Shown here: positions 1 through 64,000 of the stretch, one piece after another
Layout: each line of letters starts with the position of its first letter
How positions within the stretch are numbered: position 1 is the first letter of the stretch
Source of the DNA: Craspedostauros australis
Lineage: Eukaryota
Assembly: GCA_030167865.1 (NCBI GenBank)
Contig: JALAGF010004961.1
Location: forward strand, 1 to 64,000
Direction: 5' to 3'
DNA: 64,000 bases
Made by a program: the position numbers and the translations under genes
Notes under the pieces: generated by a model
Told to the model about the DNA's origin: nothing
The model's input: the letters and a program-made list of their open reading frames with translations, nothing else
The model's database searches: none

Positions 1-1388
1 CGCAAGGCCGGACGGTCTTTCTCGTCTCGCAGTTCGTCGCGGAAGTCTTCATCGCCATCGTCTTCATCCGATTCCTCACTGCTACTACTACTGCTGCTGC
101 TGCTCGAACTGGATTCCTCGCTGCCGCTGCTGTCCGTTTCGGAGTCATCGAGCGATTCCTGATCCCAGCTGGCATTCTCATGCAAGACGCAATGGATCGT
201 CATGGGCACCGAGGCTGCGCTGCTGCTGTCCGAAGAAGAAGAAGACGATGATGATGACGACGACGACGACGAAGAGGAGGACGATGACGAGCTCTGTTGA
301 TCGGCGCGCTGAAGACTCTGCTGGCGCAGCTTTGAGAACTTGCCGGGCGGGTCGTTGGCATTGTCATGCGTATGCTGTTGCTGTTGCTGCTGCTTATTGG
401 AATGCTGTTGCGCATACAGATGATGCACGTCGACTGGCTGATTGATGTGCAGTTGTTGCTGATGTTGCAGTTGCTGATGTTGCTGATGCGGAAGCTGATG
501 ATGGGGATGCTGCTGAAACTGATGCTGTTGCTGCTGCAATTGTGCATGCTGCAGCTGTGGCTGCGATTGCAGCAATATGGATGAGGAAGACGAATGCGAG
601 GGCTGCAGTATGAGATGGGAGGACACGAGCGACCTGGAAGAATGCTCGCGATGCGGCAACGCCGACGGTGGCAGCGGCGCTTGGGGAAGCAGATGCGCAT
701 GCGAGATGGTTGGATCCGGAAGGGGTGGCTGCACCAGAGCCGTGGCGCTCGTGTTGGAACTCTTCATCATCTGCAAGACGTGCAACTGCTCCATGAGGGC
801 CTGGTTCTGCTGCGACAGCAACAGCAACGTATCATGATTGGATGCGCTGTTGTTGTTGAGATGGAGGGTGCTGCTGTTGTTGAGGGTGCTGCTGCTGCTG
901 CTGTTGAGATTGCTGTCTGAGTGGAAGCCGGTTTGACTCAGCTGCTGCACTTGCTGATGCTGATGTTGCTGCTGCTGATGATGAAGAGCCACGGTTGCCG
1001 CATGCGCCTGTTGCACTTGATGCTGTTGCTGATGTTGAGTCTGCTGTTGATGAGTCTGTTGCTGTTGCGTCTGCGTCTGCTGATGCTGTATCTGATACTG
1101 CTGCTTCTGCAGATTGGCAACCAGAGAGGCCTGCGTCTGCACCATCTGCGCCAGGATGTCGATCTTGGCATCGCTGGAAACGGAGGACGGCGTCGTCGGC
1201 GACTGCGGCTGCTTCGGAAAGGAATGGTGGCTCTGGCTGTGGGTGCTGGGGCTGCCATCGTGCGGCAGCGCAAGTTCATCGTCGCTTCGGTTGGCTGTGG
1301 CGATGAAGGCGGGCGTCGGCGCATAGTACGTCGTCGTTGTGGTTGCCATGCCGGTCGCCCTTCTCAGGCTGTGGCTGTGGCTGCTCAT
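1..1388 (-). CDS. 5' part of a Gln/His/Ser-rich protein running off the window edge; probable N-terminus of a sixth chitin synthase paralogue (CHS-A)
   Basis: Not in the ORF track because there is no stop inside the window. Minus frame read by hand is open from ATG 1388 to position 1: MSSHSHSLRR...DILAQMVQTQASLVANLQKQQ...LSQQNQALMEQLHVLQ...poly-S...DEDDGDEDFRDELRDEKDRPAL. The two helical motifs match CHS-F (MSSHRSPRR; SILRQMVETQNALAHNLQ; LSMQNQALMEHIKQLQ). The catalytic part would lie outside the window. Confidence 0.65.
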   Translation of the reverse strand, partial: MSSHSHSLRRATGMATTTTTYYAPTPAFIATANRSDDELALPHDGSPSTHSQSHHSFPKQPQSPTTPSSVSSDAKIDILAQMVQTQASLVANLQKQQYQIQHQQTQTQQQQTHQQQTQHQQQHQVQQAHAATVALHHQQQQHQHQQVQQLSQTGFHSDSNLNSSSSSTLNNSSTLHLNNNSASNHDTLLLLSQQNQALMEQLHVLQMMKSSNTSATALVQPPLPDPTISHAHLLPQAPLPPSALPHREHSSRSLVSSHLILQPSHSSSSSILLQSQPQLQHAQLQQQQHQFQQHPHHQLPHQQHQQLQHQQQLHINQPVDVHHLYAQQHSNKQQQQQQHTHDNANDPPGKFSKLRQQSLQRADQQSSSSSSSSSSSSSSSSSSSSSDSSSAASVPMTIHCVLHENASWDQESLDDSETDSSGSEESSSSSSSSSSSSEESDEDDGDEDFRDELRDEKDRPAL

Positions 1389-2882
1389 CTCGTCACTCTG
1401 ATAACACTCTGTGCAGTCTGATAATGTTATTGATAATGCTCTGTGCAATGGTATGATTCAATGCTCTGTCCAATGGATTGAGCAGACTCGAGAACTCGTT
1501 GTCTCGTTGCGGACTTGATCGCAGTCGGCTGCCCCTGTTGGCGTTGGTGCCTTCTCTTCGGTTGCACACTCCGGAAAGCGAAGGTCAGCAACGAAGAGAC
1601 GTTGCTCCTGTGTGAGGTCCTTCAGGAATGTCCAACCAGATGCAATGAGATGCAAAGCGCTGCTTCGGAGGCCTTTCAGTGAATCTTCAGATGAGACAGC
1701 AGATCGGGTTTGTCCGCGCTCCTCTGGTTGCCGCTGCTGCGTGGGTCTTTGGTGCAATGGCAGCAAGATGATAGCGCCGTCTCCTCCTCTTGCTCTTGCT
1801 ATAGCTGTTGCTTGTGATGATACAAGGACTGCGCGTCTTCTTGTTCCCAACACTCTCTTGTGCTTTGCCTTCTGGCCTTTCTTGCTCGCTTTCTTGGTCT
1901 CTCGTTGGCCTTTCTTGCTTGCTCGCGTGTTGTCTTGCTTGCTTGTTGCCTTTCTTGCTCGAACACCCAACTCAATTCAGCACCTTCTTGCTCTGGAGCG
2001 ATGGTTCAGCTTGGGATGCCGATGATAACATGAATGGCTTGGATGGATGGCGAGATGAATACCAGAACACCAATGGAGCCGAGTGGAGTAGAGTAGAGTA
2101 CGCTGCTTGCTTCCTTCCTTGCTTGCCTGCTTACAACACCACTCTCTTCCATTCCTCCTTGGCTGCGCCAACCAACACTCCCTCGCTCTCGTTTCACGTG
2201 CGCCACTCTCTCTCGATGTGTTCAATCACATGCCGCACAAACCAAGACGACGTGCCGATGCCGCGCAAAAGTCAAAAGAGTCCCTGCGACAACACACGCG
2301 CGCTGCACACTCGCACACAACATTCGCCTCATCTGCAAAATCCACACAAATGAGGACCGCCAAAAAATCTGCTTAACAACAACGTTCCGGGAAACGAATT
2401 AGGGTCTGATTGATAATTAACCAATCATACATTGACAAGCAAACGACAACGAGGAGCGATAATCAAATGATATTAATCGTGGACTCTCGCCATAAGTGAA
2501 ACAGAAATCCCGAATAGTCCACGGGTGGAGCTATCCCGGGAATGGACTCACTCGTGAATCAAGGGAGAACAAAACGGAATCGCTTGTTCCACCGAAAAAG
2601 ATGTAAGTCGATTTGGTCGTGAAACATCGGTCGAAGGTCGTGTCATTTTCACGATCAGATGAAGCAACCAGACAAACAGACAGACGGATATCGGTATGAA
2701 GAAACAGACAGCGTCAGCCTGCAAGTTTTCCCATTTCGACCCATACACTGTTTCTATCCCCATTCCGACGGTGCATGCATCGAACAAGAAAGGGGAAGGT
2801 TGCGAGCACTTCTGCGTAGACTATGGAAGTTACTACAATGTTGTGAGCATTCCTATCCAATTGCGCTCGGCTCACTATGTCT

Positions 2883-5800
2883 TCAATGCATCGCATGTGC
2901 CGAGGCGGCGTCTGCCACGGATGCTGTTTGCTGCGGCGAAGCATTCTCGTGGCCTCCGTACACCACGACGATGCTGTCCGGGCTCAGCGTCTGCAGCAGG
3001 TCGCAGATGGATTCTGCGTACTCCTCGCGCTGCGACTGCATCATCTCTCGTGCTATTCCGCCTTCGTCGCTGGCATCAATGCGATGGACGAAGACGTGGT
3101 AGCCTCCAGCATCGTTGCTGTACTGGCTGCCATCCCTCTTGCGATGCAGAATGTCGTTGATCCCGTGCTTCTCGCGCAGAACCTGGGAACGTTGGATGGA
3201 CTTCATCGCGGACACCATCTTCTGGAACATGGCGCCATCGTGCGTTTCGAAGTACACCAGCAGTTCATGCGACATGGTGCAGATCGTGTGGACTTCCACC
3301 TTCATCATTCCGCCGACCATTGTTGGGACGGCCTTGCCATTCGCACTGGAGCCGGTATCAACGCTCGAAATCGTGGAGAACATTTCGCTTCCCGATGTGC
3401 CTGTTGCGGGCAAATCTCCATTTGCCGTTGCTGCGTTCGTGTTGATGTTCATCTTCATGCCCGTGTCACCCTCGACTTGCGCAGTATTGTTCGCACTACT
3501 CGTACCTTCCATCTGAAGTGACGGGCTTCCGCTTGCGTTCGTGCGACTTCCGCTGGTCGTATTGCCAGCGACATCTTCGGCTGTATCATCATCCGCGGAA
3601 GCTTTGCCAGCGGCGGTATCACCATCGATCCGACGGGTCTTACCCCAAGAAAAGTCGTCCATGTGGACGAAGGAGTACAATGGGAAGATGAGGTAGAACG
3701 TGGGGATGCCCAGCACGATGTAGATGATGAACCAGAAGAAGTGGTCCCACCGCGAACGGATGATGAACGGGAGCATGAGCAGCCCGATGGTGATGCCGTA
3801 GAAGTACAGCACCACGCGATCGATCGTCTCTGGTTTCGAAATGAAGAGGTACGTGAGGTAGCCGATGTACGTGATGCTGGCGGGCAGGATCAGGGTGGCC
3901 AGCAAATCCGCAATCACGACCGTCTTCATGGAGATGCAACAGATGCCGCACATTGTCTTGACCTTCATCAGCTCGAACATGTTGTGCAATGTCGAGTTGA
4001 TCCATCGACGGCGTTGGCTCAGCAGGACGTTGAAGGTGTGCGGCACTGTCGTCCAGCAGATGGCCTCCGGGACGAAGTTCAATCGCATGCCCGGAAAGTG
4101 CTGCAGCAGCAACGTGGTCAGCATGCGGTCCTCACCCAGCTCGTACAGATTCTTCTCGTGCAACGATTTGATATCGTTGCGGGCGTACTCCAAGAAAATG
4201 CGGTCTGATGAAATCAGCGGATTCATCTCCTCCGTGAACAGCCTGTACATGGTGAAGCATCCCGGCAGACATGTGACGCAGCCGAACACAGATTCGAATG
4301 CCCGTTTCATGTGGTGGCTTGAGAAGTACTCGAAGACCTGGATCATGGTGACCCACGACTGCATCTTGTTGTCGACCTGCGTCTCGCCGCAGCAAGCCAG
4401 TACGTTCTTGTCATGTTCGAGGCTGTACGCCATGTGGATGATGGCCTTCGGGTGGATGCGAGTGTCGGCATCGACGGCCATCATGTACTCGACTTGCTGC
4501 AACGGGAGGTTCAGCTTCTCGAATGTCGAGAGCACCGCAGCGTCCAACTCCGTCGGTTTGCGGTTGTGATGCAACCGATTGAGCATGCCTGTCATGATGA
4601 GCTGCGAGTCTCGCTTTCCTCGGTTGCCCGCGGTCGTCGTGCCGCGTTCCTCGGGCGTGCCCTGCTTGACCAGAACGATGTACTTCAGACCTTTAGTTTC
4701 GTTGCCGACTGTCTTTTCGTGCACGCCGGAGTAGACGGAGACGAAGTTCTCGGTACACTTGCCCAATGACTCGTACGCATACCCCGCATCGGAGGGGTCA
4801 AAGTTGAATCCTAAAAGCTTGCCAAGCACCGCCGGAGTGCTGGCGGATGCACCACGGCCGGTGATCACGCCGTCGGCAACGATGACGAGGATTTTGTTCT
4901 CCTCCGGGTACTCGCCTTCGAGCACGCTGTTGATCGTCTTCATCAGCTCCTGATCGGTCTCGTTGTAACACGGCACCATGATCATGACGGCCGCCTTGGT
5001 ATCTTCGTTGGTGAATTGAGGGTGGCGACGTGCCAGGTACAGCATGGAGCAGAGCACCTGCACGATCATGATGAATGCGACGGCGAACATGAGGAAGTAC
5101 ATGGCGATGCCAAGGCTGGCGCAAACCTCGTCGTACCGCCGATCGACCTGGGCGTGGTAGAAGAGCATGTCCAGACACACCTTGAAGTCTTCCGTGGCAA
5201 ACAGGTCGTGGTACAGCTCCGAGCCATCACGGTTGACCCTGTTGACAATGAGCCGGTGGAGATCTTCGTACAGGTATGCATGGAAATGACCGACGTTCTT
5301 GTTGATCACCTTGCTTCGTTCATCTCTGCAGTTGCAATTGCGATTGCACGAGTATGGAGGTGGATGTCATCATGACCACATTGAATGTTTGCGCGAAGAG
5401 CAAAGCATGATCACCGAATAGAATTGCGAAGTTGGTGAGATGGCTGTTTGCATGCGATTGTTGCTGTTGCTAGTCTTGCTGTCGCACACACTCAGTGATC
5501 TCCGTTGAATACACCGCACGCACTGTACCAAATGGCACTTACCGTAACGCATCCACGTATTTGGTGATGTTGTAAATGCTGTCATCGACAACGAGATATT
5601 GCATATCGTCACCCTCCAGTCCTCGCGGGCCGAGCCTCCAGGATGGAATGAGGAAATCTCCCTTGCGATAGTCCCCCAGAAGCTCTTCGACACCGTCAGG
5701 ACCGACCGCGTTCGTGTGACATGGGATGCCGAGGTACTCTTCCAACTCCGTGAGCTCGGGGCACGTCGGCTCCTCGACGTGCGCGTTCGGGTTGACTTCG

Positions 5801-7272
5801 TTGACACAATAATCCGGCAGCGCGGCAGGCGGCGTACGAGGAAAGATCGAGCTGGCGTCCTGTCCCAAGTAATCGACGATGCCATTCGTGCCGCCGGGAT
5901 GATGGCCGATGTAGTGCTTGACGTCGTAGATAGTGCCGAAGATCGTGATCCAGGCTTCGTCCTTCAATTCGTTGATCTCACCTTGCGTGAACTGATCGAC
6001 ACGTTCGCACAGGAAGATCGGCAGGAAGCCGATGCCTCCGACCACGGCGATCGACATGACGCAGACGATGATGCAGATGGCGACCTTTTCGCGCCAGGCC
6101 ATCTTGGCGTCCGCGCCGTCTCTGCAGATGAGGAAGTCGGGGACGAACCATGTCAGCGCCACCGACACCGACTTCCAGAATTGAGATCCGGGAGGATTCT
6201 CGTCGCGTTTGTACGGCGCGATTGGCGGGCTGTACTGTGCGTCCACCGTCTTTGCGTTCTTGGTGCTGCTATCGGCGGATAACGCGAGGGAGGTGGTGGT
6301 TGTACGAACGGTGCTTGTTGCGGCACCGTTGATGCGATTCGCTCTGTCCACCAGAAATTGCTGCCGTGTTGGGATGCGGGAAACGACTTGGGACGACCCA
6401 GCCATCGACGGCGGACTGTTGCTGCTGGCGTTGTCGGATGGTGCAGAGTCGGATTCATCGTGAATTTCCTCAATTTGCGACGACGGTTCGATGTTGATGG
6501 TGGAACCAACGATGGCGTTGTCTGGCAGTTGATCGAGGTACGACTGCTGAGATATGGCCCTTTGCAACGCGGTGAGCGGTGGTGCGGCGGCCTCCTCAAA
6601 ATCATCCGAGAACTCCATCGACAAGTCGGGAACAGCGCACATGGAGAGGCGGTTGTTTCTGCTCGTGTCCGGAATGGCGGGACTTGATCCGCCCATCATC
6701 GCTTGTAGAGCCATGATGTTGGTAGACGCCATGTTGAGTTCCGTCAAGCCGGCAGCAGCCTGTCGGCTTCTGGGCTGTGCGTGTTGCTGTTGCTGCGGCT
6801 GTGTCTGCTGCTGCTGCTTGTTGTGCAGCATGTTGACGATCATGTGTTGCGTGGCAACCATCTGACGCAGCATCTGGGCCGTACTGTTATCCATCGTTGG
6901 CATTGCGCTGCCGCTGCCGTTGATCTGGCCTTGGAACGAAAGCCTTGGCCCATGCTTGATGGACGATGACCGGACGAGATGATCACGGTGCCCGTCCGTT
7001 GCTGCGGTGGCATCTGTCGCACTCGCCTGCAGTTGCATCGCATTCACATCACCGCCAAAAGCAGACTCGTTCAGACCTTCGTCGTGCTCGCCGAGCGTCA
7101 CGGGGGTAGGCAGACCTGTGAAGCTGCTCTTGCGATACGGCATGACGCTGCTCGTTCCCTGCGGTTGCGGCTTTGTGGTCTCCTGGATACGCTCGGCGCC
7201 GCTATCACATTGTCTGAGGCCATCGGCGTGGACGCCATCGTCCTTCTTGTTACCTGTGCTGCTGCTGTCCAT
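2883..7272 (-). CDS. CHS: Chitin synthase (GT2, division-2-like, cytochrome-b5-like domain), CHS-B; 2 exons, ~1390 aa; most divergent complete paralogue
   Basis: Exons 7272-5543 and 5325-2883; intron 5542-5326 (GTAAGT...TGCAG, 217 nt) joins YVDALR/DERSK in frame. Motifs AWREKV, IYDV..HPGG, GNRGKRDSQ, DADT, QVFEY, CLPGCF, LGEDRMLT, SQRRRW, DDFSWGKTR. First ATG taken at 7272. Confidence 0.93.
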
Positions 7273-8505
7273 GTTTTCGAAGGAGTGGCTAATACGAGTC
7301 GGTCGTGTAATAGCTCGTACTCTGGTGGATGCTGTTCCTGCCGAATAGATTTTATGCAAGACAAGGAAGAGAGCTTTGTGGGATGGCCGTCACCCTTCAG
7401 GCGCTTGCTTCGTAGCCACCTTTCATTTTCGCACAAAAAATACAGTGATAGCACCTCAAGTGAGCATCCAATCCTCTCTGGTTCCCTCGAAGGGTCATCC
7501 GACTTGGACACTTGGTGATAACTTGTGAAATGCGTCTGCAGCAGCATAAGTCTCTTCCGTCTTTGATAACCGAGAGACATCCACTTGAGGGACCCATTCG
7601 GCTGCGTCGGTGAATCACAGTTGTCAACAACCTGCAAAAAATCCGCACCCTTGTGAGATGAAGTCAAAGAACAGAGGATCGGAGCAACCGGCGAAATGCC
7701 CGCCGCAGATTCTCTTGTGCTTGACATCGAATGGTCGCACACGTTGGAGTGCTCTCATCTTTTCTCGTTATCTCATCTCTCGGCATCAAGCCACGTAGCG
7801 TCCCCATGATGTCCCTCCTTTGACAAGCCCCCTTGTCCCAGTTGTTGCTGTCCAAAGTCCTCGCCGGCTGTTGCGTCTTTCTTGTTACCACTTGTGCAGA
7901 ATTGCCACTTGTGTGTGTCTTCATGTCCATCCACGTTCCGTGATGTTCTTGCATTTCGCGAATCAAACAAACAAACCGGCGAAACGCCAAAATTGAAGTA
8001 TTTTATCAGTTACCGCTACTTCCACGGACATTCTGGCGCGCGGCGTTATTACACGTTAACTCTGGAGAAGCACAACCGCCAAATCATGTCAGTGTTGACA
8101 AATGGAACGCGAGATTCAACTGCGACATTCCAGTCGTGGCGCCAACCACATCAGTCATCACAAAAGGCCTCCTCACAACCACCACATTCACTGGTTTGTT
8201 GGTGGTGCTGTCACCAACGACAGACATCATCACCACATCACCACACATCCATCAAGAGATGCAAGGAACAAACCTCCTCCACACAGAACTTCAGACGTAT
8301 TCTATCTGTCAGGCAGACTTGTAGGAACTGTACCGACCAGTACGAGCCATGATGCCGAGGTCATATTCCCACGATCCACGCCGCATGCCGTGATCTGCCC
8401 ACCCTCTTCGGTCACAGCACCTGCCCATCCGTACAAGATCGGTGTTCAACATTGGGTCCCTTGTCATCATCATTTCATCTGACGGAAATCATTAGAACGA
8501 ACAGA

Positions 8506-9906
8506 ATGGATGGCATAAGGCATCGAGTACGGCGTCCTTCGATCCACTACATCATTCTGTTTGTGGCGATACAGCTTGCGGTCTTCATCGGCCTTCCCAC
8601 CGCCGATGGCTTCTGTATCAACAGGCATTCCGGTAGTGTCTCGGCACGCACAAACTTTGCAAGCAACTGCATTGATCCATGCGTTGCTGGTAGCAGCCAT
8701 TACCGAATCTCAGTTGGATCACGGCATTGTGCTTCCAAGCTCAGTCTATTGCAACAGCAGCGCAACCCTGACAATGAAGTTGCGAACGGCGTATCGCACA
8801 AGCCGGAATGTACGACAGAAGAGCCATCATGGACGTCTGACGACCCACCGAAACCATGGCGTTCCGTCTCGGCATGTCTGCTCGCTGCGATCACATTGAA
8901 CTTCTTCAACCTTCGAGCGAGCGTTGCGGATGTCGCTGCATCGGCATCGGTGCCATCAACGCCTCTCGCGTCACCATCCGTAGTGCTCTCCACAGTCCCA
9001 ACTTCGTTGCTGCGGAAATCTGACAACGAACGCAATCGATCCAGGCGATGGTCGTTGTTGCAGACGGGAATTCGCTCATTCTGCATTGCACGGATAGCGC
9101 AGCAGCTGTTTCCTGCGATACGAAGCAGCATCGGCAAGTTCTCGACCTTCTACATGAGCCGACTATCGGCGTATCCCATTGTGACGAAGGCCATCACGGC
9201 GGCCTTCATCTCGGTGGTTGGAGATGCGATCGCTCAGCGTATCAAGCTCAGACTCAAGATGAGCCGAAAGCAACAGAATGGCGTCAGTGAAGACGACGCA
9301 GACAATGGCACGTCGCCTTCGCATCAACATGTGAACGACGCAACAACAGGAAGTCAGAACAGCCATACATGTGCGACTATCCCGAAGACCAAGAGTTGGT
9401 TGGGATGGTACGACAAGCGCAGAGGAGCATCCATCTTCTTGGATTGCCTTGTCATCAGCGGACCGCTCATGCATTATGCGTACGATTGGTTGGAGACATT
9501 GATCCCGGTGCACACCTCCAACACAATATCGCCAGCGCTGGCCGCTCTGCTCCAGGTCATTCTCGATGACACGTTGGTGGACACGGCGTTCATCCTGGTC
9601 ACATTCATCACGACCGCCATCGGCGAAGGATACATGAAAGACCTGCCGCGACAGCTGCGCAAGGACTTCATCCCGACCGTCAAGGCCGGCTGGGCCACGA
9701 GCTTCTTCCTCCTACCGATCGAATTCGTGTGTTTCCGATTCCTCCCCGTCAGTCTGCGCGTGCTTGGCATGAACTTGGTCGATGTGGTGTGGGAGACGAT
9801 GGTAAGCTTTGCCATGCATCGCAATCGCTCTCAAGTTGGGTCCGCCGATCGTGGCAGCAAGGAGGGCGGCGGCGATCTCAAAACAGCAGCGGCGGTATCA
9901 TCATGA
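8506..9906 (+). CDS. Mpv17/PMP22 family membrane protein with long N-terminal extension and possible signal/bipartite presequence
   Basis: YPIVTKAITAAFISVVGDAIAQ, GPLMHYAYDWLE and FRFLPVSLRV..N...W fit the Mpv17/PMP22 pattern. Hydrophobic N-terminus ends ...ADG-FCIN. First ATG is 8506. Confidence 0.8.
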   Translation: MDGIRHRVRRPSIHYIILFVAIQLAVFIGLPTADGFCINRHSGSVSARTNFASNCIDPCVAGSSHYRISVGSRHCASKLSLLQQQRNPDNEVANGVSHKPECTTEEPSWTSDDPPKPWRSVSACLLAAITLNFFNLRASVADVAASASVPSTPLASPSVVLSTVPTSLLRKSDNERNRSRRWSLLQTGIRSFCIARIAQQLFPAIRSSIGKFSTFYMSRLSAYPIVTKAITAAFISVVGDAIAQRIKLRLKMSRKQQNGVSEDDADNGTSPSHQHVNDATTGSQNSHTCATIPKTKSWLGWYDKRRGASIFLDCLVISGPLMHYAYDWLETLIPVHTSNTISPALAALLQVILDDTLVDTAFILVTFITTAIGEGYMKDLPRQLRKDFIPTVKAGWATSFFLLPIEFVCFRFLPVSLRVLGMNLVDVVWETMVSFAMHRNRSQVGSADRGSKEGGGDLKTAAAVSS

Positions 9907-10269
9907 TGGTCGGTACTCGGCTGCAGTGTGTGAGCAGAGATAGAATGGCGTTATTCCAACGCAGTGGCATGAAGACCGGCAGCTAGTGCTGATGGCACAA
10001 GGACCAAATGGTAATACCTACTGCTCTAGTATCAGTAGTTTAGCTTTCACATAGCACGTGGCTTGATGGTGAACATGTCGTGCGACACATACAATAGGGC
10101 AGCACATGCGTGTGTAAGTAAGTGTATGTAACATGCATTCATTACCTCTTCAAAATTACGTCCTCGTGGTCTAATGATATCTTTCCGTCCGTTCCGCTGC
10201 CAATGCAGCTTCGCGCTCCATCCAACATCCATTCTTGCTATGCCTTGGGATACGTACTCCCAACCTTTC

Positions 10270-10998
10270 TCATAATGTGGCTCCTCCACTGATGGTGTCG
10301 CATTGAACGCGCCCACCATTTGTTTCTGGCGCAACGACCAACTCTTTGGAATGCGTCATGTAATCCAGCGTCATGGTCCACAGCAGATTCGCCGCCGCCA
10401 CGGCGCGCACACGAGCCGCCGCCGGGATGAGGGCAAAGTTCATGCCCATGAAGGGAATCCAGAACATCCAGCACGATGTCATCGTCGGCACGAACTGCTG
10501 CTCCATCTGCTGCTTCGTCGTCGACCAGGGCACGCCTTGCATCCATCCCGTCGAGATGAAGTAGGCCGGCAAGTAGAGGAGGGGGACATGGATGAAGTTA
10601 TCCGCCAGCGTTCCGACGGCGCCTTGCAGTTGATTTGGTGTCAATCGTTGAACGAGCAAGGAGACCGGACTCATGGACATTAGCGTTGTTACAGGCGCGG
10701 TCTGTTCCACAAGCGCGGCTCCAGATCCGCCCGTCGTCACAAGCTGTTTGCCGATGGTCGCGTTGCGTTGGACGGACCGTATCACATGCTGCGTCAGCTT
10801 GGGATACAGCGGGTAGATGAGATTGCAGACGCCGCCGACGTAGAGACCTGAGAATAGTGACACGGCCGCGATGCGGCGATGGTCCAGATCGTGAAGATTC
10901 CTGTTGTCTTCGCACATCGTCTGGCAGAAGAGGTCGGCCGATAGCCCCAGGCCGCCGGCAACAGCGACATCACGGAGGATAGCAGAACCGAACGCCAT
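10270..10998 (-). CDS. Mpv17/PMP22 family protein
   Basis: ADLFCQ...DHRRIAAVSLF, DNFIHVPLLYLPAYF, FWIPFMGMNFALIPAAARV...W: family-typical helix pattern; 242 aa. Confidence 0.8.
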   Translation of the reverse strand: MAFGSAILRDVAVAGGLGLSADLFCQTMCEDNRNLHDLDHRRIAAVSLFSGLYVGGVCNLIYPLYPKLTQHVIRSVQRNATIGKQLVTTGGSGAALVEQTAPVTTLMSMSPVSLLVQRLTPNQLQGAVGTLADNFIHVPLLYLPAYFISTGWMQGVPWSTTKQQMEQQFVPTMTSCWMFWIPFMGMNFALIPAAARVRAVAAANLLWTMTLDYMTHSKELVVAPETNGGRVQCDTISGGATL

Positions 10999-11651
10999 TG
11001 TTGCAATTGTCTTGTACTGAGTGCGATAGTTTCGTATTGGTAGTTTCTTGTATTAGTCTATGTGCGTTGCAAGAATGCAATTGAGCAGATAGCGAGGCAC
11101 TCGGATCGTGTTGTGGATGTCGGCGAAGTGATGAATCTATTCTGAACGAGTATGAATAAAGGTGGCGATGACAGTGACGGAAGCAACGACGACAACAACG
11201 ACAACGATGATGTGGATGGCATGCCACATGGACGCCAACGCGATGTTGAAGTGGGTGTCACAACGTCACAGAGAATTGCGTGAGGAGGGGAGATTCGATG
11301 CGGAATGACTGATGTCCTTTGTGGCCACAGAATTTTGTTCTTTCTCGATCGTGGAAGATTCTTCTGAGAATCACGATGGCGAATCTTCGTTTCAACAGAA
11401 ATCGCTGCTGGAGCCATCACCATCTTCCCCCCCATCCGATGAGAGGACACATGTCTCCACACACTGCCACGACCATCACCTGGATACGTACGTCTCACAA
11501 GAAGATCCAAAGACGGCATACCATCAGACACTAGCCAGAAAAGAAGATGGCACATCTGCACAGGGCATTCTAACCTGACCATACCTGCCACTATACCACT
11601 ATACCACACGACCACAGATTACTCAAGAGTCTGAACAACCCCATCACACCA

Positions 11652-13781
11652 ATGATGAGATCAATCGCACCCATGCGACTGTCAGGAGGGCTCACCACGC
11701 AGATCTTGCGAGGCAGAAAGCGTTCGATACCAGCATGGTTGCCTTCATACGTGCCAAGGACCGCCCCTGTGGCAACAATGGTTGGAGCGCATTCGTACAG
11801 CCACTTGGCCGCACCCACATCTCCTCTCCAAGCAACCGACGGCACGACGACCAAAGGAGCTCACGTCCAGAAATCGTTTGACTACATCATCTTGGGTGCA
11901 GGATCCGCGGGTTGCGTCTTGGCAAATCGCATCCTCGAGCCAAATCGCCATGACAACGACACCGTGATGTTGATGGACGCAGGATCGCACGGCGCGCTGG
12001 GAGGACGCAAATCTTTGAGCACGAATCCGCTGGAGTTTTGGAAGTTCGCCATGCCAAGTGCGTTGACGGAAAATCTGGGGCCCACGGCCGACAAGGCCAA
12101 CTGGCTGTTTCAGACGACGCCGCAAACAAATCTCAATGGAAGATGCATCGAACAACCGCGCGGCAAGTGTCTTGGTGGCTCCTCCAACCTCAATGCGATG
12201 GTGTATGCGCGGGGGCATCCGCAAGATTTTGAGCGGTGGCATGCCGACGATATGAAGCCGTTGCTGGAGGATGGCGATCTTGACGAACAGATCGATTGGG
12301 ACTATGCCAGCGTGTTGCCGTACTTCAAACGAGCTCAGCGCGATGCGACACCATCGCCTCCGGTGCCCAATTACGAGCATTCCTCTGCGACTTCTCAAAG
12401 CGGCAGCAGCAACAACAACGATGGCTATGACAGCAATGCCTCCACCGCCGATCTCATGCGCTACAAAGGTACGGACGGCCCGCTGGTTGTGACGAACGGG
12501 GCCAAGTTTTCGACGCAGACCTATCCTGGCAAGCCGAATCTGTTGGACCGATCCATCCTCTTTGACAAATTCGTGGAGGCAGGTATGGCAGCAGGTTACC
12601 CGTACACACCCGACTCCAACGGATACCAGACGGAAGGATTCGGCCCGCTCGATCAGACTGTCAGCGAGACCGGTGAACGCTGTTCGACGGAGCGCGCCTA
12701 CCTATCGCCGCTCTTGGATGATAGCGGCAAGCCGAAGGATCCGGAACGCTTCGCTCTGAGTCCTAACTGCCACGCGCTGCGAATCCTGTTCGATGGATCC
12801 AAAGCAATTGGCGTCGAGTACTGCAACACAAAGACGGGCGAAATCGAAACGGCGTACGCCGAGAAGGAGGTCATCGTGTCGTTGGGTGCGATAGGATCGC
12901 CGCAGCTGCTGATGTGTTCGGGCGTCGGGCCCGCAGATCATCTGAAGGAGAACGACATCGACGTCGTGATGGATCATCCGATGGTGGGAGCCAACCTGCA
13001 GGATCATTTGGAGTTCTACATGCAGTACATGTGCAAGCAACCCGTGACGTTGTTCCCCGTTGGAAATTGGATGCCAACTCCGTGGTACAGAATCATGGTG
13101 GGCCTCGAATGGTTCCTGCGCGATGGTTCAGGACTGGCGGGCAGCAACCAGTTCGAAACGGGAGGATTCATCCGCAGCCGTGCTGGTATCGACCATCCCA
13201 ATCTGCAGTACCACTTCGTGCCCGGGGCCGTGGAAGAACAGTCCGAATTCCTGCCGTTCCATGCATTCCAGGTGCACTGCGGGTCGTTGCGACCCAGCAG
13301 CCGTGGCACCATCCGCTTGACCAGCAAAGATAGCCGCGAGGCTCCTCTGATCGATCCCAACTACCTGGATACGGAAGAGGACGTTCGAGATTTGCGAGAC
13401 GGCTTCAAACTGACGGAGGAGATCATCCAAACGCAGCCCATGGATGCGTACCGCGGCGAGGCGCTGTACAAGGATCAGGTGGATACGAGCAACGATGACA
13501 GCATCGATGCGTGGATCCGCAACCACTCCCATTCGGCGTACCATCCATCCTGCACGTGCGCGATGGGCAAAGTGACGGACACCGCAGGACGCGTTTTCGG
13601 CATGGATGGTCTGCGCGTGGTCGATGCCAGCCTCATGCCGACGATGACGAGCGGCAACCTGAACGCCCCCACGATCATGATGGCTGAGAAGATCGCGGAT
13701 CATGTTCTGGGCAACGCGCAGCTGCCGAAGGAATCCGCCGATTGGTTCCTACATCCGCAATGGGAGACGGAGCAGCGGTAG
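11652..13781 (+). CDS. CHDH: Choline dehydrogenase (GMC oxidoreductase, BetA/CHDH-like), probably mitochondrial
   Basis: FDYIILGAGSAGCVLANR FAD-binding motif, PRGKCLGGSSNLNAMVYARG, NLQDHLE, AYHPSCTCAMG, SGNLNAPTIMMAEK; Arg/Ser-rich N-terminal presequence. Confidence 0.88.
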   Translation: MMRSIAPMRLSGGLTTQILRGRKRSIPAWLPSYVPRTAPVATMVGAHSYSHLAAPTSPLQATDGTTTKGAHVQKSFDYIILGAGSAGCVLANRILEPNRHDNDTVMLMDAGSHGALGGRKSLSTNPLEFWKFAMPSALTENLGPTADKANWLFQTTPQTNLNGRCIEQPRGKCLGGSSNLNAMVYARGHPQDFERWHADDMKPLLEDGDLDEQIDWDYASVLPYFKRAQRDATPSPPVPNYEHSSATSQSGSSNNNDGYDSNASTADLMRYKGTDGPLVVTNGAKFSTQTYPGKPNLLDRSILFDKFVEAGMAAGYPYTPDSNGYQTEGFGPLDQTVSETGERCSTERAYLSPLLDDSGKPKDPERFALSPNCHALRILFDGSKAIGVEYCNTKTGEIETAYAEKEVIVSLGAIGSPQLLMCSGVGPADHLKENDIDVVMDHPMVGANLQDHLEFYMQYMCKQPVTLFPVGNWMPTPWYRIMVGLEWFLRDGSGLAGSNQFETGGFIRSRAGIDHPNLQYHFVPGAVEEQSEFLPFHAFQVHCGSLRPSSRGTIRLTSKDSREAPLIDPNYLDTEEDVRDLRDGFKLTEEIIQTQPMDAYRGEALYKDQVDTSNDDSIDAWIRNHSHSAYHPSCTCAMGKVTDTAGRVFGMDGLRVVDASLMPTMTSGNLNAPTIMMAEKIADHVLGNAQLPKESADWFLHPQWETEQR

Positions 13782-14607
13782 CAGCAGGGCGTGCGGTTAT
13801 TGCGATAGCAACACGACGAATCACATAATAGCTCCAGAGAACATAACCTTGGGGTAAGAGATCGCACAAGCTACGACTATTCATTCCACCCACATCCTAG
13901 ACTTCTTCTCATAGAATAGATTCTCATCGAACACGGTAGTTCCGAAAAGGAAAGCTCTGAACTCCTCGCTTGTCCGTATCTCAGAAACGCACAACATGCA
14001 AGTACTTGTGCCCACGTTCTCGACTCCTCATCCATGTGCGTTCCAAGATTGAACATCGGTGGGAAATGCCGAGGCTGGAGTCGTGGAGGTTGGCGATCAC
14101 ACACAAAGAGGCACGACTAAGAAATTTGAATGAGCGTGGGGAGATCTTGTTCACATCATTCCATTCATGTCAACGCAGCAAACAGATACGATTGCATGCT
14201 CAGGAGGTCCACGGCGATGCATGAACGCATACATGTGTGCATAGCATAACGGCACAGAAGCACACATCACACGGAGATGGAGACACGATGTGGGAACACG
14301 CGGAAAGAGCGAGATGAATGCATGTACTCTGCACGTTGGTGACACGAATGTATGATTGGGTGCACGCTCATCGAGGCATGATCGGACGGGAATATGTGGT
14401 CAGTGTTGCATGTGCTCATGGCCGACTTCACACTTTCTCATTTCGGTCTCGAGCAGCTCTCTCCAGAGACAGAGAGAGACAGAACACAGCAGGAACAGGC
14501 GACGGCAGCATCAACCATAACGATAGCCCCATCGTCCATTGTCCACAAACACACACGCATTCTCGTGCATAGATCGGCCAAAGCGCGGAAGCTCACAGAC
14601 AATCCCA

Positions 14608-16605
14608 ATGATGGACTCCTACTACAGCTCGTATCAACGCGCGGCATGCCTCTTCCTGTTGCTGGCATCATGGGCATTGGGGCAGCAGACACCGCAGGCG
14701 ACCGTCAATGACATCGCCGTCCTTTCCTCGCCGTTCGCACTCGAGCTCACCGATGTGCCGCCGGATCTCGACGTGGTTTCCGAAGGCATCGTGGAGACCA
14801 CCATCCTGGACTTTATCACGAAGGCGCTGCAAGACGGCAACGAGACGGAGATTGTGCTGGAGGATGTGCGGTGGCTGTACTACGACTATCTGCGGACCAA
14901 CACCATGATGGCGCAGACGATGGAGCATGCCATCATCGTCTTTCGAACGTTGGTCGTATTCCGTGACGTCGCAGCCGAAGATCGCAACGCCACCAGCTCC
15001 GATGCCACGCGATTCATCGTGGACGATGCCATCACCGAGACGTTCTCATCGCCATCCTCCAAGCGCGCCTTTGTCGCAGCGTTGCAAGCCTCCAACGATC
15101 CATCGCTCACGGCGGCGTCCGAACCAACCATCGGCGTCTACGAGCCACCGCAAGACGTGCCGGGCGACAATCGCGCAGGCCCCGATAATGACGACGACGA
15201 CGGCCGGCCCCTCGCGGCGTGGGAGATTGCGCTGATCGCGGCATGCTGCGTCATCTTCTGCGCCATGCTGTGCAGCATCCTACAGCATCATCACGACCAG
15301 AGCAAGGCGCTGTACTTGGAAATGGGAGACGACAGCAACTCCACAGCCACCGTGGCCAAGGCGCCGTCCGTGACGAACGACGACGTGTCCGTGGAGGACG
15401 AGTTGGATTACACGGCCGGGCGGTACGCCGATGTGGAGACGGGCACGGTGTGCACGCCGGTCATCACGGATCCGCATCAAGCCGAAACGCCCAAGATGAC
15501 GAACACGCGGCTCATTGAGCCGTTGGAACGACCCGACGAGATCAGCGCGGATGTTTACAGCAATCTGTATTCCCAATTCCGTAGCAAGGGTGACGATGAT
15601 GAGAGCAGCAGTGATCGTGGCATCCAGTTCCGCAGCCGACGCAGCGTGAGCGACGAGCAGCTGATGCACAGCTCGAACTTGCTGGGCATCGCGCCGCAGA
15701 TGCTGGATTCGCAGATGGAAGGCTTCAGCGACGACATGGATGATATCCCTTTGGATGATCCGGACGATGGCAGTGACAGCATGGTGGATAACCGAACGAA
15801 GAGCTCGCTGACGGGGCGTTCGTCATCGTCTCAAGATGTGGATGACAACGACGATGAAGATCTCTCCATCCTCACCGAAAGCCTGGCAAGCGTCGTCTCT
15901 TTGGAGAAGGATGCCGAGACAGTGTACGGTCCCGATTACTACGACGACGAAGGAGGCAGCGGGATGTGTGCGTCCGAAAGCGACGACATCCTATCCTCGT
16001 TGACGGACCAGAGCTTGGAGAGTTTGAAGCCGGAGGAGCACGATCACAAGGAGAACTGGTTTCGGGAAACGAGGGTGAAGCATGCCCTGGCGCAACAACG
16101 GCAACAGCGAGAACAGGCGAAGCAGCAAGAAGAGGAACAACAGCAAGAACAGAAGGAGGATGAGATGCATGAGCAAAAGACGCCAAAAGACACAGACCAC
16201 GTGGATCACGTGGACAACATGTCGACCATCTTTCATGTGGACGCCGCCGAGTACACAGGCGATGGGCAAAGCCAGATGAGCGGCATGTCCAACGTTGCCA
16301 AGTGGCTCGATAACATTCGCGTGGTGGGACGCGACAACCGCCGCCGGCAACAGGCGACTGCGGGACGGCGAGCGAAAGCGAACGACACCCAAGTATCTTC
16401 CAAGACCTCCAAGGAGCACACGTCCATCGAGTCGCCGGGCGTTGTTGACCATGTTGATGTTGATCATCACCATGGCGATGATGACGAAGAGGAACACTCC
16501 TTCAATCCCCCAACCAAGCACGGCAAGAACGAAGACGACGATACCGTGTCCTTGGAAGCCTCACTGGAACACTCGTTGGCGGCATCTTGCGTGTGTTTGT
16601 CATGA
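14608..16605 (+). CDS. Hypothetical type-I single-pass membrane protein with long acidic/Ser-rich cytosolic tail
   Basis: Long ORF with coding-like codon usage. Signal-like AACLFLLLASWALG, ~180 aa globular-looking ectodomain, TM segment EIALIAACCVIFCAMLCSIL, D/E/S-rich tail with a short Q/E coiled coil. Confidence 0.7.
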   Translation: MMDSYYSSYQRAACLFLLLASWALGQQTPQATVNDIAVLSSPFALELTDVPPDLDVVSEGIVETTILDFITKALQDGNETEIVLEDVRWLYYDYLRTNTMMAQTMEHAIIVFRTLVVFRDVAAEDRNATSSDATRFIVDDAITETFSSPSSKRAFVAALQASNDPSLTAASEPTIGVYEPPQDVPGDNRAGPDNDDDDGRPLAAWEIALIAACCVIFCAMLCSILQHHHDQSKALYLEMGDDSNSTATVAKAPSVTNDDVSVEDELDYTAGRYADVETGTVCTPVITDPHQAETPKMTNTRLIEPLERPDEISADVYSNLYSQFRSKGDDDESSSDRGIQFRSRRSVSDEQLMHSSNLLGIAPQMLDSQMEGFSDDMDDIPLDDPDDGSDSMVDNRTKSSLTGRSSSSQDVDDNDDEDLSILTESLASVVSLEKDAETVYGPDYYDDEGGSGMCASESDDILSSLTDQSLESLKPEEHDHKENWFRETRVKHALAQQRQQREQAKQQEEEQQQEQKEDEMHEQKTPKDTDHVDHVDNMSTIFHVDAAEYTGDGQSQMSGMSNVAKWLDNIRVVGRDNRRRQQATAGRRAKANDTQVSSKTSKEHTSIESPGVVDHVDVDHHHGDDDEEEHSFNPPTKHGKNEDDDTVSLEASLEHSLAASCVCLS

Positions 16606-17133
16606 ACCGACACGGGACAATACTCCGCACACACGACTAGAATTTGCCGTTGACATAGTATTTGGATGGAGACGTTAAACGCGACTCATCGCACACGACT
16701 AACCCTAGAAAATCATCCGTTTGAACAAAACGAAGTGTCGCAGAATTGTCTCAGGCTTCGTTCTTTTAGCGCACGCGCGTTGGACGCAACTCAACTGACC
16801 CATGTGGCACTCGAAATGGCGCGGCAGCACGCAGTCGTTCCTGTCAACACTTGGCGAAGAGACCCGCCAAGACAAACACGCTATGAGGGCATCCCACACA
16901 GCCAGAGGCAGAGAGAGACACGGAAGTAAGAACCTCTCAGCTGGGACACAATACATTCGTTTCGTGCCGAATCATCCCGCATCTGCTGCCATCAGAACAA
17001 TCAAGAACAGAAGAATCTTCGGCTCTTGGCTGCTGCTGGGTGACAGGTATCCGAATGCCATAGCTCGTATTCGGCGCACATCTGAGAGTACCCCAACTGA
17101 GAACAGAACAGGGAAACAGAACAGCAGAGGACC

Positions 17134-18627
17134 ATGATGCGAAGGATACGCGACGGCGCCATGGTGACGACCACAGCGTGCGCGGTTCTCATGGTGATCG
17201 TCGCGACGAGCTGCGTGCTGAGCACAAAGGCTTCTTTGACGGAAGACACAAGTCAGGGCTCCAACGCTGACTCTCCCACCACCACTGCATCCACGGCAAC
17301 TGCATCCACAAACACGATAGCCATGGCCAAGATCTCCATGTCCGCGCCCACCAACAACCAGCCCACGGACATGCCCGTGGGCATCGATCGCTTCGATGAA
17401 CCTCATGAGGGTGCTGGAGGTCTCTCCGAAGCTCTCTTCGCTTGCTACGCCATCGTTTCCCTCTTGTTCACCGTGGTGTCCATGCGTGTTGCGCGCTCAC
17501 GGTCCAGCAACGATCATCAAACGACTACGCAGGAGACGACAGCAGCAGCAACAGCAGCAACAGACATTGTTCGCAGTCAGAGCAGCGGCCTCAGACAGAG
17601 GGAATGCAGCAGCGACTCCATCATGTCAATGGCAACCGCAGCAACCTCGAATGCATCAGCCTCAGCGTTGACAACAGCATCATCAACACCTCCCACGAAA
17701 CATGCTTCCGCTTGGCCGGACTCCTTCTCGCATGCGCTGCCTTGGCAGGCGTTCTCATTAGGCGGGATCGCCGTCTCAACATCGCTCCTGTTCCAAGCCG
17801 CGGACACCAAGCTCTGGGCATCCGCTGTCGCCGTCGTTGTCGCATGGTCCGACCAGTACAGCCTGGCGCTGGAGACCTCCCCCATCATCACCAAGTCTGT
17901 CACGTCGGCGGTCATTGGGATCATAGGGGACTTTGGCGCGCAGTGGATCGAGCACATCCTGACATCGACGCACGATGATCATCAGCACCCACCAGCGTCA
18001 TCCGTTGTCACATCTGCTGCCATTACTACCACTCCCACAAACAACCACACTCACACCAACACAAACAACAATCAAGACCAAGAACGTGAGCATACGCATG
18101 CACATGGACACAGCAACAACGACTCCAGGGGCAATACGAGTACCAAGGGACGGTTCCACTTCCTGGATTTACGTCGAGGTTGGGCCTGCGCGGTCGACGG
18201 GCTCCTGCTCTCAGGTCCTATCCTCCACTACGCCTACGATCTGCTCGAGTACATGATCCCCATCGAGGAGGGCGACGGCTCCTCCTTCGCTGCCCTGCTC
18301 CACGTCCTCATCAACGACTTCTTCCTCGATGCCATCTTCGTCGCCATCCTCTTCGTCTCGACGGCCGTCCTGGAAGGCTGTGCGCACGACCTGCGAAGGC
18401 AGATGGCCAACGACTACCTGCCGGCCGTCAAGGCCAGCATCATCTCCAGCGTCGGCCTCTTCCCCATAGAGTTCCTCTGCTTCCGCTTCCTGCCCCTCGA
18501 CTTTCGGGTGCTCAGCATGAACTTCATCGACATCATCTGGGGTGCCATGATCAGCTACATGGCACATCGATCCAGGGGCAAGGCACCAACCATGACCACT
18601 CCGCAGGATGCATGCAAGGCTGATTGA
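17134..18627 (+). CDS. Mpv17/PMP22 family protein, paralogue of 8506-9906
   Basis: PIITKSVTSAVIGIIGDFGAQ, GPILHYAYDLLE, FPIEFLCFRFLPLDFRVLSMNFIDIIW align by eye with the 8506 protein; long Thr/Ser-rich N-terminal extension with hydrophobic segments. Confidence 0.8.
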   Translation: MMRRIRDGAMVTTTACAVLMVIVATSCVLSTKASLTEDTSQGSNADSPTTTASTATASTNTIAMAKISMSAPTNNQPTDMPVGIDRFDEPHEGAGGLSEALFACYAIVSLLFTVVSMRVARSRSSNDHQTTTQETTAAATAATDIVRSQSSGLRQRECSSDSIMSMATAATSNASASALTTASSTPPTKHASAWPDSFSHALPWQAFSLGGIAVSTSLLFQAADTKLWASAVAVVVAWSDQYSLALETSPIITKSVTSAVIGIIGDFGAQWIEHILTSTHDDHQHPPASSVVTSAAITTTPTNNHTHTNTNNNQDQEREHTHAHGHSNNDSRGNTSTKGRFHFLDLRRGWACAVDGLLLSGPILHYAYDLLEYMIPIEEGDGSSFAALLHVLINDFFLDAIFVAILFVSTAVLEGCAHDLRRQMANDYLPAVKASIISSVGLFPIEFLCFRFLPLDFRVLSMNFIDIIWGAMISYMAHRSRGKAPTMTTPQDACKAD

Positions 18628-19173
18628 ACTTGCGCATGCAGGCGAACCACTTTGTCTCTTCGAACGAGAACCGGCACAAGCCTACACCCACCTGCCAACA
18701 AAATCAATCAAGATGAGGACCATACTTAGTCGAGCACTCGATTGTATAGCAGAGTATTGTTTCTCTACTCACTCCACTAATGTTCCATCGTGCAATATGA
18801 GACACTGCTATTATATGAACGGCATACATTTCGGTGCATTGCATGGAAGCACAAAGGTGAAAGTCATGTCCGTCGTTTGCTTCCGTCTGCGAGCCACCTA
18901 TGACATGCCTTGTTACGTGCCGAAAAAGTGAGTTGGCGCCAGATCATGATTGAACGCTCCAATCCAGTCATGTATGACGTATGCCAGCCAATCAACACAG
19001 TGTCCACGTCACAGCCACCCAACAAAAATGGCCACCGATGTGATCCAGAAAGGCACCGGATGAGATTGTGGACGCACTTCGTTGATCGCATCACATCACA
19101 TCACAATCTTCCATTCCACTCTTGCTCCAACACTCTCTGCTCTGCTCCAACACTACGAGTATACCGCACCACC

Positions 19174-20430
19174 ATGTCCACCTCCCAAGACCGCCAGAAG
19201 AAGTTCGTGCAGGCCGCTTCCTCGTCGTCCGTCTACACGACAGAAGAGAAGAAGGACTACTACGAGACGCTGGATCAGGTCCTCGAGGACAAGTGCAAGG
19301 ATGCCCAGCTGCAGCAGGTCCTGCGCGACATGCTCGACGTCTGCGCAGAGATCACCGATGCCCTGCGCATCCATCTCGTCACCGTCGAAGGCACGGCCAA
19401 CGATTTCGGGGATTCGCAGCTCAGTGTTGATGTACGTGCGTGATATACATGCGTGATGTGATATACGTGCGTGATGTGGCTGCACTCTCCGATTGCGGGA
19501 ACTTGATACTGTTCTGCACGTGTGCCATGATGCGCAATCACGTGCTAGTACATTCCCGACTTGTTGACACCACGTGCAATTCATTCATCGACTCTGCGTC
19601 GCTCACCATCTCACGCATACGACGTGATCAATTCACCACTCTACAATCCGCAGATGGTCGCCGACAAGCTCATTTGGGACGCCGTCAAGAAATCCGCCGT
19701 GATCCGCGAAGGTGCGTCGGAGGAGGACCCGATCGTGCGCAACGTCGATGAGGGCGGTCAAGGCGAGTACACGGTGTGCTGGGACCCGCTCGACGGATCC
19801 TCCATCGTCGACAACAACTGGGCCGTGGGCACCATGATGGGCGTGTGGCCCAAGAGGACCGGCTTGATCGGCGCCACAGGACGCGACCAGGTCACGTCGT
19901 TGGTGGCCTTGTACGGTCCGCGCACGACCGTGCTCGTGGCGCTGGACGATGGCACGTACGAATTCACGTACGGCTGCAAGGCGCCGGGGCACAGCAAGCC
20001 GGAGCCGTGGATCTGCTCGCGGCACAAGATCGAGATCAGCGCCGATACCAAGATCTTTTCGCCGGCCAACTTGCGCGCGGCGCAGGATCTTTCGGGGTAC
20101 CGCGAGCTGGTGGACTACTACATGACGAACCGCAAGACGCTGCGGTATACGGGCGGTATGGTGCCGGATGTGTACCAGCAGTTCACCAAGAATCAGGGCG
20201 TGTTTTGCAATCCGACGTCGGACAAGAGTCCAGCCAAGTTGCGTCTGGCGTTCGAGGCGGCTCCGTTCGGGTACCTGGTGGAAAAGTCCGGCGGCAAGAC
20301 TTCGGACGGAGTCACAGGCGGCTCCATCTTGGATGTGCAGATCAATGCCGTCGATCAGCGCACCGCCCTGTGCTTGGGATCTTCCAACGAGGTCAATCGT
20401 TTCAATGAGATGCTGAATTTGGCCAAGTAA
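19174..20430 (+). CDS. SBP: Sedoheptulose-1,7-bisphosphatase (FBPase/SBPase family), 2 exons, ~344 aa, no plastid presequence
   Basis: Exons 19174-19431 and 19654-20430; intron 19432-19653 (GTACGT...CGCAG) yields NDFGDSQLSVD/MVADKL. Motifs DPLDGSSIVDNNWAVGT, TGRDQV, YGPRTT, FSPANLRA, LRYTGGMVPDV, AKLRLAFEAAP are SBPase-type. Confidence 0.88.
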
Positions 20431-20901
20431 GATCATATTACTCGTAGTCGAAGGTAGAACAGAGCACGCCGTTTTGTGAAGAGGTCGTACCGTGGCGTGA
20501 GCGCGATCTACAGTCGATTCCCGTTCAGCCATGCTGTTTGCATTGAACTGGGATGTAGCACGTATCATATGTACTTGGACATACAAATGGCAATGGAAAC
20601 CGATGCGTACGAAGACGAAGGTCGATTGATAACATGGAGCAATGTAGGTGTTCTAAATGTTACAGAGTACAGAACCTTCGTTTGATGACGTGAATAGAAT
20701 GCGGCTCTTGGCCAGAGGGCCACGATCCCGGGCGCTCGCATGACGGGGATGGGCGGTCTTTCATTCTAGTATCTGCCCACTCGTTGTTGCAGTCTCTCGT
20801 CTTGTGATTGTTTCATCTTGTTGGATGGTGGTGTCCGATTCGTGCAATGATTGATCTGCGAATGCGTCCAGCAAGCACGACGGGGGTGCCGCCACTACAA
20901 C

Positions 20902-23900
20902 TCAAGAATCAGAGGGATTGTGATCGTCATCGCCACCGCCACCGTCACTGACATCTTCGTCGTCGCTGCCTGCACCTGCGGCTTGTTGGCAGGAAAACAT
21001 TTCAAGCAGAATTGCATTCCTCGCTTCTCCCGCACAGCTTTCTCCGAAGTAAAGCTCGATGGTGTCTCCATCCGTCGCCAATGTATCAAGTGTCATTTGA
21101 GGAAAGACGTCCTGAATGAACATGATAGCATCGCCGGTGCTGACGTGATCACCAAGTGGTTCCGTCCCTCCTTCCGGGGAAACATCCATCCCAACACGAA
21201 ACTCGAAGCTATCCTCCGGGTTCCTGGCGCTGATCCTGCGCATCATCTCGCACAATGTTCCTGCGTACTCTTGCCGCAGCGCCACAGTGTTGTGTTCTGT
21301 GGGTTGGATGCGGCGGACGAGAGCGAACCATAAGTTGTCGCTCTCTGGGTTGGTTGTGTCTGCGCTACGGGGGATGTTGTGATCATCGGGATCGCAGCGT
21401 GCGAGGATGCTGTGGATGTTGAATTCCTGCTGGAGCGCTTGTGAGCGTTCAAGCTCGGTGAAAAGCTGCTCCAATGGAGGTTGCTGGTCTTGGTCTGTGG
21501 CCTTGAAATAGACCAAGATCTCTCCAGAGTCTGTCCCTGCCGACACAGCCTCAACCACTTTCATATCTCCGCCGCTCACCATGCGCGTCTTACCCCACCA
21601 AAAGTCATCCATGTGGAGGAACGCGTACAGTGGAATGACGAAGTAGAGCGTTGGAATGCCAAACATCACGTACATGATGAACCAGAAGAAGTAGCCCCAC
21701 CGAGCCAAGATCAGGGGCGGAAGCATCATCAGGATGAACGTCGCAGTGCAGAAGTATAACACGAACGTGTCGATCGTTTCGGGCTGAGTGGCAAAGAGAT
21801 ATCCCAGGTATCCGAGGTAGGCGATACTGGCCGGAAGGATCATGGTGGCGAGCAGATCTGCGATCACGATGGTCTTCATGGAAATGCAGCAGATACCGCA
21901 CATCGGCTCCACCTTCAACAACTCGAACATGTTGTGGAGTGTGGAGTTGATCCATCGACGACGTTGGCTCAGCAAGATGGAGAAGGTGTGTGGGACGATG
22001 ATCCAGCAGATGGCTTCTGGGACGAGACTCAGCTTCATTCCGGGGAAATGCTGCAACAGCAGCGTCGTGAGCGTGCGATCTTCTCTGATCTCGTAGAGGT
22101 TCTTCTCGTGAAGCGATTCGATGTCGTTGCGGAAGTACTTTTGGACGATGATGTCGGCGGAGATCAAGGGGTTCATGTCTTCGGTGAAAAGTCGGTACAT
22201 GGTGAAGCAGCCTGGGAGACATGTGACGCAACCGAACACAGACTCGAAGGCCTTCTTCATGTGATGGCTTGAGAAGTACTCGAAGACTTGCATCATGGTG
22301 ACCCACGATTGCGCTTTGTTGTCGATTTGGACTTCTCCGCAGCAGGCGAGGACGGTCTTGTTGCGCTTGAGGTGGTAGACCATGTGCTGCATGGCCATGC
22401 GGTGTACGCGGGTGTCGGCGTCGATGGCCATCATGTACTCGATGTCCTTCAGCGGAATGCCGAGTTGCTCAAGCTCGCGCTTCACGACATTATCCAGCTC
22501 GCCTGGCTCACGGTTGTATTGCATGCGATTTAGCATGCCCGTGATCACGAGCTGAGAGTCGCGCCTTCCTCTCCTACCGGCTCGGCAAGTGCCACGTTCT
22601 GCCATCGATCCTTGCTTGACGAGGACCATGTACTTGAGGCGTCGCGTTCCGTTGCCGATCTTCTTTTCGTACACTCCTGCGTAGACAGAGATGTAGTTTC
22701 TCGTGTTCTTTCCCAGGCTTTTGTATTCGTATGCCTCGTCCATGCAATCGAATTCGAAACCGAGGATCTGGCCAAGGATCTCTGGTGTGCTGGCGGTTGC
22801 ACCATATCCGGTGATGACACCGTCAGCCACAACGGTCAGAACCTTGTTCTCCTCAGGGTAGTCATTCAAGAGAACACTATCGATGGCCTTGAGGAGTTCC
22901 TTGCCCGTTTCATTGTAGCATGGCACCATGATCATGACAGCGGCTGACTTGTCCTCATCCGCAAAGTGCGGGTGGCGGCGTGCCAGGTAGTGGAGGGAGC
23001 AGAAGACCTGGATGAGCATCATGAAGGTGACGACGAAGAGAAGGAAGTACATGGCGATACCGATGTTGGAACAGATGCCGTCATAACGATCATCCACGCG
23101 GGCATGGTAGAACATCATGTCCATGCAGTTCTTGTAATCGTTGGTGTTGAACAAGTCGTTGTAAAGTGCCGTCGCATCGTCACCGAGCCTGTTGATGATA
23201 ATTGTATGGAGCTGTTCGACGAGATAGGCATTTGGGTGGGAGTGTTCCTTTGAAATGATCTTGGTCTTTTCGTCGCTGTGAGAGTAAATGCAAGGGTTGC
23301 AAGAAGCGTTAGCTTGGATCAGATCTTGTTTGCAAAGCACATGCCAACAACAACAACATCAACATCAAACTTACCGCAACCCATCGATGTACTGTGTGAC
23401 GTCGTAAATGGTCTTGTCAATAAGGAGGTAGTTCATGGCTTCATCCTTACCAAGGTTCCCTGGTGCGAAAACCAACTCTCCTTCCTGATATCCACTAAGG
23501 ATGCTGTGTACACCTTCGCGGCCGATGACGTTGGTGTGACAGTAGGTCTCGTCCAATGCATTATCTTCGTCGCTGATGTTTGGACAGCCCACATCGCTCA
23601 CCAGGGACGAGTGCTTCTCGATATCAAGGCAGACCGTGGGGAGTGCAGCTGGAGGTGGACGTGGAAAGAAACGGGATACATCCTGACCCAGGTAGTCGCG
23701 GATGCTATGTGAGCTGCCACGATGCTTGCCGATGTATTGCTTGACGTCGTAGATGGCACCAAAGATCACAATCCAGGCCTCGCCTCTTAGTTCACCAATG
23801 TCTTTTTGTGTGTACAAGTCGGATGGTGGGCACAAGAAGATGGGGAGGAAGCCGATGCCACCCACAATCGCGAAAGAGACGAACAGAATGATAAGGCAGA

Positions 23901-24645
23901 TGGTGACTTTCTCACGCCATGCCTGTTTAGCAAGGGTGCGGTTCTTCGGGACCAGAGAATCAGGAATGAAGCACGTCATGACCACGGAGAGGGACTTCCA
24001 GAATCGCGAGCCCGGTGGATTTTCTTCACGTACGTAATCGTCGATGGGGTCTGCGTACTGCTGCGTGGCACGTTGTGGAGGGCTTGCACTCGAAAGAGAG
24101 GACAGTGTGATTGAACTCGGAACTACCGACCGGTCGGGCTCCTGGAAACGTCGAGGCGGTGACAAGCGGGTTGACCGCATGAATCCATCGCCGCTAGGCA
24201 GGAACCCATCACCTTGCGCATCTCTGGGATGGCGGACCCGCATGGGATCTGCAAATCGTGACGGGCGAATTGGCAACGTAGGTATATGGATGCGAGGCAG
24301 GAACCCATCACCTTGCGCATCTCTGGGATGGCGGACCCGCATAGGATCTGCAAATCGTGACGGGCGAGTTGACAGCGTGGATTCATCGCCGCTAGGCAGG
24401 AACCCATCACCTTGCGCATCTCTGGGATGGCGGACCCGCATGGGATCTGCAAATCGTGACGGGCGAATTGGCAACGTAGGTATATGGATGCGAGGCAGGA
24501 ACCCATCGTCCTGTGGATCATCGATGACGCTGCGTGGCCATATCTCGTCAGTGGTGCGATCATAGACGATACTATCGGGAATGTTGGAGAGCGCTGGGTC
24601 GTCCAAGCCGCTGAGAGAAGTCGCACGCTGCCGAGACGAAGACAT
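20902..24645 (-). CDS. CHS: Chitin synthase CHS-C, 2 exons, ~1214 aa; open frame but degenerate at conserved motifs
   Basis: Exons 24645-23375 and 23275-20902; intron 23374-23276 (GTAAGT...CACAG, 99 nt). Retains QVFEY, EDR, QRRRW; altered HRGS, GRRGRRD, IREDRT, DDFWWGKTR. Start codon uncertain. Confidence 0.85.
24186..24507 (-). repeat. In-frame 99-bp tandem repeat (~3.3 units, A-B-A-B' order) inside CHS-C exon 1
   Basis: GGCAGGAACCCATC recurs at 24197, 24296, 24395 and 24494. Unit = RPSRFADPMRVRHPRDAQGDGFLP plus a 9-aa segment alternating RIHIPTLPI / SGDESTLST. Confidence 0.95.
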
Positions 24646-24932
24646 CAGCCCTTGTTGCGATAGCTGGTGCTCTTTCTGACTTGCTGTGTTGGCGATGTTT
24701 GAAGGATCGGATGAATGGCGGAGACTCCAGAGACAAGCCAAGTTGGAAGGCAGAGATCCTTGATTTATGGTGATGTCGATGCCAGAGTTGGAGGTTCCCC
24801 ATCACGAACAGCGTGTACGTATCATCGTTGGCTGTTCGCACACACTCATTCGAGCGTATCTTCGGGCGTACCTGCGAGCTAAGTTGCCCAAGGGGTCCGT
24901 GCGCAAACAGAAAGCAACCCATGTCAATAGTA

Positions 24933-24972
24933 TGGTCGCATGGTCACATAGTCGCATGGTCACATAGTCGCA
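24933..24972. repeat. 8-bp tandem repeat x5 (T[GA]GTC[GA]CA) upstream of CHS-C
   Basis: tggtcgca tggtcaca tagtcgca tggtcaca tagtcgca. Confidence 0.85.
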
Positions 24973-25681
24973 CTCTTCGTGATGCTTGTAGTTGTGGCAG
25001 ATGGCAGTCTGGCATCAAGTTCTTGTTCCTGGATTAGTGGGCGGAGACAAGGAACGGTGGAGGGAGAACCGCACCCCAGATGCTGAAAGGCATCACGATC
25101 TTTGGGCGACTTCGTGATCAGTCGAATGAATCAATGTTGCTTTCGTGCTTTCGCTCGCAAGTGTGGTCCCACACACGAGGGTTGCGACAGATGCTCATTC
25201 ATAGTACGGGTGCTGTGGTAATACGAACGTGCAAACTCTGGCTCTATCTTACACATGCTCGTTCTGGTATGGAAGCCATTAGCTGCAATAGTGGATGATG
25301 TAATGTGGAAAATTATTATTGAGTACAGTATTCGAAGATGTTGCATTGGCTCACAAACTTCATGTTGACGTATAGCTCGGCCACCAGAAGAGAACCAACG
25401 TGAACTCAATTATTTCTCTAAAGCAAGCGCTCCACTTCGACCATTTCGCAAGGTGGCATTCTATGACATACTAAATTGCCTTCGATCATCCATCCACTTG
25501 TTTCCCGTACATGCTCTCTCGTTGTCTTCGTCCGCGGATTGTTCAACTTGAATGAGCACAACCGTCATAAGCAAGATCGCCTCCGCTCCCCACTGCCTGT
25601 GCCAAGCCTTCTCACGCAACTTTACTTGTACGAAGAACATCACGGTCACCACCACCGTCGCTGTCGGCTTCAATGCTGCGG

Positions 25682-26545
25682 TCACTTGAAGATGATGGTG
25701 GTCAAGATACCGATTATCGAAACCACAAACAACCGCACGCCGAGCGACACAGAGGTCTCGACCAGAACACCGGCAGGATCCTCCTCGATATCCTCCTTGT
25801 ACAGATCCACACCCGGCCGCAGGATGAAGAACTCCACGAGCACGTAGGCCACGGCCGCCAGCGGCAGCTTGTCGAGCACGTTGTTGGTGGTCGCGACGCT
25901 CTTGACCGTGACGAGCCATGAGCCGAGATTGGTCTGAAGCACCATGGGCTGCGGCAGGATGCCCTTAGTCTCGGCGAATCCCGGCAGATGCGTCGCGCTG
26001 ATCGCGTTGAGCTGCTTGGCCCCGTCGATGACGTGGAATCCCTTCGTCACGGCCTTCTCGACGGCTTGCTGAAACTGCGGTGAGGCATCCGGGATCATGT
26101 CCTGCACCGATGAGGGGGGCGGCAGTCCCATGTCCGTCAACGCCTTCGTGGTCGGCACGATGGAATGGCCGTCGAGATGCGGATCGGGCGGACCGAAGAA
26201 GGGATTGGAATGGCCATGCGCTTTGCCGAGCTTCAGCAGGGAGGCGTACTCCTTCCGATCGAACGACGCCGCGGATGACGATGAGACGGCCCCCGCTATT
26301 TTGTCGATGGCACGCAGCGCGGTTTGCGACGATGCGCGCGTGCGTCTCACTGACTTGATCATCGGCAGATTGCCATTGCGAGAAAAGGATTGCGGTTGGA
26401 AGGCTGCTGCGGTTGGGACCGTCTGGATTGCTGCCAGCATCGTCGCGCACACGGCCATCACGGCAACTGCGCTCCTATCGATCGCTGCATGCCTTCGTGT
26501 CATCTTCTTCAGTCGTTCACAGTGATTCTCGAGTGCGTCTTCCAT
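25682..26545 (-). CDS. Hypothetical plastid-targeted membrane protein
   Basis: Signal-like AVAVMAVCATMLAAIQ followed by TAAA-FQP (ASAFAP-type cleavage) and an S/R-rich transit-like segment; two C-terminal hydrophobic helices. Start may be 26503 instead. Confidence 0.7.
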   Translation of the reverse strand: MEDALENHCERLKKMTRRHAAIDRSAVAVMAVCATMLAAIQTVPTAAAFQPQSFSRNGNLPMIKSVRRTRASSQTALRAIDKIAGAVSSSSAASFDRKEYASLLKLGKAHGHSNPFFGPPDPHLDGHSIVPTTKALTDMGLPPPSSVQDMIPDASPQFQQAVEKAVTKGFHVIDGAKQLNAISATHLPGFAETKGILPQPMVLQTNLGSWLVTVKSVATTNNVLDKLPLAAVAYVLVEFFILRPGVDLYKEDIEEDPAGVLVETSVSLGVRLFVVSIIGILTTIIFK

Positions 26546-27157
26546 CAGAGTGTTGCGTGTACTCGCGGTGCTTGGGTTCTGGAGATGGACGGTGCGAGCT
26601 GTCTGAACATGCCGATGGCCATCACCATTGTCGCTGCCATCACGATCGTGCTGTTCGTGTTCTTCTCTCGTTCTGATTTTCTTCGAATCGCGACACGTTT
26701 GTTCCTTCGCGTTGTCGTTCTCATGATGGGATGTGGTTCATTCCACGTGGAATAGACATGATTCGGACAACGCAATGTTGATCGTGTCAAAATGTCCGTG
26801 AGTGGTATTGGAGGTCAGACTGTACGCGTATTGTATCATTTAATGTTCGTCAACGGGATTGGCTTCTGTGTTTCGAACGATTCGATGTTGCCCACGCAGG
26901 CACGACTGCAGATCTTGTGTTCGCTTGTGCCCAAATCGAAATCGACTTCTCCGGATTCGTTGTGGTCACGCAACACCACCAACGTATCCAAGCCTCCCGT
27001 CGAGAGAGCCTTGGATCCATACCACCACCGTACCAACTCTGTCTTCTTGGTTCTCATAAATTGAAAGCAAACAACAGCAACAACAGCCTCGCAACAACAG
27101 ACTCACAACAACACACTCACAACAGACTCACAACTACAACAGCAACAGAAGAAGAAA

Positions 27158-27760
27158 ATGACAGACTCGAGCAGCACAATGTCCGCCAAGATCGCCTTCG
27201 GAGCAGGATGCTACTGGGGAACCGAGAAGTACTTCGTCAAGGACTTTCCCAAGATGATCGGCAAGGGAAGCAGCGCGGATGTGTACGTCCAGGAGGAGGT
27301 CAAGGTCGGCTTCATGTCGCCGGAGGGAGAGAAGGCCATGAAGAATCCTTCCTACCGACAGGTCTGCTCGGGAACCACGGGACACGTCGAGGTGCTCAAC
27401 GTGGAGCTCAAGGAACCGACCGAAGAGATGATGGAGCAGCTCATCCGCTTCTTCTTCATGTTCCACGACCCCACCACCATGAACCGCCAGGGCAACGACG
27501 CCGGCACGCAGTACGCGTCCGTCATCTTCGTCTCCGATGCGCAGCAGGAGGCCATCGCCAAGAAATGCATCGCGGAGCTGCAGCAGGCGATCGACGACAA
27601 GGTCGTCACGGCCTACACCTCGCCCAACGTCAGCACGGCCGTCGTGCCGTACTCCGACTTTTACGCCGCCCACGACGAGTATCAGGAGTACCTCATGAAC
27701 AACCCGACGGGCTACTGCAATCACCGATTCCGATTCAAGCAATGGCCGACGAAGGCCTGA
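27158..27760 (+). CDS. msrA: Peptide methionine sulfoxide reductase A
   Basis: FGAGCYWGTE, NPSYRQVCSGTTGHVEV, HDPTTMNRQGNDAGTQYAS, NPTGYC. Confidence 0.95.
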   Translation: MTDSSSTMSAKIAFGAGCYWGTEKYFVKDFPKMIGKGSSADVYVQEEVKVGFMSPEGEKAMKNPSYRQVCSGTTGHVEVLNVELKEPTEEMMEQLIRFFFMFHDPTTMNRQGNDAGTQYASVIFVSDAQQEAIAKKCIAELQQAIDDKVVTAYTSPNVSTAVVPYSDFYAAHDEYQEYLMNNPTGYCNHRFRFKQWPTKA

Positions 27761-28560
27761 ACGGTCGCGCGTTTGTGATCGTGCGGAGAAGCAACAGTCT
27801 TCAACGAACATTCGAACCATTGAGAATTTCATCTAACATGCGTCCCGAACAAAATGCATCCGGCAATGATTGCAACTTGATATGCCAACGCAGGCAGTAG
27901 CTATCCATGAGTTTGCGTCTGAGAGAACGCCGAATGGGAAGAAAAGGAAGCACACGTAAATCGACAAACTTAAACATTCACGTATTCTACCCAACTCTTC
28001 TTCTCTGAGGGCATCCACCTGGCCAATCCTTGCAACATCTTCTCCCTCCTTTGAATGGCATTATACGTACATGGAGCGTCGAAGGCGTCGTTGCGTGATC
28101 TCTCTGCTGCGAACTGTTGGCCAAACAATTCCTTCCCATGATTTCCAATGCCCACATTTTGACTGACCGTCGACAGTGTGGTTCTGAGGATGATGTCGGC
28201 ATCGGAAAGCGAACCCCAACCGAAGAACACGTTCTGTTTCTCCGCCTCTTCTCGATCCGTTCGCATTCGCAAACACTCTCAACTGTTCTCCTTTGTTCCT
28301 CTTTGTCGTCGATCCTCTCTTGTGGCAGTGTTTGTGGCGGTGTTGTTGCGTACAAGAGCAAGGCGAAAGGTGAAAGAGACCTCATCTGCCGTGGATTGAG
28401 CGGTAAGATGGAGGCGTGGGCATCGTGGAACGCAAAGCTCATAAATTGAGCAGTTTGAACACATTGAAGCAACACCACCACCTGTCAAGATCCATCAAGA
28501 TCCATCAGCAACCACAGATAATAGCAGCGGCACATAGTACAATAGCCAACCTAAGAAACC

Positions 28561-30144
28561 ATGCAGAACGGAACTGCTGCTGCTGCTCCCCGGGAACCTT
28601 CCGACCGCGTGCGGGTCTCCTTCGCGCACGCGGATGGCGAGACCAGCGCTGCCGGACCGCCCTTCGTGTTGGTCAAGTACTTCCTGGATCGGCAGGGCGG
28701 ATACGGCATCGACAACAGCAGCGCGCGGATTTGGAGGCAGCCACCGCCCAAGTGCACGGCCAGCGACGTGCGGGCCTTCTTGCGACAGCAGGGCATCCTG
28801 CCGCCATCTCGCAACGACGACAGTGGCAACAGCGACGGGAGCTCGCTGCCCCATGACATCCTGGCCGAGGTGTACTTGTCCGAATTCACATGCTACATGC
28901 TGCTGGACATGTGCGAATTGGAGGGCATCACATTCGATTTCAGCGCGACGTCGACGCAGAGTCCTGGCGTGCTCAACATCCGGCTGACGGATGTGGAAGT
29001 CAACACGCGGCCGGAGGTCGACGCGGCGGCCATGGCCATCGCCGAAGAGGAAGACTACTCCGGGACTACGTCCGAGAACAGCGAGGAACGGGCGCCGAGC
29101 GGAGCTGGTGCGACCAAGGCACGCAGATCCAAGACGGAGAGCACGTCCAAGCAAGGCGGCACGGTGGACAAGGAGACGATGCAAGGGATGGCGCAGGGAT
29201 TGAATGTTCCAGCAGCTGCGAGCACTGCCTTTCCGATGGCTTCCGGCACACCCCCAATCGTGCTTGCGTCGCCGTCGTGGTTCGGTTTGGCAGACGCGTC
29301 CCAGCAGACGACACCATCCACGTGCTCGGCGGTGCCCATCGGTCTGTACGCATTCTCCCTCACGGTGCTGATGGAGGTCATCGACCTGTACCAGAAACTC
29401 GCCGGCGGAGTCGATGAATCGTTCGTGCTGACGTGGGGACCGTACGCCTTCTGGATATCCGGATTCCTGCAGGTCCTGGTCGGCATCATGGAATGGACCC
29501 GCAACAACATCTACGGTGCCACCGCCTTTCTGGCATTCGGATGCTTCTGGCTTGCGAACGGCACGAAGATCATCCTCAAGAATTACTTCCCCGGTGAGAT
29601 CGCCCAGGACGTGCTGGAGGATGACGATCCGGTTGGCAACTTCCTGCGCAACCTGCACATCCTCGGCTTCGTCTGCGTGCTCTTCAAGGCGACGCTGACG
29701 ATGAACCGCCTCAGCACGACGTTGATCTCGCTGCTCATCGTCCTCCTCATCTTCACATCCGTGGCCCTGTGGGATGAGACATTGGAATGGATCCAGGCCA
29801 TCTCCGGAACCGTCGTGTCATTGTTTGCCTTCTACGTCTTCACGGCCGAGTTCCTGAACGAGGTGTACCACGACGAGCTGATGCCGCTGTATCCGTGGTC
29901 GACGGAGAGTCCGAAGGAAGCCTTCGGTGCTGCTGGACGTTCCACCAAGCTGGTATCCGCCAAGGCAACAGCGACTGCAGCAAGCGAACAGGCCACCGCC
30001 ACGGCCGCCATGGTGGTCGCATTGCGCAACGCTCACGCCGTCGGAGGCACCAAAGCCCCCGCCAGCAACAACAAGGACAACAGCAGCAACACGTCGCCAA
30101 GTGTGCACCAGCTGCGTGGCGTCCAGCCAGTCTCTGAAAAGTAG
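28561..30144 (+). CDS. GPR1/FUN34/YaaH (SatP/AceTr) family acetate/ammonium-type transporter with extra N-terminal domain
   Basis: AVPIGLYAFSLT, GFLQVLVGIMEWTRNNIYGATAFLAFGCFWL and ~6 TM helices ending FYVFTAEFLN; ~250 aa soluble N-terminal extension. Confidence 0.82.
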   Translation: MQNGTAAAAPREPSDRVRVSFAHADGETSAAGPPFVLVKYFLDRQGGYGIDNSSARIWRQPPPKCTASDVRAFLRQQGILPPSRNDDSGNSDGSSLPHDILAEVYLSEFTCYMLLDMCELEGITFDFSATSTQSPGVLNIRLTDVEVNTRPEVDAAAMAIAEEEDYSGTTSENSEERAPSGAGATKARRSKTESTSKQGGTVDKETMQGMAQGLNVPAAASTAFPMASGTPPIVLASPSWFGLADASQQTTPSTCSAVPIGLYAFSLTVLMEVIDLYQKLAGGVDESFVLTWGPYAFWISGFLQVLVGIMEWTRNNIYGATAFLAFGCFWLANGTKIILKNYFPGEIAQDVLEDDDPVGNFLRNLHILGFVCVLFKATLTMNRLSTTLISLLIVLLIFTSVALWDETLEWIQAISGTVVSLFAFYVFTAEFLNEVYHDELMPLYPWSTESPKEAFGAAGRSTKLVSAKATATAASEQATATAAMVVALRNAHAVGGTKAPASNNKDNSSNTSPSVHQLRGVQPVSEK

Positions 30145-30353
30145 GAGTAGCCAAGCGCAAAGCGATAGACGCCTGCTCAAGTCCACACCACGCTCTTGCA
30201 ACAACACAACACAGCACGATACGTAGGAGTAGAGTGTACAGTTTCATTTACTCTAGTATTAGTAATGGCATTGCTGTGGCTCCACCACACTTCGTTCCTT
30301 AAAATGAATACGCGATCGAGAACACGAGACTCCCGGTCAGTTGATACGCCGAT

Positions 30354-32393
30354 TTATGGCGAGACGACGACCGTCGGGCACTTGTTGGTGCCCCACAGAC
30401 ATGTCTCATGCTCTTCATTTTCGTACGGAATGCAAACGCGCGTGTTGATGTCCTGGCACGGACCGTCGGTGTTGTAGGTGCAGCCGGTGCATCGCACCTC
30501 GGTGATTGGACCGTTGCCTTCGCCAGGGCCGGGTTGCGATGGAGGTGTCCATGGATCGCCTCCGACCATGTCGGCACACAGGATGGTGCCGGGTGGGCAG
30601 TTGCCGTCGGAGTCCCAGAATGGCCAGCAGACAGTGTTGGAGGACTTGCAGGGACCGGCGGTGCCGTGGAAGCAGCCCGTGCACATTCCGGCTGCGTCTG
30701 TGGGTGTGCCTTGCGGCACGTCGATGACTTCATTGACGGGGTTGGAAGGTGCCACGACGTCGACGATGGTTTCTCCCACATCCTCGGTTGGTGCGCTGGT
30801 TGGTTCCGGATCAGGCAGGGTCGTGGGATGGCTGGTGGGCGATGCCTGAGGATCCTGTGGCGCGGGAGTGACCGCCACCACTTCCCCGGAATCCTTGATC
30901 CCGCAAAGCTTGGCACCGACGGTACTGGCGGCCTGACATTCGTCCGGGGTCTTGGCCCAGTTGACGCAGGATGGGTTCATGGCGAGGGAGTACTTGAGTC
31001 CGCACTGTCCGTCGCTGCAGCCCGAGCACAGGGCCTCCTCCGTGTACCACTTGCCGCGGGCTGGCTGCGCGGCGTTACCGGCACCCGTGAGGCTGTACTT
31101 GGTGGGGTTGTAGATGTGACGCAGGGCGCTGAGGGCCTTCTTGAAGTTGTTGAATCTGTCGCCTGGCTCGTGGACGTTGCCGGCGCCTTGGCAGAAGAGG
31201 GCGGGGCAGCCGCGGTTGACCAGTCCGGATGTCATGTCGACGAGATTGCGCGCCTCGGCGCTGCTGGGGTCGTCGAAGATCTTCACGGCGTTGAGGTTGA
31301 GGGACATCTCGAAGTCGTAGTTGGGGAACTTGGACTTGTTCTCGTATCCCTGCACGTCGAAGACCCAGTAGAACATGCCGGAGATCCACTTGAGTTCCGG
31401 TGGTCCGTCGCAGATGAGGTTGGGTGCTGTGCAGAGGTTGAGGTCTGGGTAGGACGCCTGGATGCTGGGGTCCTTGGATGGCTGGCCACCGTCGTAGCGC
31501 GTTCCCGTGAGGTAGTAGTTGAGCTTTCCGACGTTGCAGGGCCCGGTGGTCTGGATGACGCCGCGTCCCCACCAGCAGCAACCCTCTACGTCGTAGTGGA
31601 TCTTGCCTCCAGCGGTGTCGATGGCGTCGGTGTTGGCGCATCCCTTGGCGGAGTCGCAGCCGCCGTAGGTGAAGTATCCTGAGAACTGCCCCTCGTAGGC
31701 GTTGCACTCGTGCTTGTTGACGCCTTCGAAGACGGCCTCCTTGATGTAGTCCTCCGGGAATTCCGGGACGTCCGCGTAGCCGGCCGGGCCGCACTCGTTG
31801 TTGTAGGCCCAGCGCGGCAGCTTGTCGCCCGTCATGGAGCGTGGCGCGCAGAAGAGCGGCGGCGGGGCGCCACCCCAGGCAGCCATGGTCTTGGCCTGCA
31901 CGGCCATCTGCGGATCGACCGGGCACTCCATGTATGACTCCTGGGCGCTGCAGTGGTACTCCATGTAGTCCTGCTTCTCCTGACCGCAGGCGGCGGTGAT
32001 GGGGTAGTCGGGAACGCGCAGGTTGATGCTCCAGTTGTTCTCGTCGCAGGCGTTGTACTTGATGGTCTCCTTCATGGCCTGCGCCAGGAACATGGCGAGG
32101 TTGATGAGGGCGGCCTCCTCGGACTGGCCCACCAGCATCTTGCGCTGCGAGATGCCGCTGTTGATCATGAAGTCGTAGGCCTCCACGAGGTCGTTCCAGC
32201 GGTACTCGGTGGACTGCTCCACCTCTGTGGCCGTCTTCTGCGAGATCAGCACGTATTCGTTCATGATGGTCTCCGCGTAGCTCGTGCGGAAGGCGTCCAG
32301 CACGGCGGAGTTGATGTCACCGTTCACGGTGGCCAGTGTGGCCATGCTGAGGGCCATGGTGGCCATCCAGCTCACTGGTGCTGACAGTCTCAT
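30354..32393 (-). CDS. Secreted GH19-type chitinase with Pro/Thr linker and Cys-rich C-terminal repeats
   Basis: Signal peptide; FLAQAMKET (cf. GH19 FLAQxxHET catalytic Glu), ACDENNW, DVEGCCWWGRGVIQTTG.CN.G, W..GMFYW; P/T linker; two CTGC...GPC...VC...C..GT..C units. Confidence 0.85.
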   Translation of the reverse strand: MRLSAPVSWMATMALSMATLATVNGDINSAVLDAFRTSYAETIMNEYVLISQKTATEVEQSTEYRWNDLVEAYDFMINSGISQRKMLVGQSEEAALINLAMFLAQAMKETIKYNACDENNWSINLRVPDYPITAACGQEKQDYMEYHCSAQESYMECPVDPQMAVQAKTMAAWGGAPPPLFCAPRSMTGDKLPRWAYNNECGPAGYADVPEFPEDYIKEAVFEGVNKHECNAYEGQFSGYFTYGGCDSAKGCANTDAIDTAGGKIHYDVEGCCWWGRGVIQTTGPCNVGKLNYYLTGTRYDGGQPSKDPSIQASYPDLNLCTAPNLICDGPPELKWISGMFYWVFDVQGYENKSKFPNYDFEMSLNLNAVKIFDDPSSAEARNLVDMTSGLVNRGCPALFCQGAGNVHEPGDRFNNFKKALSALRHIYNPTKYSLTGAGNAAQPARGKWYTEEALCSGCSDGQCGLKYSLAMNPSCVNWAKTPDECQAASTVGAKLCGIKDSGEVVAVTPAPQDPQASPTSHPTTLPDPEPTSAPTEDVGETIVDVVAPSNPVNEVIDVPQGTPTDAAGMCTGCFHGTAGPCKSSNTVCWPFWDSDGNCPPGTILCADMVGGDPWTPPSQPGPGEGNGPITEVRCTGCTYNTDGPCQDINTRVCIPYENEEHETCLWGTNKCPTVVVSP

Positions 32394-32395
32394 GG

Positions 32396-32442
32396 TTGCC
32401 TAATGTCTATTGATTGCCTAATGTCTATTGATTGCCTATTGA
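32396..32442. repeat. 18-bp tandem repeat (2 copies plus a partial) directly before the chitinase ATG
   Basis: ttgcctaatgtctattga x2 followed by ttgcctattga. Confidence 0.9.
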
Positions 32443-35400
32443 TGGACTCTTGCTATGAATGCTGAATGCTCGGTGTCACCGATCCGTGCGACAGATGGGT
32501 TTTATGAGCTCTTCGATGTCTTCGTTTTGGAATGAACGAACGAATGACGTTGGAATGTGTCGCGTTGCGCTGTGGGATGGAGTATCACTCGTCGTCGCTT
32601 CGCATGGGGTGATCGTTTGCCCTCTTTTTCAATCGCACAAGACAGATCCGATGTCGTGGTGGCGTTGCGTTGATTCCTCGCGAAGTGAGACTGTGCGAAC
32701 AAGTTCTTGTTCGCTGTTTCGTGTCAATGCTGTCGGATTCGTGTCCAAGATGAATCGATCTCCAAACTATTCTACTATACTCCGTGGGCGTCGCCTGCTC
32801 AAGTGTCAGAGAGATGGGTTGGTTGCTTTTGTTGCCGGTTGCAATGCAGTTTATGAGCAGGCAAGGAATGGAGATGCAGAAAGCCAGTTGCTGGGCAATT
32901 CCTATTCTACTTCGATTGCGATGCGATACTCCAACAATGATATGTTTGTGAGGGCACAACGCCGAGATGTTGGCCCCTTGGCCATTGCGTGTTGTCAACA
33001 CAGTATGCGCAAGAGGGCCGCATTGGAACGCCCAACTGACAGAGTGTGTGCAAGCGGCAGCAAGAAACAACGAGGCCTGCGAATGAGCAATAGCCGTGTT
33101 TGCGTTCTTCCTCTTCGTTTGGGCCCGCGTCGCCAACCAATTACGACCAACCAACATGCGAGCAATGCGCAATTTGTCGCCGTGCTGGGTCTTGTGTGAT
33201 GATTCAACGCGTTTGAGCATCTTTCTCCGGGTAGTTTCAGCGCCTGACGAATTCCAATTAACTCCGACAATTAAAGCAAGAGAAGCGAAGGTATCCCAAA
33301 AGGCGTATCCTGGCTTTCACGGATGCTGCCTTCGAAAAGTCAGAACAGCCTTGCGCTAGTCGCATGCGTGTCGTTGCGACGTCTTCAACTGGGAATACTC
33401 ACGAGTCCTCAGCATCGCGGTTCAGTTGAGCGCAGCCAAGTGAGTCACCATAGTGTGGTCATAACATCGTGCTGGTATGCACCACTTGTTTTTGCCCATG
33501 TGCGCTCTGCGCCTCATGACATGAGACGGAAGCTATGCAGAGTAGAGGCAGAGCAACAAGTTTGGTGTTGTATCATTTGCTGGAGAGCAGAGAACTTCTT
33601 TCTCAGTTGCATACGTACAACACCAAAGGGTGGTATGAACAACAACAGTGGCTCCACTGGCCACTGTCAAGTGGATGGTAGCATAGCATAGTATCACCGT
33701 TCAATAGTACCATCGATCCCAACACATTATTCCAACAAGGCTTTTTGAGTTGGGGGAACATGAAATCTCACCGCGCTCCGTAGCATATTATACAACAAAT
33801 ACGCATCGCATCGAGTTCTCCATCTGTCTTCTTTCATGCACCATCTTCCGTGCCTTCCCCTTTTGTCTTCCCTGCAAATAGAGCATTGGAGGTGGCGCTG
33901 CCCAAATAGCTATGGCACTACGCGTGTTGAAGCTATTACTCTGCTTTTCTACCATAGATCGGATAATACATTGCTGCTTGCAACATCGTCTTCCTACATT
34001 CTTCTGTTCCCCTTTGCTTTCCTTTTTGAAATGTCGGCGATGTTCAGAAATTGTGATCTCGGATCTTGCATGCATCTTTCAAGTCGTGGATATGCAATGC
34101 ACGTTTGGAACAGCCAATCGCCACGTTTGGTGGCAATGCAGTCTGCACGACATATATACAGTCTGTCAGTCGTCGGAATCCGCCACCTGTGTTCGTTGCT
34201 GATTGCTTGCCCGGCTTCGCCCACGATAACGACAGTCACGCACGACATGATGCATCGCGCTTGGTCTGCGAAGCCAAGCCAAAGCGCCATAGTATTGCTC
34301 ACGATCGCGCCCAAAACCACAGTATGTATGGTGCACAATAACTCGTTGGTCCAGTTGGGAGAGAGGAATTACTGATTCAAGCATTCGTGTAAAGTACTAT
34401 ATGTCACTTCGTGAGCGAAAAGTGCCCATTCGGTATTCGGACGCCACACATTTTAGTTGTTTGACGTTCGTTGGAAGTCAACAGACACCTCACTAAGTAA
34501 TTGAGGTATAATGAGCTTAGTTGGCGCAATAAATCGCATGTCATGTGTGGTTGCGGCGAAAGGAAAAAATATCGTAGAGGCCATAATCGGCCGGGATGCC
34601 TTTGCTTCAGAGGATCTCGTCATGCTCGTGTGTGCGCGAACGTCGCGTTTGATCGCCTCATCGATTCGTTAGCTCGCTATTGCTCGCCGTGTTTGGAAAC
34701 ACGACTTCTGCGCAACTTTGAACAACACGTGAAGGGTGCGATCATCAGCACTAACGTTCATTCTTGACATTTCTCAACTTCGGCACGAGCATCGTTCACA
34801 AGCCCTCCCAAGATGTTGTTCGTTGCGGAAACTTCCGCTGTTTCTTTTCTTTGGTGTTGTGTCCTTTCTCCTCTCACACACATAAAATTCACAAGACAAG
34901 CACAAGGAACCTTCCTCAGGGCACCGCCGACAACGACATCATCTCTGATTCACTTTCAAGGTAAGCAAGAGCAAACAGCGCATCTTGTATCAATTACACA
35001 TGATACGACAGCACTGTGTTTTCGCCGGCCGAACTTTGCACACACAAACGGCATCAACCACATCACCATTCATCCACACCACCACCAGCTCTCTCTCTCT
35101 CATTCTCTCTGCGGCGCCACCCATCTCACGATTTGCATCCCCTTCGTTGTTGGGACTGATTCACCAACTGATTCATCGGATGGGACTGATCCATCCCTGT
35201 CACCTTACTGTTCATCCTTGCCGAACTGTCGTTTCTTTTCCTTCACAATTGCCACCGCTGAATCATCGTGAACGAAGTGTCAAGGGATCACAACAGCATC
35301 ATACTCTGCATTCCAGACAGGGCATCGCAGGTCACTTGTGTTGTTGTAAGCTACACTTCAACAGCAACAGCAACATACCTACTCGCATAGACGTTGAACC

Positions 35401-35871
35401 ACTCCATCGGTAATTCCCGCAAACAGGCGGATCGTCGCACTTTCACACATACGTAGCAACGTAAGAGCAACAAGAGCGACAAGAGCACAGCACCAACAAG
35501 ACAAATAGTGGGCAGCAGCGTTCATAAACGGCTCTCACATTGTTGTCGAAAGAAAGTGGAGTACTCTGCTCAATATAGTAAGTGCGACAGCAATGGGCAC
35601 ATAATCGCACACACAATGGGTTGTCTGATCGCACACTGATCATGTACAATAAATGCAATACATACGAGTGCACATGCAGTACACATGCAATGTACTCTGT
35701 CAAGCGCTTGGATTGGTGTTGGGACAATCAAACATCAACGACACTCACCAAATTCCATCACTCCATCCATCACTCCACGCATCTGAAACGCAACGACGTT
35801 AACAGTTTCGGCATCATAGGGTGCAACAACACGCTGAAAGCTCACCGTGACATCACACCATCACGCATAAC

Positions 35872-38800
35872 ATGAACCACGGTGATTGGGACACGGACAG
35901 CCGCAGCGTCCATGATTTCGCTGCCGCAGGAGACGACGATGAGTACGCCGATCTCAACGACCTCAGGCATCACCCATCGCATGAGATGTACCCCGATCCC
36001 GCGACGCTGCTGCGGCCCAGATCACAATCGCGCCGAAGAAATCCCAGCAGCCACTCGGGGTATTCCGGCTCCACCCTCTCGAGCGACGAATTCATGCCAA
36101 GTGCAAATCCCTCTGGCCACCAGTTCACGGCACAATTAGCAGATTTCAACCCTGTTCCTCCCATCCGTTCGAGCAGGTCGCTTGCCAGCGGAACGGACGT
36201 GATGGCCAGCCCGCCACTGCCCGTCAAATCCAAGCAATCGATTGCGACCGTGGATACGAACGTCTTGCTGCAACAAATGGAGAGCATCCAGCAAGAGCTG
36301 CAGCAGAGGTCCATGGACAGTTCCTTTGTTGATGTTGCTCTCAATGGCAATGGCAATGGCACTGGGAACAGCATGGGCAACAGCGTTGGCAACGAAAACG
36401 GCTCCATAGACTCGCTCGGTTCGTTCGACGACTTCTACGCCGACGATGCCCCCGATGATGAGCAGCAACAGCCCAACAACATCAAGCCTTTCAAGGCCGA
36501 CAGCCGGCGCGATTCCGACGGGAGCATTCAAGCGTCCGGTGCGAAACTGCGCCAGCTCTCCAGGGAGAACTCGGCCCTGATCTCACGTTTGCACCAACTC
36601 CAGATGGAAAACATGCAGCACTCCGCATCCGGCGGCTTCATGGAGGACGATTCATCTTACCAAAGCCACTATAGCGCGGGCAGTCGCCGCAGTCGAGGTA
36701 GCCGTCACAGCAGCCGCAGTCTCGGCAGCCCCGGCCATCACAGCCCCGGCTACCACAGCCCCAGGCCTTCTGCTCACTCGCGATCCATGATGCGCGGAGG
36801 TTCCCCCTACGGTGACGTCTCAATCCCGCGAACCGGCATTCCGACGTACGCTTCACCATCGCTGATACCACCAGAGGCGATGTTCCACATCCCAACGCCT
36901 CCGCATTCCGACACCGAATCGGTTGGCAGCTATCATTCGAGGTCCTCCGCGCGCAGAGCCAGCGCCCTTCCCATCCCGCAATCACCTCGAATCTCCTCGC
37001 CCTACGCCCGGACAGCAGCAGGACTCGGAAGCATGCACGCCGCCGCACCCACGAGGCATTTCAGCGAGCAACAGTTTGCCTCTGGCTTCGGTCCGGCAGC
37101 TCCTCCCTTCGCTCACGCAAGGACTGGCAACCCACAGCCACCGCTCAGAGCCCACAGCTACGATGGCCGCTCGCACGCTCCATTTGCGCCGACGGTCGAC
37201 GATTTCCACGAGGTTCATCACGTTCCGCGCGATTCGCACTCCGTGACGGGTGGCGAAGCGTGGTATCAGCCACCACCCAGTCCGCACTTGGTCTCGCCAC
37301 CGGGCCATTTCGCGATCCCAGTGACAAGCTTCCACCGGCACTCGTACACTGCCAGGAATACGAGATCACCTGCAGGCGCCGCGCAGCAACCCCCTCGCTT
37401 CCTATCTCAGCCACTGCCACAGCCAGGGTTGGTGCATTCATTTCAGCAAAGTCCGGTCTCGTACAGCGGTCTGGAAAATCCATCCTTCTCCACCATCCCG
37501 GATGACATCGCCTTCGGTTCGATGACCGACGATATGTTGGCACGAAGTATGGCAGGAGACGTGCACGATGACCATTCGTTGGTGAGCGGGGATGGATCCA
37601 GCCTTCCCACCCGCCGTTTGCAGTCATCTAACTCGGTCAAATCTCAAGCACGCCGGCCATCGGGCAAAACCACCGCTACATCGCTGCACTCCGGATCGAG
37701 CCACACCAAGAAGATCAAGTCACAGCAGTACGCCGATCCCATCAACGACTACGAGCCAGTCGACAACCCGCCGGGGTCTCGCTTTTGGAAGTCCCTCTCC
37801 GTGGCCATGACGTGCCTCATTCCGGACTGCCTCATCCCCAAGGAAGAGGACAGCCAGAAGCTGGCATGGCGCGAGAAGGTCACGATCTGTCTCATCGTCT
37901 TCTTCATCTCCGTCGCGATCGTGGGTGGCATCGGCTTCCTCCCCATCTTCCTGTGCCGCGCATCAAACTTCTACTCACAGGAGGAAATCAACAACCAAAG
38001 CGGCGAGGCCTGGATCACGATCTTCGGCACAATCTACGATGTCAGAGGTTATATCAGCCGCCATCCCGGCGGATCCCAGGGCATCCGCGACTACCTGGGC
38101 CAGGACGCGACCGAGCTCTTCCCACGTCCGCCTCCCGCCGCGCTTCCCGCGTTCTGTCTCGACGTGCAGAAGAACTCGTCTCTGGTGGAAGATGTGGGCT
38201 GCCCGCAGCTGGAAGAGCTGGATGACCTTGATTCCGCTGGCGCCTTCTGCCACACAACCATCGTTGGTCGCGAGGGTGTCCAAGAAGCGTTTAGTGGCTC
38301 CAGGGAGGGCGAAGTCGTCATCCCTGCATGGAAGCTCGGCGAGGATGAGTCCATGAGCTACGTTATCCTTGACAAGACGATCTACGACGTGTCGCAGTAC
38401 ATCGATGGGCTGCGGTAAGTCAATCGGGGCCATCGTCCAATCAGTGTCGTTGTGCACAATGCATTTGCTGCAAGTGCACGCGATAACATACGCACAAACA
38501 CCATCCCACTCATTGCACCCTTTCTCCTTTCTTCTTTGCAACCTTCTCACAGTGACGAGAAAACAAGGGTAATTTCTGGTGACCATTCCCATCCAAACGC
38601 CTATCTCGTCGAACAGCTCCATATGCTTGTCACCAACAAGCTCGGTGACGATGCGACGGCGCTTTACAACGACTTGTTCAACACCAACGATTACAAGAAC
38701 TGCATGGACATAATGTTCTACCATGCCCGCGTGGATGATCGTTATGACGCCATCTGCTCCAACATCGGTATCGCCATGTACTTCCTCCTCTTCGTCGTCA

Positions 38801-41256
38801 CCTTCATGATGCTCATCCAGGTCTTCTGCTCTCTCCTCTACCTGGCACGTAGCCATCCGCACTTTACGGATGAGGACAAGAAGGCAGCCGTAATGATCAT
38901 GGTGCCATGCTACAACGAAACGGACAAGGAACTCCTCAAGACCATCGATAGTGTTCTCTTGAATGACTACCCTGAGGAGAACAAGATCCTGACCGTTGTG
39001 GCTGACGGTGTCATCACCGGAGCTGGTGCGACAGCCAGCACGCCAGAGATCCTTGGCCAGATCCTCGGTTTCGAATTCGATTGCATGGACGAAGCACACG
39101 AATACAAGAGTCTTGGTGAGAATACCAGGAACTACATCTCTGTCTACGCAGGAGTGTACGAAAAGGAGATCGGCAACGGAACGCGACGCCTCAAGTACAT
39201 GGTCCTCGTCAAGCAAGGATCGATGGCAGAACGTGGCACTCGCCGAGCCGGTAACAGAGGAAAGCGTGACTCTCAGCTCGCCATTGCTGGTATGCTGAAC
39301 CGCCTCCATTACAACCGTGAGCCAGGTGAGCTGGACAACGTCGTGAAGCGCGAGTTGGACCGTCTTGATATCCCACTGAAGGACATCGAGTACATGATGG
39401 CCATCGACGCCGACACCCGCGTCCATCGCATGGCCATGCAGCACATGGTCTACCACCTCGAACGCAACAAGACCGTCCTCGCCTGCTGCGGAGAGACCCA
39501 GGTCGACAACAAGGCGCAATCATGGGTCACCATGATGCAAGTCTTCGAGTACTTCTCGAGTCACCACATGAAGAAGGCCTTCGAGTCTGTGTTCGGTTGC
39601 GTCACATGTCTCCCAGGCTGCTTCACCATGTACCGACTTTTCACCGAAGACATGAACCCCTTGATCTCCGCCGACATCATCTTCCAAGAGTACTCTCGCA
39701 ACGACATCCAGTCCCTTCACGAGAAGAACCTGTACGAGCTCGGAGAAGACCGTATGCTCACGACGCTGCTGTTGCAGCACTTCGCAGGAATGAAGCTGAG
39801 TTTCGTCCCAGAAGCCATCTGTTGGACCATCGTTCCCCATACCTTCTCCATCTTGCTGAGCCAACGTCGTCGATGGATCAACTCCACACTCCACAACATG
39901 TTCGAGTTGTTGAAGGTGGAGACGATGTGTGGTATCTGTTGCATATCGATGAAGACCATCGTGATCGCAGATCTGCTCGCCACCATGATCCTTCCGGCAA
40001 GTATCGCATACCTCGGATACCTGGGATATCTCTTTGCCACTCAGCCCGAAACGATCGACACGTTCGTGTTATACTTCTACGCCGTGACGATCATCCTGAT
40101 GATGCTTCCATTCCTGATCCGTTCTCGATGGGACTACTTCTTCTGGTTCATCATGTACGTGTTGTTTGGCATTCCGACATTCTACTTCATCCTTCCTCTG
40201 TATTCGTTCGTCCACATGGATGACTTCTCGTGGGGTAAGACGCGCATGGTTAGCGGCGGAGATGCTGCGACGAAACCAGCGACTGAAATGACGGAGCCGT
40301 TGAAGAAGGAAAAGGAGCCATCGAACGAAACGAAAAAAACTGATGCCCAATCCATACGCGAAGGATCGGCCGGACAAAAGGTCCGGGAGGCCGAGGCAAG
40401 AGAGGATGACGAGATACTGTCACTTTCCGAGACCAGCGCCGGGACGTCCCAGCACAATTCTATTCGTGACGGCAACTCAGGCAGGTCCATCTCCAGATCC
40501 CTCCGATCAAGATCTAAGCAACGAACTTCCGTCGCCGCAAAGCAGCGTTCCAAACCCCAATCTGCGACTGTGGTTGAGGCCGTGTCGGTCGGAACTGACT
40601 CCGGAGAGATCTTGGTCTACTTCAAGGCCCCAAATGAAGACCGGCAGCCTCCATTGGAGCAGCTTTTCACCGAGCTTGAACGCTCACAAGCGCTCCAGGG
40701 GGAATTCAACATCCACAGCATCCTCGCACGCTGCGATCCCGATGATCACAACATCCCCCGCAGCGCAGACACAACCGACCCAGAGAGCGACAACTTATGG
40801 TTCACTCTCGTCCGCCGCATCCAACCCACAGAACACAACAGTGTGGCGCTGCGGCAAGAGTACGCAGGAGCACTGTGCGAGATGATGAACAGGATCAGCG
40901 CCAGGAACCTGAAGGATAGCTTCGAGTTTCGTGTTGGGATGGATGTTTCCCCGGAAGGAGGGTCGCAACCACTTGGTGATCACGTCAGCACCGGCGATGC
41001 TATCATGTTCATTCAGGACGTCTTTCCTCAAATGGCACTTGATGCATTGGCCATGGATCGAGACACCATCGAACTTTACTTTGGAAGAAGCAACGCGGGA
41101 GAAGCTAAGAACGCCATCCTGCAAGAAATGTTCTCCCGTCAACAGGCCGCCGGTGTAGGCAGCGACGACAACGACGGCAGCAGCGCGAGCATCGAGGGCG
41201 ACAGCAACGTCGAAGATGTCAGTGACGATGGCGATGGCAATCCCTCTAATTCTTGA
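35872..41256 (+). CDS. CHS: Chitin synthase CHS-D, 2 exons, ~1748 aa
   Basis: Exons 35872-38414 and 38553-41256; intron 38415-38552 (GTAAGT...CACAG, 138 nt). HPGG, GNRGKRDSQ, QVFEY, LGEDRMLT, QRRRW, SWGKTR all intact. Confidence 0.95.
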
Positions 41257-42536
41257 GTTGGCGTTGGCTCCACGTTGAGAGTTGCGCAGTGTCCGGACTG
41301 TCGGCACACTGGAGGCATTTGCGAATTGCGGACAAACCAGAATTCCAGTCTCCGCTCAGTCCATTTTTGTCGACAAGTGCACAGGTCGACACCAGTAATC
41401 CAATCCAAACTCAACTGTGTACCATAGTCGTATGCGTACTTGTACGAGGTTGGTGTTGAGTAAACAATGGACTGCTCTGCGAGTACTCATCATCTGACAA
41501 TCGTCATGCCGCCGATCGCGCCGCCCTGCGCATGCCCTAGCCTGTGAGATGGTGAGGGAGAAACAGCCTCGTTTTTGGACGCGGTCCCGGAATGGCAATG
41601 GCCGGAGTACGACTATGGTGCGATCAGTGCACAACTTGGATGTGCGATTGATCGGTGATTGGTGGTCAAAGCCGTTCGTCATGTCAACTGGTTTTGGGAG
41701 AACAACTCCCACAATCGTGACCAAACTGTCCCTGACTCCTTCCGAACAATTCCGCTGTGCTGTTTGACATAGAAGAAGCAAAGGCGAATCCAAAACCGAA
41801 GGCGAACACGGCGCCACATTCGTTAATACGAGAATGTCGAAGACATATCAAAGAATCACGAGGAACTGCCGTCAAACCATCATGCAGAAAAAGATGTGCG
41901 ATCGAAACTGTTTTCGCAAGCGATAGTCACAGAAAAGGCAGTTCTGGTCTCCAAGGGTACGTTCACTCACTCATACAGTCAAAGGTCTCCACGAAGCTCC
42001 ACGCCATAATCGCACAGAGAGCGACACAGACAGACAGCGGTAATGACCATCATCATCGCACAATGAGACAGAGATTGCCACCGGCTTCTCCCCCTTGTTT
42101 GCCACGGAGCGCGCTGCGATGCACCGCTTCGACGCGATGTGGTGCCATGCCATGTGCTGGGATGGTGCGGCGAGGTGCGGCGAGGTCAAATGCAACACCG
42201 CAAAGCATCAAAAGGCGCATCCGCCCAAAGCCACAGAGAGCTATTATACATCTGCACATAAACTGAATCTGAGAGCAATCGACCAAGAAATCAATCACCC
42301 AATCCGCCAAGAAAGGTACGTTGACCAGCCATGCTGGCAAGGAAGATAGGAAGACACTCTCGCACCATCGCACCATCGTCCCAATCTCCCAATGTCTCGG
42401 CGGATTAGCATGCTGTCACAACCTGTATTTCGCGCAATCGCTCCTGCACTCACCCTCATTCTTTGCTTCCAATCTTCCTACTAATACTCTATTATTCTTG
42501 ATGTTCAGCACTCAGGAAGAATCAAGCACTCCCTAG

Positions 42537-42574
42537 AGCCCCGACTCAAGCCCCGACTCAAGCCCCACCTCAAG
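42537..42574. repeat. 12-bp tandem repeat x3 just upstream of CHS-E
   Basis: agccccgactca agccccgactca agccccacctca ag. Confidence 0.85.
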
Positions 42575-42613
42575 TTAACGATCACAAGCAACATCACAAG
42601 CACTTCAAGCAAG

Positions 42614-45600
42614 ATGAGCGGACCCAACGATCACTACCAACCCGACGATGTGTTGCTACCATCTGCAGAAGATCACGCTCCCACCCGATTGAGCCAGGAC
42701 ATGGCTGGCTTGCAACAGCAAATGCGAGGCATTCAACGAACGCTCGCGGAGCTGGCTCGAAACGGAGACGAGCATTCGCTCGGAGGAGGTAGCAGTGTCG
42801 GATCTCATCGCGCAAGAACATTGAGATCGGGCACCATCCCGGAGTCTCTGTCTGAACCAACCCCCGTCGGCATCGAATCGGCCGGTGATGCCTCCCAAAA
42901 CCGTGTGAAACAGCTTTTCTTGGAGAATGCTGCACTCGCGGATCGCCTCCGCAATCTGCAGCTCCAGGCCGCAAACCAGCAGCTCCAGGCCGAGTACATC
43001 GATGACGCTGCATCGTATCACAGTCATTATAGCCAACGTAGCCACCACAGCCAACGCAGCTTCAATAGCGTCCCACATGCGTATGGAATGATGCACCCTA
43101 ACGTGCGACCAGTGACACCAACTGCAATGCACATGAGTCCGCATGCAAGCCCGTACGCAAGCCCATACGCAAGCCCTCACATGAGCCCGCATAGCTACCA
43201 CGGCGGCGGAAACGCGATGGCCTACCGTGCGAGCTCGTCCATGGTGGATGTCTCATCCCACATCCCACCTCCCGTGCTTTCGGACACCCGCTCCATGGGA
43301 AGCAGCGGTTCCATCTCACACCGCAAGACGTACGCGCAAAACACACTTTCGGCGCCAACTCGTCCACCTAGGATCGCAGGGAGAGTCGCGGCGCCGCGGC
43401 GCGTCCAAAGCGGTTGGGGTGCCGCGCGGGCAGCCAGTCCAGATGTAGGAGTGCGCCGAGTGCATAGCTTCGAGCCACGCACGACTCTTCCGTTCGTACC
43501 GCTGACGCAACCGGTCCTTGTGCCGACGCAGACTGTGATGTCAGCGCAATATCCGCACCTCCATCCAGAGACCTTTTCTAACCATACCGAAGTCGATGCT
43601 GCACCGATGCACAACGTGCCGCAGGACATCATCGTCGACCCGAATAATGAATTGTGGGCGCCGAGCGTGGCTGGAGATGCTCGAGATGATCGGTCCTTGG
43701 TCAGCGGAGACGGATCTACGTTGCCAACTCGACGGTTCCACTCTGCGCATTCCATGCAGGCTCACCGCCCTGGAGCTGCGGTCACAGTGGCATCCACATC
43801 GTACTCCGGTTCCAATGCGAGCTTCTCACGAAGTCCTGCGAAGCAGTACGCCGACCCCATCGACGATTACGAACGTGACGATAATCCACCGGGCTCACGA
43901 TTCTGGAAGTCCCTCTCCGTGGCCATGACGTGCATCGTCCCGGATCGATGCATTCCCAAACAAGGCGCTGGTCCCAAACTGGCGTGGCGTGAGAAGGTCA
44001 CCATCTGCCTCATCGTCTTCTTCGTCTCCCTTGCAATCGTCGGTGGCATCGGTTTCCTCCCCATCTTCCTGTGCCGATCTTCCGGCTTGTACACACAAAA
44101 CGAGATCAACAAGCAAAGAGGCGAGGCTTGGATCACGATCTTCGGCACAATCTACAATGTCAGGGGCTTGATCGACAGCCATCCCGGCGGATCCCAGGGC
44201 ATCCGCGACTACCTTGGCAAGGACGCATCCCATCTCTTTCCACGCCCGCCCCCCACTGCCCTGCTTGCGAAGTGTCTTGACACCAGCAAGAACTCGTCCA
44301 TGGTGGAAGACGTGGGCTGCCCGCTGCTGGAAGACTCGGATTACAGCAATGCCAATAACTACTGCCACACAAGTATGGTCGGCATCGACGCCGTGCATGA
44401 GAAACTTGGTGGCCATGAAGAGGGCAAGCTGGTCATCCCACCGTGGACGCTCGCCGAAGACCAGGACGAGGACAAGCCGATGAGCTACCTCATCATCGAC
44501 AAAAGTATATACGATGTGTCGCACTACATCAATGCGTTACGGTGAGTCAATCAATGTTGAATTGCTGTTGTTGCTGTTGTTGTTGCTGCTGCTGCGCTGC
44601 AGTTATCATCATGACCACTTCTCTGCTATCATGATCTATTATACTTGCTCCCTTGGGAAATCAAGAACCAAATCTCACGCACCTTCACCGGCGCATCCGT
44701 CTCTCAATTACTCTCTCTCTCTCTCGCTCTCTCTGTACCCGTATTGGTTGTTCAACCAACAGTGACGAGAAGACCAAAGTCTTCAGCACCGAACCCTCCC
44801 ATCCAAATGCTTACCTGTTCGAGGATTTGCACAACCTTATCATCAGCAGACTTAATGAAGATGCGACTGCCGCCTACGATGCCGCCTTCCAGACCAATGA
44901 CTTCAAGATCTGCATGGACAAAATGTTCTACCATGCCCGCGTGGATGATCGTTATGACGCCGTCTGTTCCAACATCGGTGTCGCCATGTACTTCCTCCTC
45001 TTCGTCGTCACCTTCATGATGCTCATTCAGGTCTTCTGCTCGCTCCTCTACCTGGCACGCCGCCACCCGCAGTTCACAGCAGACGACAAGTCAGCCGCTG
45101 TCATGATCATGGTGCCGTGCTACAACGAAACGGACAAGGAACTCCTCAAGACCATCGATAGTGTTCTCTTGAATGACTACCCTGAGGAAAACAAGCTTCT
45201 CATGGTCGTCGCGGATGGGGTCATCACTGGATCTGGCGCAACAGCCAGTACGCCAGAGATCCTTGGCCAGATCCTCGGTTTCGAATTCGATTGCATGGAC
45301 GAGGCATACGAATACAAAAGCCTGGGAAAGAACACGAGAAACTACATCTCTGTCTACGCAGGAGTGTACGAAAAGAAGATCGGCAACGGAACGCGACGCC
45401 TCAAGTACATGGTCCTCGTCAAGCAAGGATCGATGGCAGAACGTGGTTCAGGCAGAGCAGGTAACAGAGGAAAGCGTGACTCTCAGCTCGTGATCACGGG
45501 CATGCTAAATCGCATGCAACACAACCGCGAACCAGCTGAGGTCGATGTCGTTGTCAGAAGGGAGCTTGAGCAGCTCGACATTCCGCTGAAGGACATCGAG

Positions 45601-47412
45601 TACATGATGGCCATCGACGCCGACACCCGCGTCCATCGCATGGCCATGCAGCACATGGTCTACCACCTCGANNNNNNNNNNNNNNNNNNNNNNNNNNNNN
45701 NNNNNNNNNNNNNNNNNNNNNNNNNNNNNNNNNNNNNNNNNNNNNNNNNNNNNNNNNNNNNNNNNNNNNNNNNNCACATGAAGAAGGCCTTCGAGTCTGT
45801 GTTCGGTTGCGTCACATGTCTCCCAGGCTGCTTCACCATGTACCGACTTTTCACCGAAGAAATGGACCCCTTGATCTCCGCCGACATCATCTTCCAAGAG
45901 TACTCTCGCAACGACATCCAGTCCCTTCACGAGAAGAACCTGTACGAGCTCGGAGAAGACCGTATGCTCACGACGCTGCTGTTGCAGCACTTCGCAGGAA
46001 TGAAGCTGAGTTTCGTCCCAGAAGCCATCTGTTGGACCATCGTTCCCCATACCTTCTCCATCTTGCTGAGCCAACGTCGTCGATGGATCAACTCCACACT
46101 CCACAACATGTTCGAGTTGTTGAAGGTGGAGACGATGTGTGGTATCTGTTGCATATCGATGAAGACCATCGTGATCGCAGATCTACTCGCCACCATGATC
46201 CTTCCGGCCAGTATCGCATACCTCGGATACCTGGCGTACCTCTTCATCACTCAGCCAGAGATGATCGATCCGTTCGTGGTGTACTTCTACGCCGTGACGA
46301 TCATCCTGATGATGCTTCCGTTCCTAATCCGCTCTCGATGGGACTACTTCTTCTGGTTCATCATGTACGTGTTGTTTGGCATCCCGACATTCTACTTCAT
46401 CCTTCCTCTGTATTCGTTCGTCCACATGGATGACTTCTCGTGGGGCAAGACGCGCATGGTTAGCGGCGGAGATGCTGCAGCGAAACCAGCGACCACGGAA
46501 ACCGAAGCGGAACCGAAAGCACTCGACACGGACGACGCGGGTACCAAGAAGAATCAACCGAAAGGCGCGCAATCAGCCGGTGATGCTTCGAGCTGGAAAC
46601 CGTCGTCTGCCCGCGATGATACTGAGGTCAACACCGATTTCGGCACCGCGTTTGAGACAGAGACTGGTGATTCGGGTTCCATGCAAAGGTCAGTCGCAAG
46701 AATGGAAGCACCACCAGCTCGCCTCCGCACCATGGCAACGGCATCGACGATCAGTGCCATCACCCCAACCACCAGAGGACTTCACTCGCACAGGTCGAAG
46801 GAGCGTCGCGTCGAGGATCAGCGCCCTCAAGAGATGGTCAACGCCATCTCGGTCGCAACCAGCTCGGGGGAAATCCTCGTCTACTTTCAACAATCCAAGC
46901 AAAGGAAGCAACCGAATTTAGCCCCGCTCGTCGACAAGCTCGTCACGTCCGACGCCATGTGCCAGAAGTGCAGCATCGACGCCATCCTGACGCGTGCCGA
47001 CCCAGTGAACCCCGACATCCCCCTCACCGCCGATCCTCTGGATCCTGAAGAGTCCGAAGTGTGGTTCGTCTTTGTTTGCCGCGCGAAGACGGCGCAGTCA
47101 AGCAGCTACTCCTTCCGCAAGCAATACGCAGAATCCTTGTGCACTGTTCTGCAAGGCATGCACAGCAACATCTTTGAGACTGAACTCGCCTTTCAGTTTG
47201 GCAAGGACATCACCCCGCCCGAATCGAAGCGGCCGCTGGGGGATTACATCACCAACTTGGACGTCGTTGCATACATCCAGGACATTGTTCATCCCAATGA
47301 CGGTCCCTCAGGTTCATCGGCAATTGGCAGAGAGGCCATCTCTACGTACTTCGGCAAGGATCGTATCAACGAGATCGTGGAGGTGATCGCAAACCTTTCG
47401 CAGGAGGAGTAG
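42614..47412 (+). CDS. CHS: Chitin synthase CHS-E, 2 exons, ~1525 aa (contains a 103-N gap)
   Basis: Exons 42614-44541 and 44763-47412; intron 44542-44762 (GTGAGT...AACAG, 221 nt). HPGG, GNRGKRD, LGEDR, QRRRW, SWGKTR intact; the QVFEY region falls in the gap. Confidence 0.92.
45672..45774. other. Assembly gap (103 N) in the CHS-E catalytic core
   Basis: Run of N; same length as the homologous CHS-D segment 39462-39564. Confidence 0.99.
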
Positions 47413-49357
47413 AGTAGAGCAGAGTAGAACAGAAAATCGTAAAACGTAGCACGAGCAGTAGTACCCATACCATACCAGCATGCAAACATACGAACATGAT
47501 TAGGCAGACCACAACCACATCAACACTGTGCTGTATTCGTAATGCGAGAAGAACGAAGCACTCCACATTTAGTTGCACTGATTGGGATGCTCAAGTTGAT
47601 TGGCGAGACCACCATTCCATCAGCTACACGCTCCGCAGCGAGGCCCAGGCGAGTCCTCTTTTTTCTAGATTTGCGGCTGTTGGGTACCGCGAAAAGGCCT
47701 TTATCGTTGGCGCGCACCATATCCACGACTTAAGTGGATCTAGGCCTTTATGTTGACTGTTTGATCGTGTCACGAATGTTTTTTGTAAATATAAATAAAA
47801 TTATTATTTCACCGCGACTTTCATTCAATCGATTCTAATTGTCACAACTTCCAAGACATCACGATGGCATGTGGCGTTCGAAGAGTGTGGAAACAAGCAG
47901 TGCTTCAAGAAAGCACTCCACCCATCATCCACGGTGACATTCTCATGCATATCTTCTATGTCAGGCCTGCGTGAACCACGCAAGTGGTAACATCCACAAC
48001 ATTGCGCGTCTGTGGTGTTCGAGACATCACCTTGATGCACTTCATCATCGTCAACTCCGCTCCGCGCCATCTGCCACACGCGATCGAGGTTGCTTGGCCA
48101 CTTTGGCTGTGGAGGTTTAATAAAACGAAAGGCAGTCGGCACAGAAGTCGTTCAGCGAAAGTTCTGACAATTCATAGAGCAGTGACCATTGTGACGTGGG
48201 CGACGCATTCGGGAATCGTTTCACGCCCGGTCGGTCACAATAGATAAGCCGTTTGTGCTTATGAAAATGTATTCCCGCCCTTGTCATGGGATTCGAAGAA
48301 GGCTACTCGGGTAGTACGTGACGCATTGTGCGTGTGTCCGGAACATCATGCATGATGTTACTTCTTTGGCAAATCTTTGGTTGACGTTGGTGGCAGGTCT
48401 ATGTGGCGGGTGGCGCGTTGGAGGGAGAGAAGGAAATGAATGCAGTTGCTCTGGGACAACCGAATAGAGTCCTCCGCTGTGATGTTGTGTGCGTTTTGGG
48501 GAAGGAGTGTGCTGTGAACTTGTTGAGGTATCAACTGTGTCACTGTGTTGGGTGGGAACTCCCATGGTCGCGGTGTCGGAAAAGGAGCAGAGCAAAGTAC
48601 TTTTGGAATTATTATAAAGACTATACTCGTATGTGCACATCCCTTCCTGTATGCGGAGATTCCGCTATTCAGTCTCAATGCGTTGTGCGCGTCACATGTC
48701 CCATCTTGGAATCCCGTGTTTGATGTGAAAGAGGAGGAGAGAGACGCGAAGGCCGGGGGAGGGAGTTGTTGGATACCGATTGCAAAGTATGGGGTCTGAG
48801 TCGGAAGCGCCAGCACCCAACGACGATCTATTTTGTCCTGGCATCACGAGTACTCCTCTCTGTGTTAGGAGTATCGGAGCACAGCACTGTGTTCTGATTT
48901 GTGTTTACCCTTGTCTTACGCGTGCTTCTCGTTGCCCAATAGAAATGTTCGTACTGATTGTGCACATGCATGCCACAAGCGACAGATTCGAAAGTGATGC
49001 ATTCCTCATTTCTTTGTGCGTAATTTCGAAAGAATGCCGGAGCCGGTTAAATCGTGCATGTGGATTCTGCCGGGTTGGGTTTGCTCGCTCACATATTTCT
49101 TCCGCCTTCTGTGTCCGCCGCTTATCTATTGGGCTATTTCGTTAAACGGGTAATTATGTCCAGACAGAATAGGGCCAACGTGAACCAAAGTCACAAAATA
49201 CGATCGGTCTCACACAACAGACCACAGTACGAGAACGACAAAACAAAACAATGCAAAACACGGTGGGCAACTGCGCTTGACACAACACACAGCGCAGAAA
49301 ATGGAGGAAGATGAAGCGCATTCATCGCGGTTGGGCGCATGATCGTGTGCGACGAGT

Positions 49358-49394
49358 CGAATTGAATTGAGTTGAATTGAGTTGAGTTGAGTTG
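49358..49394. repeat. Pentamer repeat (GA[AG]TT)n, ~7 copies
   Basis: gaattgaattgagttgaattgagttgagttgagttg. Confidence 0.85.
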
Positions 49395-49478
49395 GAACCA
49401 TTGCCTCCCACACTCGCGCCAGCAAGACAGAGGGAGTCTCGAGGTCTCACAACAGGAGAAGCAGCAGCAAGGACACCA

Positions 49479-49480
<2 letters not shown>

Positions 49481-49510
<30 letters not shown>
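49481..49510. repeat. (AG)15 microsatellite upstream of CHS-F
   Basis: 30 nt of perfect AG repeat. Confidence 0.95.
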
Positions 49511-49511
<1 letters not shown>

Positions 49512-50063
49512 CTTGCAAAGAACCACACAACTCACAAAGGAGAAGAGGTAAGCAAGTGCATCATCACCAACAACATCATCCTTGTCGATCTTTCTGCACT
49601 CTTGTCTTTCGTCGCTTTCATCAAAAGGTGCGTGCGAGTGGGAGTTGGCGCGTTGGCGTGTTGGATGCACATTGCAAAAAGGAGTGGGACATCCCCCATT
49701 TGGTACAAACATACTCACACCAACTTCAACACAACACGGTGCACTTCCCGACTCTACTCCACCCTTCCACGCTGCTGCTGTTGTATCGTCGGACAACCTT
49801 GTTTCCGTTCAAACCCTTGGCATCAACAAAAATCCAGTGCGCGCGTTCGTCCAACCTTTTTCCGAATCTCCATCTTGCCATAACTTACGCCTTCTTGCAC
49901 CAAGAACACCACACCGACAACCAGACAGGCACATAGCAGTTCCGAAAGAGCAAGAGAACACAGAGCAAGAAGTCCACGCTCTCCCTCCATCCACGCCACC
50001 TGCCTTCACCGCAACGATCGTCATCATAATACTCGCGAGGGCGACAAGCACAACAGCAACAAC

Positions 50064-53000
50064 ATGAGCAGCCACCGATCGCCTCGCAGGCCTTCTGGCA
50101 CGTCGGACGAGCCACCGCGCCGCCCACTCGGAGGCGGAAGTTCCCACCAACGGCGCTCCGACTTCACCGGCGGCTCCGCGTCCCTGGCCTCCGAACCATC
50201 CGGCAACTTCAGCATCAGCACGAACACCTACGACGAGCACAGCAGCTCCAACAACAACAATGGCATTAACGGCATGAACAACATGAGACGCAGCAGGAGC
50301 CGCGATCGCAGCAGCGGATCGTACCACCGCAAACCCTCCGTGACGGAGTACAGCACGCACAGCTCTCCCGGCAACGCCTACTTCGGCCGCCGGCCACAGC
50401 GCCGCGAGGAGCCGGTCGACGACGATGGCGCTGAAGAGGACTCCCTCAGCGGCCGCCGCCCCAGCCTCACCAGCAACCTGGACGACGAGACCTCCAGCAT
50501 CCTGCGCCAGATGGTGGAGACGCAGAACGCGCTCGCCCACAACCTGCAGACCGGGTCCGAGGATGAGGACGACATGATGGGAGGTGGCGGCCCAGGCTCC
50601 TACCACAGCCGCACGGGCTCCTACCACAGCAGGACCAACAACTCTGTGCGCAGCCGATCCAACTCCATCCACAGCAAGGGACCGGACCTCGCGGCTCTGC
50701 CCACCATGAACATGCCCTCCATGTCCCCCACCATCGCCTCCGACGACCAGCTGCAGCAGCTCTCCATGCAGAACCAGGCCCTCATGGAGCACATCAAGCA
50801 GCTGCAGGACAACATGCCTGGCGCGGCACCACCGCCGCCTGCCTTGCGCGCATCGGTCTCCGCACCGCACACGAGCCCACGCGGAGCCCCCAACTCACCC
50901 TACGGACCACCCAAATCGCCGCGCAACGATGGATTCGCCCTCGTGCCGCCACCACCGCTCGGCGACGCGGCCTCCGTGGGCAGCAACCACTCTCGTTCCA
51001 AGCCCAACACCTTCCAGGTCCCGCTCTCCGCTCCCCAGGGACGCCGGCCAACGTTCGGCAGCACCCTGCGCGGACCCCAGAGGACCAGCAGCCTGGTAGA
51101 CAACATGGACACGCCTCTCTCCGCTCCGCAGGGAGCGCGACGCAAGTTCAACCCCGCCAACTTCGGATCGGATTCTGCTCCTCGCAGAGTGCAGAGTCTG
51201 CACGGCCGCTCCGTGGATCCTCCCTTCGTGGCACCACCGCCGATGGCCGACATGGACCGTACGGTCCGATCCGTGCCAGCGGTTGCGAGGCGACAGGCCA
51301 GCCTCGGTCCGCCCCTGAACAGGTCCCTGCATGGCCGATCCATGCACTCGCGCGGCAGCAACCACGAACCCGCGCGCAAGATGTCGTTGCACAGCCGACG
51401 CAGCGCGGCCGCGGACGATGCAGATGGCATGAGCCAGCACATTCCGCAAAGCATCGTCGTCAATGCCGAGAACAACGGCACCACGCCTGCCGATGGCGCC
51501 ATGTACGATGATCGTTCTCTCCTCAGCGGCGACGATTCTCGCGGATCGTCCCTGCTGTCGCGTCACGACCGATCGTTAGCTGCGGCCCGCGGTGGAACCT
51601 ACCATCCACGCCAGAGCGGCATGACGGTGGCCACCGCACAATCGGAGAACGTCAACGAGACCCCACCTGTGCCGCAGCGGCAGCGATACGCCGATCCCAT
51701 CGATGACTACGAGCCAGTCGACAACCCGCCGGGTTCGCGCTTCTGGAAGTCACTCTCCGTGGCCATGACGTGCCTCATTCCGGACTGCCTCATCCCCAAG
51801 AAGAGCGCGGGAGAGAAGCTGGCATGGCGCGAGAAGGTCACCATCTGCCTCATCGTCTTCTTCGTCTCCATCGCAATCGTCGGTGGCATCGGCTTCCTCC
51901 CCATCTTCCTGTGCCGCTCATCGGAGATGTACACGCAGGCCGAAATCAACAAGCAGAGCGGCGAGGCCTGGATCACGGCCTTCGGTACCATCTACGACGT
52001 CAAGCGTTACATTGGCAAGCATCCCGGTGGCGCCGAAGGCTTCCGCAACTACCTGGGTCAGGACGTCAGCCGCTTCTTCCCACGTCCACCACCATCTGCG
52101 CTGCCCGCGTTCTGTCTCGACATCAGCAAGAACTCATCTCTGGTGGAAGACCTTTCGTGTCCAGGTCTTGAGGATGAAGAGGATTCGCTGAGCGAGACTT
52201 TCTGTCACACCAACATCGTGGGCCGCGAAGGCGTGCACAATCTCCTCCGTGGATACAAGGAAGGAGAGTTCGTCGTCTCGCCATGGGATCTGGATGAGGA
52301 TGAGAACATGAACTACCTCCTCATTGACAAGACGATCTACGACGTCACACAGTACATTGACGGTTTGCGGTAAGTCCAACATTGTTGTTGGGATTGGCGT
52401 ATTTGATGTTGTTGTTGTTGTTGTTTTGCAATCAGTGGAAAAGCGAGCCCATGCACAAATGTACGCGAACTCACACCTTGTCCCCATCCTTGCATTTACA
52501 GTGACGAAAAGACCAAAGTCTTCAGCACCGAACCCTCCCATCCAAATGCTTACCTCTTTGAGGATTTGCATAGACTCATCGTCAACTGGGTCGACAGCGA
52601 TGCCACCGCCGCCTACGACGCCGCCTTCCAGACCAACGATTTCAAGAACTGCATGGACATGATGTTCTACCATGCTCGCGTGGATGATCGTTATGACGCA
52701 GTCTGTTCCAACATCGGTGTCGCCATGTACTTCCTCCTCTTCGTCGTCACCTTCATGATGCTCATTCAGGTCTTCTGCTCTCTCCTCTACCTGGCACGTA
52801 GCCATCCGCACTTCACGGAGGAAGATAAGAAGGCAGCCGTAATGATCATGGTGCCATGCTACAACGAAACGGACAAGGAACTCCTCAAGACCATCGACAG
52901 CGTTCTCTTGAATGACTACCCTGAAGAGAACAAGGTTCTGACCGTTGTGGCCGACGGTGTCATCACCGGATCTGGTGCGACAGCCAGCACGCCAGAGATC

Positions 53001-55316
53001 TTGGGTGATATCCTCGGTTTCGAATTCGATTGCATGGACGAAGCGCACGAATACAAGAGTCTTGGTGAGAGTACCAGGAACTACATCTCCGTCTACGCAG
53101 GAGTGTACGAAAAGAAGATCGGCAACGGAACGCGACGCCTCAAGTACATGGTCCTCGTCAAGCAAGGATCGATGGCAGAACGTGGCACTCGTCGAGCCGG
53201 TAACAGAGGAAAGCGTGACTCTCAGCTTGCCATTGCTGGTATGCTGAACCGCCTCCACTACAACCGTGAGCCAGGTGAGCTGGACAACGTCGTGAAGCGC
53301 GAGTTGGACCGTCTTGATATCCCACTGAAGGACATTGAGTACATGATGGCCATCGACGCCGACACCCGCGTCCATCGCATGGCCATGCAGCACATGGTCT
53401 ACCACCTCGAGCGCAACAAGACCGTCCTCGCCTGCTGCGGAGAGACCCAGGTCGACAACAAGTCGCAATCATGGGTCACCATGATGCAAGTCTTCGAGTA
53501 CTTCTCGAGTCATCACATGAAGAAGGCCTTCGAGTCTGTGTTCGGCTGCGTCACATGTCTCCCAGGCTGTTTCACCATGTACCGACTTTTCACCGAAGAC
53601 ATGAACCCCTTGATCTCAGCCGACATCATCTTCCAAGAGTACTCTCGCAACGACATCGAGTCCCTTCACGAGAAGAACCTGTACGAGCTCGGAGAAGATC
53701 GTATGCTCACGACGCTGCTGTTGCAGCACTTCCCCGGAATGAAGCTGAGTTTCGTCCCAGAAGCCATCTGCTGGACGATCGTCCCACACACCTTCTCCAT
53801 CTTGCTGAGTCAACGTCGTCGATGGATCAACTCCACGCTTCACAATATGTTCGAGCTGTTGAAGGTGGAGACGATGTGCGGTATCTGCTGCATTTCCATG
53901 AAGACCATCGTGATTGCAGATCTGCTCGCCACCATGATCCTTCCGGCCAGTATCGCATACCTCGGATACCTGGGATATCTCTTTGCCACTCAGCCCGAAA
54001 CGATCGACACGTTCGTGTTATACTTCTACGCTGTGACGATCATCCTGATGATGCTTCCGTTCCTGATCCGTTCTCGATGGGACTACTTCTTCTGGTTCAT
54101 CATGTACGTGATGTTCGGCATTCCGACATTCTACTTCATCCTTCCTCTGTATTCGTTCGTCCATATGGATGACTTCTCATGGGGTAAGACGCGCATGGTT
54201 AGCGGCGGAGATGCTCCGACGCCACCGCCAGCCGTCGTCAAGGACGGCAAGAACCCGGAGAAGGAAGACACCACCGACAAGCAGAGCTCCACCGATGGAG
54301 AAGAGAAGTCCCTCAAGGATGACAAATCCACCGATGACGAGAAGGCGTCGAAGGACAGCAAGACAGTCAAAGACGATGCGACCGCTAAGGATGAATTGTC
54401 CACCAGAGACGGCAGAACCGTCAAGGGCGACGTATCCGTACGCGGTGACAAGCCTGCCAAGGGGGATAGATCCGTTCGTGGCAACAGTTCTGTCCGAGGC
54501 GGCAAGTCCGTCAAGGAAGATGCTTCCATCCTCGACAGAGGTGACGCCAGTGTGCACTCCAGACGCAGCACACGATCCTCGGGCACAGCGAGATCTGGCG
54601 GAACCGCACGCAGAGGAAGAACCGTGCAGGCCATCACCACTGGTACCGACTCCGGAGAAATCCTCGTCTACTTCCAGAGCACGCATTCCGAGAAGCAGCC
54701 GTTCCTGGCACCGCTCGTCAAGGCTCTGGAGGAGTCCGAAGAGCTGCGTCTCGAGTACAACATCGACGCCATCCTGACGAGGCCGAATCCAACAGACCAC
54801 ACCATCCCGCTTCGCGCAGACCCAAGCGACCCCGACGAGGATGAGGTTTGGTTCGTCCTCGTGCGCCGCATCAGGTCCCTGCGTGAGAACAGCCGGGCAT
54901 TCCGCAAGACCTACGCCGAGTGGCTCTGCCTCCTCTTCGCGGACCTCAGCGCACGTCACAAGAAGAAGAGCTTCGCCTTCCGCTACGGCAAGGACATCAC
55001 GCCGGAAGATGGCACTGGTCCGCTCGGTGATTACATCACAACGTCGGACGCCATCGCCTACATCCAGGACGTCAACGCTAACATGGCCCTGGAGTCCCTG
55101 GCTCTCGATCAAGACACGCTCTCCCTCTACTTCGGAGAGGACCGTCTCGGTGAGGCTAAGAACGCAGTCCTCGAGGAGATGTTCGCCCAAGCGCAGGAAG
55201 AGGACGACGATGACGAAGACAGCGTCGAAGTCGATTCCTACGACAGCGGTTCCGATCAGGATCGCTGGGACGAACGCAGAGGCCAGCCCGGCAACCAGAG
55301 CCGCAGAAGGTACTGA
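50064..55316 (+). CDS. CHS: Chitin synthase CHS-F, 2 exons, ~1706 aa
   Basis: Exons 50064-52369 and 52502-55316; intron 52370-52501 (GTAAGT...TACAG, 132 nt). All catalytic motifs intact. Confidence 0.95.
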
Positions 55317-58300
55317 ACAACGACGACGGCTACGGCGTCAACAACAACATGACGTATCAAGGCCTCGATCTTGGTGCTTGTCATCATTTGATGATGAGAT
55401 CGCGAGCACGAAACACAGCATCAACGCTGAACAGTGGCGATCTACATCCACCTCTCTGTACCAATACAAAATGCATACACTATGTGCTGCGTCCTTCCCC
55501 AATCGGCGGAAGAGTCGCACGAATAACACGTACCTAAAGACAAGTATCTGTTTCAAGCAACTTCCACTGTATCGGTGCCTCGCGATGATGCCAAGCTCTC
55601 TACCATGTATGGTCCAAGGTGATGCTTCGCTCCTTTGCCCAAGTGCAGGGCATTCTACTAATGCCATCAGGAAGTCCTGGATCAAGAACGCTGACCCAGC
55701 TCAATGGTACGCGACGAACGATCCACGCCAACCAAAGTCTTCACATGTCGTGGATACGCTCCAAATCTACATCCGTTGGTAGATGTGGCGTTTGTGCTGC
55801 ACTGAATTAATTCATGAATATGTATATTGCCGCGAATACCAAAGTAATAGACACATAAAACGTCTGTACGGCGTCCGTATTGACACAACGGTTGCGTTCC
55901 ACAAAGAGATCAGCACATCAAGGAAACCACACAAAAACATGGACAAAATCATCATCAACAACAAAGATCTGCCACCACAAACACAACTCCATCCTCTTTC
56001 ACGAAGATCCGTTGATGGGCATGGTTGGTCATGGAACGAAGTCGCCAATGGTGGAGCGACGATGAAAGGAGTAGAGTAGAGTGATTCATTCGTTCGACCT
56101 CGTCGCTTGACTTCACGGTACGTCGAACAGGATAGCGTGCGTCGACTAATCTTTCAGTCGATGCGCGGCCGTGTGACTGCTCGTTGACACGATTTGTTGG
56201 AGCTGCGGAGGATGCACATGCATGGTAACGTTTTCGGCAAGGCGAGATCTCTACACCTTGTCGGATTCCGAATTAGAGTACCATGCAAGATTGATGCTAA
56301 GAGGGCTCGCTTGGTTGTGGAAGGCAACAATCCGTTGCGGTATCTAGTGACCTAGTAAAACCCTCGCACAAGTCTTTGAAACGCATCTTCGCCACGATGG
56401 CGCGGAGCATTGCGGAATAGGTACTCCTTTGAAGGAACGCTCACTGACTCTCTCCTGTGCCCATTTCTTTGCACATCACTAACAATGATTACGATTGCTG
56501 CGCGTTGATCTTTCTATTCCGCAGAGTATGCCTTTGCTCGCACACTGCCCTTCCAACGGCAACCCATCATTGATGGTATCCACTGCAATGCGAGGCAAGA
56601 CAATGATCAGCAGGCAGTACCAACACCAACATCGTCGATTGCATCGACAAAAACAATGCTCCAAGCATGATTGGTCGCAGGGCCGGGGAAGTGCAATGGC
56701 TTCGGCGACCAGGAGTCAGGGCAGGTCCTGTTCGTTTCATTCTTCACAACCGACCAACCAACCAACGGCGTTTCGTGAGTGCGACGCGTGATCCTGCGAA
56801 GGTGTGAAGCTCTCTGGTGTGAAGCTCCGTCACTTTACGGATGTCCTTTGAGTGATGTTGTTGCCTTTTTTGTCGTCGCCAAACGGACTGCGAGGGACAG
56901 GAACATGGCGCACGTGCACCGTGGCTCTATACTTGCTGTGTTCGTACGATTGCAGAACTTTATTCGGCTTTGCTGTTGTTCCGCATGAGAGGAAGGTTCG
57001 AGGTAGATTGAAGAGAAAGAGGACCAATGAATGGTCATGTGATTGTGTTGCGTTGTTGATGTTGCGCGTGCAAAGGAACAAGTCACGTCGTATCGCCATG
57101 TTGGTGATGATTTTACGAGGGGCAGTTGTTGTCGTGGTGATGATCGTGGTCGTGATTGCTGATTGTGCGAGACCGATTCAATGGAATGGAATGAAATGGA
57201 GTGGTGGGCTCCCTTCGTTGCGCTGACGGGAGAAAACATCGCAACTTTCGTGTGACATCACCAACCAAGAGTCTTTCCCAATCTTGTACGGCGCATCGTG
57301 GAGTATCGAGACACCATCTCCTCTGTTGCCGTTGCTCCTGGTCGCTCTCCAATTGCCGACCAAAATACATAGCGTAGCTAACGTATGAACATCACGCAAC
57401 AAGATGATCGCTGCGACGAGCCACCGTTCGATCAATACTCGAGCACGCTCTTCATGCGTCGGAGTAGACCGGACACGACCTCCCTTTTGCTCGACTCCAT
57501 GCCGCATTCACCAGTTGCTACATGCCAGCGTTGAAGCTCCATCTCCGTGCGTGCCCATGTAACATGGGCAGAATACAAGCTATGACAAGGAGGCCACACA
57601 GCAACACTGTAGCAACACAAAGTTCGTCGGCTGAGTTTCCATCACGATGCTGCGGATAGATCAATGGAGATAATAGAATCATGAATGGATGGATGGATGG
57701 AGTGTAATAGTAATAGAATAGAATACTCCGCGTCAAAGTAAATAATAAAGTACTCTATTCAGAGGAGTGGTTGGGATGTTCCATGCGGAGAGATCCAACA
57801 ATGCCGACGCTTTTCTTGTTCCAATTTTTCTCCCTACACGTTTGGATCACCGGCATGTGCGGATAATGCGTTGGGAGTCATTTGGACGACAATCACATGG
57901 TGCACCCAGAGGAGAACACAACTGCGGCGCGGTGTTGGTTAAATAGTTTCACGTGGACTACGAGTAGAAGCGCGATGTTGACAGTTTGACGCCAACGGCA
58001 GCGAAGAGAGGCGTTGAGGTCGGACGAATAACAGCGACGCGTAATTGCGCGGCAGAGTGTGAACGCAGAGGTAGTATTCTTGCTGAACGGCATCCCTGCG
58101 CAGGAAAAGCGACACTGTCCTCCACATTAATCGTTGCACATGGTGACGGCGAGGAAACGAGGAGGAACTATCGCAAAATCGTCGATAACCCCATTCAAAA
58201 CAACAGACAAGAAGAGAGGCAGAGACCAAGACACTCAAACAGTGACACAAGGGGGAAGTCAACAGGGAAACGAGAAGCACAGCGACAGTGTCAACAGTGA

Positions 58301-58894
58301 AGGAAGGAAGAGGAGGCTTGGTTGTCAATGGGCAGAAGCGCGCGCAACTTGAGAGAGAGAAGGATTGGCAAACAACAGAAAGACTCGGCCAGGACAACGA
58401 AGCACAAAAGGCGGGCCAGCTGAGTTCGGAGCAACGTGACAAAACCGAAACCGTCGCAAAGGCACTCTCCCTTGCGTCAATCATATCATAGCATACTTGC
58501 AGAGAGGACTGAGCGCAGAGCAGATAGCTTCCATAGAGTAGTTGTATTATACGATCTCCTCCTTTCGCACCTGCCGCTGCAACGACTCGAGGTGGCGAAG
58601 CAGTGAGGTGTTGGTGTCACTCTTGGTTTGACAAGAGAGCGAGGGTTGTTGGGACACACACCGCCATACCGAGATTAGCACTATACTCTGCTCAAGAGTG
58701 TGACAAGACAGGCGCCTTTTCGACTCCATCGCATCATTAGCATCAGTCACAACAGCAGCAGCAGTCGGTGTGGCGGATGCAGAGCAAGAAGAGGTGACAG
58801 TTCATCGCCAAAGAGACGAGAGAACGCAGCAAGAGCAAGCAAGCAAGAACCATCAACAGGACCAAAGTAACAACAAGCACTCAATCATAACACC

Positions 58895-61576
58895 ATGAAC
58901 AAGAACGACACAGCATCCGTGGAGGTGGTGAAGCCGAAGAAGAAGCTGATGCAGACGTTGGTGGAGGGCATCGCCTCCAAGCTCTCGCTGCACGCCAGCG
59001 TGAGCGGCCCCCTGGGCATCAAGAAGTCCACCAGCTCCGGCAGCCTCGAGGACGATCAGTACGGCCTCATGATGAGCATCGCCAGCTTCAACTTCGATGC
59101 CAACGACAGCACGGACGGCGGCAGCGCCATCGACAGCGTCGGCGACAGGGAGATCAACCTCAACGACGAATCGGACGGCGGCGAGACCAAGGACGACGAC
59201 CGATCGCGCGCCATCGGGAGCAGGAGCGCCCACGACGATCACAAGCACCACGACGACACGCCGGTGCGCAGCAACGCCCGCAGCCGCAGCCAAGGTCCGC
59301 CCAGAATGAGAGGTCGCGGCAGATCGAGAGACCGCGAGGACTCCGATGACGACATTGACGACAGCGCGCGCATCAACAGCAACAAGATGTCGGAGAACCG
59401 CTTCCGCAAGATCTCCCTGCGCTCCCTCTCCATCGGCCGACGCCGCAACCGCCGCAAGAAGAAGAAGGGCGAAGACGATGACGACGACCTGGGTTCCATC
59501 GCGGCGTCCGTGGCCATCGTCGAACCGCGCGTGCCTCCGCCCAACACGCCGCAGCGCAGTCTCAGCGCCGGGAATCTCGACGTGCAGTTGGATTCCGATG
59601 ACGACGAGGAGGAGGAGGAGTCGAAGCGCGACAACATCCACGCCATCAGCGGCCACGCCAAGATGGCGCGCGCCATCGGAGATCTGCTAGGCAAGAAACG
59701 ACCCGCTTTGGCCAGGCCCGCGGCGTTGCGGCGGTGCAAGAGCGGAGGCATTCAGTCCATGACGCGCAGTAAGTCAGCAAGGCCCGGTGTGCAGCGATCG
59801 CAAGGACGTCGGGGTTCGTTTGAGGCGTCCGTCCCCAACGACGAGACGAACGACGCATCTGTGCCGAAGACGGCGCGCAACAACCCCGTTCGCGAGGCCG
59901 GTTCCGATGAGGATGATGACATTGTCGACTCGGACAGCAGCTCGCGGCAGGAACGATCGAGCAACCGGCCTTCCAGGCGCGGGCGCAAGGAGGACTTCAT
60001 GCATCCCGGCAGCACCGATGGAGGCAGCACCAAGAGCGATCATCACAGTCACAGCAACGCTCACAGCAAGAGCCAGAGCAACATTCAGACTCACAGCCAT
60101 ATCCAGAAGCCACACAGCACCAGCAACTTCATCAGAAAGACCAGCGATAGCAGCAGTGCGAGCGTCAGCGCTAGTGCCAGTGCTAGTGCTAGTGCGAATG
60201 GTGGAAGCAGCAGCAGTAGTAAGAAGAAACAGCAGCCATCAACACAGCAACAACCAACAGCACGGTCCAAGAACAACGCCAGACAAGCCAACAGGAGAGC
60301 TTCAGGCGCCACCATCACTAGCAACCACGGAAGCGGCACCAACATCGCCTTCGACGAATCGATCATCTCCATCATGAACAACGACACCGACGAACGTGAA
60401 GGCGAAAGCCAGAGCGAACGCATCGCCAAGTCAGAATCGACGATCAGCACAGTGGCATCCACCATCACCAGCGGAAGCACCAGCAACCGCAGCACCGCGC
60501 GCACCCAACCATACATCAACGACCTAGGCAAGCTATCCACGCACAGCACGGAGTACTTCACGTCCATGTCACCCTTCAACTGTCCGCAGCTTGAAATACC
60601 CTCCAATCCAAACCAGAAGGAGATCGCCGTCTCCAACCACAGAATCGCGTCCGCCTCCAGGTCACAATCCATGCGCTTGGTGCAGCCGGATGCCACCGAC
60701 ATCCCCAAGCAATCGATCAATTCCAGCAGCAGCAAGAGCACCAAAAGCAGCAAGCACAGATCGACTCGCAACATCACCAACGTCACGGAGGTGGACGACG
60801 AGACCTGCGACATCGAGGTGCCCTTGCGCGGTGAAGGCAAAGCCGTCACGCTAGACGCCAAGCACAACCTCACTTCGCCAGTCCAATCCAACAAGTCCAG
60901 ATCCTCCGTGCCTTCGCCCAGACCGCAGAACCGCGCCAGATACAATCGAGGTCGTTCCGGCAGCCGTGGACCGCGGGACGACGGCCGCAGCAAATCGCGC
61001 GATAAGGACGGCACGCGTCAGCGACGCCATCGCACGCGCAGCGGAAGCCGGGAGCGCATCCCGCGTGGCACGACAAACGGCGCCAACCGACGGTCCAGCA
61101 AGTCGTCGTCCAAGAAGCTCAGCAAACCGCCCGCCTCGCCAAGAGCAGACGTCATCGGGACGCCCAGCAAGAATGGCAGCGATAGGCAATACCTGGCGGT
61201 ACCGCCACTTTCCAAAACGAAGTCTTCAGGAACGACGAGCAAACCGCAAACGCAGCTACAGGATCAGCAACAGTTGAGGCAGAAGCCAAGGCCGATGCAA
61301 TCGCCGCTGACGTCGCCGATAGGTGGTAACAGGCTCATCGGCATCGACGACTCCATGTCCAACCAGGACAACATCATCCGGTTGCTTCAGCATGCGGTGG
61401 ACCAGAGCAAGGCGAGGGCCAACAGGACGCGCCAAGTCTTGCAGGGGTACCGTGCGGAGATCCGTCTGCTGCGCAATCGCAGAGCCTTGGCGGAGCACGA
61501 ACGTGAGCATCAGTGGTCGTCATTGAAGCGCCACAAGGTGCAGCTGGAACGCGTGTCGGCGAATAAGAAAGGCTGA
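58895..61576 (+). CDS. Hypothetical low-complexity Ser/Arg/Asp-rich protein with C-terminal coiled coil
   Basis: 893-aa ORF with ATG start and coding-like codon usage; mostly disordered; basic clusters (RRRNRRKKKK); helical C-terminus. No family recognised. Confidence 0.7.
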   Translation: MNKNDTASVEVVKPKKKLMQTLVEGIASKLSLHASVSGPLGIKKSTSSGSLEDDQYGLMMSIASFNFDANDSTDGGSAIDSVGDREINLNDESDGGETKDDDRSRAIGSRSAHDDHKHHDDTPVRSNARSRSQGPPRMRGRGRSRDREDSDDDIDDSARINSNKMSENRFRKISLRSLSIGRRRNRRKKKKGEDDDDDLGSIAASVAIVEPRVPPPNTPQRSLSAGNLDVQLDSDDDEEEEESKRDNIHAISGHAKMARAIGDLLGKKRPALARPAALRRCKSGGIQSMTRSKSARPGVQRSQGRRGSFEASVPNDETNDASVPKTARNNPVREAGSDEDDDIVDSDSSSRQERSSNRPSRRGRKEDFMHPGSTDGGSTKSDHHSHSNAHSKSQSNIQTHSHIQKPHSTSNFIRKTSDSSSASVSASASASASANGGSSSSSKKKQQPSTQQQPTARSKNNARQANRRASGATITSNHGSGTNIAFDESIISIMNNDTDEREGESQSERIAKSESTISTVASTITSGSTSNRSTARTQPYINDLGKLSTHSTEYFTSMSPFNCPQLEIPSNPNQKEIAVSNHRIASASRSQSMRLVQPDATDIPKQSINSSSSKSTKSSKHRSTRNITNVTEVDDETCDIEVPLRGEGKAVTLDAKHNLTSPVQSNKSRSSVPSPRPQNRARYNRGRSGSRGPRDDGRSKSRDKDGTRQRRHRTRSGSRERIPRGTTNGANRRSSKSSSKKLSKPPASPRADVIGTPSKNGSDRQYLAVPPLSKTKSSGTTSKPQTQLQDQQQLRQKPRPMQSPLTSPIGGNRLIGIDDSMSNQDNIIRLLQHAVDQSKARANRTRQVLQGYRAEIRLLRNRRALAEHEREHQWSSLKRHKVQLERVSANKKG

Positions 61577-61888
61577 GCAGGGGGGCAGGGGAATGGGACG
61601 CAGCGTAGGCAAAGTCAAACAATTTTTAGTTTTTCATTTCAAGCATGCATGGAGGAGGAGCGGATTCTATGAGAGTAGAGAATGGTGCAGTATGGTTGAT
61701 GCAATGCTCCCAGGATGTACATATGCATACATTCATGGGCGAGCACCATAGCGGAGTAGATGAAGACAGCCAGAGCAGGCAGACAGCCGCTTCTTGGGAA
61801 CACAACGCAGCCTCAAACATCCATTCCGCCGTTCAAGCTGCATCTGGAACATTAAAAACGCAAGGTTTCGACCAATTGTGTCAACTGT

Positions 61889-61968
61889 GATGCTATGGCC
61901 GAGTGGTCTAAGGCGGTGGTTTTAGGCACCATTCTTAATTGGCGTGGGTTCAAATCCCACTGGCATCA
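61889..61968 (+). tRNA. trnL-UAG: tRNA-Leu (anticodon UAG)
   Basis: Acceptor GATGCTA/TGGCATC+A; D-arm with TGGCCGAGTGGTCTAAGGC (A box); anticodon stem GTGGT/ACCAT with loop TTTAGGC; variable arm; T-arm GTGGG-TTCAAAT-CCCAC; followed by CCA and TTTT. Confidence 0.95.
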
Positions 61969-62478
61969 CCACTTTTGGCGAAACGTGTAATTTTGTCGAA
62001 ATCTGCCAACAAGCGAGTTCTTTTTGTGTCGTGGCTGTTCTTCGTCAGCGACGCGTTCTCGTTTTCGCCACGACCAAACCGAATTCGATTCGGCGAGGAA
62101 TTTTCCACTCATGTCTCGACCGTTCTCTTTCGTGTCACACTCAATAACGTCACGGGGGTTAAATTGTGTATTTCAGCGAGTGTGAATGTATAATTATATC
62201 ACGTCATGAATATTATAATCGAAGTCGTTGACATTCGAGCCTGTCGAGTCGCTCGCTCACAATTAACACCCACAACATCAAGGCAAACCATGATGATGTG
62301 GAGGGAGAAGCGAGAACGATGCTGAGAAGATCTTCTTCGTCATCGCCATTCCCTCCCACCACCATCAAGAACAATCATTTTCATCGCGGCAGCAACTGCC
62401 TTCGACATTCCCACAATCAACGTCCAGGCGCCTGCGATTAAGCACACAAGTACCAATCAAGTACTGCGACGTGGGAAG

Positions 62479-64000
62479 ATGAAGACCTCCAACCGGACAC
62501 TGCCAGCCAGAGGACAGACCAACAGTGCGAGAGCCAGTTCCCAACACGGCGCCGGTGAAGAATGCTACATGCCAGACGTCATCGTGGAGACAAAGTCGCA
62601 TCAGAGCAGCATCTTGCCCAATGCCAGCAGCCTTTCGATGAGCTCCATCACTGCTAACTATCACAAAACTGCCACGCACAGCAACCGTGGCAGCAACAGC
62701 AAGAATGCGGTAGGCCGGACGTCCAGATCCCACCTTGGCAAGTCGAGCGGGAGCAAGAAGACGCCACGCTCGCAACACATCAACACGACAGTGCCATCCA
62801 TCGGTGATTTCCAGATCCTGGTCCAGTCCATGAGCGAACGCCCAGATGAGGTGTACGAAGTGTATGAGCGCATCAAGCAGGAGGAGAGCACAGCCAATCT
62901 GTCCTTCGCAGCAGACGATGTGACGGAGGTGGTGTGCAACGTGGATCCTAATCGCAAAGTGGTTGTGGCGGCTGGTGCTGCCGTCTCCAGCGGCATGGAT
63001 CAGCGACAAGACGAGGAGGAGCGGGTCGGCACCGCAGAGAGAGTGGAGGTCATCGCAAGCACGAGCACAAACACAAGTGCAACGAAAACGAGCCGCAGCG
63101 CAAAGACCAACAATCCCCCAAAGAAGACCAACAGCATGAAGACGAGCGATGATGACTACTTGCACAGCATCATGCGCCGCTTGGACATCACCCCATTCCT
63201 TGATCACTTACAGCTCATGTCACAGCAGAAGGAATCCAAAGCCAGAAAATCGAAGTCATCAGCTGCACCATACACGCCGGCGCCCACACCGACATTCAAC
63301 GCCTCGTCCATTTCAGCATTAGGATCGTCAGCTTTCTCATTCGCATCGACGCCAATACCATCTCCATCAACAGACCCGAGGGCCGTGATCAGAACGCCTG
63401 TAAAAGCAAATGCAAAGACGACTGGGCCAACAAAGCCTGCGACGAATACGAATGCAAAGGCACCTCCAGCTCAAACGACGACCGCTGTCAAAACTGCAGC
63501 CGCACCAGCATCTATGGCAGTGCCGCCGCCTCCGCCACCGCGGCCCCCGCGATCGTCGGAACGAACCCAACCACCACCATCCCTCGGAAACTTCCCACCC
63601 ATGATTCAGGAGGTTCCTGTCCCAGATCCCAAGTTGCTCGCCAGATTGAAGGAACTGGAAAAGAAGCTGGAGAAGGACGCTTCTCGCGTCGAGGCCCTGG
63701 AGGAGCACAACCACGACCTCTTCAAAGATCTGGTGGAAGAGCGTCGCGCAGCAAGCACAATGAAGCTCACCAACGAAACTCGAATCGCCAAATCCATCGA
63801 AGAGACCAAACAGCACAAGCAATCCATCCACAAGCTGCAGGAAGAAATCGCTGCCATGAGGCTGGTGCAAGACAAGGTCGAAGCAGAACTCGAAGCCCAG
63901 ATCGGAAAGACCCAGATGCTCGCGAACTTGTTGCGCGATCAAGAAGAGCAGCACGAGCAGGACATGGCGACCCTCAAGGATAGCCATGCGTGGGATTTGA
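62479..64000 (+). CDS. 5' part of a hypothetical protein: S/T/P-rich region, poly-Pro, then coiled coil; runs off the window
   Basis: Not in the ORF track. Frame from ATG 62479 read by hand is open to 64000: MKTSNRTLPARG...VPPPPPPRPPR...LLARLKELEKKLEKDASRVEALEEHNHDL...IHKLQEEIAAMR. Confidence 0.75.
   Translation, partial: MKTSNRTLPARGQTNSARASSQHGAGEECYMPDVIVETKSHQSSILPNASSLSMSSITANYHKTATHSNRGSNSKNAVGRTSRSHLGKSSGSKKTPRSQHINTTVPSIGDFQILVQSMSERPDEVYEVYERIKQEESTANLSFAADDVTEVVCNVDPNRKVVVAAGAAVSSGMDQRQDEEERVGTAERVEVIASTSTNTSATKTSRSAKTNNPPKKTNSMKTSDDDYLHSIMRRLDITPFLDHLQLMSQQKESKARKSKSSAAPYTPAPTPTFNASSISALGSSAFSFASTPIPSPSTDPRAVIRTPVKANAKTTGPTKPATNTNAKAPPAQTTTAVKTAAAPASMAVPPPPPPRPPRSSERTQPPPSLGNFPPMIQEVPVPDPKLLARLKELEKKLEKDASRVEALEEHNHDLFKDLVEERRAASTMKLTNETRIAKSIEETKQHKQSIHKLQEEIAAMRLVQDKVEAELEAQIGKTQMLANLLRDQEEQHEQDMATLKDSHAWDL

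Follow-up and report, generated by a model that had tools for sequence, protein, structure and literature searches.

Division-2-type chitin synthase array with an additional C-terminal domain and a linked chitinase-like gene in the raphid pennate diatom Craspedostauros australis

The stretch of DNA analysed here (the window, 64,000 nucleotides) carries five full chitin synthase (CHS) genes, a probable sixth one and a chitinase-like gene. We give about even odds to a reading in which division-2-type CHS with a fused C-terminal domain (C-domain) have undergone a lineage-specific expansion and are still functional, beside a linked chitinase of bacterial derivation. The five full genes, two on the minus strand and three in tandem on the plus strand as described in an earlier note on this DNA, were all found and could be spliced in frame, with neither stops nor frameshifts in any of them.

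3..1388 (ORF 3-1457), minus strand: probable sixth CHS, 5' part (low-complexity N-tail with N-tail motifs), cut by the window edge, core outside the window
2883..7272, minus strand: CHS-A, 1390 aa; exon 1 7272-5543, intron of 217 nt, exon 2 5325-2883; most divergent copy
20902..24645, minus strand: CHS-B, 1214 aa; intron of 99 nt (23374-23276)
24196-24507: tandem repeat in the short N-tail of CHS-B, 99-bp x3.2
35872..41256, plus strand: CHS-C, 1748 aa; intron of 138 nt (38415-38552)
42614..47412, plus strand: CHS-D, 1525 aa; intron of 221 nt (44542-44762); run of N in the core
50064..55316, plus strand: CHS-E, 1706 aa; intron of 132 nt (52370-52501)

All five have two exons and a single GT-AG intron (99-221 nt) at an identical codon position, and the predicted proteins range from 1214 to 1748 aa with 5-6 hydrophobic spans per copy. 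In Pfam, exon 1 of every gene matches Cyt-b5 (E 3.5e-12 to 1.3e-15) and exon 2 matches Chitin_synth_2 (E 8e-128 to 1e-153; 428-513 bits against a cut-off of 27), while Chitin_synth_1N and Chitin_synth_1, the division 1 families, had no match in either exon at E up to 0.001. A Cyt-b5-like domain ahead of CHS-2 with flanking spans is the mark of division 2 (PMC5122149, PMC12653383), and this arrangement (PF00173 N-terminal to CHS-2) is predicted in 5/5 copies; by architecture, the array CHS are division-2-type. PF01644 alone is not diagnostic, because precomputed tables list it weakly for all relatives. The motifs PCYNE, DADT, QxxEY, CLPGCF, EDR, QRRRW and WG are present, and the GT2 chitin synthase set D(A)DT, QxxEY, LPG, EDR, QRRRW and SWG (PMC9556331) is complete in A, C and E. 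The QxxEY region of CHS-D falls inside a 103-base run of N, across which the reading frame continues. CHS-B retains EDR, QRRRW and the W of SWG, with adjacent residues altered, including the S of SWG.

The last 337 aa of CHS-D are 100% identical to residues 551-887 of the transcript P0125, whose core carries the label Craspedostauros australis; the host is thus a raphid pennate, the case for which the earlier note had reserved special interest. CHS genes in Craspedostauros were already reported (PMC10134812). The literature ties division-2 CHS to the thread-secreting Thalassiosirales and describes pennates as division 1, secreting no fibrils (PMC5124317); the pennate clade is likewise labelled division 1 in PMC10134812. 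The window copies resemble Thalassiosira pseudonana TpCHS1 (PMC10134812), Cyclotella cryptica CHS (PMC5124317) and fungal class IV Chs3 in combining Cyt-b5 and Chitin_synth_2 with flanking spans, and they share EDR, QRRRW and WG with division 2 chitin synthases in general. Core identity to Thalassiosirales CHS is 54-56% (56% over the whole core for T. pseudonana), and solved CHS structures match residues 311-478 only, at E 5e-22 or weaker. Unlike those three, the window copies have a raphid pennate host, a local array of five or six, long divergent N-tails and an extra C-terminal domain of ~190 aa. The Fistulifera solaris CHS (P0130; 61% core identity) belongs to the same pennate subclade and has the short N-tail motifs, which can also be seen by eye in Stauroneis constricta (Table S6 of PMC10134812); the Fistulifera protein lacks the C-terminal domain, and Stauroneis, by eye only, appears to lack it too. 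The six C. australis CHS copies form one clade (SH-aLRT 98) in a tree of diatom-like rows.

The sixth copy that had been proposed at the left edge stays probable, on its N-tail motif score. The ORF has no Pfam match and resembles the N-tails of the other copies weakly by BLASTP (E 0.55-2.3), but it contains both short heptad-like N-tail motifs, with a score of 209 where the best of 1000 shuffles reaches 154, the motifs having been chosen after this ORF had been seen. The same motifs score 101-116 in six other ORFs of the window.

All five CHS end in a folded domain of ~190 residues, shortened in A.

2886..3302, minus strand: C-domain of CHS-A, truncated, 139 aa, 28% identical to that of E
20983..21561, minus strand: C-domain of CHS-B, differing little from that of C; a run X1 contig and transcript P0281 cover it
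40567..41145, plus strand: C-domain of CHS-C
46831..47409, plus strand: C-domain of CHS-D
54618..55196, plus strand: C-domain of CHS-E, 193 aa, model pLDDT 85

The model, built from five sequences, had no close match in the PDB, nor was there any in Pfam, and the domain is absent from 118 other CHS. A search for it gave 30 matches, 28 of which are non-CHS relatives. Comparison with these free-standing proteins by hhalign gave 98.9% with E 2e-17 over 180 columns, and an HMM of the stand-alone family, made without window sequences, matched B-E, P0125 and P0126 but none of the remaining 155 among 161 targets; the C-domain of CHS-A is not detected by it. In CHS-E, a charged linker leads into the domain and an acidic tail comes after it, as in the free-standing relatives. 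The fusion is older than the duplication, as the occurrence of the domain in all six known copies shows, and the domain should be cytosolic, because no membrane span follows the WG motif. We tentatively suggest a docking or clustering module, by analogy with DEK_C, the C-terminal domain of fungal class V/VII CHS (PMC5122149, PMC12653383), which is also a small foreign domain of unclear role behind the catalytic core. The C-domain, however, is alpha/beta and about three times longer; at E up to 10, DEK_C matched none of 30 family members and nothing in the final ~63 residues of four window copies, and neither class V/VII hallmark, myosin motor or DEK_C, had a Pfam match in the window CHS.

The gene for one free-standing relative, P0283, lies tail-to-tail with a Helitron RepHel ORF (HUH-Rep + PIF1) in which Helitron_like_N, DUF6570 and PIF1 were identified, at a distance of 230 bp. 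It sits between PIF1 fragments in a rearranged locus in which element termini were not found, and L081-L083 are the same DNA, so that the Helitron association comes from one locus. The CHS array differs from such loci in that the window holds no trace of RepHel. Viral contigs scanned for the C-domain family (six scans) and for RepHel (one scan) gave nothing confirmed, and, as far as listings of papers show, the C-domain does not figure among described Helitron accessory domains. From this one locus, the derivation of the C-domain gene from a Helitron-type element may be judged a matter of even chances. The competing origin, less probable although quite possible, is an ordinary diatom host protein, for example a nucleic-acid-binding or structural one, exon-shuffled onto CHS, with the Helitron adjacency due to cargo capture or coincidence. 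Helitrons capture host genes, the P0283 locus also holds a BTB-domain gene resembling cargo, and a single genomic context was seen; yet relatives of the C-domain are rare, highly divergent and almost all metagenome singletons, whereas a conserved host gene would be expected in annotated diatom proteomes.

The second component of the locus is the chitinase-like gene.

30354..32393, minus strand: chitinase-like gene, intronless, 679 aa
31080..32318, minus strand: GH19-fold catalytic domain, 413 aa; Glu109, Glu118; WWGRGxxQxT at residue 274

The protein has a hydrophobic N-terminus, the GH19-fold domain, a Cys-rich segment, a Pro/Thr linker and two Cys-rich repeats. It had been announced as a secreted GH19 chitinase: the signal-peptide-like start and the fold agree with this, but no Pfam family matched at E up to 1, PF00182 (Glyco_hydro_19) included, nor did NCBIfam or PDB sequences, so that the name GH19 rests on fold and motifs. 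The model (pLDDT 94) is closest to class IV plant enzymes (5h7t, 4mck) and Streptomyces griseus ChiC (2dbt), with Z 14.6, 14.4 and 14.4, rmsd about 3 Å and 190-196 aligned residues (5h7t: Z 14.6, 3.0 Å, 196 aligned). The best 32 rows of the fold comparison are all GH19 chitinase or chitinase-like entries; endolysins with GH19 folds reach Z 10.7-11.7 and non-lysozyme rows Z 2.1, and Foldseek gave E 0.039 or weaker for GH19. Glu109 and Glu118 are invariant in 96/96 rows, with the motif in 196 of 200 relatives. Their spacing of nine residues equals that of E147/E156 of S. griseus ChiC, E147 being given in the title of 1wvv; this is a match of spacing and not of superposed residues. A Glu at the end of the central helix and the core G-R-G-x-x-Q-x-T (188/200 relatives) are shared with GH19 chitinases, whereas the flanking positions differ from the signature Y-[FHY]-G-R-G-[AP]-x-Q-[IL]-[ST]-[FHYW]-[HN]-[FY]-NY (PMC12943478). 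Compared with these GH19 enzymes, the domain is Cys-rich, twice the size, 13-22% identical and invisible to PF00182. It also differs from the characterised Vibrio 'Bac*' GH19 (569 aa, PMC12943478), its own Vibrio relatives being multi-domain proteins of about 800-1200 aa. No assayed member of the subfamily was found among its relatives, which number 645 matches in bacteria, diatoms, dinoflagellates and giant viruses.

In phylogeny, the chitinase falls with Bdellovibrionota/Smithellaceae proteins and away from the Thalassiosirales copies, nested among bacterial rows with support 96/87 and 100/99 in an unrooted tree where six neighbouring rows carry no taxon. Monophyly of the diatom chitinases was rejected (p-AU 2.2e-5, for a group named after a quick tree had been seen). 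These trees suggest that the gene was probably gained from bacteria by an ancestor of Craspedostauros and Stauroneis. The C. australis trailins with bacterial CAA domains (10.1101/2023.03.06.531300) are an earlier example, in this species, of genes of bacterial origin put to use at the cell surface, although they are unrelated to the chitinase and CHS, and the main text of that paper has no occurrence of 'chitin'.

The earlier note had proposed a locus for synthesis plus remodelling; its interpretation as a whole is partly supported, and this element of it stays hypothetical. The chitinase lies directly upstream of CHS-C in divergent orientation, with 3.5 kb between them. If a genome is assumed to have 1-40 chitinases, the probability that one falls within the span by chance is 0.06-2.6%, an estimate made for a question posed after the fact. 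On the other hand, nine unrelated genes lie within the span (three Mpv17/PMP22, a GMC oxidoreductase, an SBPase-like gene, MsrA, GPR1/FUN34 and two unknown), no shared upstream sequence was found, and the scanned window ORFs include no GFAT, deacetylase or other chitin gene. The pathway genes are not contiguous as in a co-regulated cluster; the locus is loose and not operon-like. The CHS array could be functional and the chitinase an unrelated chance neighbour, acting on chitin from other organisms (such as chytrid or oomycete parasites, detritus or the surfaces of animals in biofilms) or on peptidoglycan, which we consider somewhat unlikely. The interleaved genes favour it, together with the separate, probably bacterial origin of the chitinase, its multi-domain secreted relatives in Vibrio, Cellvibrio and Myxococcota, the endolysins among GH19 folds and the 24-38 chitinases that diatoms can have (PMC7874618, PMC12028343). 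Against it stand the low chance estimate, the divergent position next to CHS-C and the higher fold scores of chitinases over endolysins. We think it more likely that this position is retained rather than accidental.

The claim that the paralogues share a core and differ in their N-termini was borne out, calling the latter regulatory being an inference. The copies are to be read as true paralogues and not as collapsed repeats, because core dS ranges over 0.16-1.9 and N-tail identity is 16-34%. Among B-E, dS runs from 0.16 to 0.45 in the core, from 0.66 to 0.95 upstream and from 1.4 to 3.0 in the C-domain (except B-C, 0.16), while A differs from the others by 1.5-2.2 throughout. The longest identical silent runs have p 1e-4 for B-C and C-D and 7e-4 for B-D (six pairs tested), and local tracts show 97-100% third-position identity; gene conversion appears to have homogenised the B-E cores. 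The C-D tract, which extends across the run of N, may have arisen in assembly.

Core dN/dS is 0.07-0.19 in 10/10 pairs, and that of the C-domain is 0.19-0.35 among old pairs of B-E, which shows that the genes, all of them intact, are under purifying selection. These values, the lack of stops or frameshifts and the absence of a RepHel remnant from the window speak against a neutral or decaying duplication by mobile DNA, yielding short chito-oligomers or nothing and a meaningless copy number. We hold this to be unlikely, even if the C-domain of CHS-A is truncated, no report of chitin or GlcNAc polymer in C. australis was found in the accessible literature, and CHS-B differs at 18/183 near-invariant columns (paralogues 4-7, 118 homologues at most 9), several of these changes adjoining catalytic motifs. 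Mis-assembly of one or two genes, which the run of N and the near-identical tracts might suggest, deserves almost no credence and is already largely refuted: N-tails, introns and linkers are unique to each copy, dS reaches 3.0, and B, C and D each have contigs or transcripts of their own from independent data.

Transcript-type data represent at least B, C and D, and none was found here for A, E or the left ORF. A run X1 contig carries 14/14 B-diagnostic letters, another has 0 differences from the 3' end of CHS-C and another covers the 3' end of the chitinase; run X1 is RNA by guess only, and none of its contigs crosses an intron. P0281 matches the 3' half of CHS-B, which it joins to a canonical EDR region, and the drift of CHS-B may be allelic in part, or P0281 chimeric. 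The earlier note had not picked up the C-domain, the kinship of the chitinase with bacterial proteins, the gene-conversion mosaic or the drift of CHS-B.

We propose that an entire small gene, made up of a basic arm, the ~190-aa domain and an acidic tail, became attached to the 3' end of an ancestral CHS before the copies multiplied by tandem and inverted duplication. Gene conversion would then keep the B-E cores alike while N-tails and C-domains diverge; therefore, each copy would have its own time and place of action, with CHS-B as a weakened or non-catalytic one. From what is known of the family, the enzymes would take cytosolic UDP-GlcNAc and extrude a beta-1,4-GlcNAc polymer through the membrane, the product probably being a thin chitin layer in the wall or division plane rather than long threads. 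The wall of C. australis is mannose-dominated (PMC4584364, Table 1). The chitinase is modelled as a secreted inverting GH19-fold hydrolase using Glu109/Glu118, which most likely trims the cell's own chitin. In its boldest form, which we regard as rather improbable, the proposal is that a raphid pennate diatom assembled a chitin-fibre machine of its own out of borrowed parts: a Helitron accessory protein, its fold so far undescribed, domesticated by division-2 CHS as a cytosolic clustering module, amplified copies kept alike by gene conversion with one non-catalytic partner, and a linked bacterially derived GH19 from a subfamily without assayed members. Together they would make a chitin structure that has escaped detection, whether in the wall, the division plane, the raphe or the adhesive trail.

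The array means that a species used in the laboratory to study gliding and adhesion has six or seven copies of division-2 architecture on which selection acts. This host was previously not known for chitin, and the CHS type has been credited in the literature to centric, thread-spinning diatoms. The GH19-fold subfamily, a widespread one, would escape Pfam-based chitinase surveys such as that of PMC7874618. The fold of the C-domain is modelled with confidence and has no close counterpart in the PDB, and the domain may represent the domestication of a transposon protein by a cell-wall enzyme. The array makes chitin production by raphid pennates, and its site, directly testable.

The five chitin synthase (CHS) genes claimed in an earlier note are all present. 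In the window, Pfam recognizes five pairs of open reading frames (ORFs), with Cyt-b5 in the first ORF and Chitin_synth_2 in the second. A single GT-AG intron, at a codon position common to all five pairs, joins the two into an intact frame of 1214-1748 aa. CHS-A and CHS-B lie on the minus strand, and CHS-C, CHS-D and CHS-E are in tandem on the plus strand. EDR, QRRRW and the W-G of SWG are kept in the five copies.

3-1457, minus strand, left-edge ORF
2883-7272, minus strand, CHS-A
20902-24645, minus strand, CHS-B
30354-32393, minus strand, chitinase-like gene
35872-41256, plus strand, CHS-C
42614-47412, plus strand, CHS-D
50064-55316, plus strand, CHS-E

The sixth copy proposed at the left edge is still probable: both short motifs of the long N-terminal part (N-tail) of the CHS are present in that ORF, with a score of 209 against at most 154 in 1000 shuffles and 101-116 in six control ORFs, for motifs picked after inspection, while the family search of the ORF gave no match. 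Four other long ORFs belong to no Pfam family (14527-16605(+), 25682-26737(-), 58871-61576(+) and 62326-63999(+)).

Passages of PMC5122149 and PMC12653383 define division 2 by Cyt-b5 plus CHS-2, and by this domain architecture the window CHS and a Fistulifera solaris CHS are division 2 enzymes. Such enzymes occur in Thalassiosirales only, according to a passage of PMC5124317. In PMC10134812, where two Craspedostauros sequences are listed, the pennate clade is labelled division 1, in contrast to the division 2 architecture found here. In a tree of 36 rows (the five window copies and 31 of 120 homologues), six C. australis CHS form one clade (SH-aLRT 98), grouped with Fistulifera and apart from Thalassiosirales.

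The array as such is ordinary tandem duplication. The earlier note's paralogues with a common core and differing N-termini are borne out, with 70-98% identity among the cores and 16-34% among the N-tails; dN/dS in the core is 0.07-0.19. Among CHS-B to CHS-E, the core shows a synonymous distance of 0.16-0.45, compared with 0.66-0.95 for the upstream part and 1.4-3.0 for an extra C-terminal domain (0.16 for B-C). The core of these copies is not simply a slow region, since CHS-A is at 1.5-2.2 from the others everywhere. Runs of identical silent sites, compared with 10,000 permutations, are in excess for B-C and C-D (p 1e-4) and B-D (7e-4), weak for C-E (0.011) and D-E (0.021), and not in excess for B-E (0.089). 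We read these patterns as putative homogenization of the cores by gene conversion; the identical C-D tract spans a run of N in the assembly.

CHS-B deviates at 18 of the 183 columns at which 95% or more of 118 CHS homologues agree, compared with 4-7 in its paralogues and at most 9 in any homologue. The changes sit beside EDR and within SWG, motifs that a passage of PMC9556331 describes as required for activity in PsChs1. The transcript P0281 carries the 3' half of CHS-B joined to a canonical EDR region, which may reflect chimerism or an allele.

The best two CHS matches are transcripts, with 80% identity. One transcript, P0125, matches the end of CHS-D with 100% identity over its residues 551-887, so CHS-D is transcribed; the core of P0125 has 48-96% identity to the five window copies. 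From this D-identical end and a differing core shared with a second transcript, P0126, we conclude that P0125 is a probable chimera of the assembly and that P0126 is a further CHS paralogue outside the window; it may be the left-edge gene. The core common to both reads the same, by eye, as a sequence labelled Craspedostauros australis in Table S6 of PMC10134812. The earlier note had found the locus of special interest if the host were pennate, and this match points to C. australis or a near relative, a raphid pennate in a passage of 10.1101/2023.03.06.531300 and placed beside Bacillariales in one of PMC12146733.

A sequencing run, taken by guess as RNA and available as contigs only, was compared over 23150-43149. 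Its contigs cover the 3' ends of the chitinase-like gene and of CHS-C (0 differences), MsrA and two other genes, and one carries 14/14 CHS-B-specific letters. No contig crosses an intron in this interval, where the uncovered parts, both introns included, are uninformative. A single contig (29524-30936) runs over the convergent 3' ends of a GPR1/FUN34 gene and the chitinase-like gene, whose stops are 210 bp apart, and their 3' UTRs possibly overlap.

The extra C-terminal domain (C-domain) lies behind a charged linker that comes after the WG motif. It comprises 193 residues common to CHS-B to CHS-E, 46-52% identical to CHS-E, is truncated to 139 residues in CHS-A, and is absent from 118/118 other CHS. 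Because the sequence after WG has no hydrophobic span and the solved CHS structure has SWG on the cytoplasmic side (a passage of PMC9556331), we place the C-domain, by prediction, in the cytosol; in contrast, the C-terminus of TpCHS1 is predicted outside in a passage of PMC10134812. Profile searches of Pfam, PHROGs and PDB gave no match, and a likeness to DEK_C was not supported by the blank Pfam searches. For an AlphaFold model from five sequences (pLDDT 85), Foldseek found nothing at E up to 0.001 among PDB and viral structures, wide structure comparison (VIA) reached Z 5.0 at best, and the ESM Atlas returned unnamed clusters or no match; the last 50 residues are loosely helix-turn-helix-like (Z about 4.2-4.7). 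These failed matches are no proof of a new fold.

Among 1.84 billion representatives the C-domain had 30 matches. Two are CHS transcripts of C. australis; the other 28 are not CHS but proteins of 145-404 aa, which mostly combine a basic N-arm with an acidic tail. By hhalign (98.9%) and by reverse HMM (E 1e-37 to 2e-22, with relatives chosen by the window profile), the C-domain is judged homologous to these free-standing relatives in both search directions. In CHS-E the match also covers linker and tail, which indicates the fusion of an entire small gene. An alignment-based protein search gave two matches, both known members.

The genomic context of the relatives was confirmed for 3/236 pattern matches, all at one locus. 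There, the relative P0283 lies between a further PIF1 fragment and, 230 bp away in tail-to-tail orientation, an ORF of >1900 aa that contains Helitron_like_N, DUF6570, PIF1 and an HUH-type motif. A Helitron source of the C-domain is possible on the evidence of this single case. A viral origin gained no support, with no relative in INPHARED or in six IMG/VR scans; the Helitron Rep-helicase gene (RepHel) had none in one IMG/VR scan. Six-frame translation of the window contains no further C-domain copy and no RepHel remnant. At the P0283 locus (L083 2946-4283(+), 8275-9312(-) and 11077-16902(-)) the Helitron-like helicase is split: RepHel ends directly after a GDLNQLGPV motif; a separate opposite-strand ORF, with a basic N-terminus of its own, carries the C-terminal PIF1 motifs. 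A 1-kb indel flanked by a 131-bp direct repeat lies between the helicase parts, as does a BTB-domain gene.

An intronless ORF of 679 aa makes up the chitinase-like gene. Its product has a hydrophobic start (judged by hydropathy only), followed by a domain of 413 aa and, after a Pro/Thr linker, two Cys-rich repeats. Nothing matched in Pfam or NCBIfam, nor among PDB sequences by single or by profile search, and by Pfam it is not a GH19 member; 645 relatives were found among 4846 candidates. GH19 entries were the top Foldseek matches of its model (pLDDT 94), with weak E-values (0.039 at best), and in structure comparison 32 entries for GH19 chitinases or chitinase-like proteins scored Z 14.6-12.0. 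All 96 rows compared (95 of the 120 matches listed) have Glu109 and Glu118. The modelled protein has a GH19 fold and is predicted to work in a GH19-like manner. The secreted GH19 chitinase of the earlier note is supported by the fold and the hydrophobic start, and not by Pfam. Identity with the characterised Vibrio 'Bac*' GH19 was dropped, as the Vibrio relatives differ and are far longer; a VC1073-like character was not established.

A Bdellovibrionales protein (L002/P0009) has a GH18 domain fused to this GH19-like domain, which supports chitin as its substrate. The two C-terminal Cys-rich repeats (about 30380-30690(-), CxGC...GPC...VC...C) are blank in Pfam at E up to 10, are a candidate undescribed carbohydrate-binding module, and resemble a unit in the sequence P0001. 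Viral contigs encoding the same family include two giant-virus MAGs; L084, with a VLTF3 gene, has a full-length member (6846-9200, 38%), and those of L085/L086 (L085 7230-8570) and L087 (4790-6181) are shorter and divergent.

Among the matches listed, the closest named relatives are from Stauroneis constricta (49%) and from Smithellaceae, Oligoflexales and Bdellovibrionales (50-52%), whereas Thalassiosirales copies reach at most 40%. On both Bdellovibrionota contigs the neighbouring genes are of bacterial type (TatC, phosphorylases, S49 peptidase). In a tree of 33 rows (21 of 120 proteins, 11 of 80 loci and the window), the window/Stauroneis clade (100/100) is nested among bacterial rows at 96/87, and forcing the diatom copies together was rejected (p-AU 2.2e-5, for a group named after a quick tree). 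A probable gain from bacteria is the simplest reading; GC3 is 0.84, host-like.

The synthesis-plus-remodelling cluster of the earlier note stands in part. The chance of a chitinase in about 11 gene slots is 0.06-2.6%, assuming 1-40 chitinases and 16,473-19,297 genes (table passages of PMC12159174 without headings), which is suggestive of an adjacency not due to chance, for a question posed after the fact. However, nine unrelated genes lie in the span, six between CHS-A and CHS-B and three between CHS-B and the chitinase-like gene, and the seven genes have no 500-bp upstream sequence in common, so a tight cluster is doubted.

Three Mpv17/PMP22 genes occupy 10 kb (8353-9906(+), 10270-11052(-), 17101-18627(+)), two with 68% DNA identity over 179 bp, and a tRNA-Leu gene lies at 61889-61971(+). 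The FBPase-family ORF at 19549-20430(+) is nearer sedoheptulose-1,7-bisphosphatases (E 1e-64 to 2e-60) than FBPases (about 1e-24); many diatoms are said to lack a plastid SBPase.

The array is real, and no report of it, of the C-domain or of the chitinase was found in the literature searched. In our opinion, three features are worth testing: a division 2 architecture in a raphid pennate, an undescribed domain fused to the CHS and possibly derived from a Helitron, and a GH19 enzyme invisible to Pfam and of probable bacterial origin.

What the first reader, a model, noticed from the sequence alone, without database searches (positions are those of the whole stretch)
40570..41150. Unrecognised conserved C-terminal domain on all five chitin synthases
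After the WGKTR motif and a variable linker, every paralogue has a globular-looking ~150-200 aa block: S(G/H)E(I/L)LVYF...S..L....I..IL.R.(D/N)P....IP..AD..DP....WF..V.R....R..YA..LC......F..G.D..P.....PLGD......(A/V)..IQD.......YFG. Other copies lie at ~2930-3300 (shorter, divergent), 20980-21560, 46830-47400 and 54620-55190. Fungal class V/VII CHS carry DEK_C at this position; this does not look like DEK_C to me. It is a candidate new cytosolic module for assembly or regulation.
Basis: partly seen in the sequence, partly recalled or inferred. Interest (0 to 1): 0.7.

Follow-up and report, generated by a model that had tools for sequence, protein, structure and literature searches.

The report
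Unnamed domain fused to chitin synthases
A group of chitin-making enzymes in one diatom ends in a folded protein domain of no described family that elsewhere is a small free-standing gene, in the one case seen beside a rolling-circle transposon, so the enzyme may have picked up and kept a piece of a jumping gene.

The parts
35872..38414 (+). Focal CHS exon 1: long disordered N-terminus, first membrane helix, cyt-b5-like domain
   Evidence: (PF00173 E 1e-15)
38415..38552 (+). GT-AG intron, same position in all five window CHS genes
38553..40245 (+). Focal CHS exon 2, catalytic core (Chitin_synth_2) and membrane helices, ending in WGKTR; EDR, QRRRW and SWG motifs intact
   Evidence: (E 1e-152)
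40246..40572 (+). Low-complexity linker (about 108 aa; 8 to 171 aa in the paralogues)
40573..40962 (+). Tail domain, alpha/beta part (residues 1-130: five strands, helices 29-44 and 91-110)
40978..41148 (+). Tail domain, three-helix part ending in the conserved YFG motif and a long helix; shared with the free-standing family
41149..41256 (+). Acidic C-terminal extension and stop
20971..21555 (-). Tail copy, 88% identical, almost without linker; its CHS has changed catalytic-region motifs
54621..55205 (+). Tail copy, 52% identical, on a CHS whose core is 98% identical to the focal one
46837..47409 (+). Tail copy, 34% identical; same tail as transcript-derived protein P0002
2886..3302 (-). Truncated, divergent tail copy (alpha/beta part only)

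Best explanation
The tail is the folded core of an uncatalogued family of small, fast-evolving proteins that are probably carried as accessory genes by diatom Helitron-like transposons. One copy became fused in frame behind the last exon of a division-2 chitin synthase in the ancestor of a Craspedostauros-type CHS clade and spread by tandem duplication to seven genes. It lost the basic N-tail and several family-conserved surface residues, became more acidic, and kept its hydrophobic core. It most likely works now as a tethered cytosolic protein-docking module: the catalytic cores of the tandem copies are kept alike by sequence exchange while linkers and tails diverge, so the tail would give each paralogue its own partner, place or oligomer. 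Shown: fold, homology to the free-standing family, one clade of carriers, purifying selection. Inferred: Helitron origin (about 0.55-0.6), cytosolic side, docking role (about 0.45).
For: 54 non-CHS proteins of 145-420 aa match the tail profile over most of its length among 1.84 billion representatives (E 6e-14 to 1e-3). Four separately built subfamily profiles find 6 of 7 tails each, best E 4e-10 to 4e-31 in 1840 frames. Tails form one branch (99/96) inside the family; the seven carrier cores form one branch (SH-aLRT 95) among 47 CHS cores; 0 of 115 other CHS tails match. The one context obtained places member P0123 tail to tail about 230 bp from a 2,200-codon ORF with DUF6570, Helitron_like_N, an HUH motif and PIF1; DUF6570 is almost exclusive to HLE2 elements (PMC11417382 section 22). 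Of 30 clusters looked up, 1 names an organism (the diatom Pseudictyota dubia), the rest are unnamed metagenome or unannotated records. Two free-standing queries find the tails at 18-25% identity but no free-standing copy in the genome, as expected of a patchy gene. 42 of 43 N-extensions are net basic, 36 of 42 C-extensions net acidic. Tail pN 0.33-0.46 against pS 0.66-0.82; dN/dS 0.15-0.39 where defined. Cores 98% identical carry tails 52% identical; core identity is patchy. W97, G123 and N106 of the family are replaced in the tails while I47, R53, V80, R94, D124 and YFG stay; net charge -8 to -22 against a median of -4.
Against: The Helitron link is one element: three contigs 99.9% alike, no element ends were defined, and its host is unknown. 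Its helicase stops after motif III, so it may be defective or split. No RepHel remnant lies near the CHS genes. 4 of 54 free-standing proteins have a hydrophobic N-terminal segment. The charge and tail statistics have no control set of ordinary diatom proteins and the sequences are related. The family tree is rooted at its midpoint only. One copy lost the helical half and has dN/dS up to 0.62, and two CHS genes of the genome lack the tail, so it is dispensable for a CHS. Patchy core identity could in part be mis-assembly of a draft genome. PMC10134812 draws the C-terminus of T. pseudonana CHS1 outside the cell (a prediction).
Confidence: 0.5

Rival explanations
1. Same fusion, but the donor was an ordinary fast-evolving diatom host gene (a small nuclear protein); the Helitron neighbour of P0123 is a single capture or a chance insertion.
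For: Only 1 context is known. Helitrons capture host genes often (PMC11417382). One member comes from a cultured diatom's transcriptome.
Against: No free-standing copy was found in this genome with two queries that do see the tails at 18-25% identity; 29 of 30 clusters looked up name no organism; members are only about 15-30% alike outside small subfamilies.
Confidence: 0.3
2. The tail is a tolerated passenger: it was read through into the CHS frame and is kept folded only because a misfolded tail would harm the enzyme; it has no partner of its own.
For: Retained residues are largely core positions; family surface residues drift; one copy is truncated; other diatom CHS have free, disordered tails.
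Against: Six of seven copies keep the whole 185-aa frame although synonymous sites are saturated and the linkers beside them vary from 8 to 171 aa; a stop codon after WGKTR would be the easy loss.
Confidence: 0.3
3. The tail still binds nucleic acid (for example RNA at the membrane, or DNA after proteolytic release), as its helix-turn-helix-like end suggests.
Confidence: 0.1
4. The last 55 residues are a diverged DEK_C domain inherited from a fungal class V/VII-like ancestor.
For: Same position, same size, three helices; the enzymes are division 2 with cyt-b5.
Against: No PF08766 hit in the tails or in 54 relatives; a genome search with PF08766 returns two other loci and no CHS; profile comparison with those two DEK_C-like stretches gives probability 0.1-2.4%; the helices are an integral part of the free-standing family.
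Confidence: 0.04

Closest known systems
Division-2 chitin synthases of diatoms (T. pseudonana TpCHS1; class IV-like), PMC10134812
   Same: N-terminal membrane helix, cyt-b5-like domain, Chitin_synth_2 core, EDR/QRRRW/SWG motifs.
   Different: Their tails after SWG are short and disordered (0 of 115 match); the enzymes here add a folded 190-aa domain.
Fungal class V/VII chitin synthases with C-terminal DEK_C (PF08766), PMC5122149, PMC12653383
   Same: Division-2 CHS ending in a small helical domain of a kind otherwise found in nuclear proteins and of unknown role on the enzyme: a functional analogy.
   Different: No DEK_C match, no myosin motor domain in the exons scanned, and the tail is three times as long with an alpha/beta part.
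Accessory genes of Helitron-like elements (RPA, Ssb-like OB, OTU, EN and others; HELIANO, PMC11417382)
   Same: Separate ORF next to a RepHel gene with DUF6570 (HLE2 type) in the one context seen.
   Different: The 20 domains of that survey are Pfam families; this one matches none over its folded part, and its link to Helitrons is shown for one element only.
Two-layer alpha/beta folds (Rev1 palm 7t18, GyrA tower region 5iwi, TRCF C-terminal domain 2qsr) and homeodomain/HTH bundles

Membership tests
Division-2 chitin synthase (carrier protein) | Chitin_synth_2 (PF03142) core over the cut-off | tested here: met
   E 1e-142 to 1e-153 in the four window copies scanned; fifth found
Division-2 chitin synthase (carrier protein) | Cyt-b5-like domain upstream of the core | tested here: met
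   PF00173 E 1e-15 and 9e-14 in the two first exons scanned
Division-2 chitin synthase (carrier protein) | EDR, QRRRW and SWG motifs | tested here: met
   Present in 6 of 7 carriers; the 20.9-kb copy has WWG and changed residues around EDR
Division-2 chitin synthase (carrier protein) | Chitin synthase activity | not testable with these tools
   No assay
DEK_C (PF08766) | Sequence match to the DEK_C profile | tested here: not met
   hhalign 0.1-2.4% against two DEK_C-like stretches of the genome, a shallow template
DEK_C (PF08766) | DEK C-terminal three-helix fold | tested here: inconclusive
   The part is three-helical and aligns weakly with many bundles; it was not folded alone
Helitron (HLE) accessory gene, for the free-standing family | Lies beside a RepHel gene | tested here: met
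   1 element of 1 for which DNA was obtained; 53 of 54 representatives have no context
Helitron (HLE) accessory gene, for the free-standing family | Lies inside defined element termini | tested here: inconclusive
   No termini identified; a 131-bp direct repeat and alternative flanks lie left of the gene
Helitron (HLE) accessory gene, for the free-standing family | Recurs with RepHel in independent element families | not testable with these tools
   No collection of diatom genomes on hand; other scans empty
RPA / SSB OB-fold Helitron cargo | OB-fold sequence profile | tested here: not met
   No OB or RPA Pfam hit in tails or 54 relatives; the model is alpha/beta plus helices

The most novel reading that the evidence does not exclude
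Diatom Helitrons carry a previously unrecognised accessory protein with an undescribed fold and chromatin-protein-like tails; one raphid diatom lineage domesticated it as the cytosolic targeting or oligomerisation module of an expanded chitin synthase family, in parallel to the DEK_C tail of fungal class V/VII enzymes, and uses divergent tails on near-identical catalytic cores to direct chitin synthesis to different sites.
Probability: 0.3. Interest if true: 0.72.

Novelty: new variant of a known kind. Interest (0 to 1): 0.55.

Why it matters
It defines a new protein family (more than 50 clusters, confident model, no Pfam or clear structural match) and catches it fused once onto a cell-wall enzyme. 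If the Helitron link holds, it is both a new class of transposon accessory protein and a case of domestication into a membrane enzyme. It also shows at least nine CHS genes, of division-2 build where examined, in a raphid pennate diatom, although passages read in PMC5124317 and PMC10134812 tie division 2 to centric diatoms. Tail deletions, swaps and tagged copies would test directly what accessory C-terminal domains of chitin synthases do, a question still open for DEK_C (PMC12653383).

Full report
Observation. The window holds five chitin synthase (CHS) genes, each in two long exons split by one GT-AG intron at the same place. The focal gene splices to one frame of 1748 aa (35872-38414 + 38553-41256) with five predicted membrane segments, none after residue 1395. 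Chitin_synth_2 scores E 1e-142 to 1e-153 in the four second exons scanned and cyt-b5 is present in the two first exons scanned: division-2 architecture as described in passages of PMC12653383 and PMC5122149. Its copies sit at the stated places with 88, 52, 34 and 25% identity; two more are on contigs C807 and C2567. The 2.9-kb copy covers only the first 110 profile positions but is significant (40.8 bits against 5.7 for the best of 999 shuffles). The genome has nine CHS loci by PF03142; C1746 and C4012 lack the domain. Three transcript-derived proteins carry it joined to a CHS core (P0001, labelled MMETSP1442 Craspedostauros; P0002 and P0003, organism not shown). They match the 20.9-kb, 46.8-kb and C2567 copies; P0001 and P0002 look like mosaics of paralogues, and the focal copy itself is not shown letter for letter in a transcript.

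Distribution. Of 4096 CHS homologues I examined the best 120 plus P0001; 118 had tails over 15 aa; the 3 transcripts above match and the other 115 do not (best E 0.8 with the tail profile; 0.05 with the family profile). Their tails read as disordered. In a quick tree of 47 cores (9 of this genome, 38 homologues; 2 chosen rows dropped for lack of a clean core) the seven carriers form one branch (SH-aLRT 95) with no tail-less member.

The free-standing family. The tail profile against 1.84 billion representatives returned 56 proteins at E<=0.001: two CHS transcripts and 54 proteins of 145-420 aa with no CHS part. They align over both sub-domains. Because they were found with the tail profile the reverse test is not wholly independent, but four profiles built from separate subfamilies each find six of the seven tails among 1840 frames (best E 4e-10 to 4e-31), and single members find five tails each in the whole genome. 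42 of 43 N-extensions of 25 aa or more are net basic, 34 of 43 hold an S/T-P-x-K/R motif, 36 of 42 C-extensions are net acidic, and 4 of 54 have a hydrophobic N-terminal segment (no control set). This is the build of small nuclear, nucleic-acid-associated proteins (my inference). In a tree of 60 domains (partial P0131 left out) the seven tails are one branch (99/96) next to a 16-member free-standing clade (98/86), midpoint root only. Together with the core tree this points to a single fusion into CHS. Of 30 clusters looked up out of 54, one names an organism, the diatom Pseudictyota dubia; two records come from NCBI without annotation; the rest are JGI, ENA or Logan records, mostly on short contigs.

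Genomic context of the family. One metagenome scan gave three contigs, 99.9% alike, encoding member P0123. The gene lies tail to tail, about 230 bp from an ORF of about 2,200 codons with DUF6570 (E 2e-8), Helitron_like_N (E 1e-7), an HUH motif and the first part of a PIF1 helicase (E 2e-13). On the other side are a second PIF1 fragment, a BTB-domain gene and an ORF resembling the helicase's second half. Section 22 of PMC11417382 reports DUF6570 almost only in HLE2 elements and lists 20 captured Pfam domains, most in separate ORFs. A contig bridges gene and RepHel in 4 of 4 runs laid, all the same element. All other attempts to get contexts failed, so this is n = 1, with no element ends and no host. 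Unchecked notes of this scan describe multi-gene Helitrons in other diatom genomes; they make the idea plausible but are not evidence. No free-standing copy and no RepHel (without positive control) was found in the window's genome.

Evolution on the enzyme. Among the six full tails, synonymous sites are near saturation (pS 0.66-0.82) while pN is 0.33-0.46; dN/dS is 0.15-0.39 where defined, including 0.39 for the one unsaturated pair; cores give 0.07-0.19; pairs with the truncated copy reach 0.62. Cores 98% identical carry tails 52% identical, and core identity is patchy along the gene: sequence exchange among tandem copies, or partly mis-assembly. Family positions I47, R53, V80 and R94 are kept in 7 of 7 tails, D124, L134 and YFG in 6 of 6 full ones; W97 (45 of 54) is Y or H in all, G123 is replaced in all six, N106 is kept in one. 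Net charge is -8 to -22 against a family median of -4 (related sequences, so the p of 0.0006 overstates it).

Mechanism. The SWG motif lies on a cytoplasmic loop in the solved oomycete enzyme (passage in PMC12653383) and no membrane segment follows it here, so the tail is probably cytosolic; PMC10134812 predicts the opposite side for TpCHS1. My best reading (0.5 overall) is a mobile-element accessory gene, fused once, that lost its nuclear features and now serves as a tethered docking module that tells paralogues apart. Rivals: a host-gene donor (0.3), a folded passenger (0.3; these two are not exclusive of parts of the main reading), retained nucleic-acid binding (0.1), DEK_C (0.04). Oligomerisation is untested because no complex prediction was available.

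Known and new. Seen as passages: PMC10134812, PMC12653383, PMC5122149, PMC5124317, PMC10288648, PMC13085455, PMC11417382 (also its section 22 whole); no supplements. Nine searches listed no description of this domain, of the free-standing family or of a CHS-Helitron link; subscription papers are not covered. Sequence look-ups in earlier scan notes were empty. CHS with accessory C-terminal domains and host genes that take up transposon parts are known kinds (the latter from general knowledge); this domain and this fusion appear undescribed. Verdict: real, a new variant of a known kind, narrow in distribution, function open; interest 0.55, about 0.7 if the Helitron origin and a targeting role hold.

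Noticed in passing
window 20902-24801 (-): This CHS copy has changed conserved motifs (GNRGKR to GRRGRR, LGEDRM to IREDRT, SWG to WWG), lacks the linker, and has in-frame repeats in exon 1; a matching transcript exists (P0001). Possibly a decaying or catalytically altered paralogue.
   Followed up: partly
window 37700-55300: Catalytic cores of the tandem CHS genes show patchy 82-100% DNA identity while tails are saturated at silent sites: gene conversion, or collapse in assembly. An N run at 45672-45774 hides part of one core.
   Followed up: partly
whole genome: At least nine CHS loci, of cyt-b5 division-2 build where examined, in a raphid pennate diatom; passages in PMC5124317 and PMC10134812 place division 2 in centric diatoms.
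   Followed up: partly
window 30354-32399 (-): A 681-aa protein with a hydrophobic N-terminus and Cys-rich C-terminal repeats inside the CHS cluster; by recalled motif it resembles a GH19-type chitinase, but Pfam and PDB sequences give no match.
   Followed up: partly
L033 2946-4280 (+) and 11080-16902 (-): The Helitron RepHel ends after helicase motif III; an ORF resembling the second half of the helicase lies about 7 kb away on the other strand, and another first-half fragment at 8278-9312: a split or fragmented helicase.
   Followed up: partly
L033 4604-6652 (-): BTB/POZ domain (E 4e-16) fused to a region that by recalled motif looks like a nucleotidyltransferase, next to the Helitron; possible further cargo gene.
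   Followed up: no
L033 6749-8045: A 1166-bp segment between 131-bp direct repeats is present in one contig and skipped in others.
   Followed up: no
window 8353-9906 and 17101-18627 (+): Two Mpv17/PMP22-family genes; also a GMC oxidoreductase (11574-13781) and a GPR1/FUN34/YaaH transporter (28555-30144). Ordinary.
   Followed up: no
P0013-P0048: Many Thalassiosirales-type CHS end in a short conserved C-terminal motif (YxxAxEA...RRxxC) after a disordered tail, unrelated to this domain.
   Followed up: no
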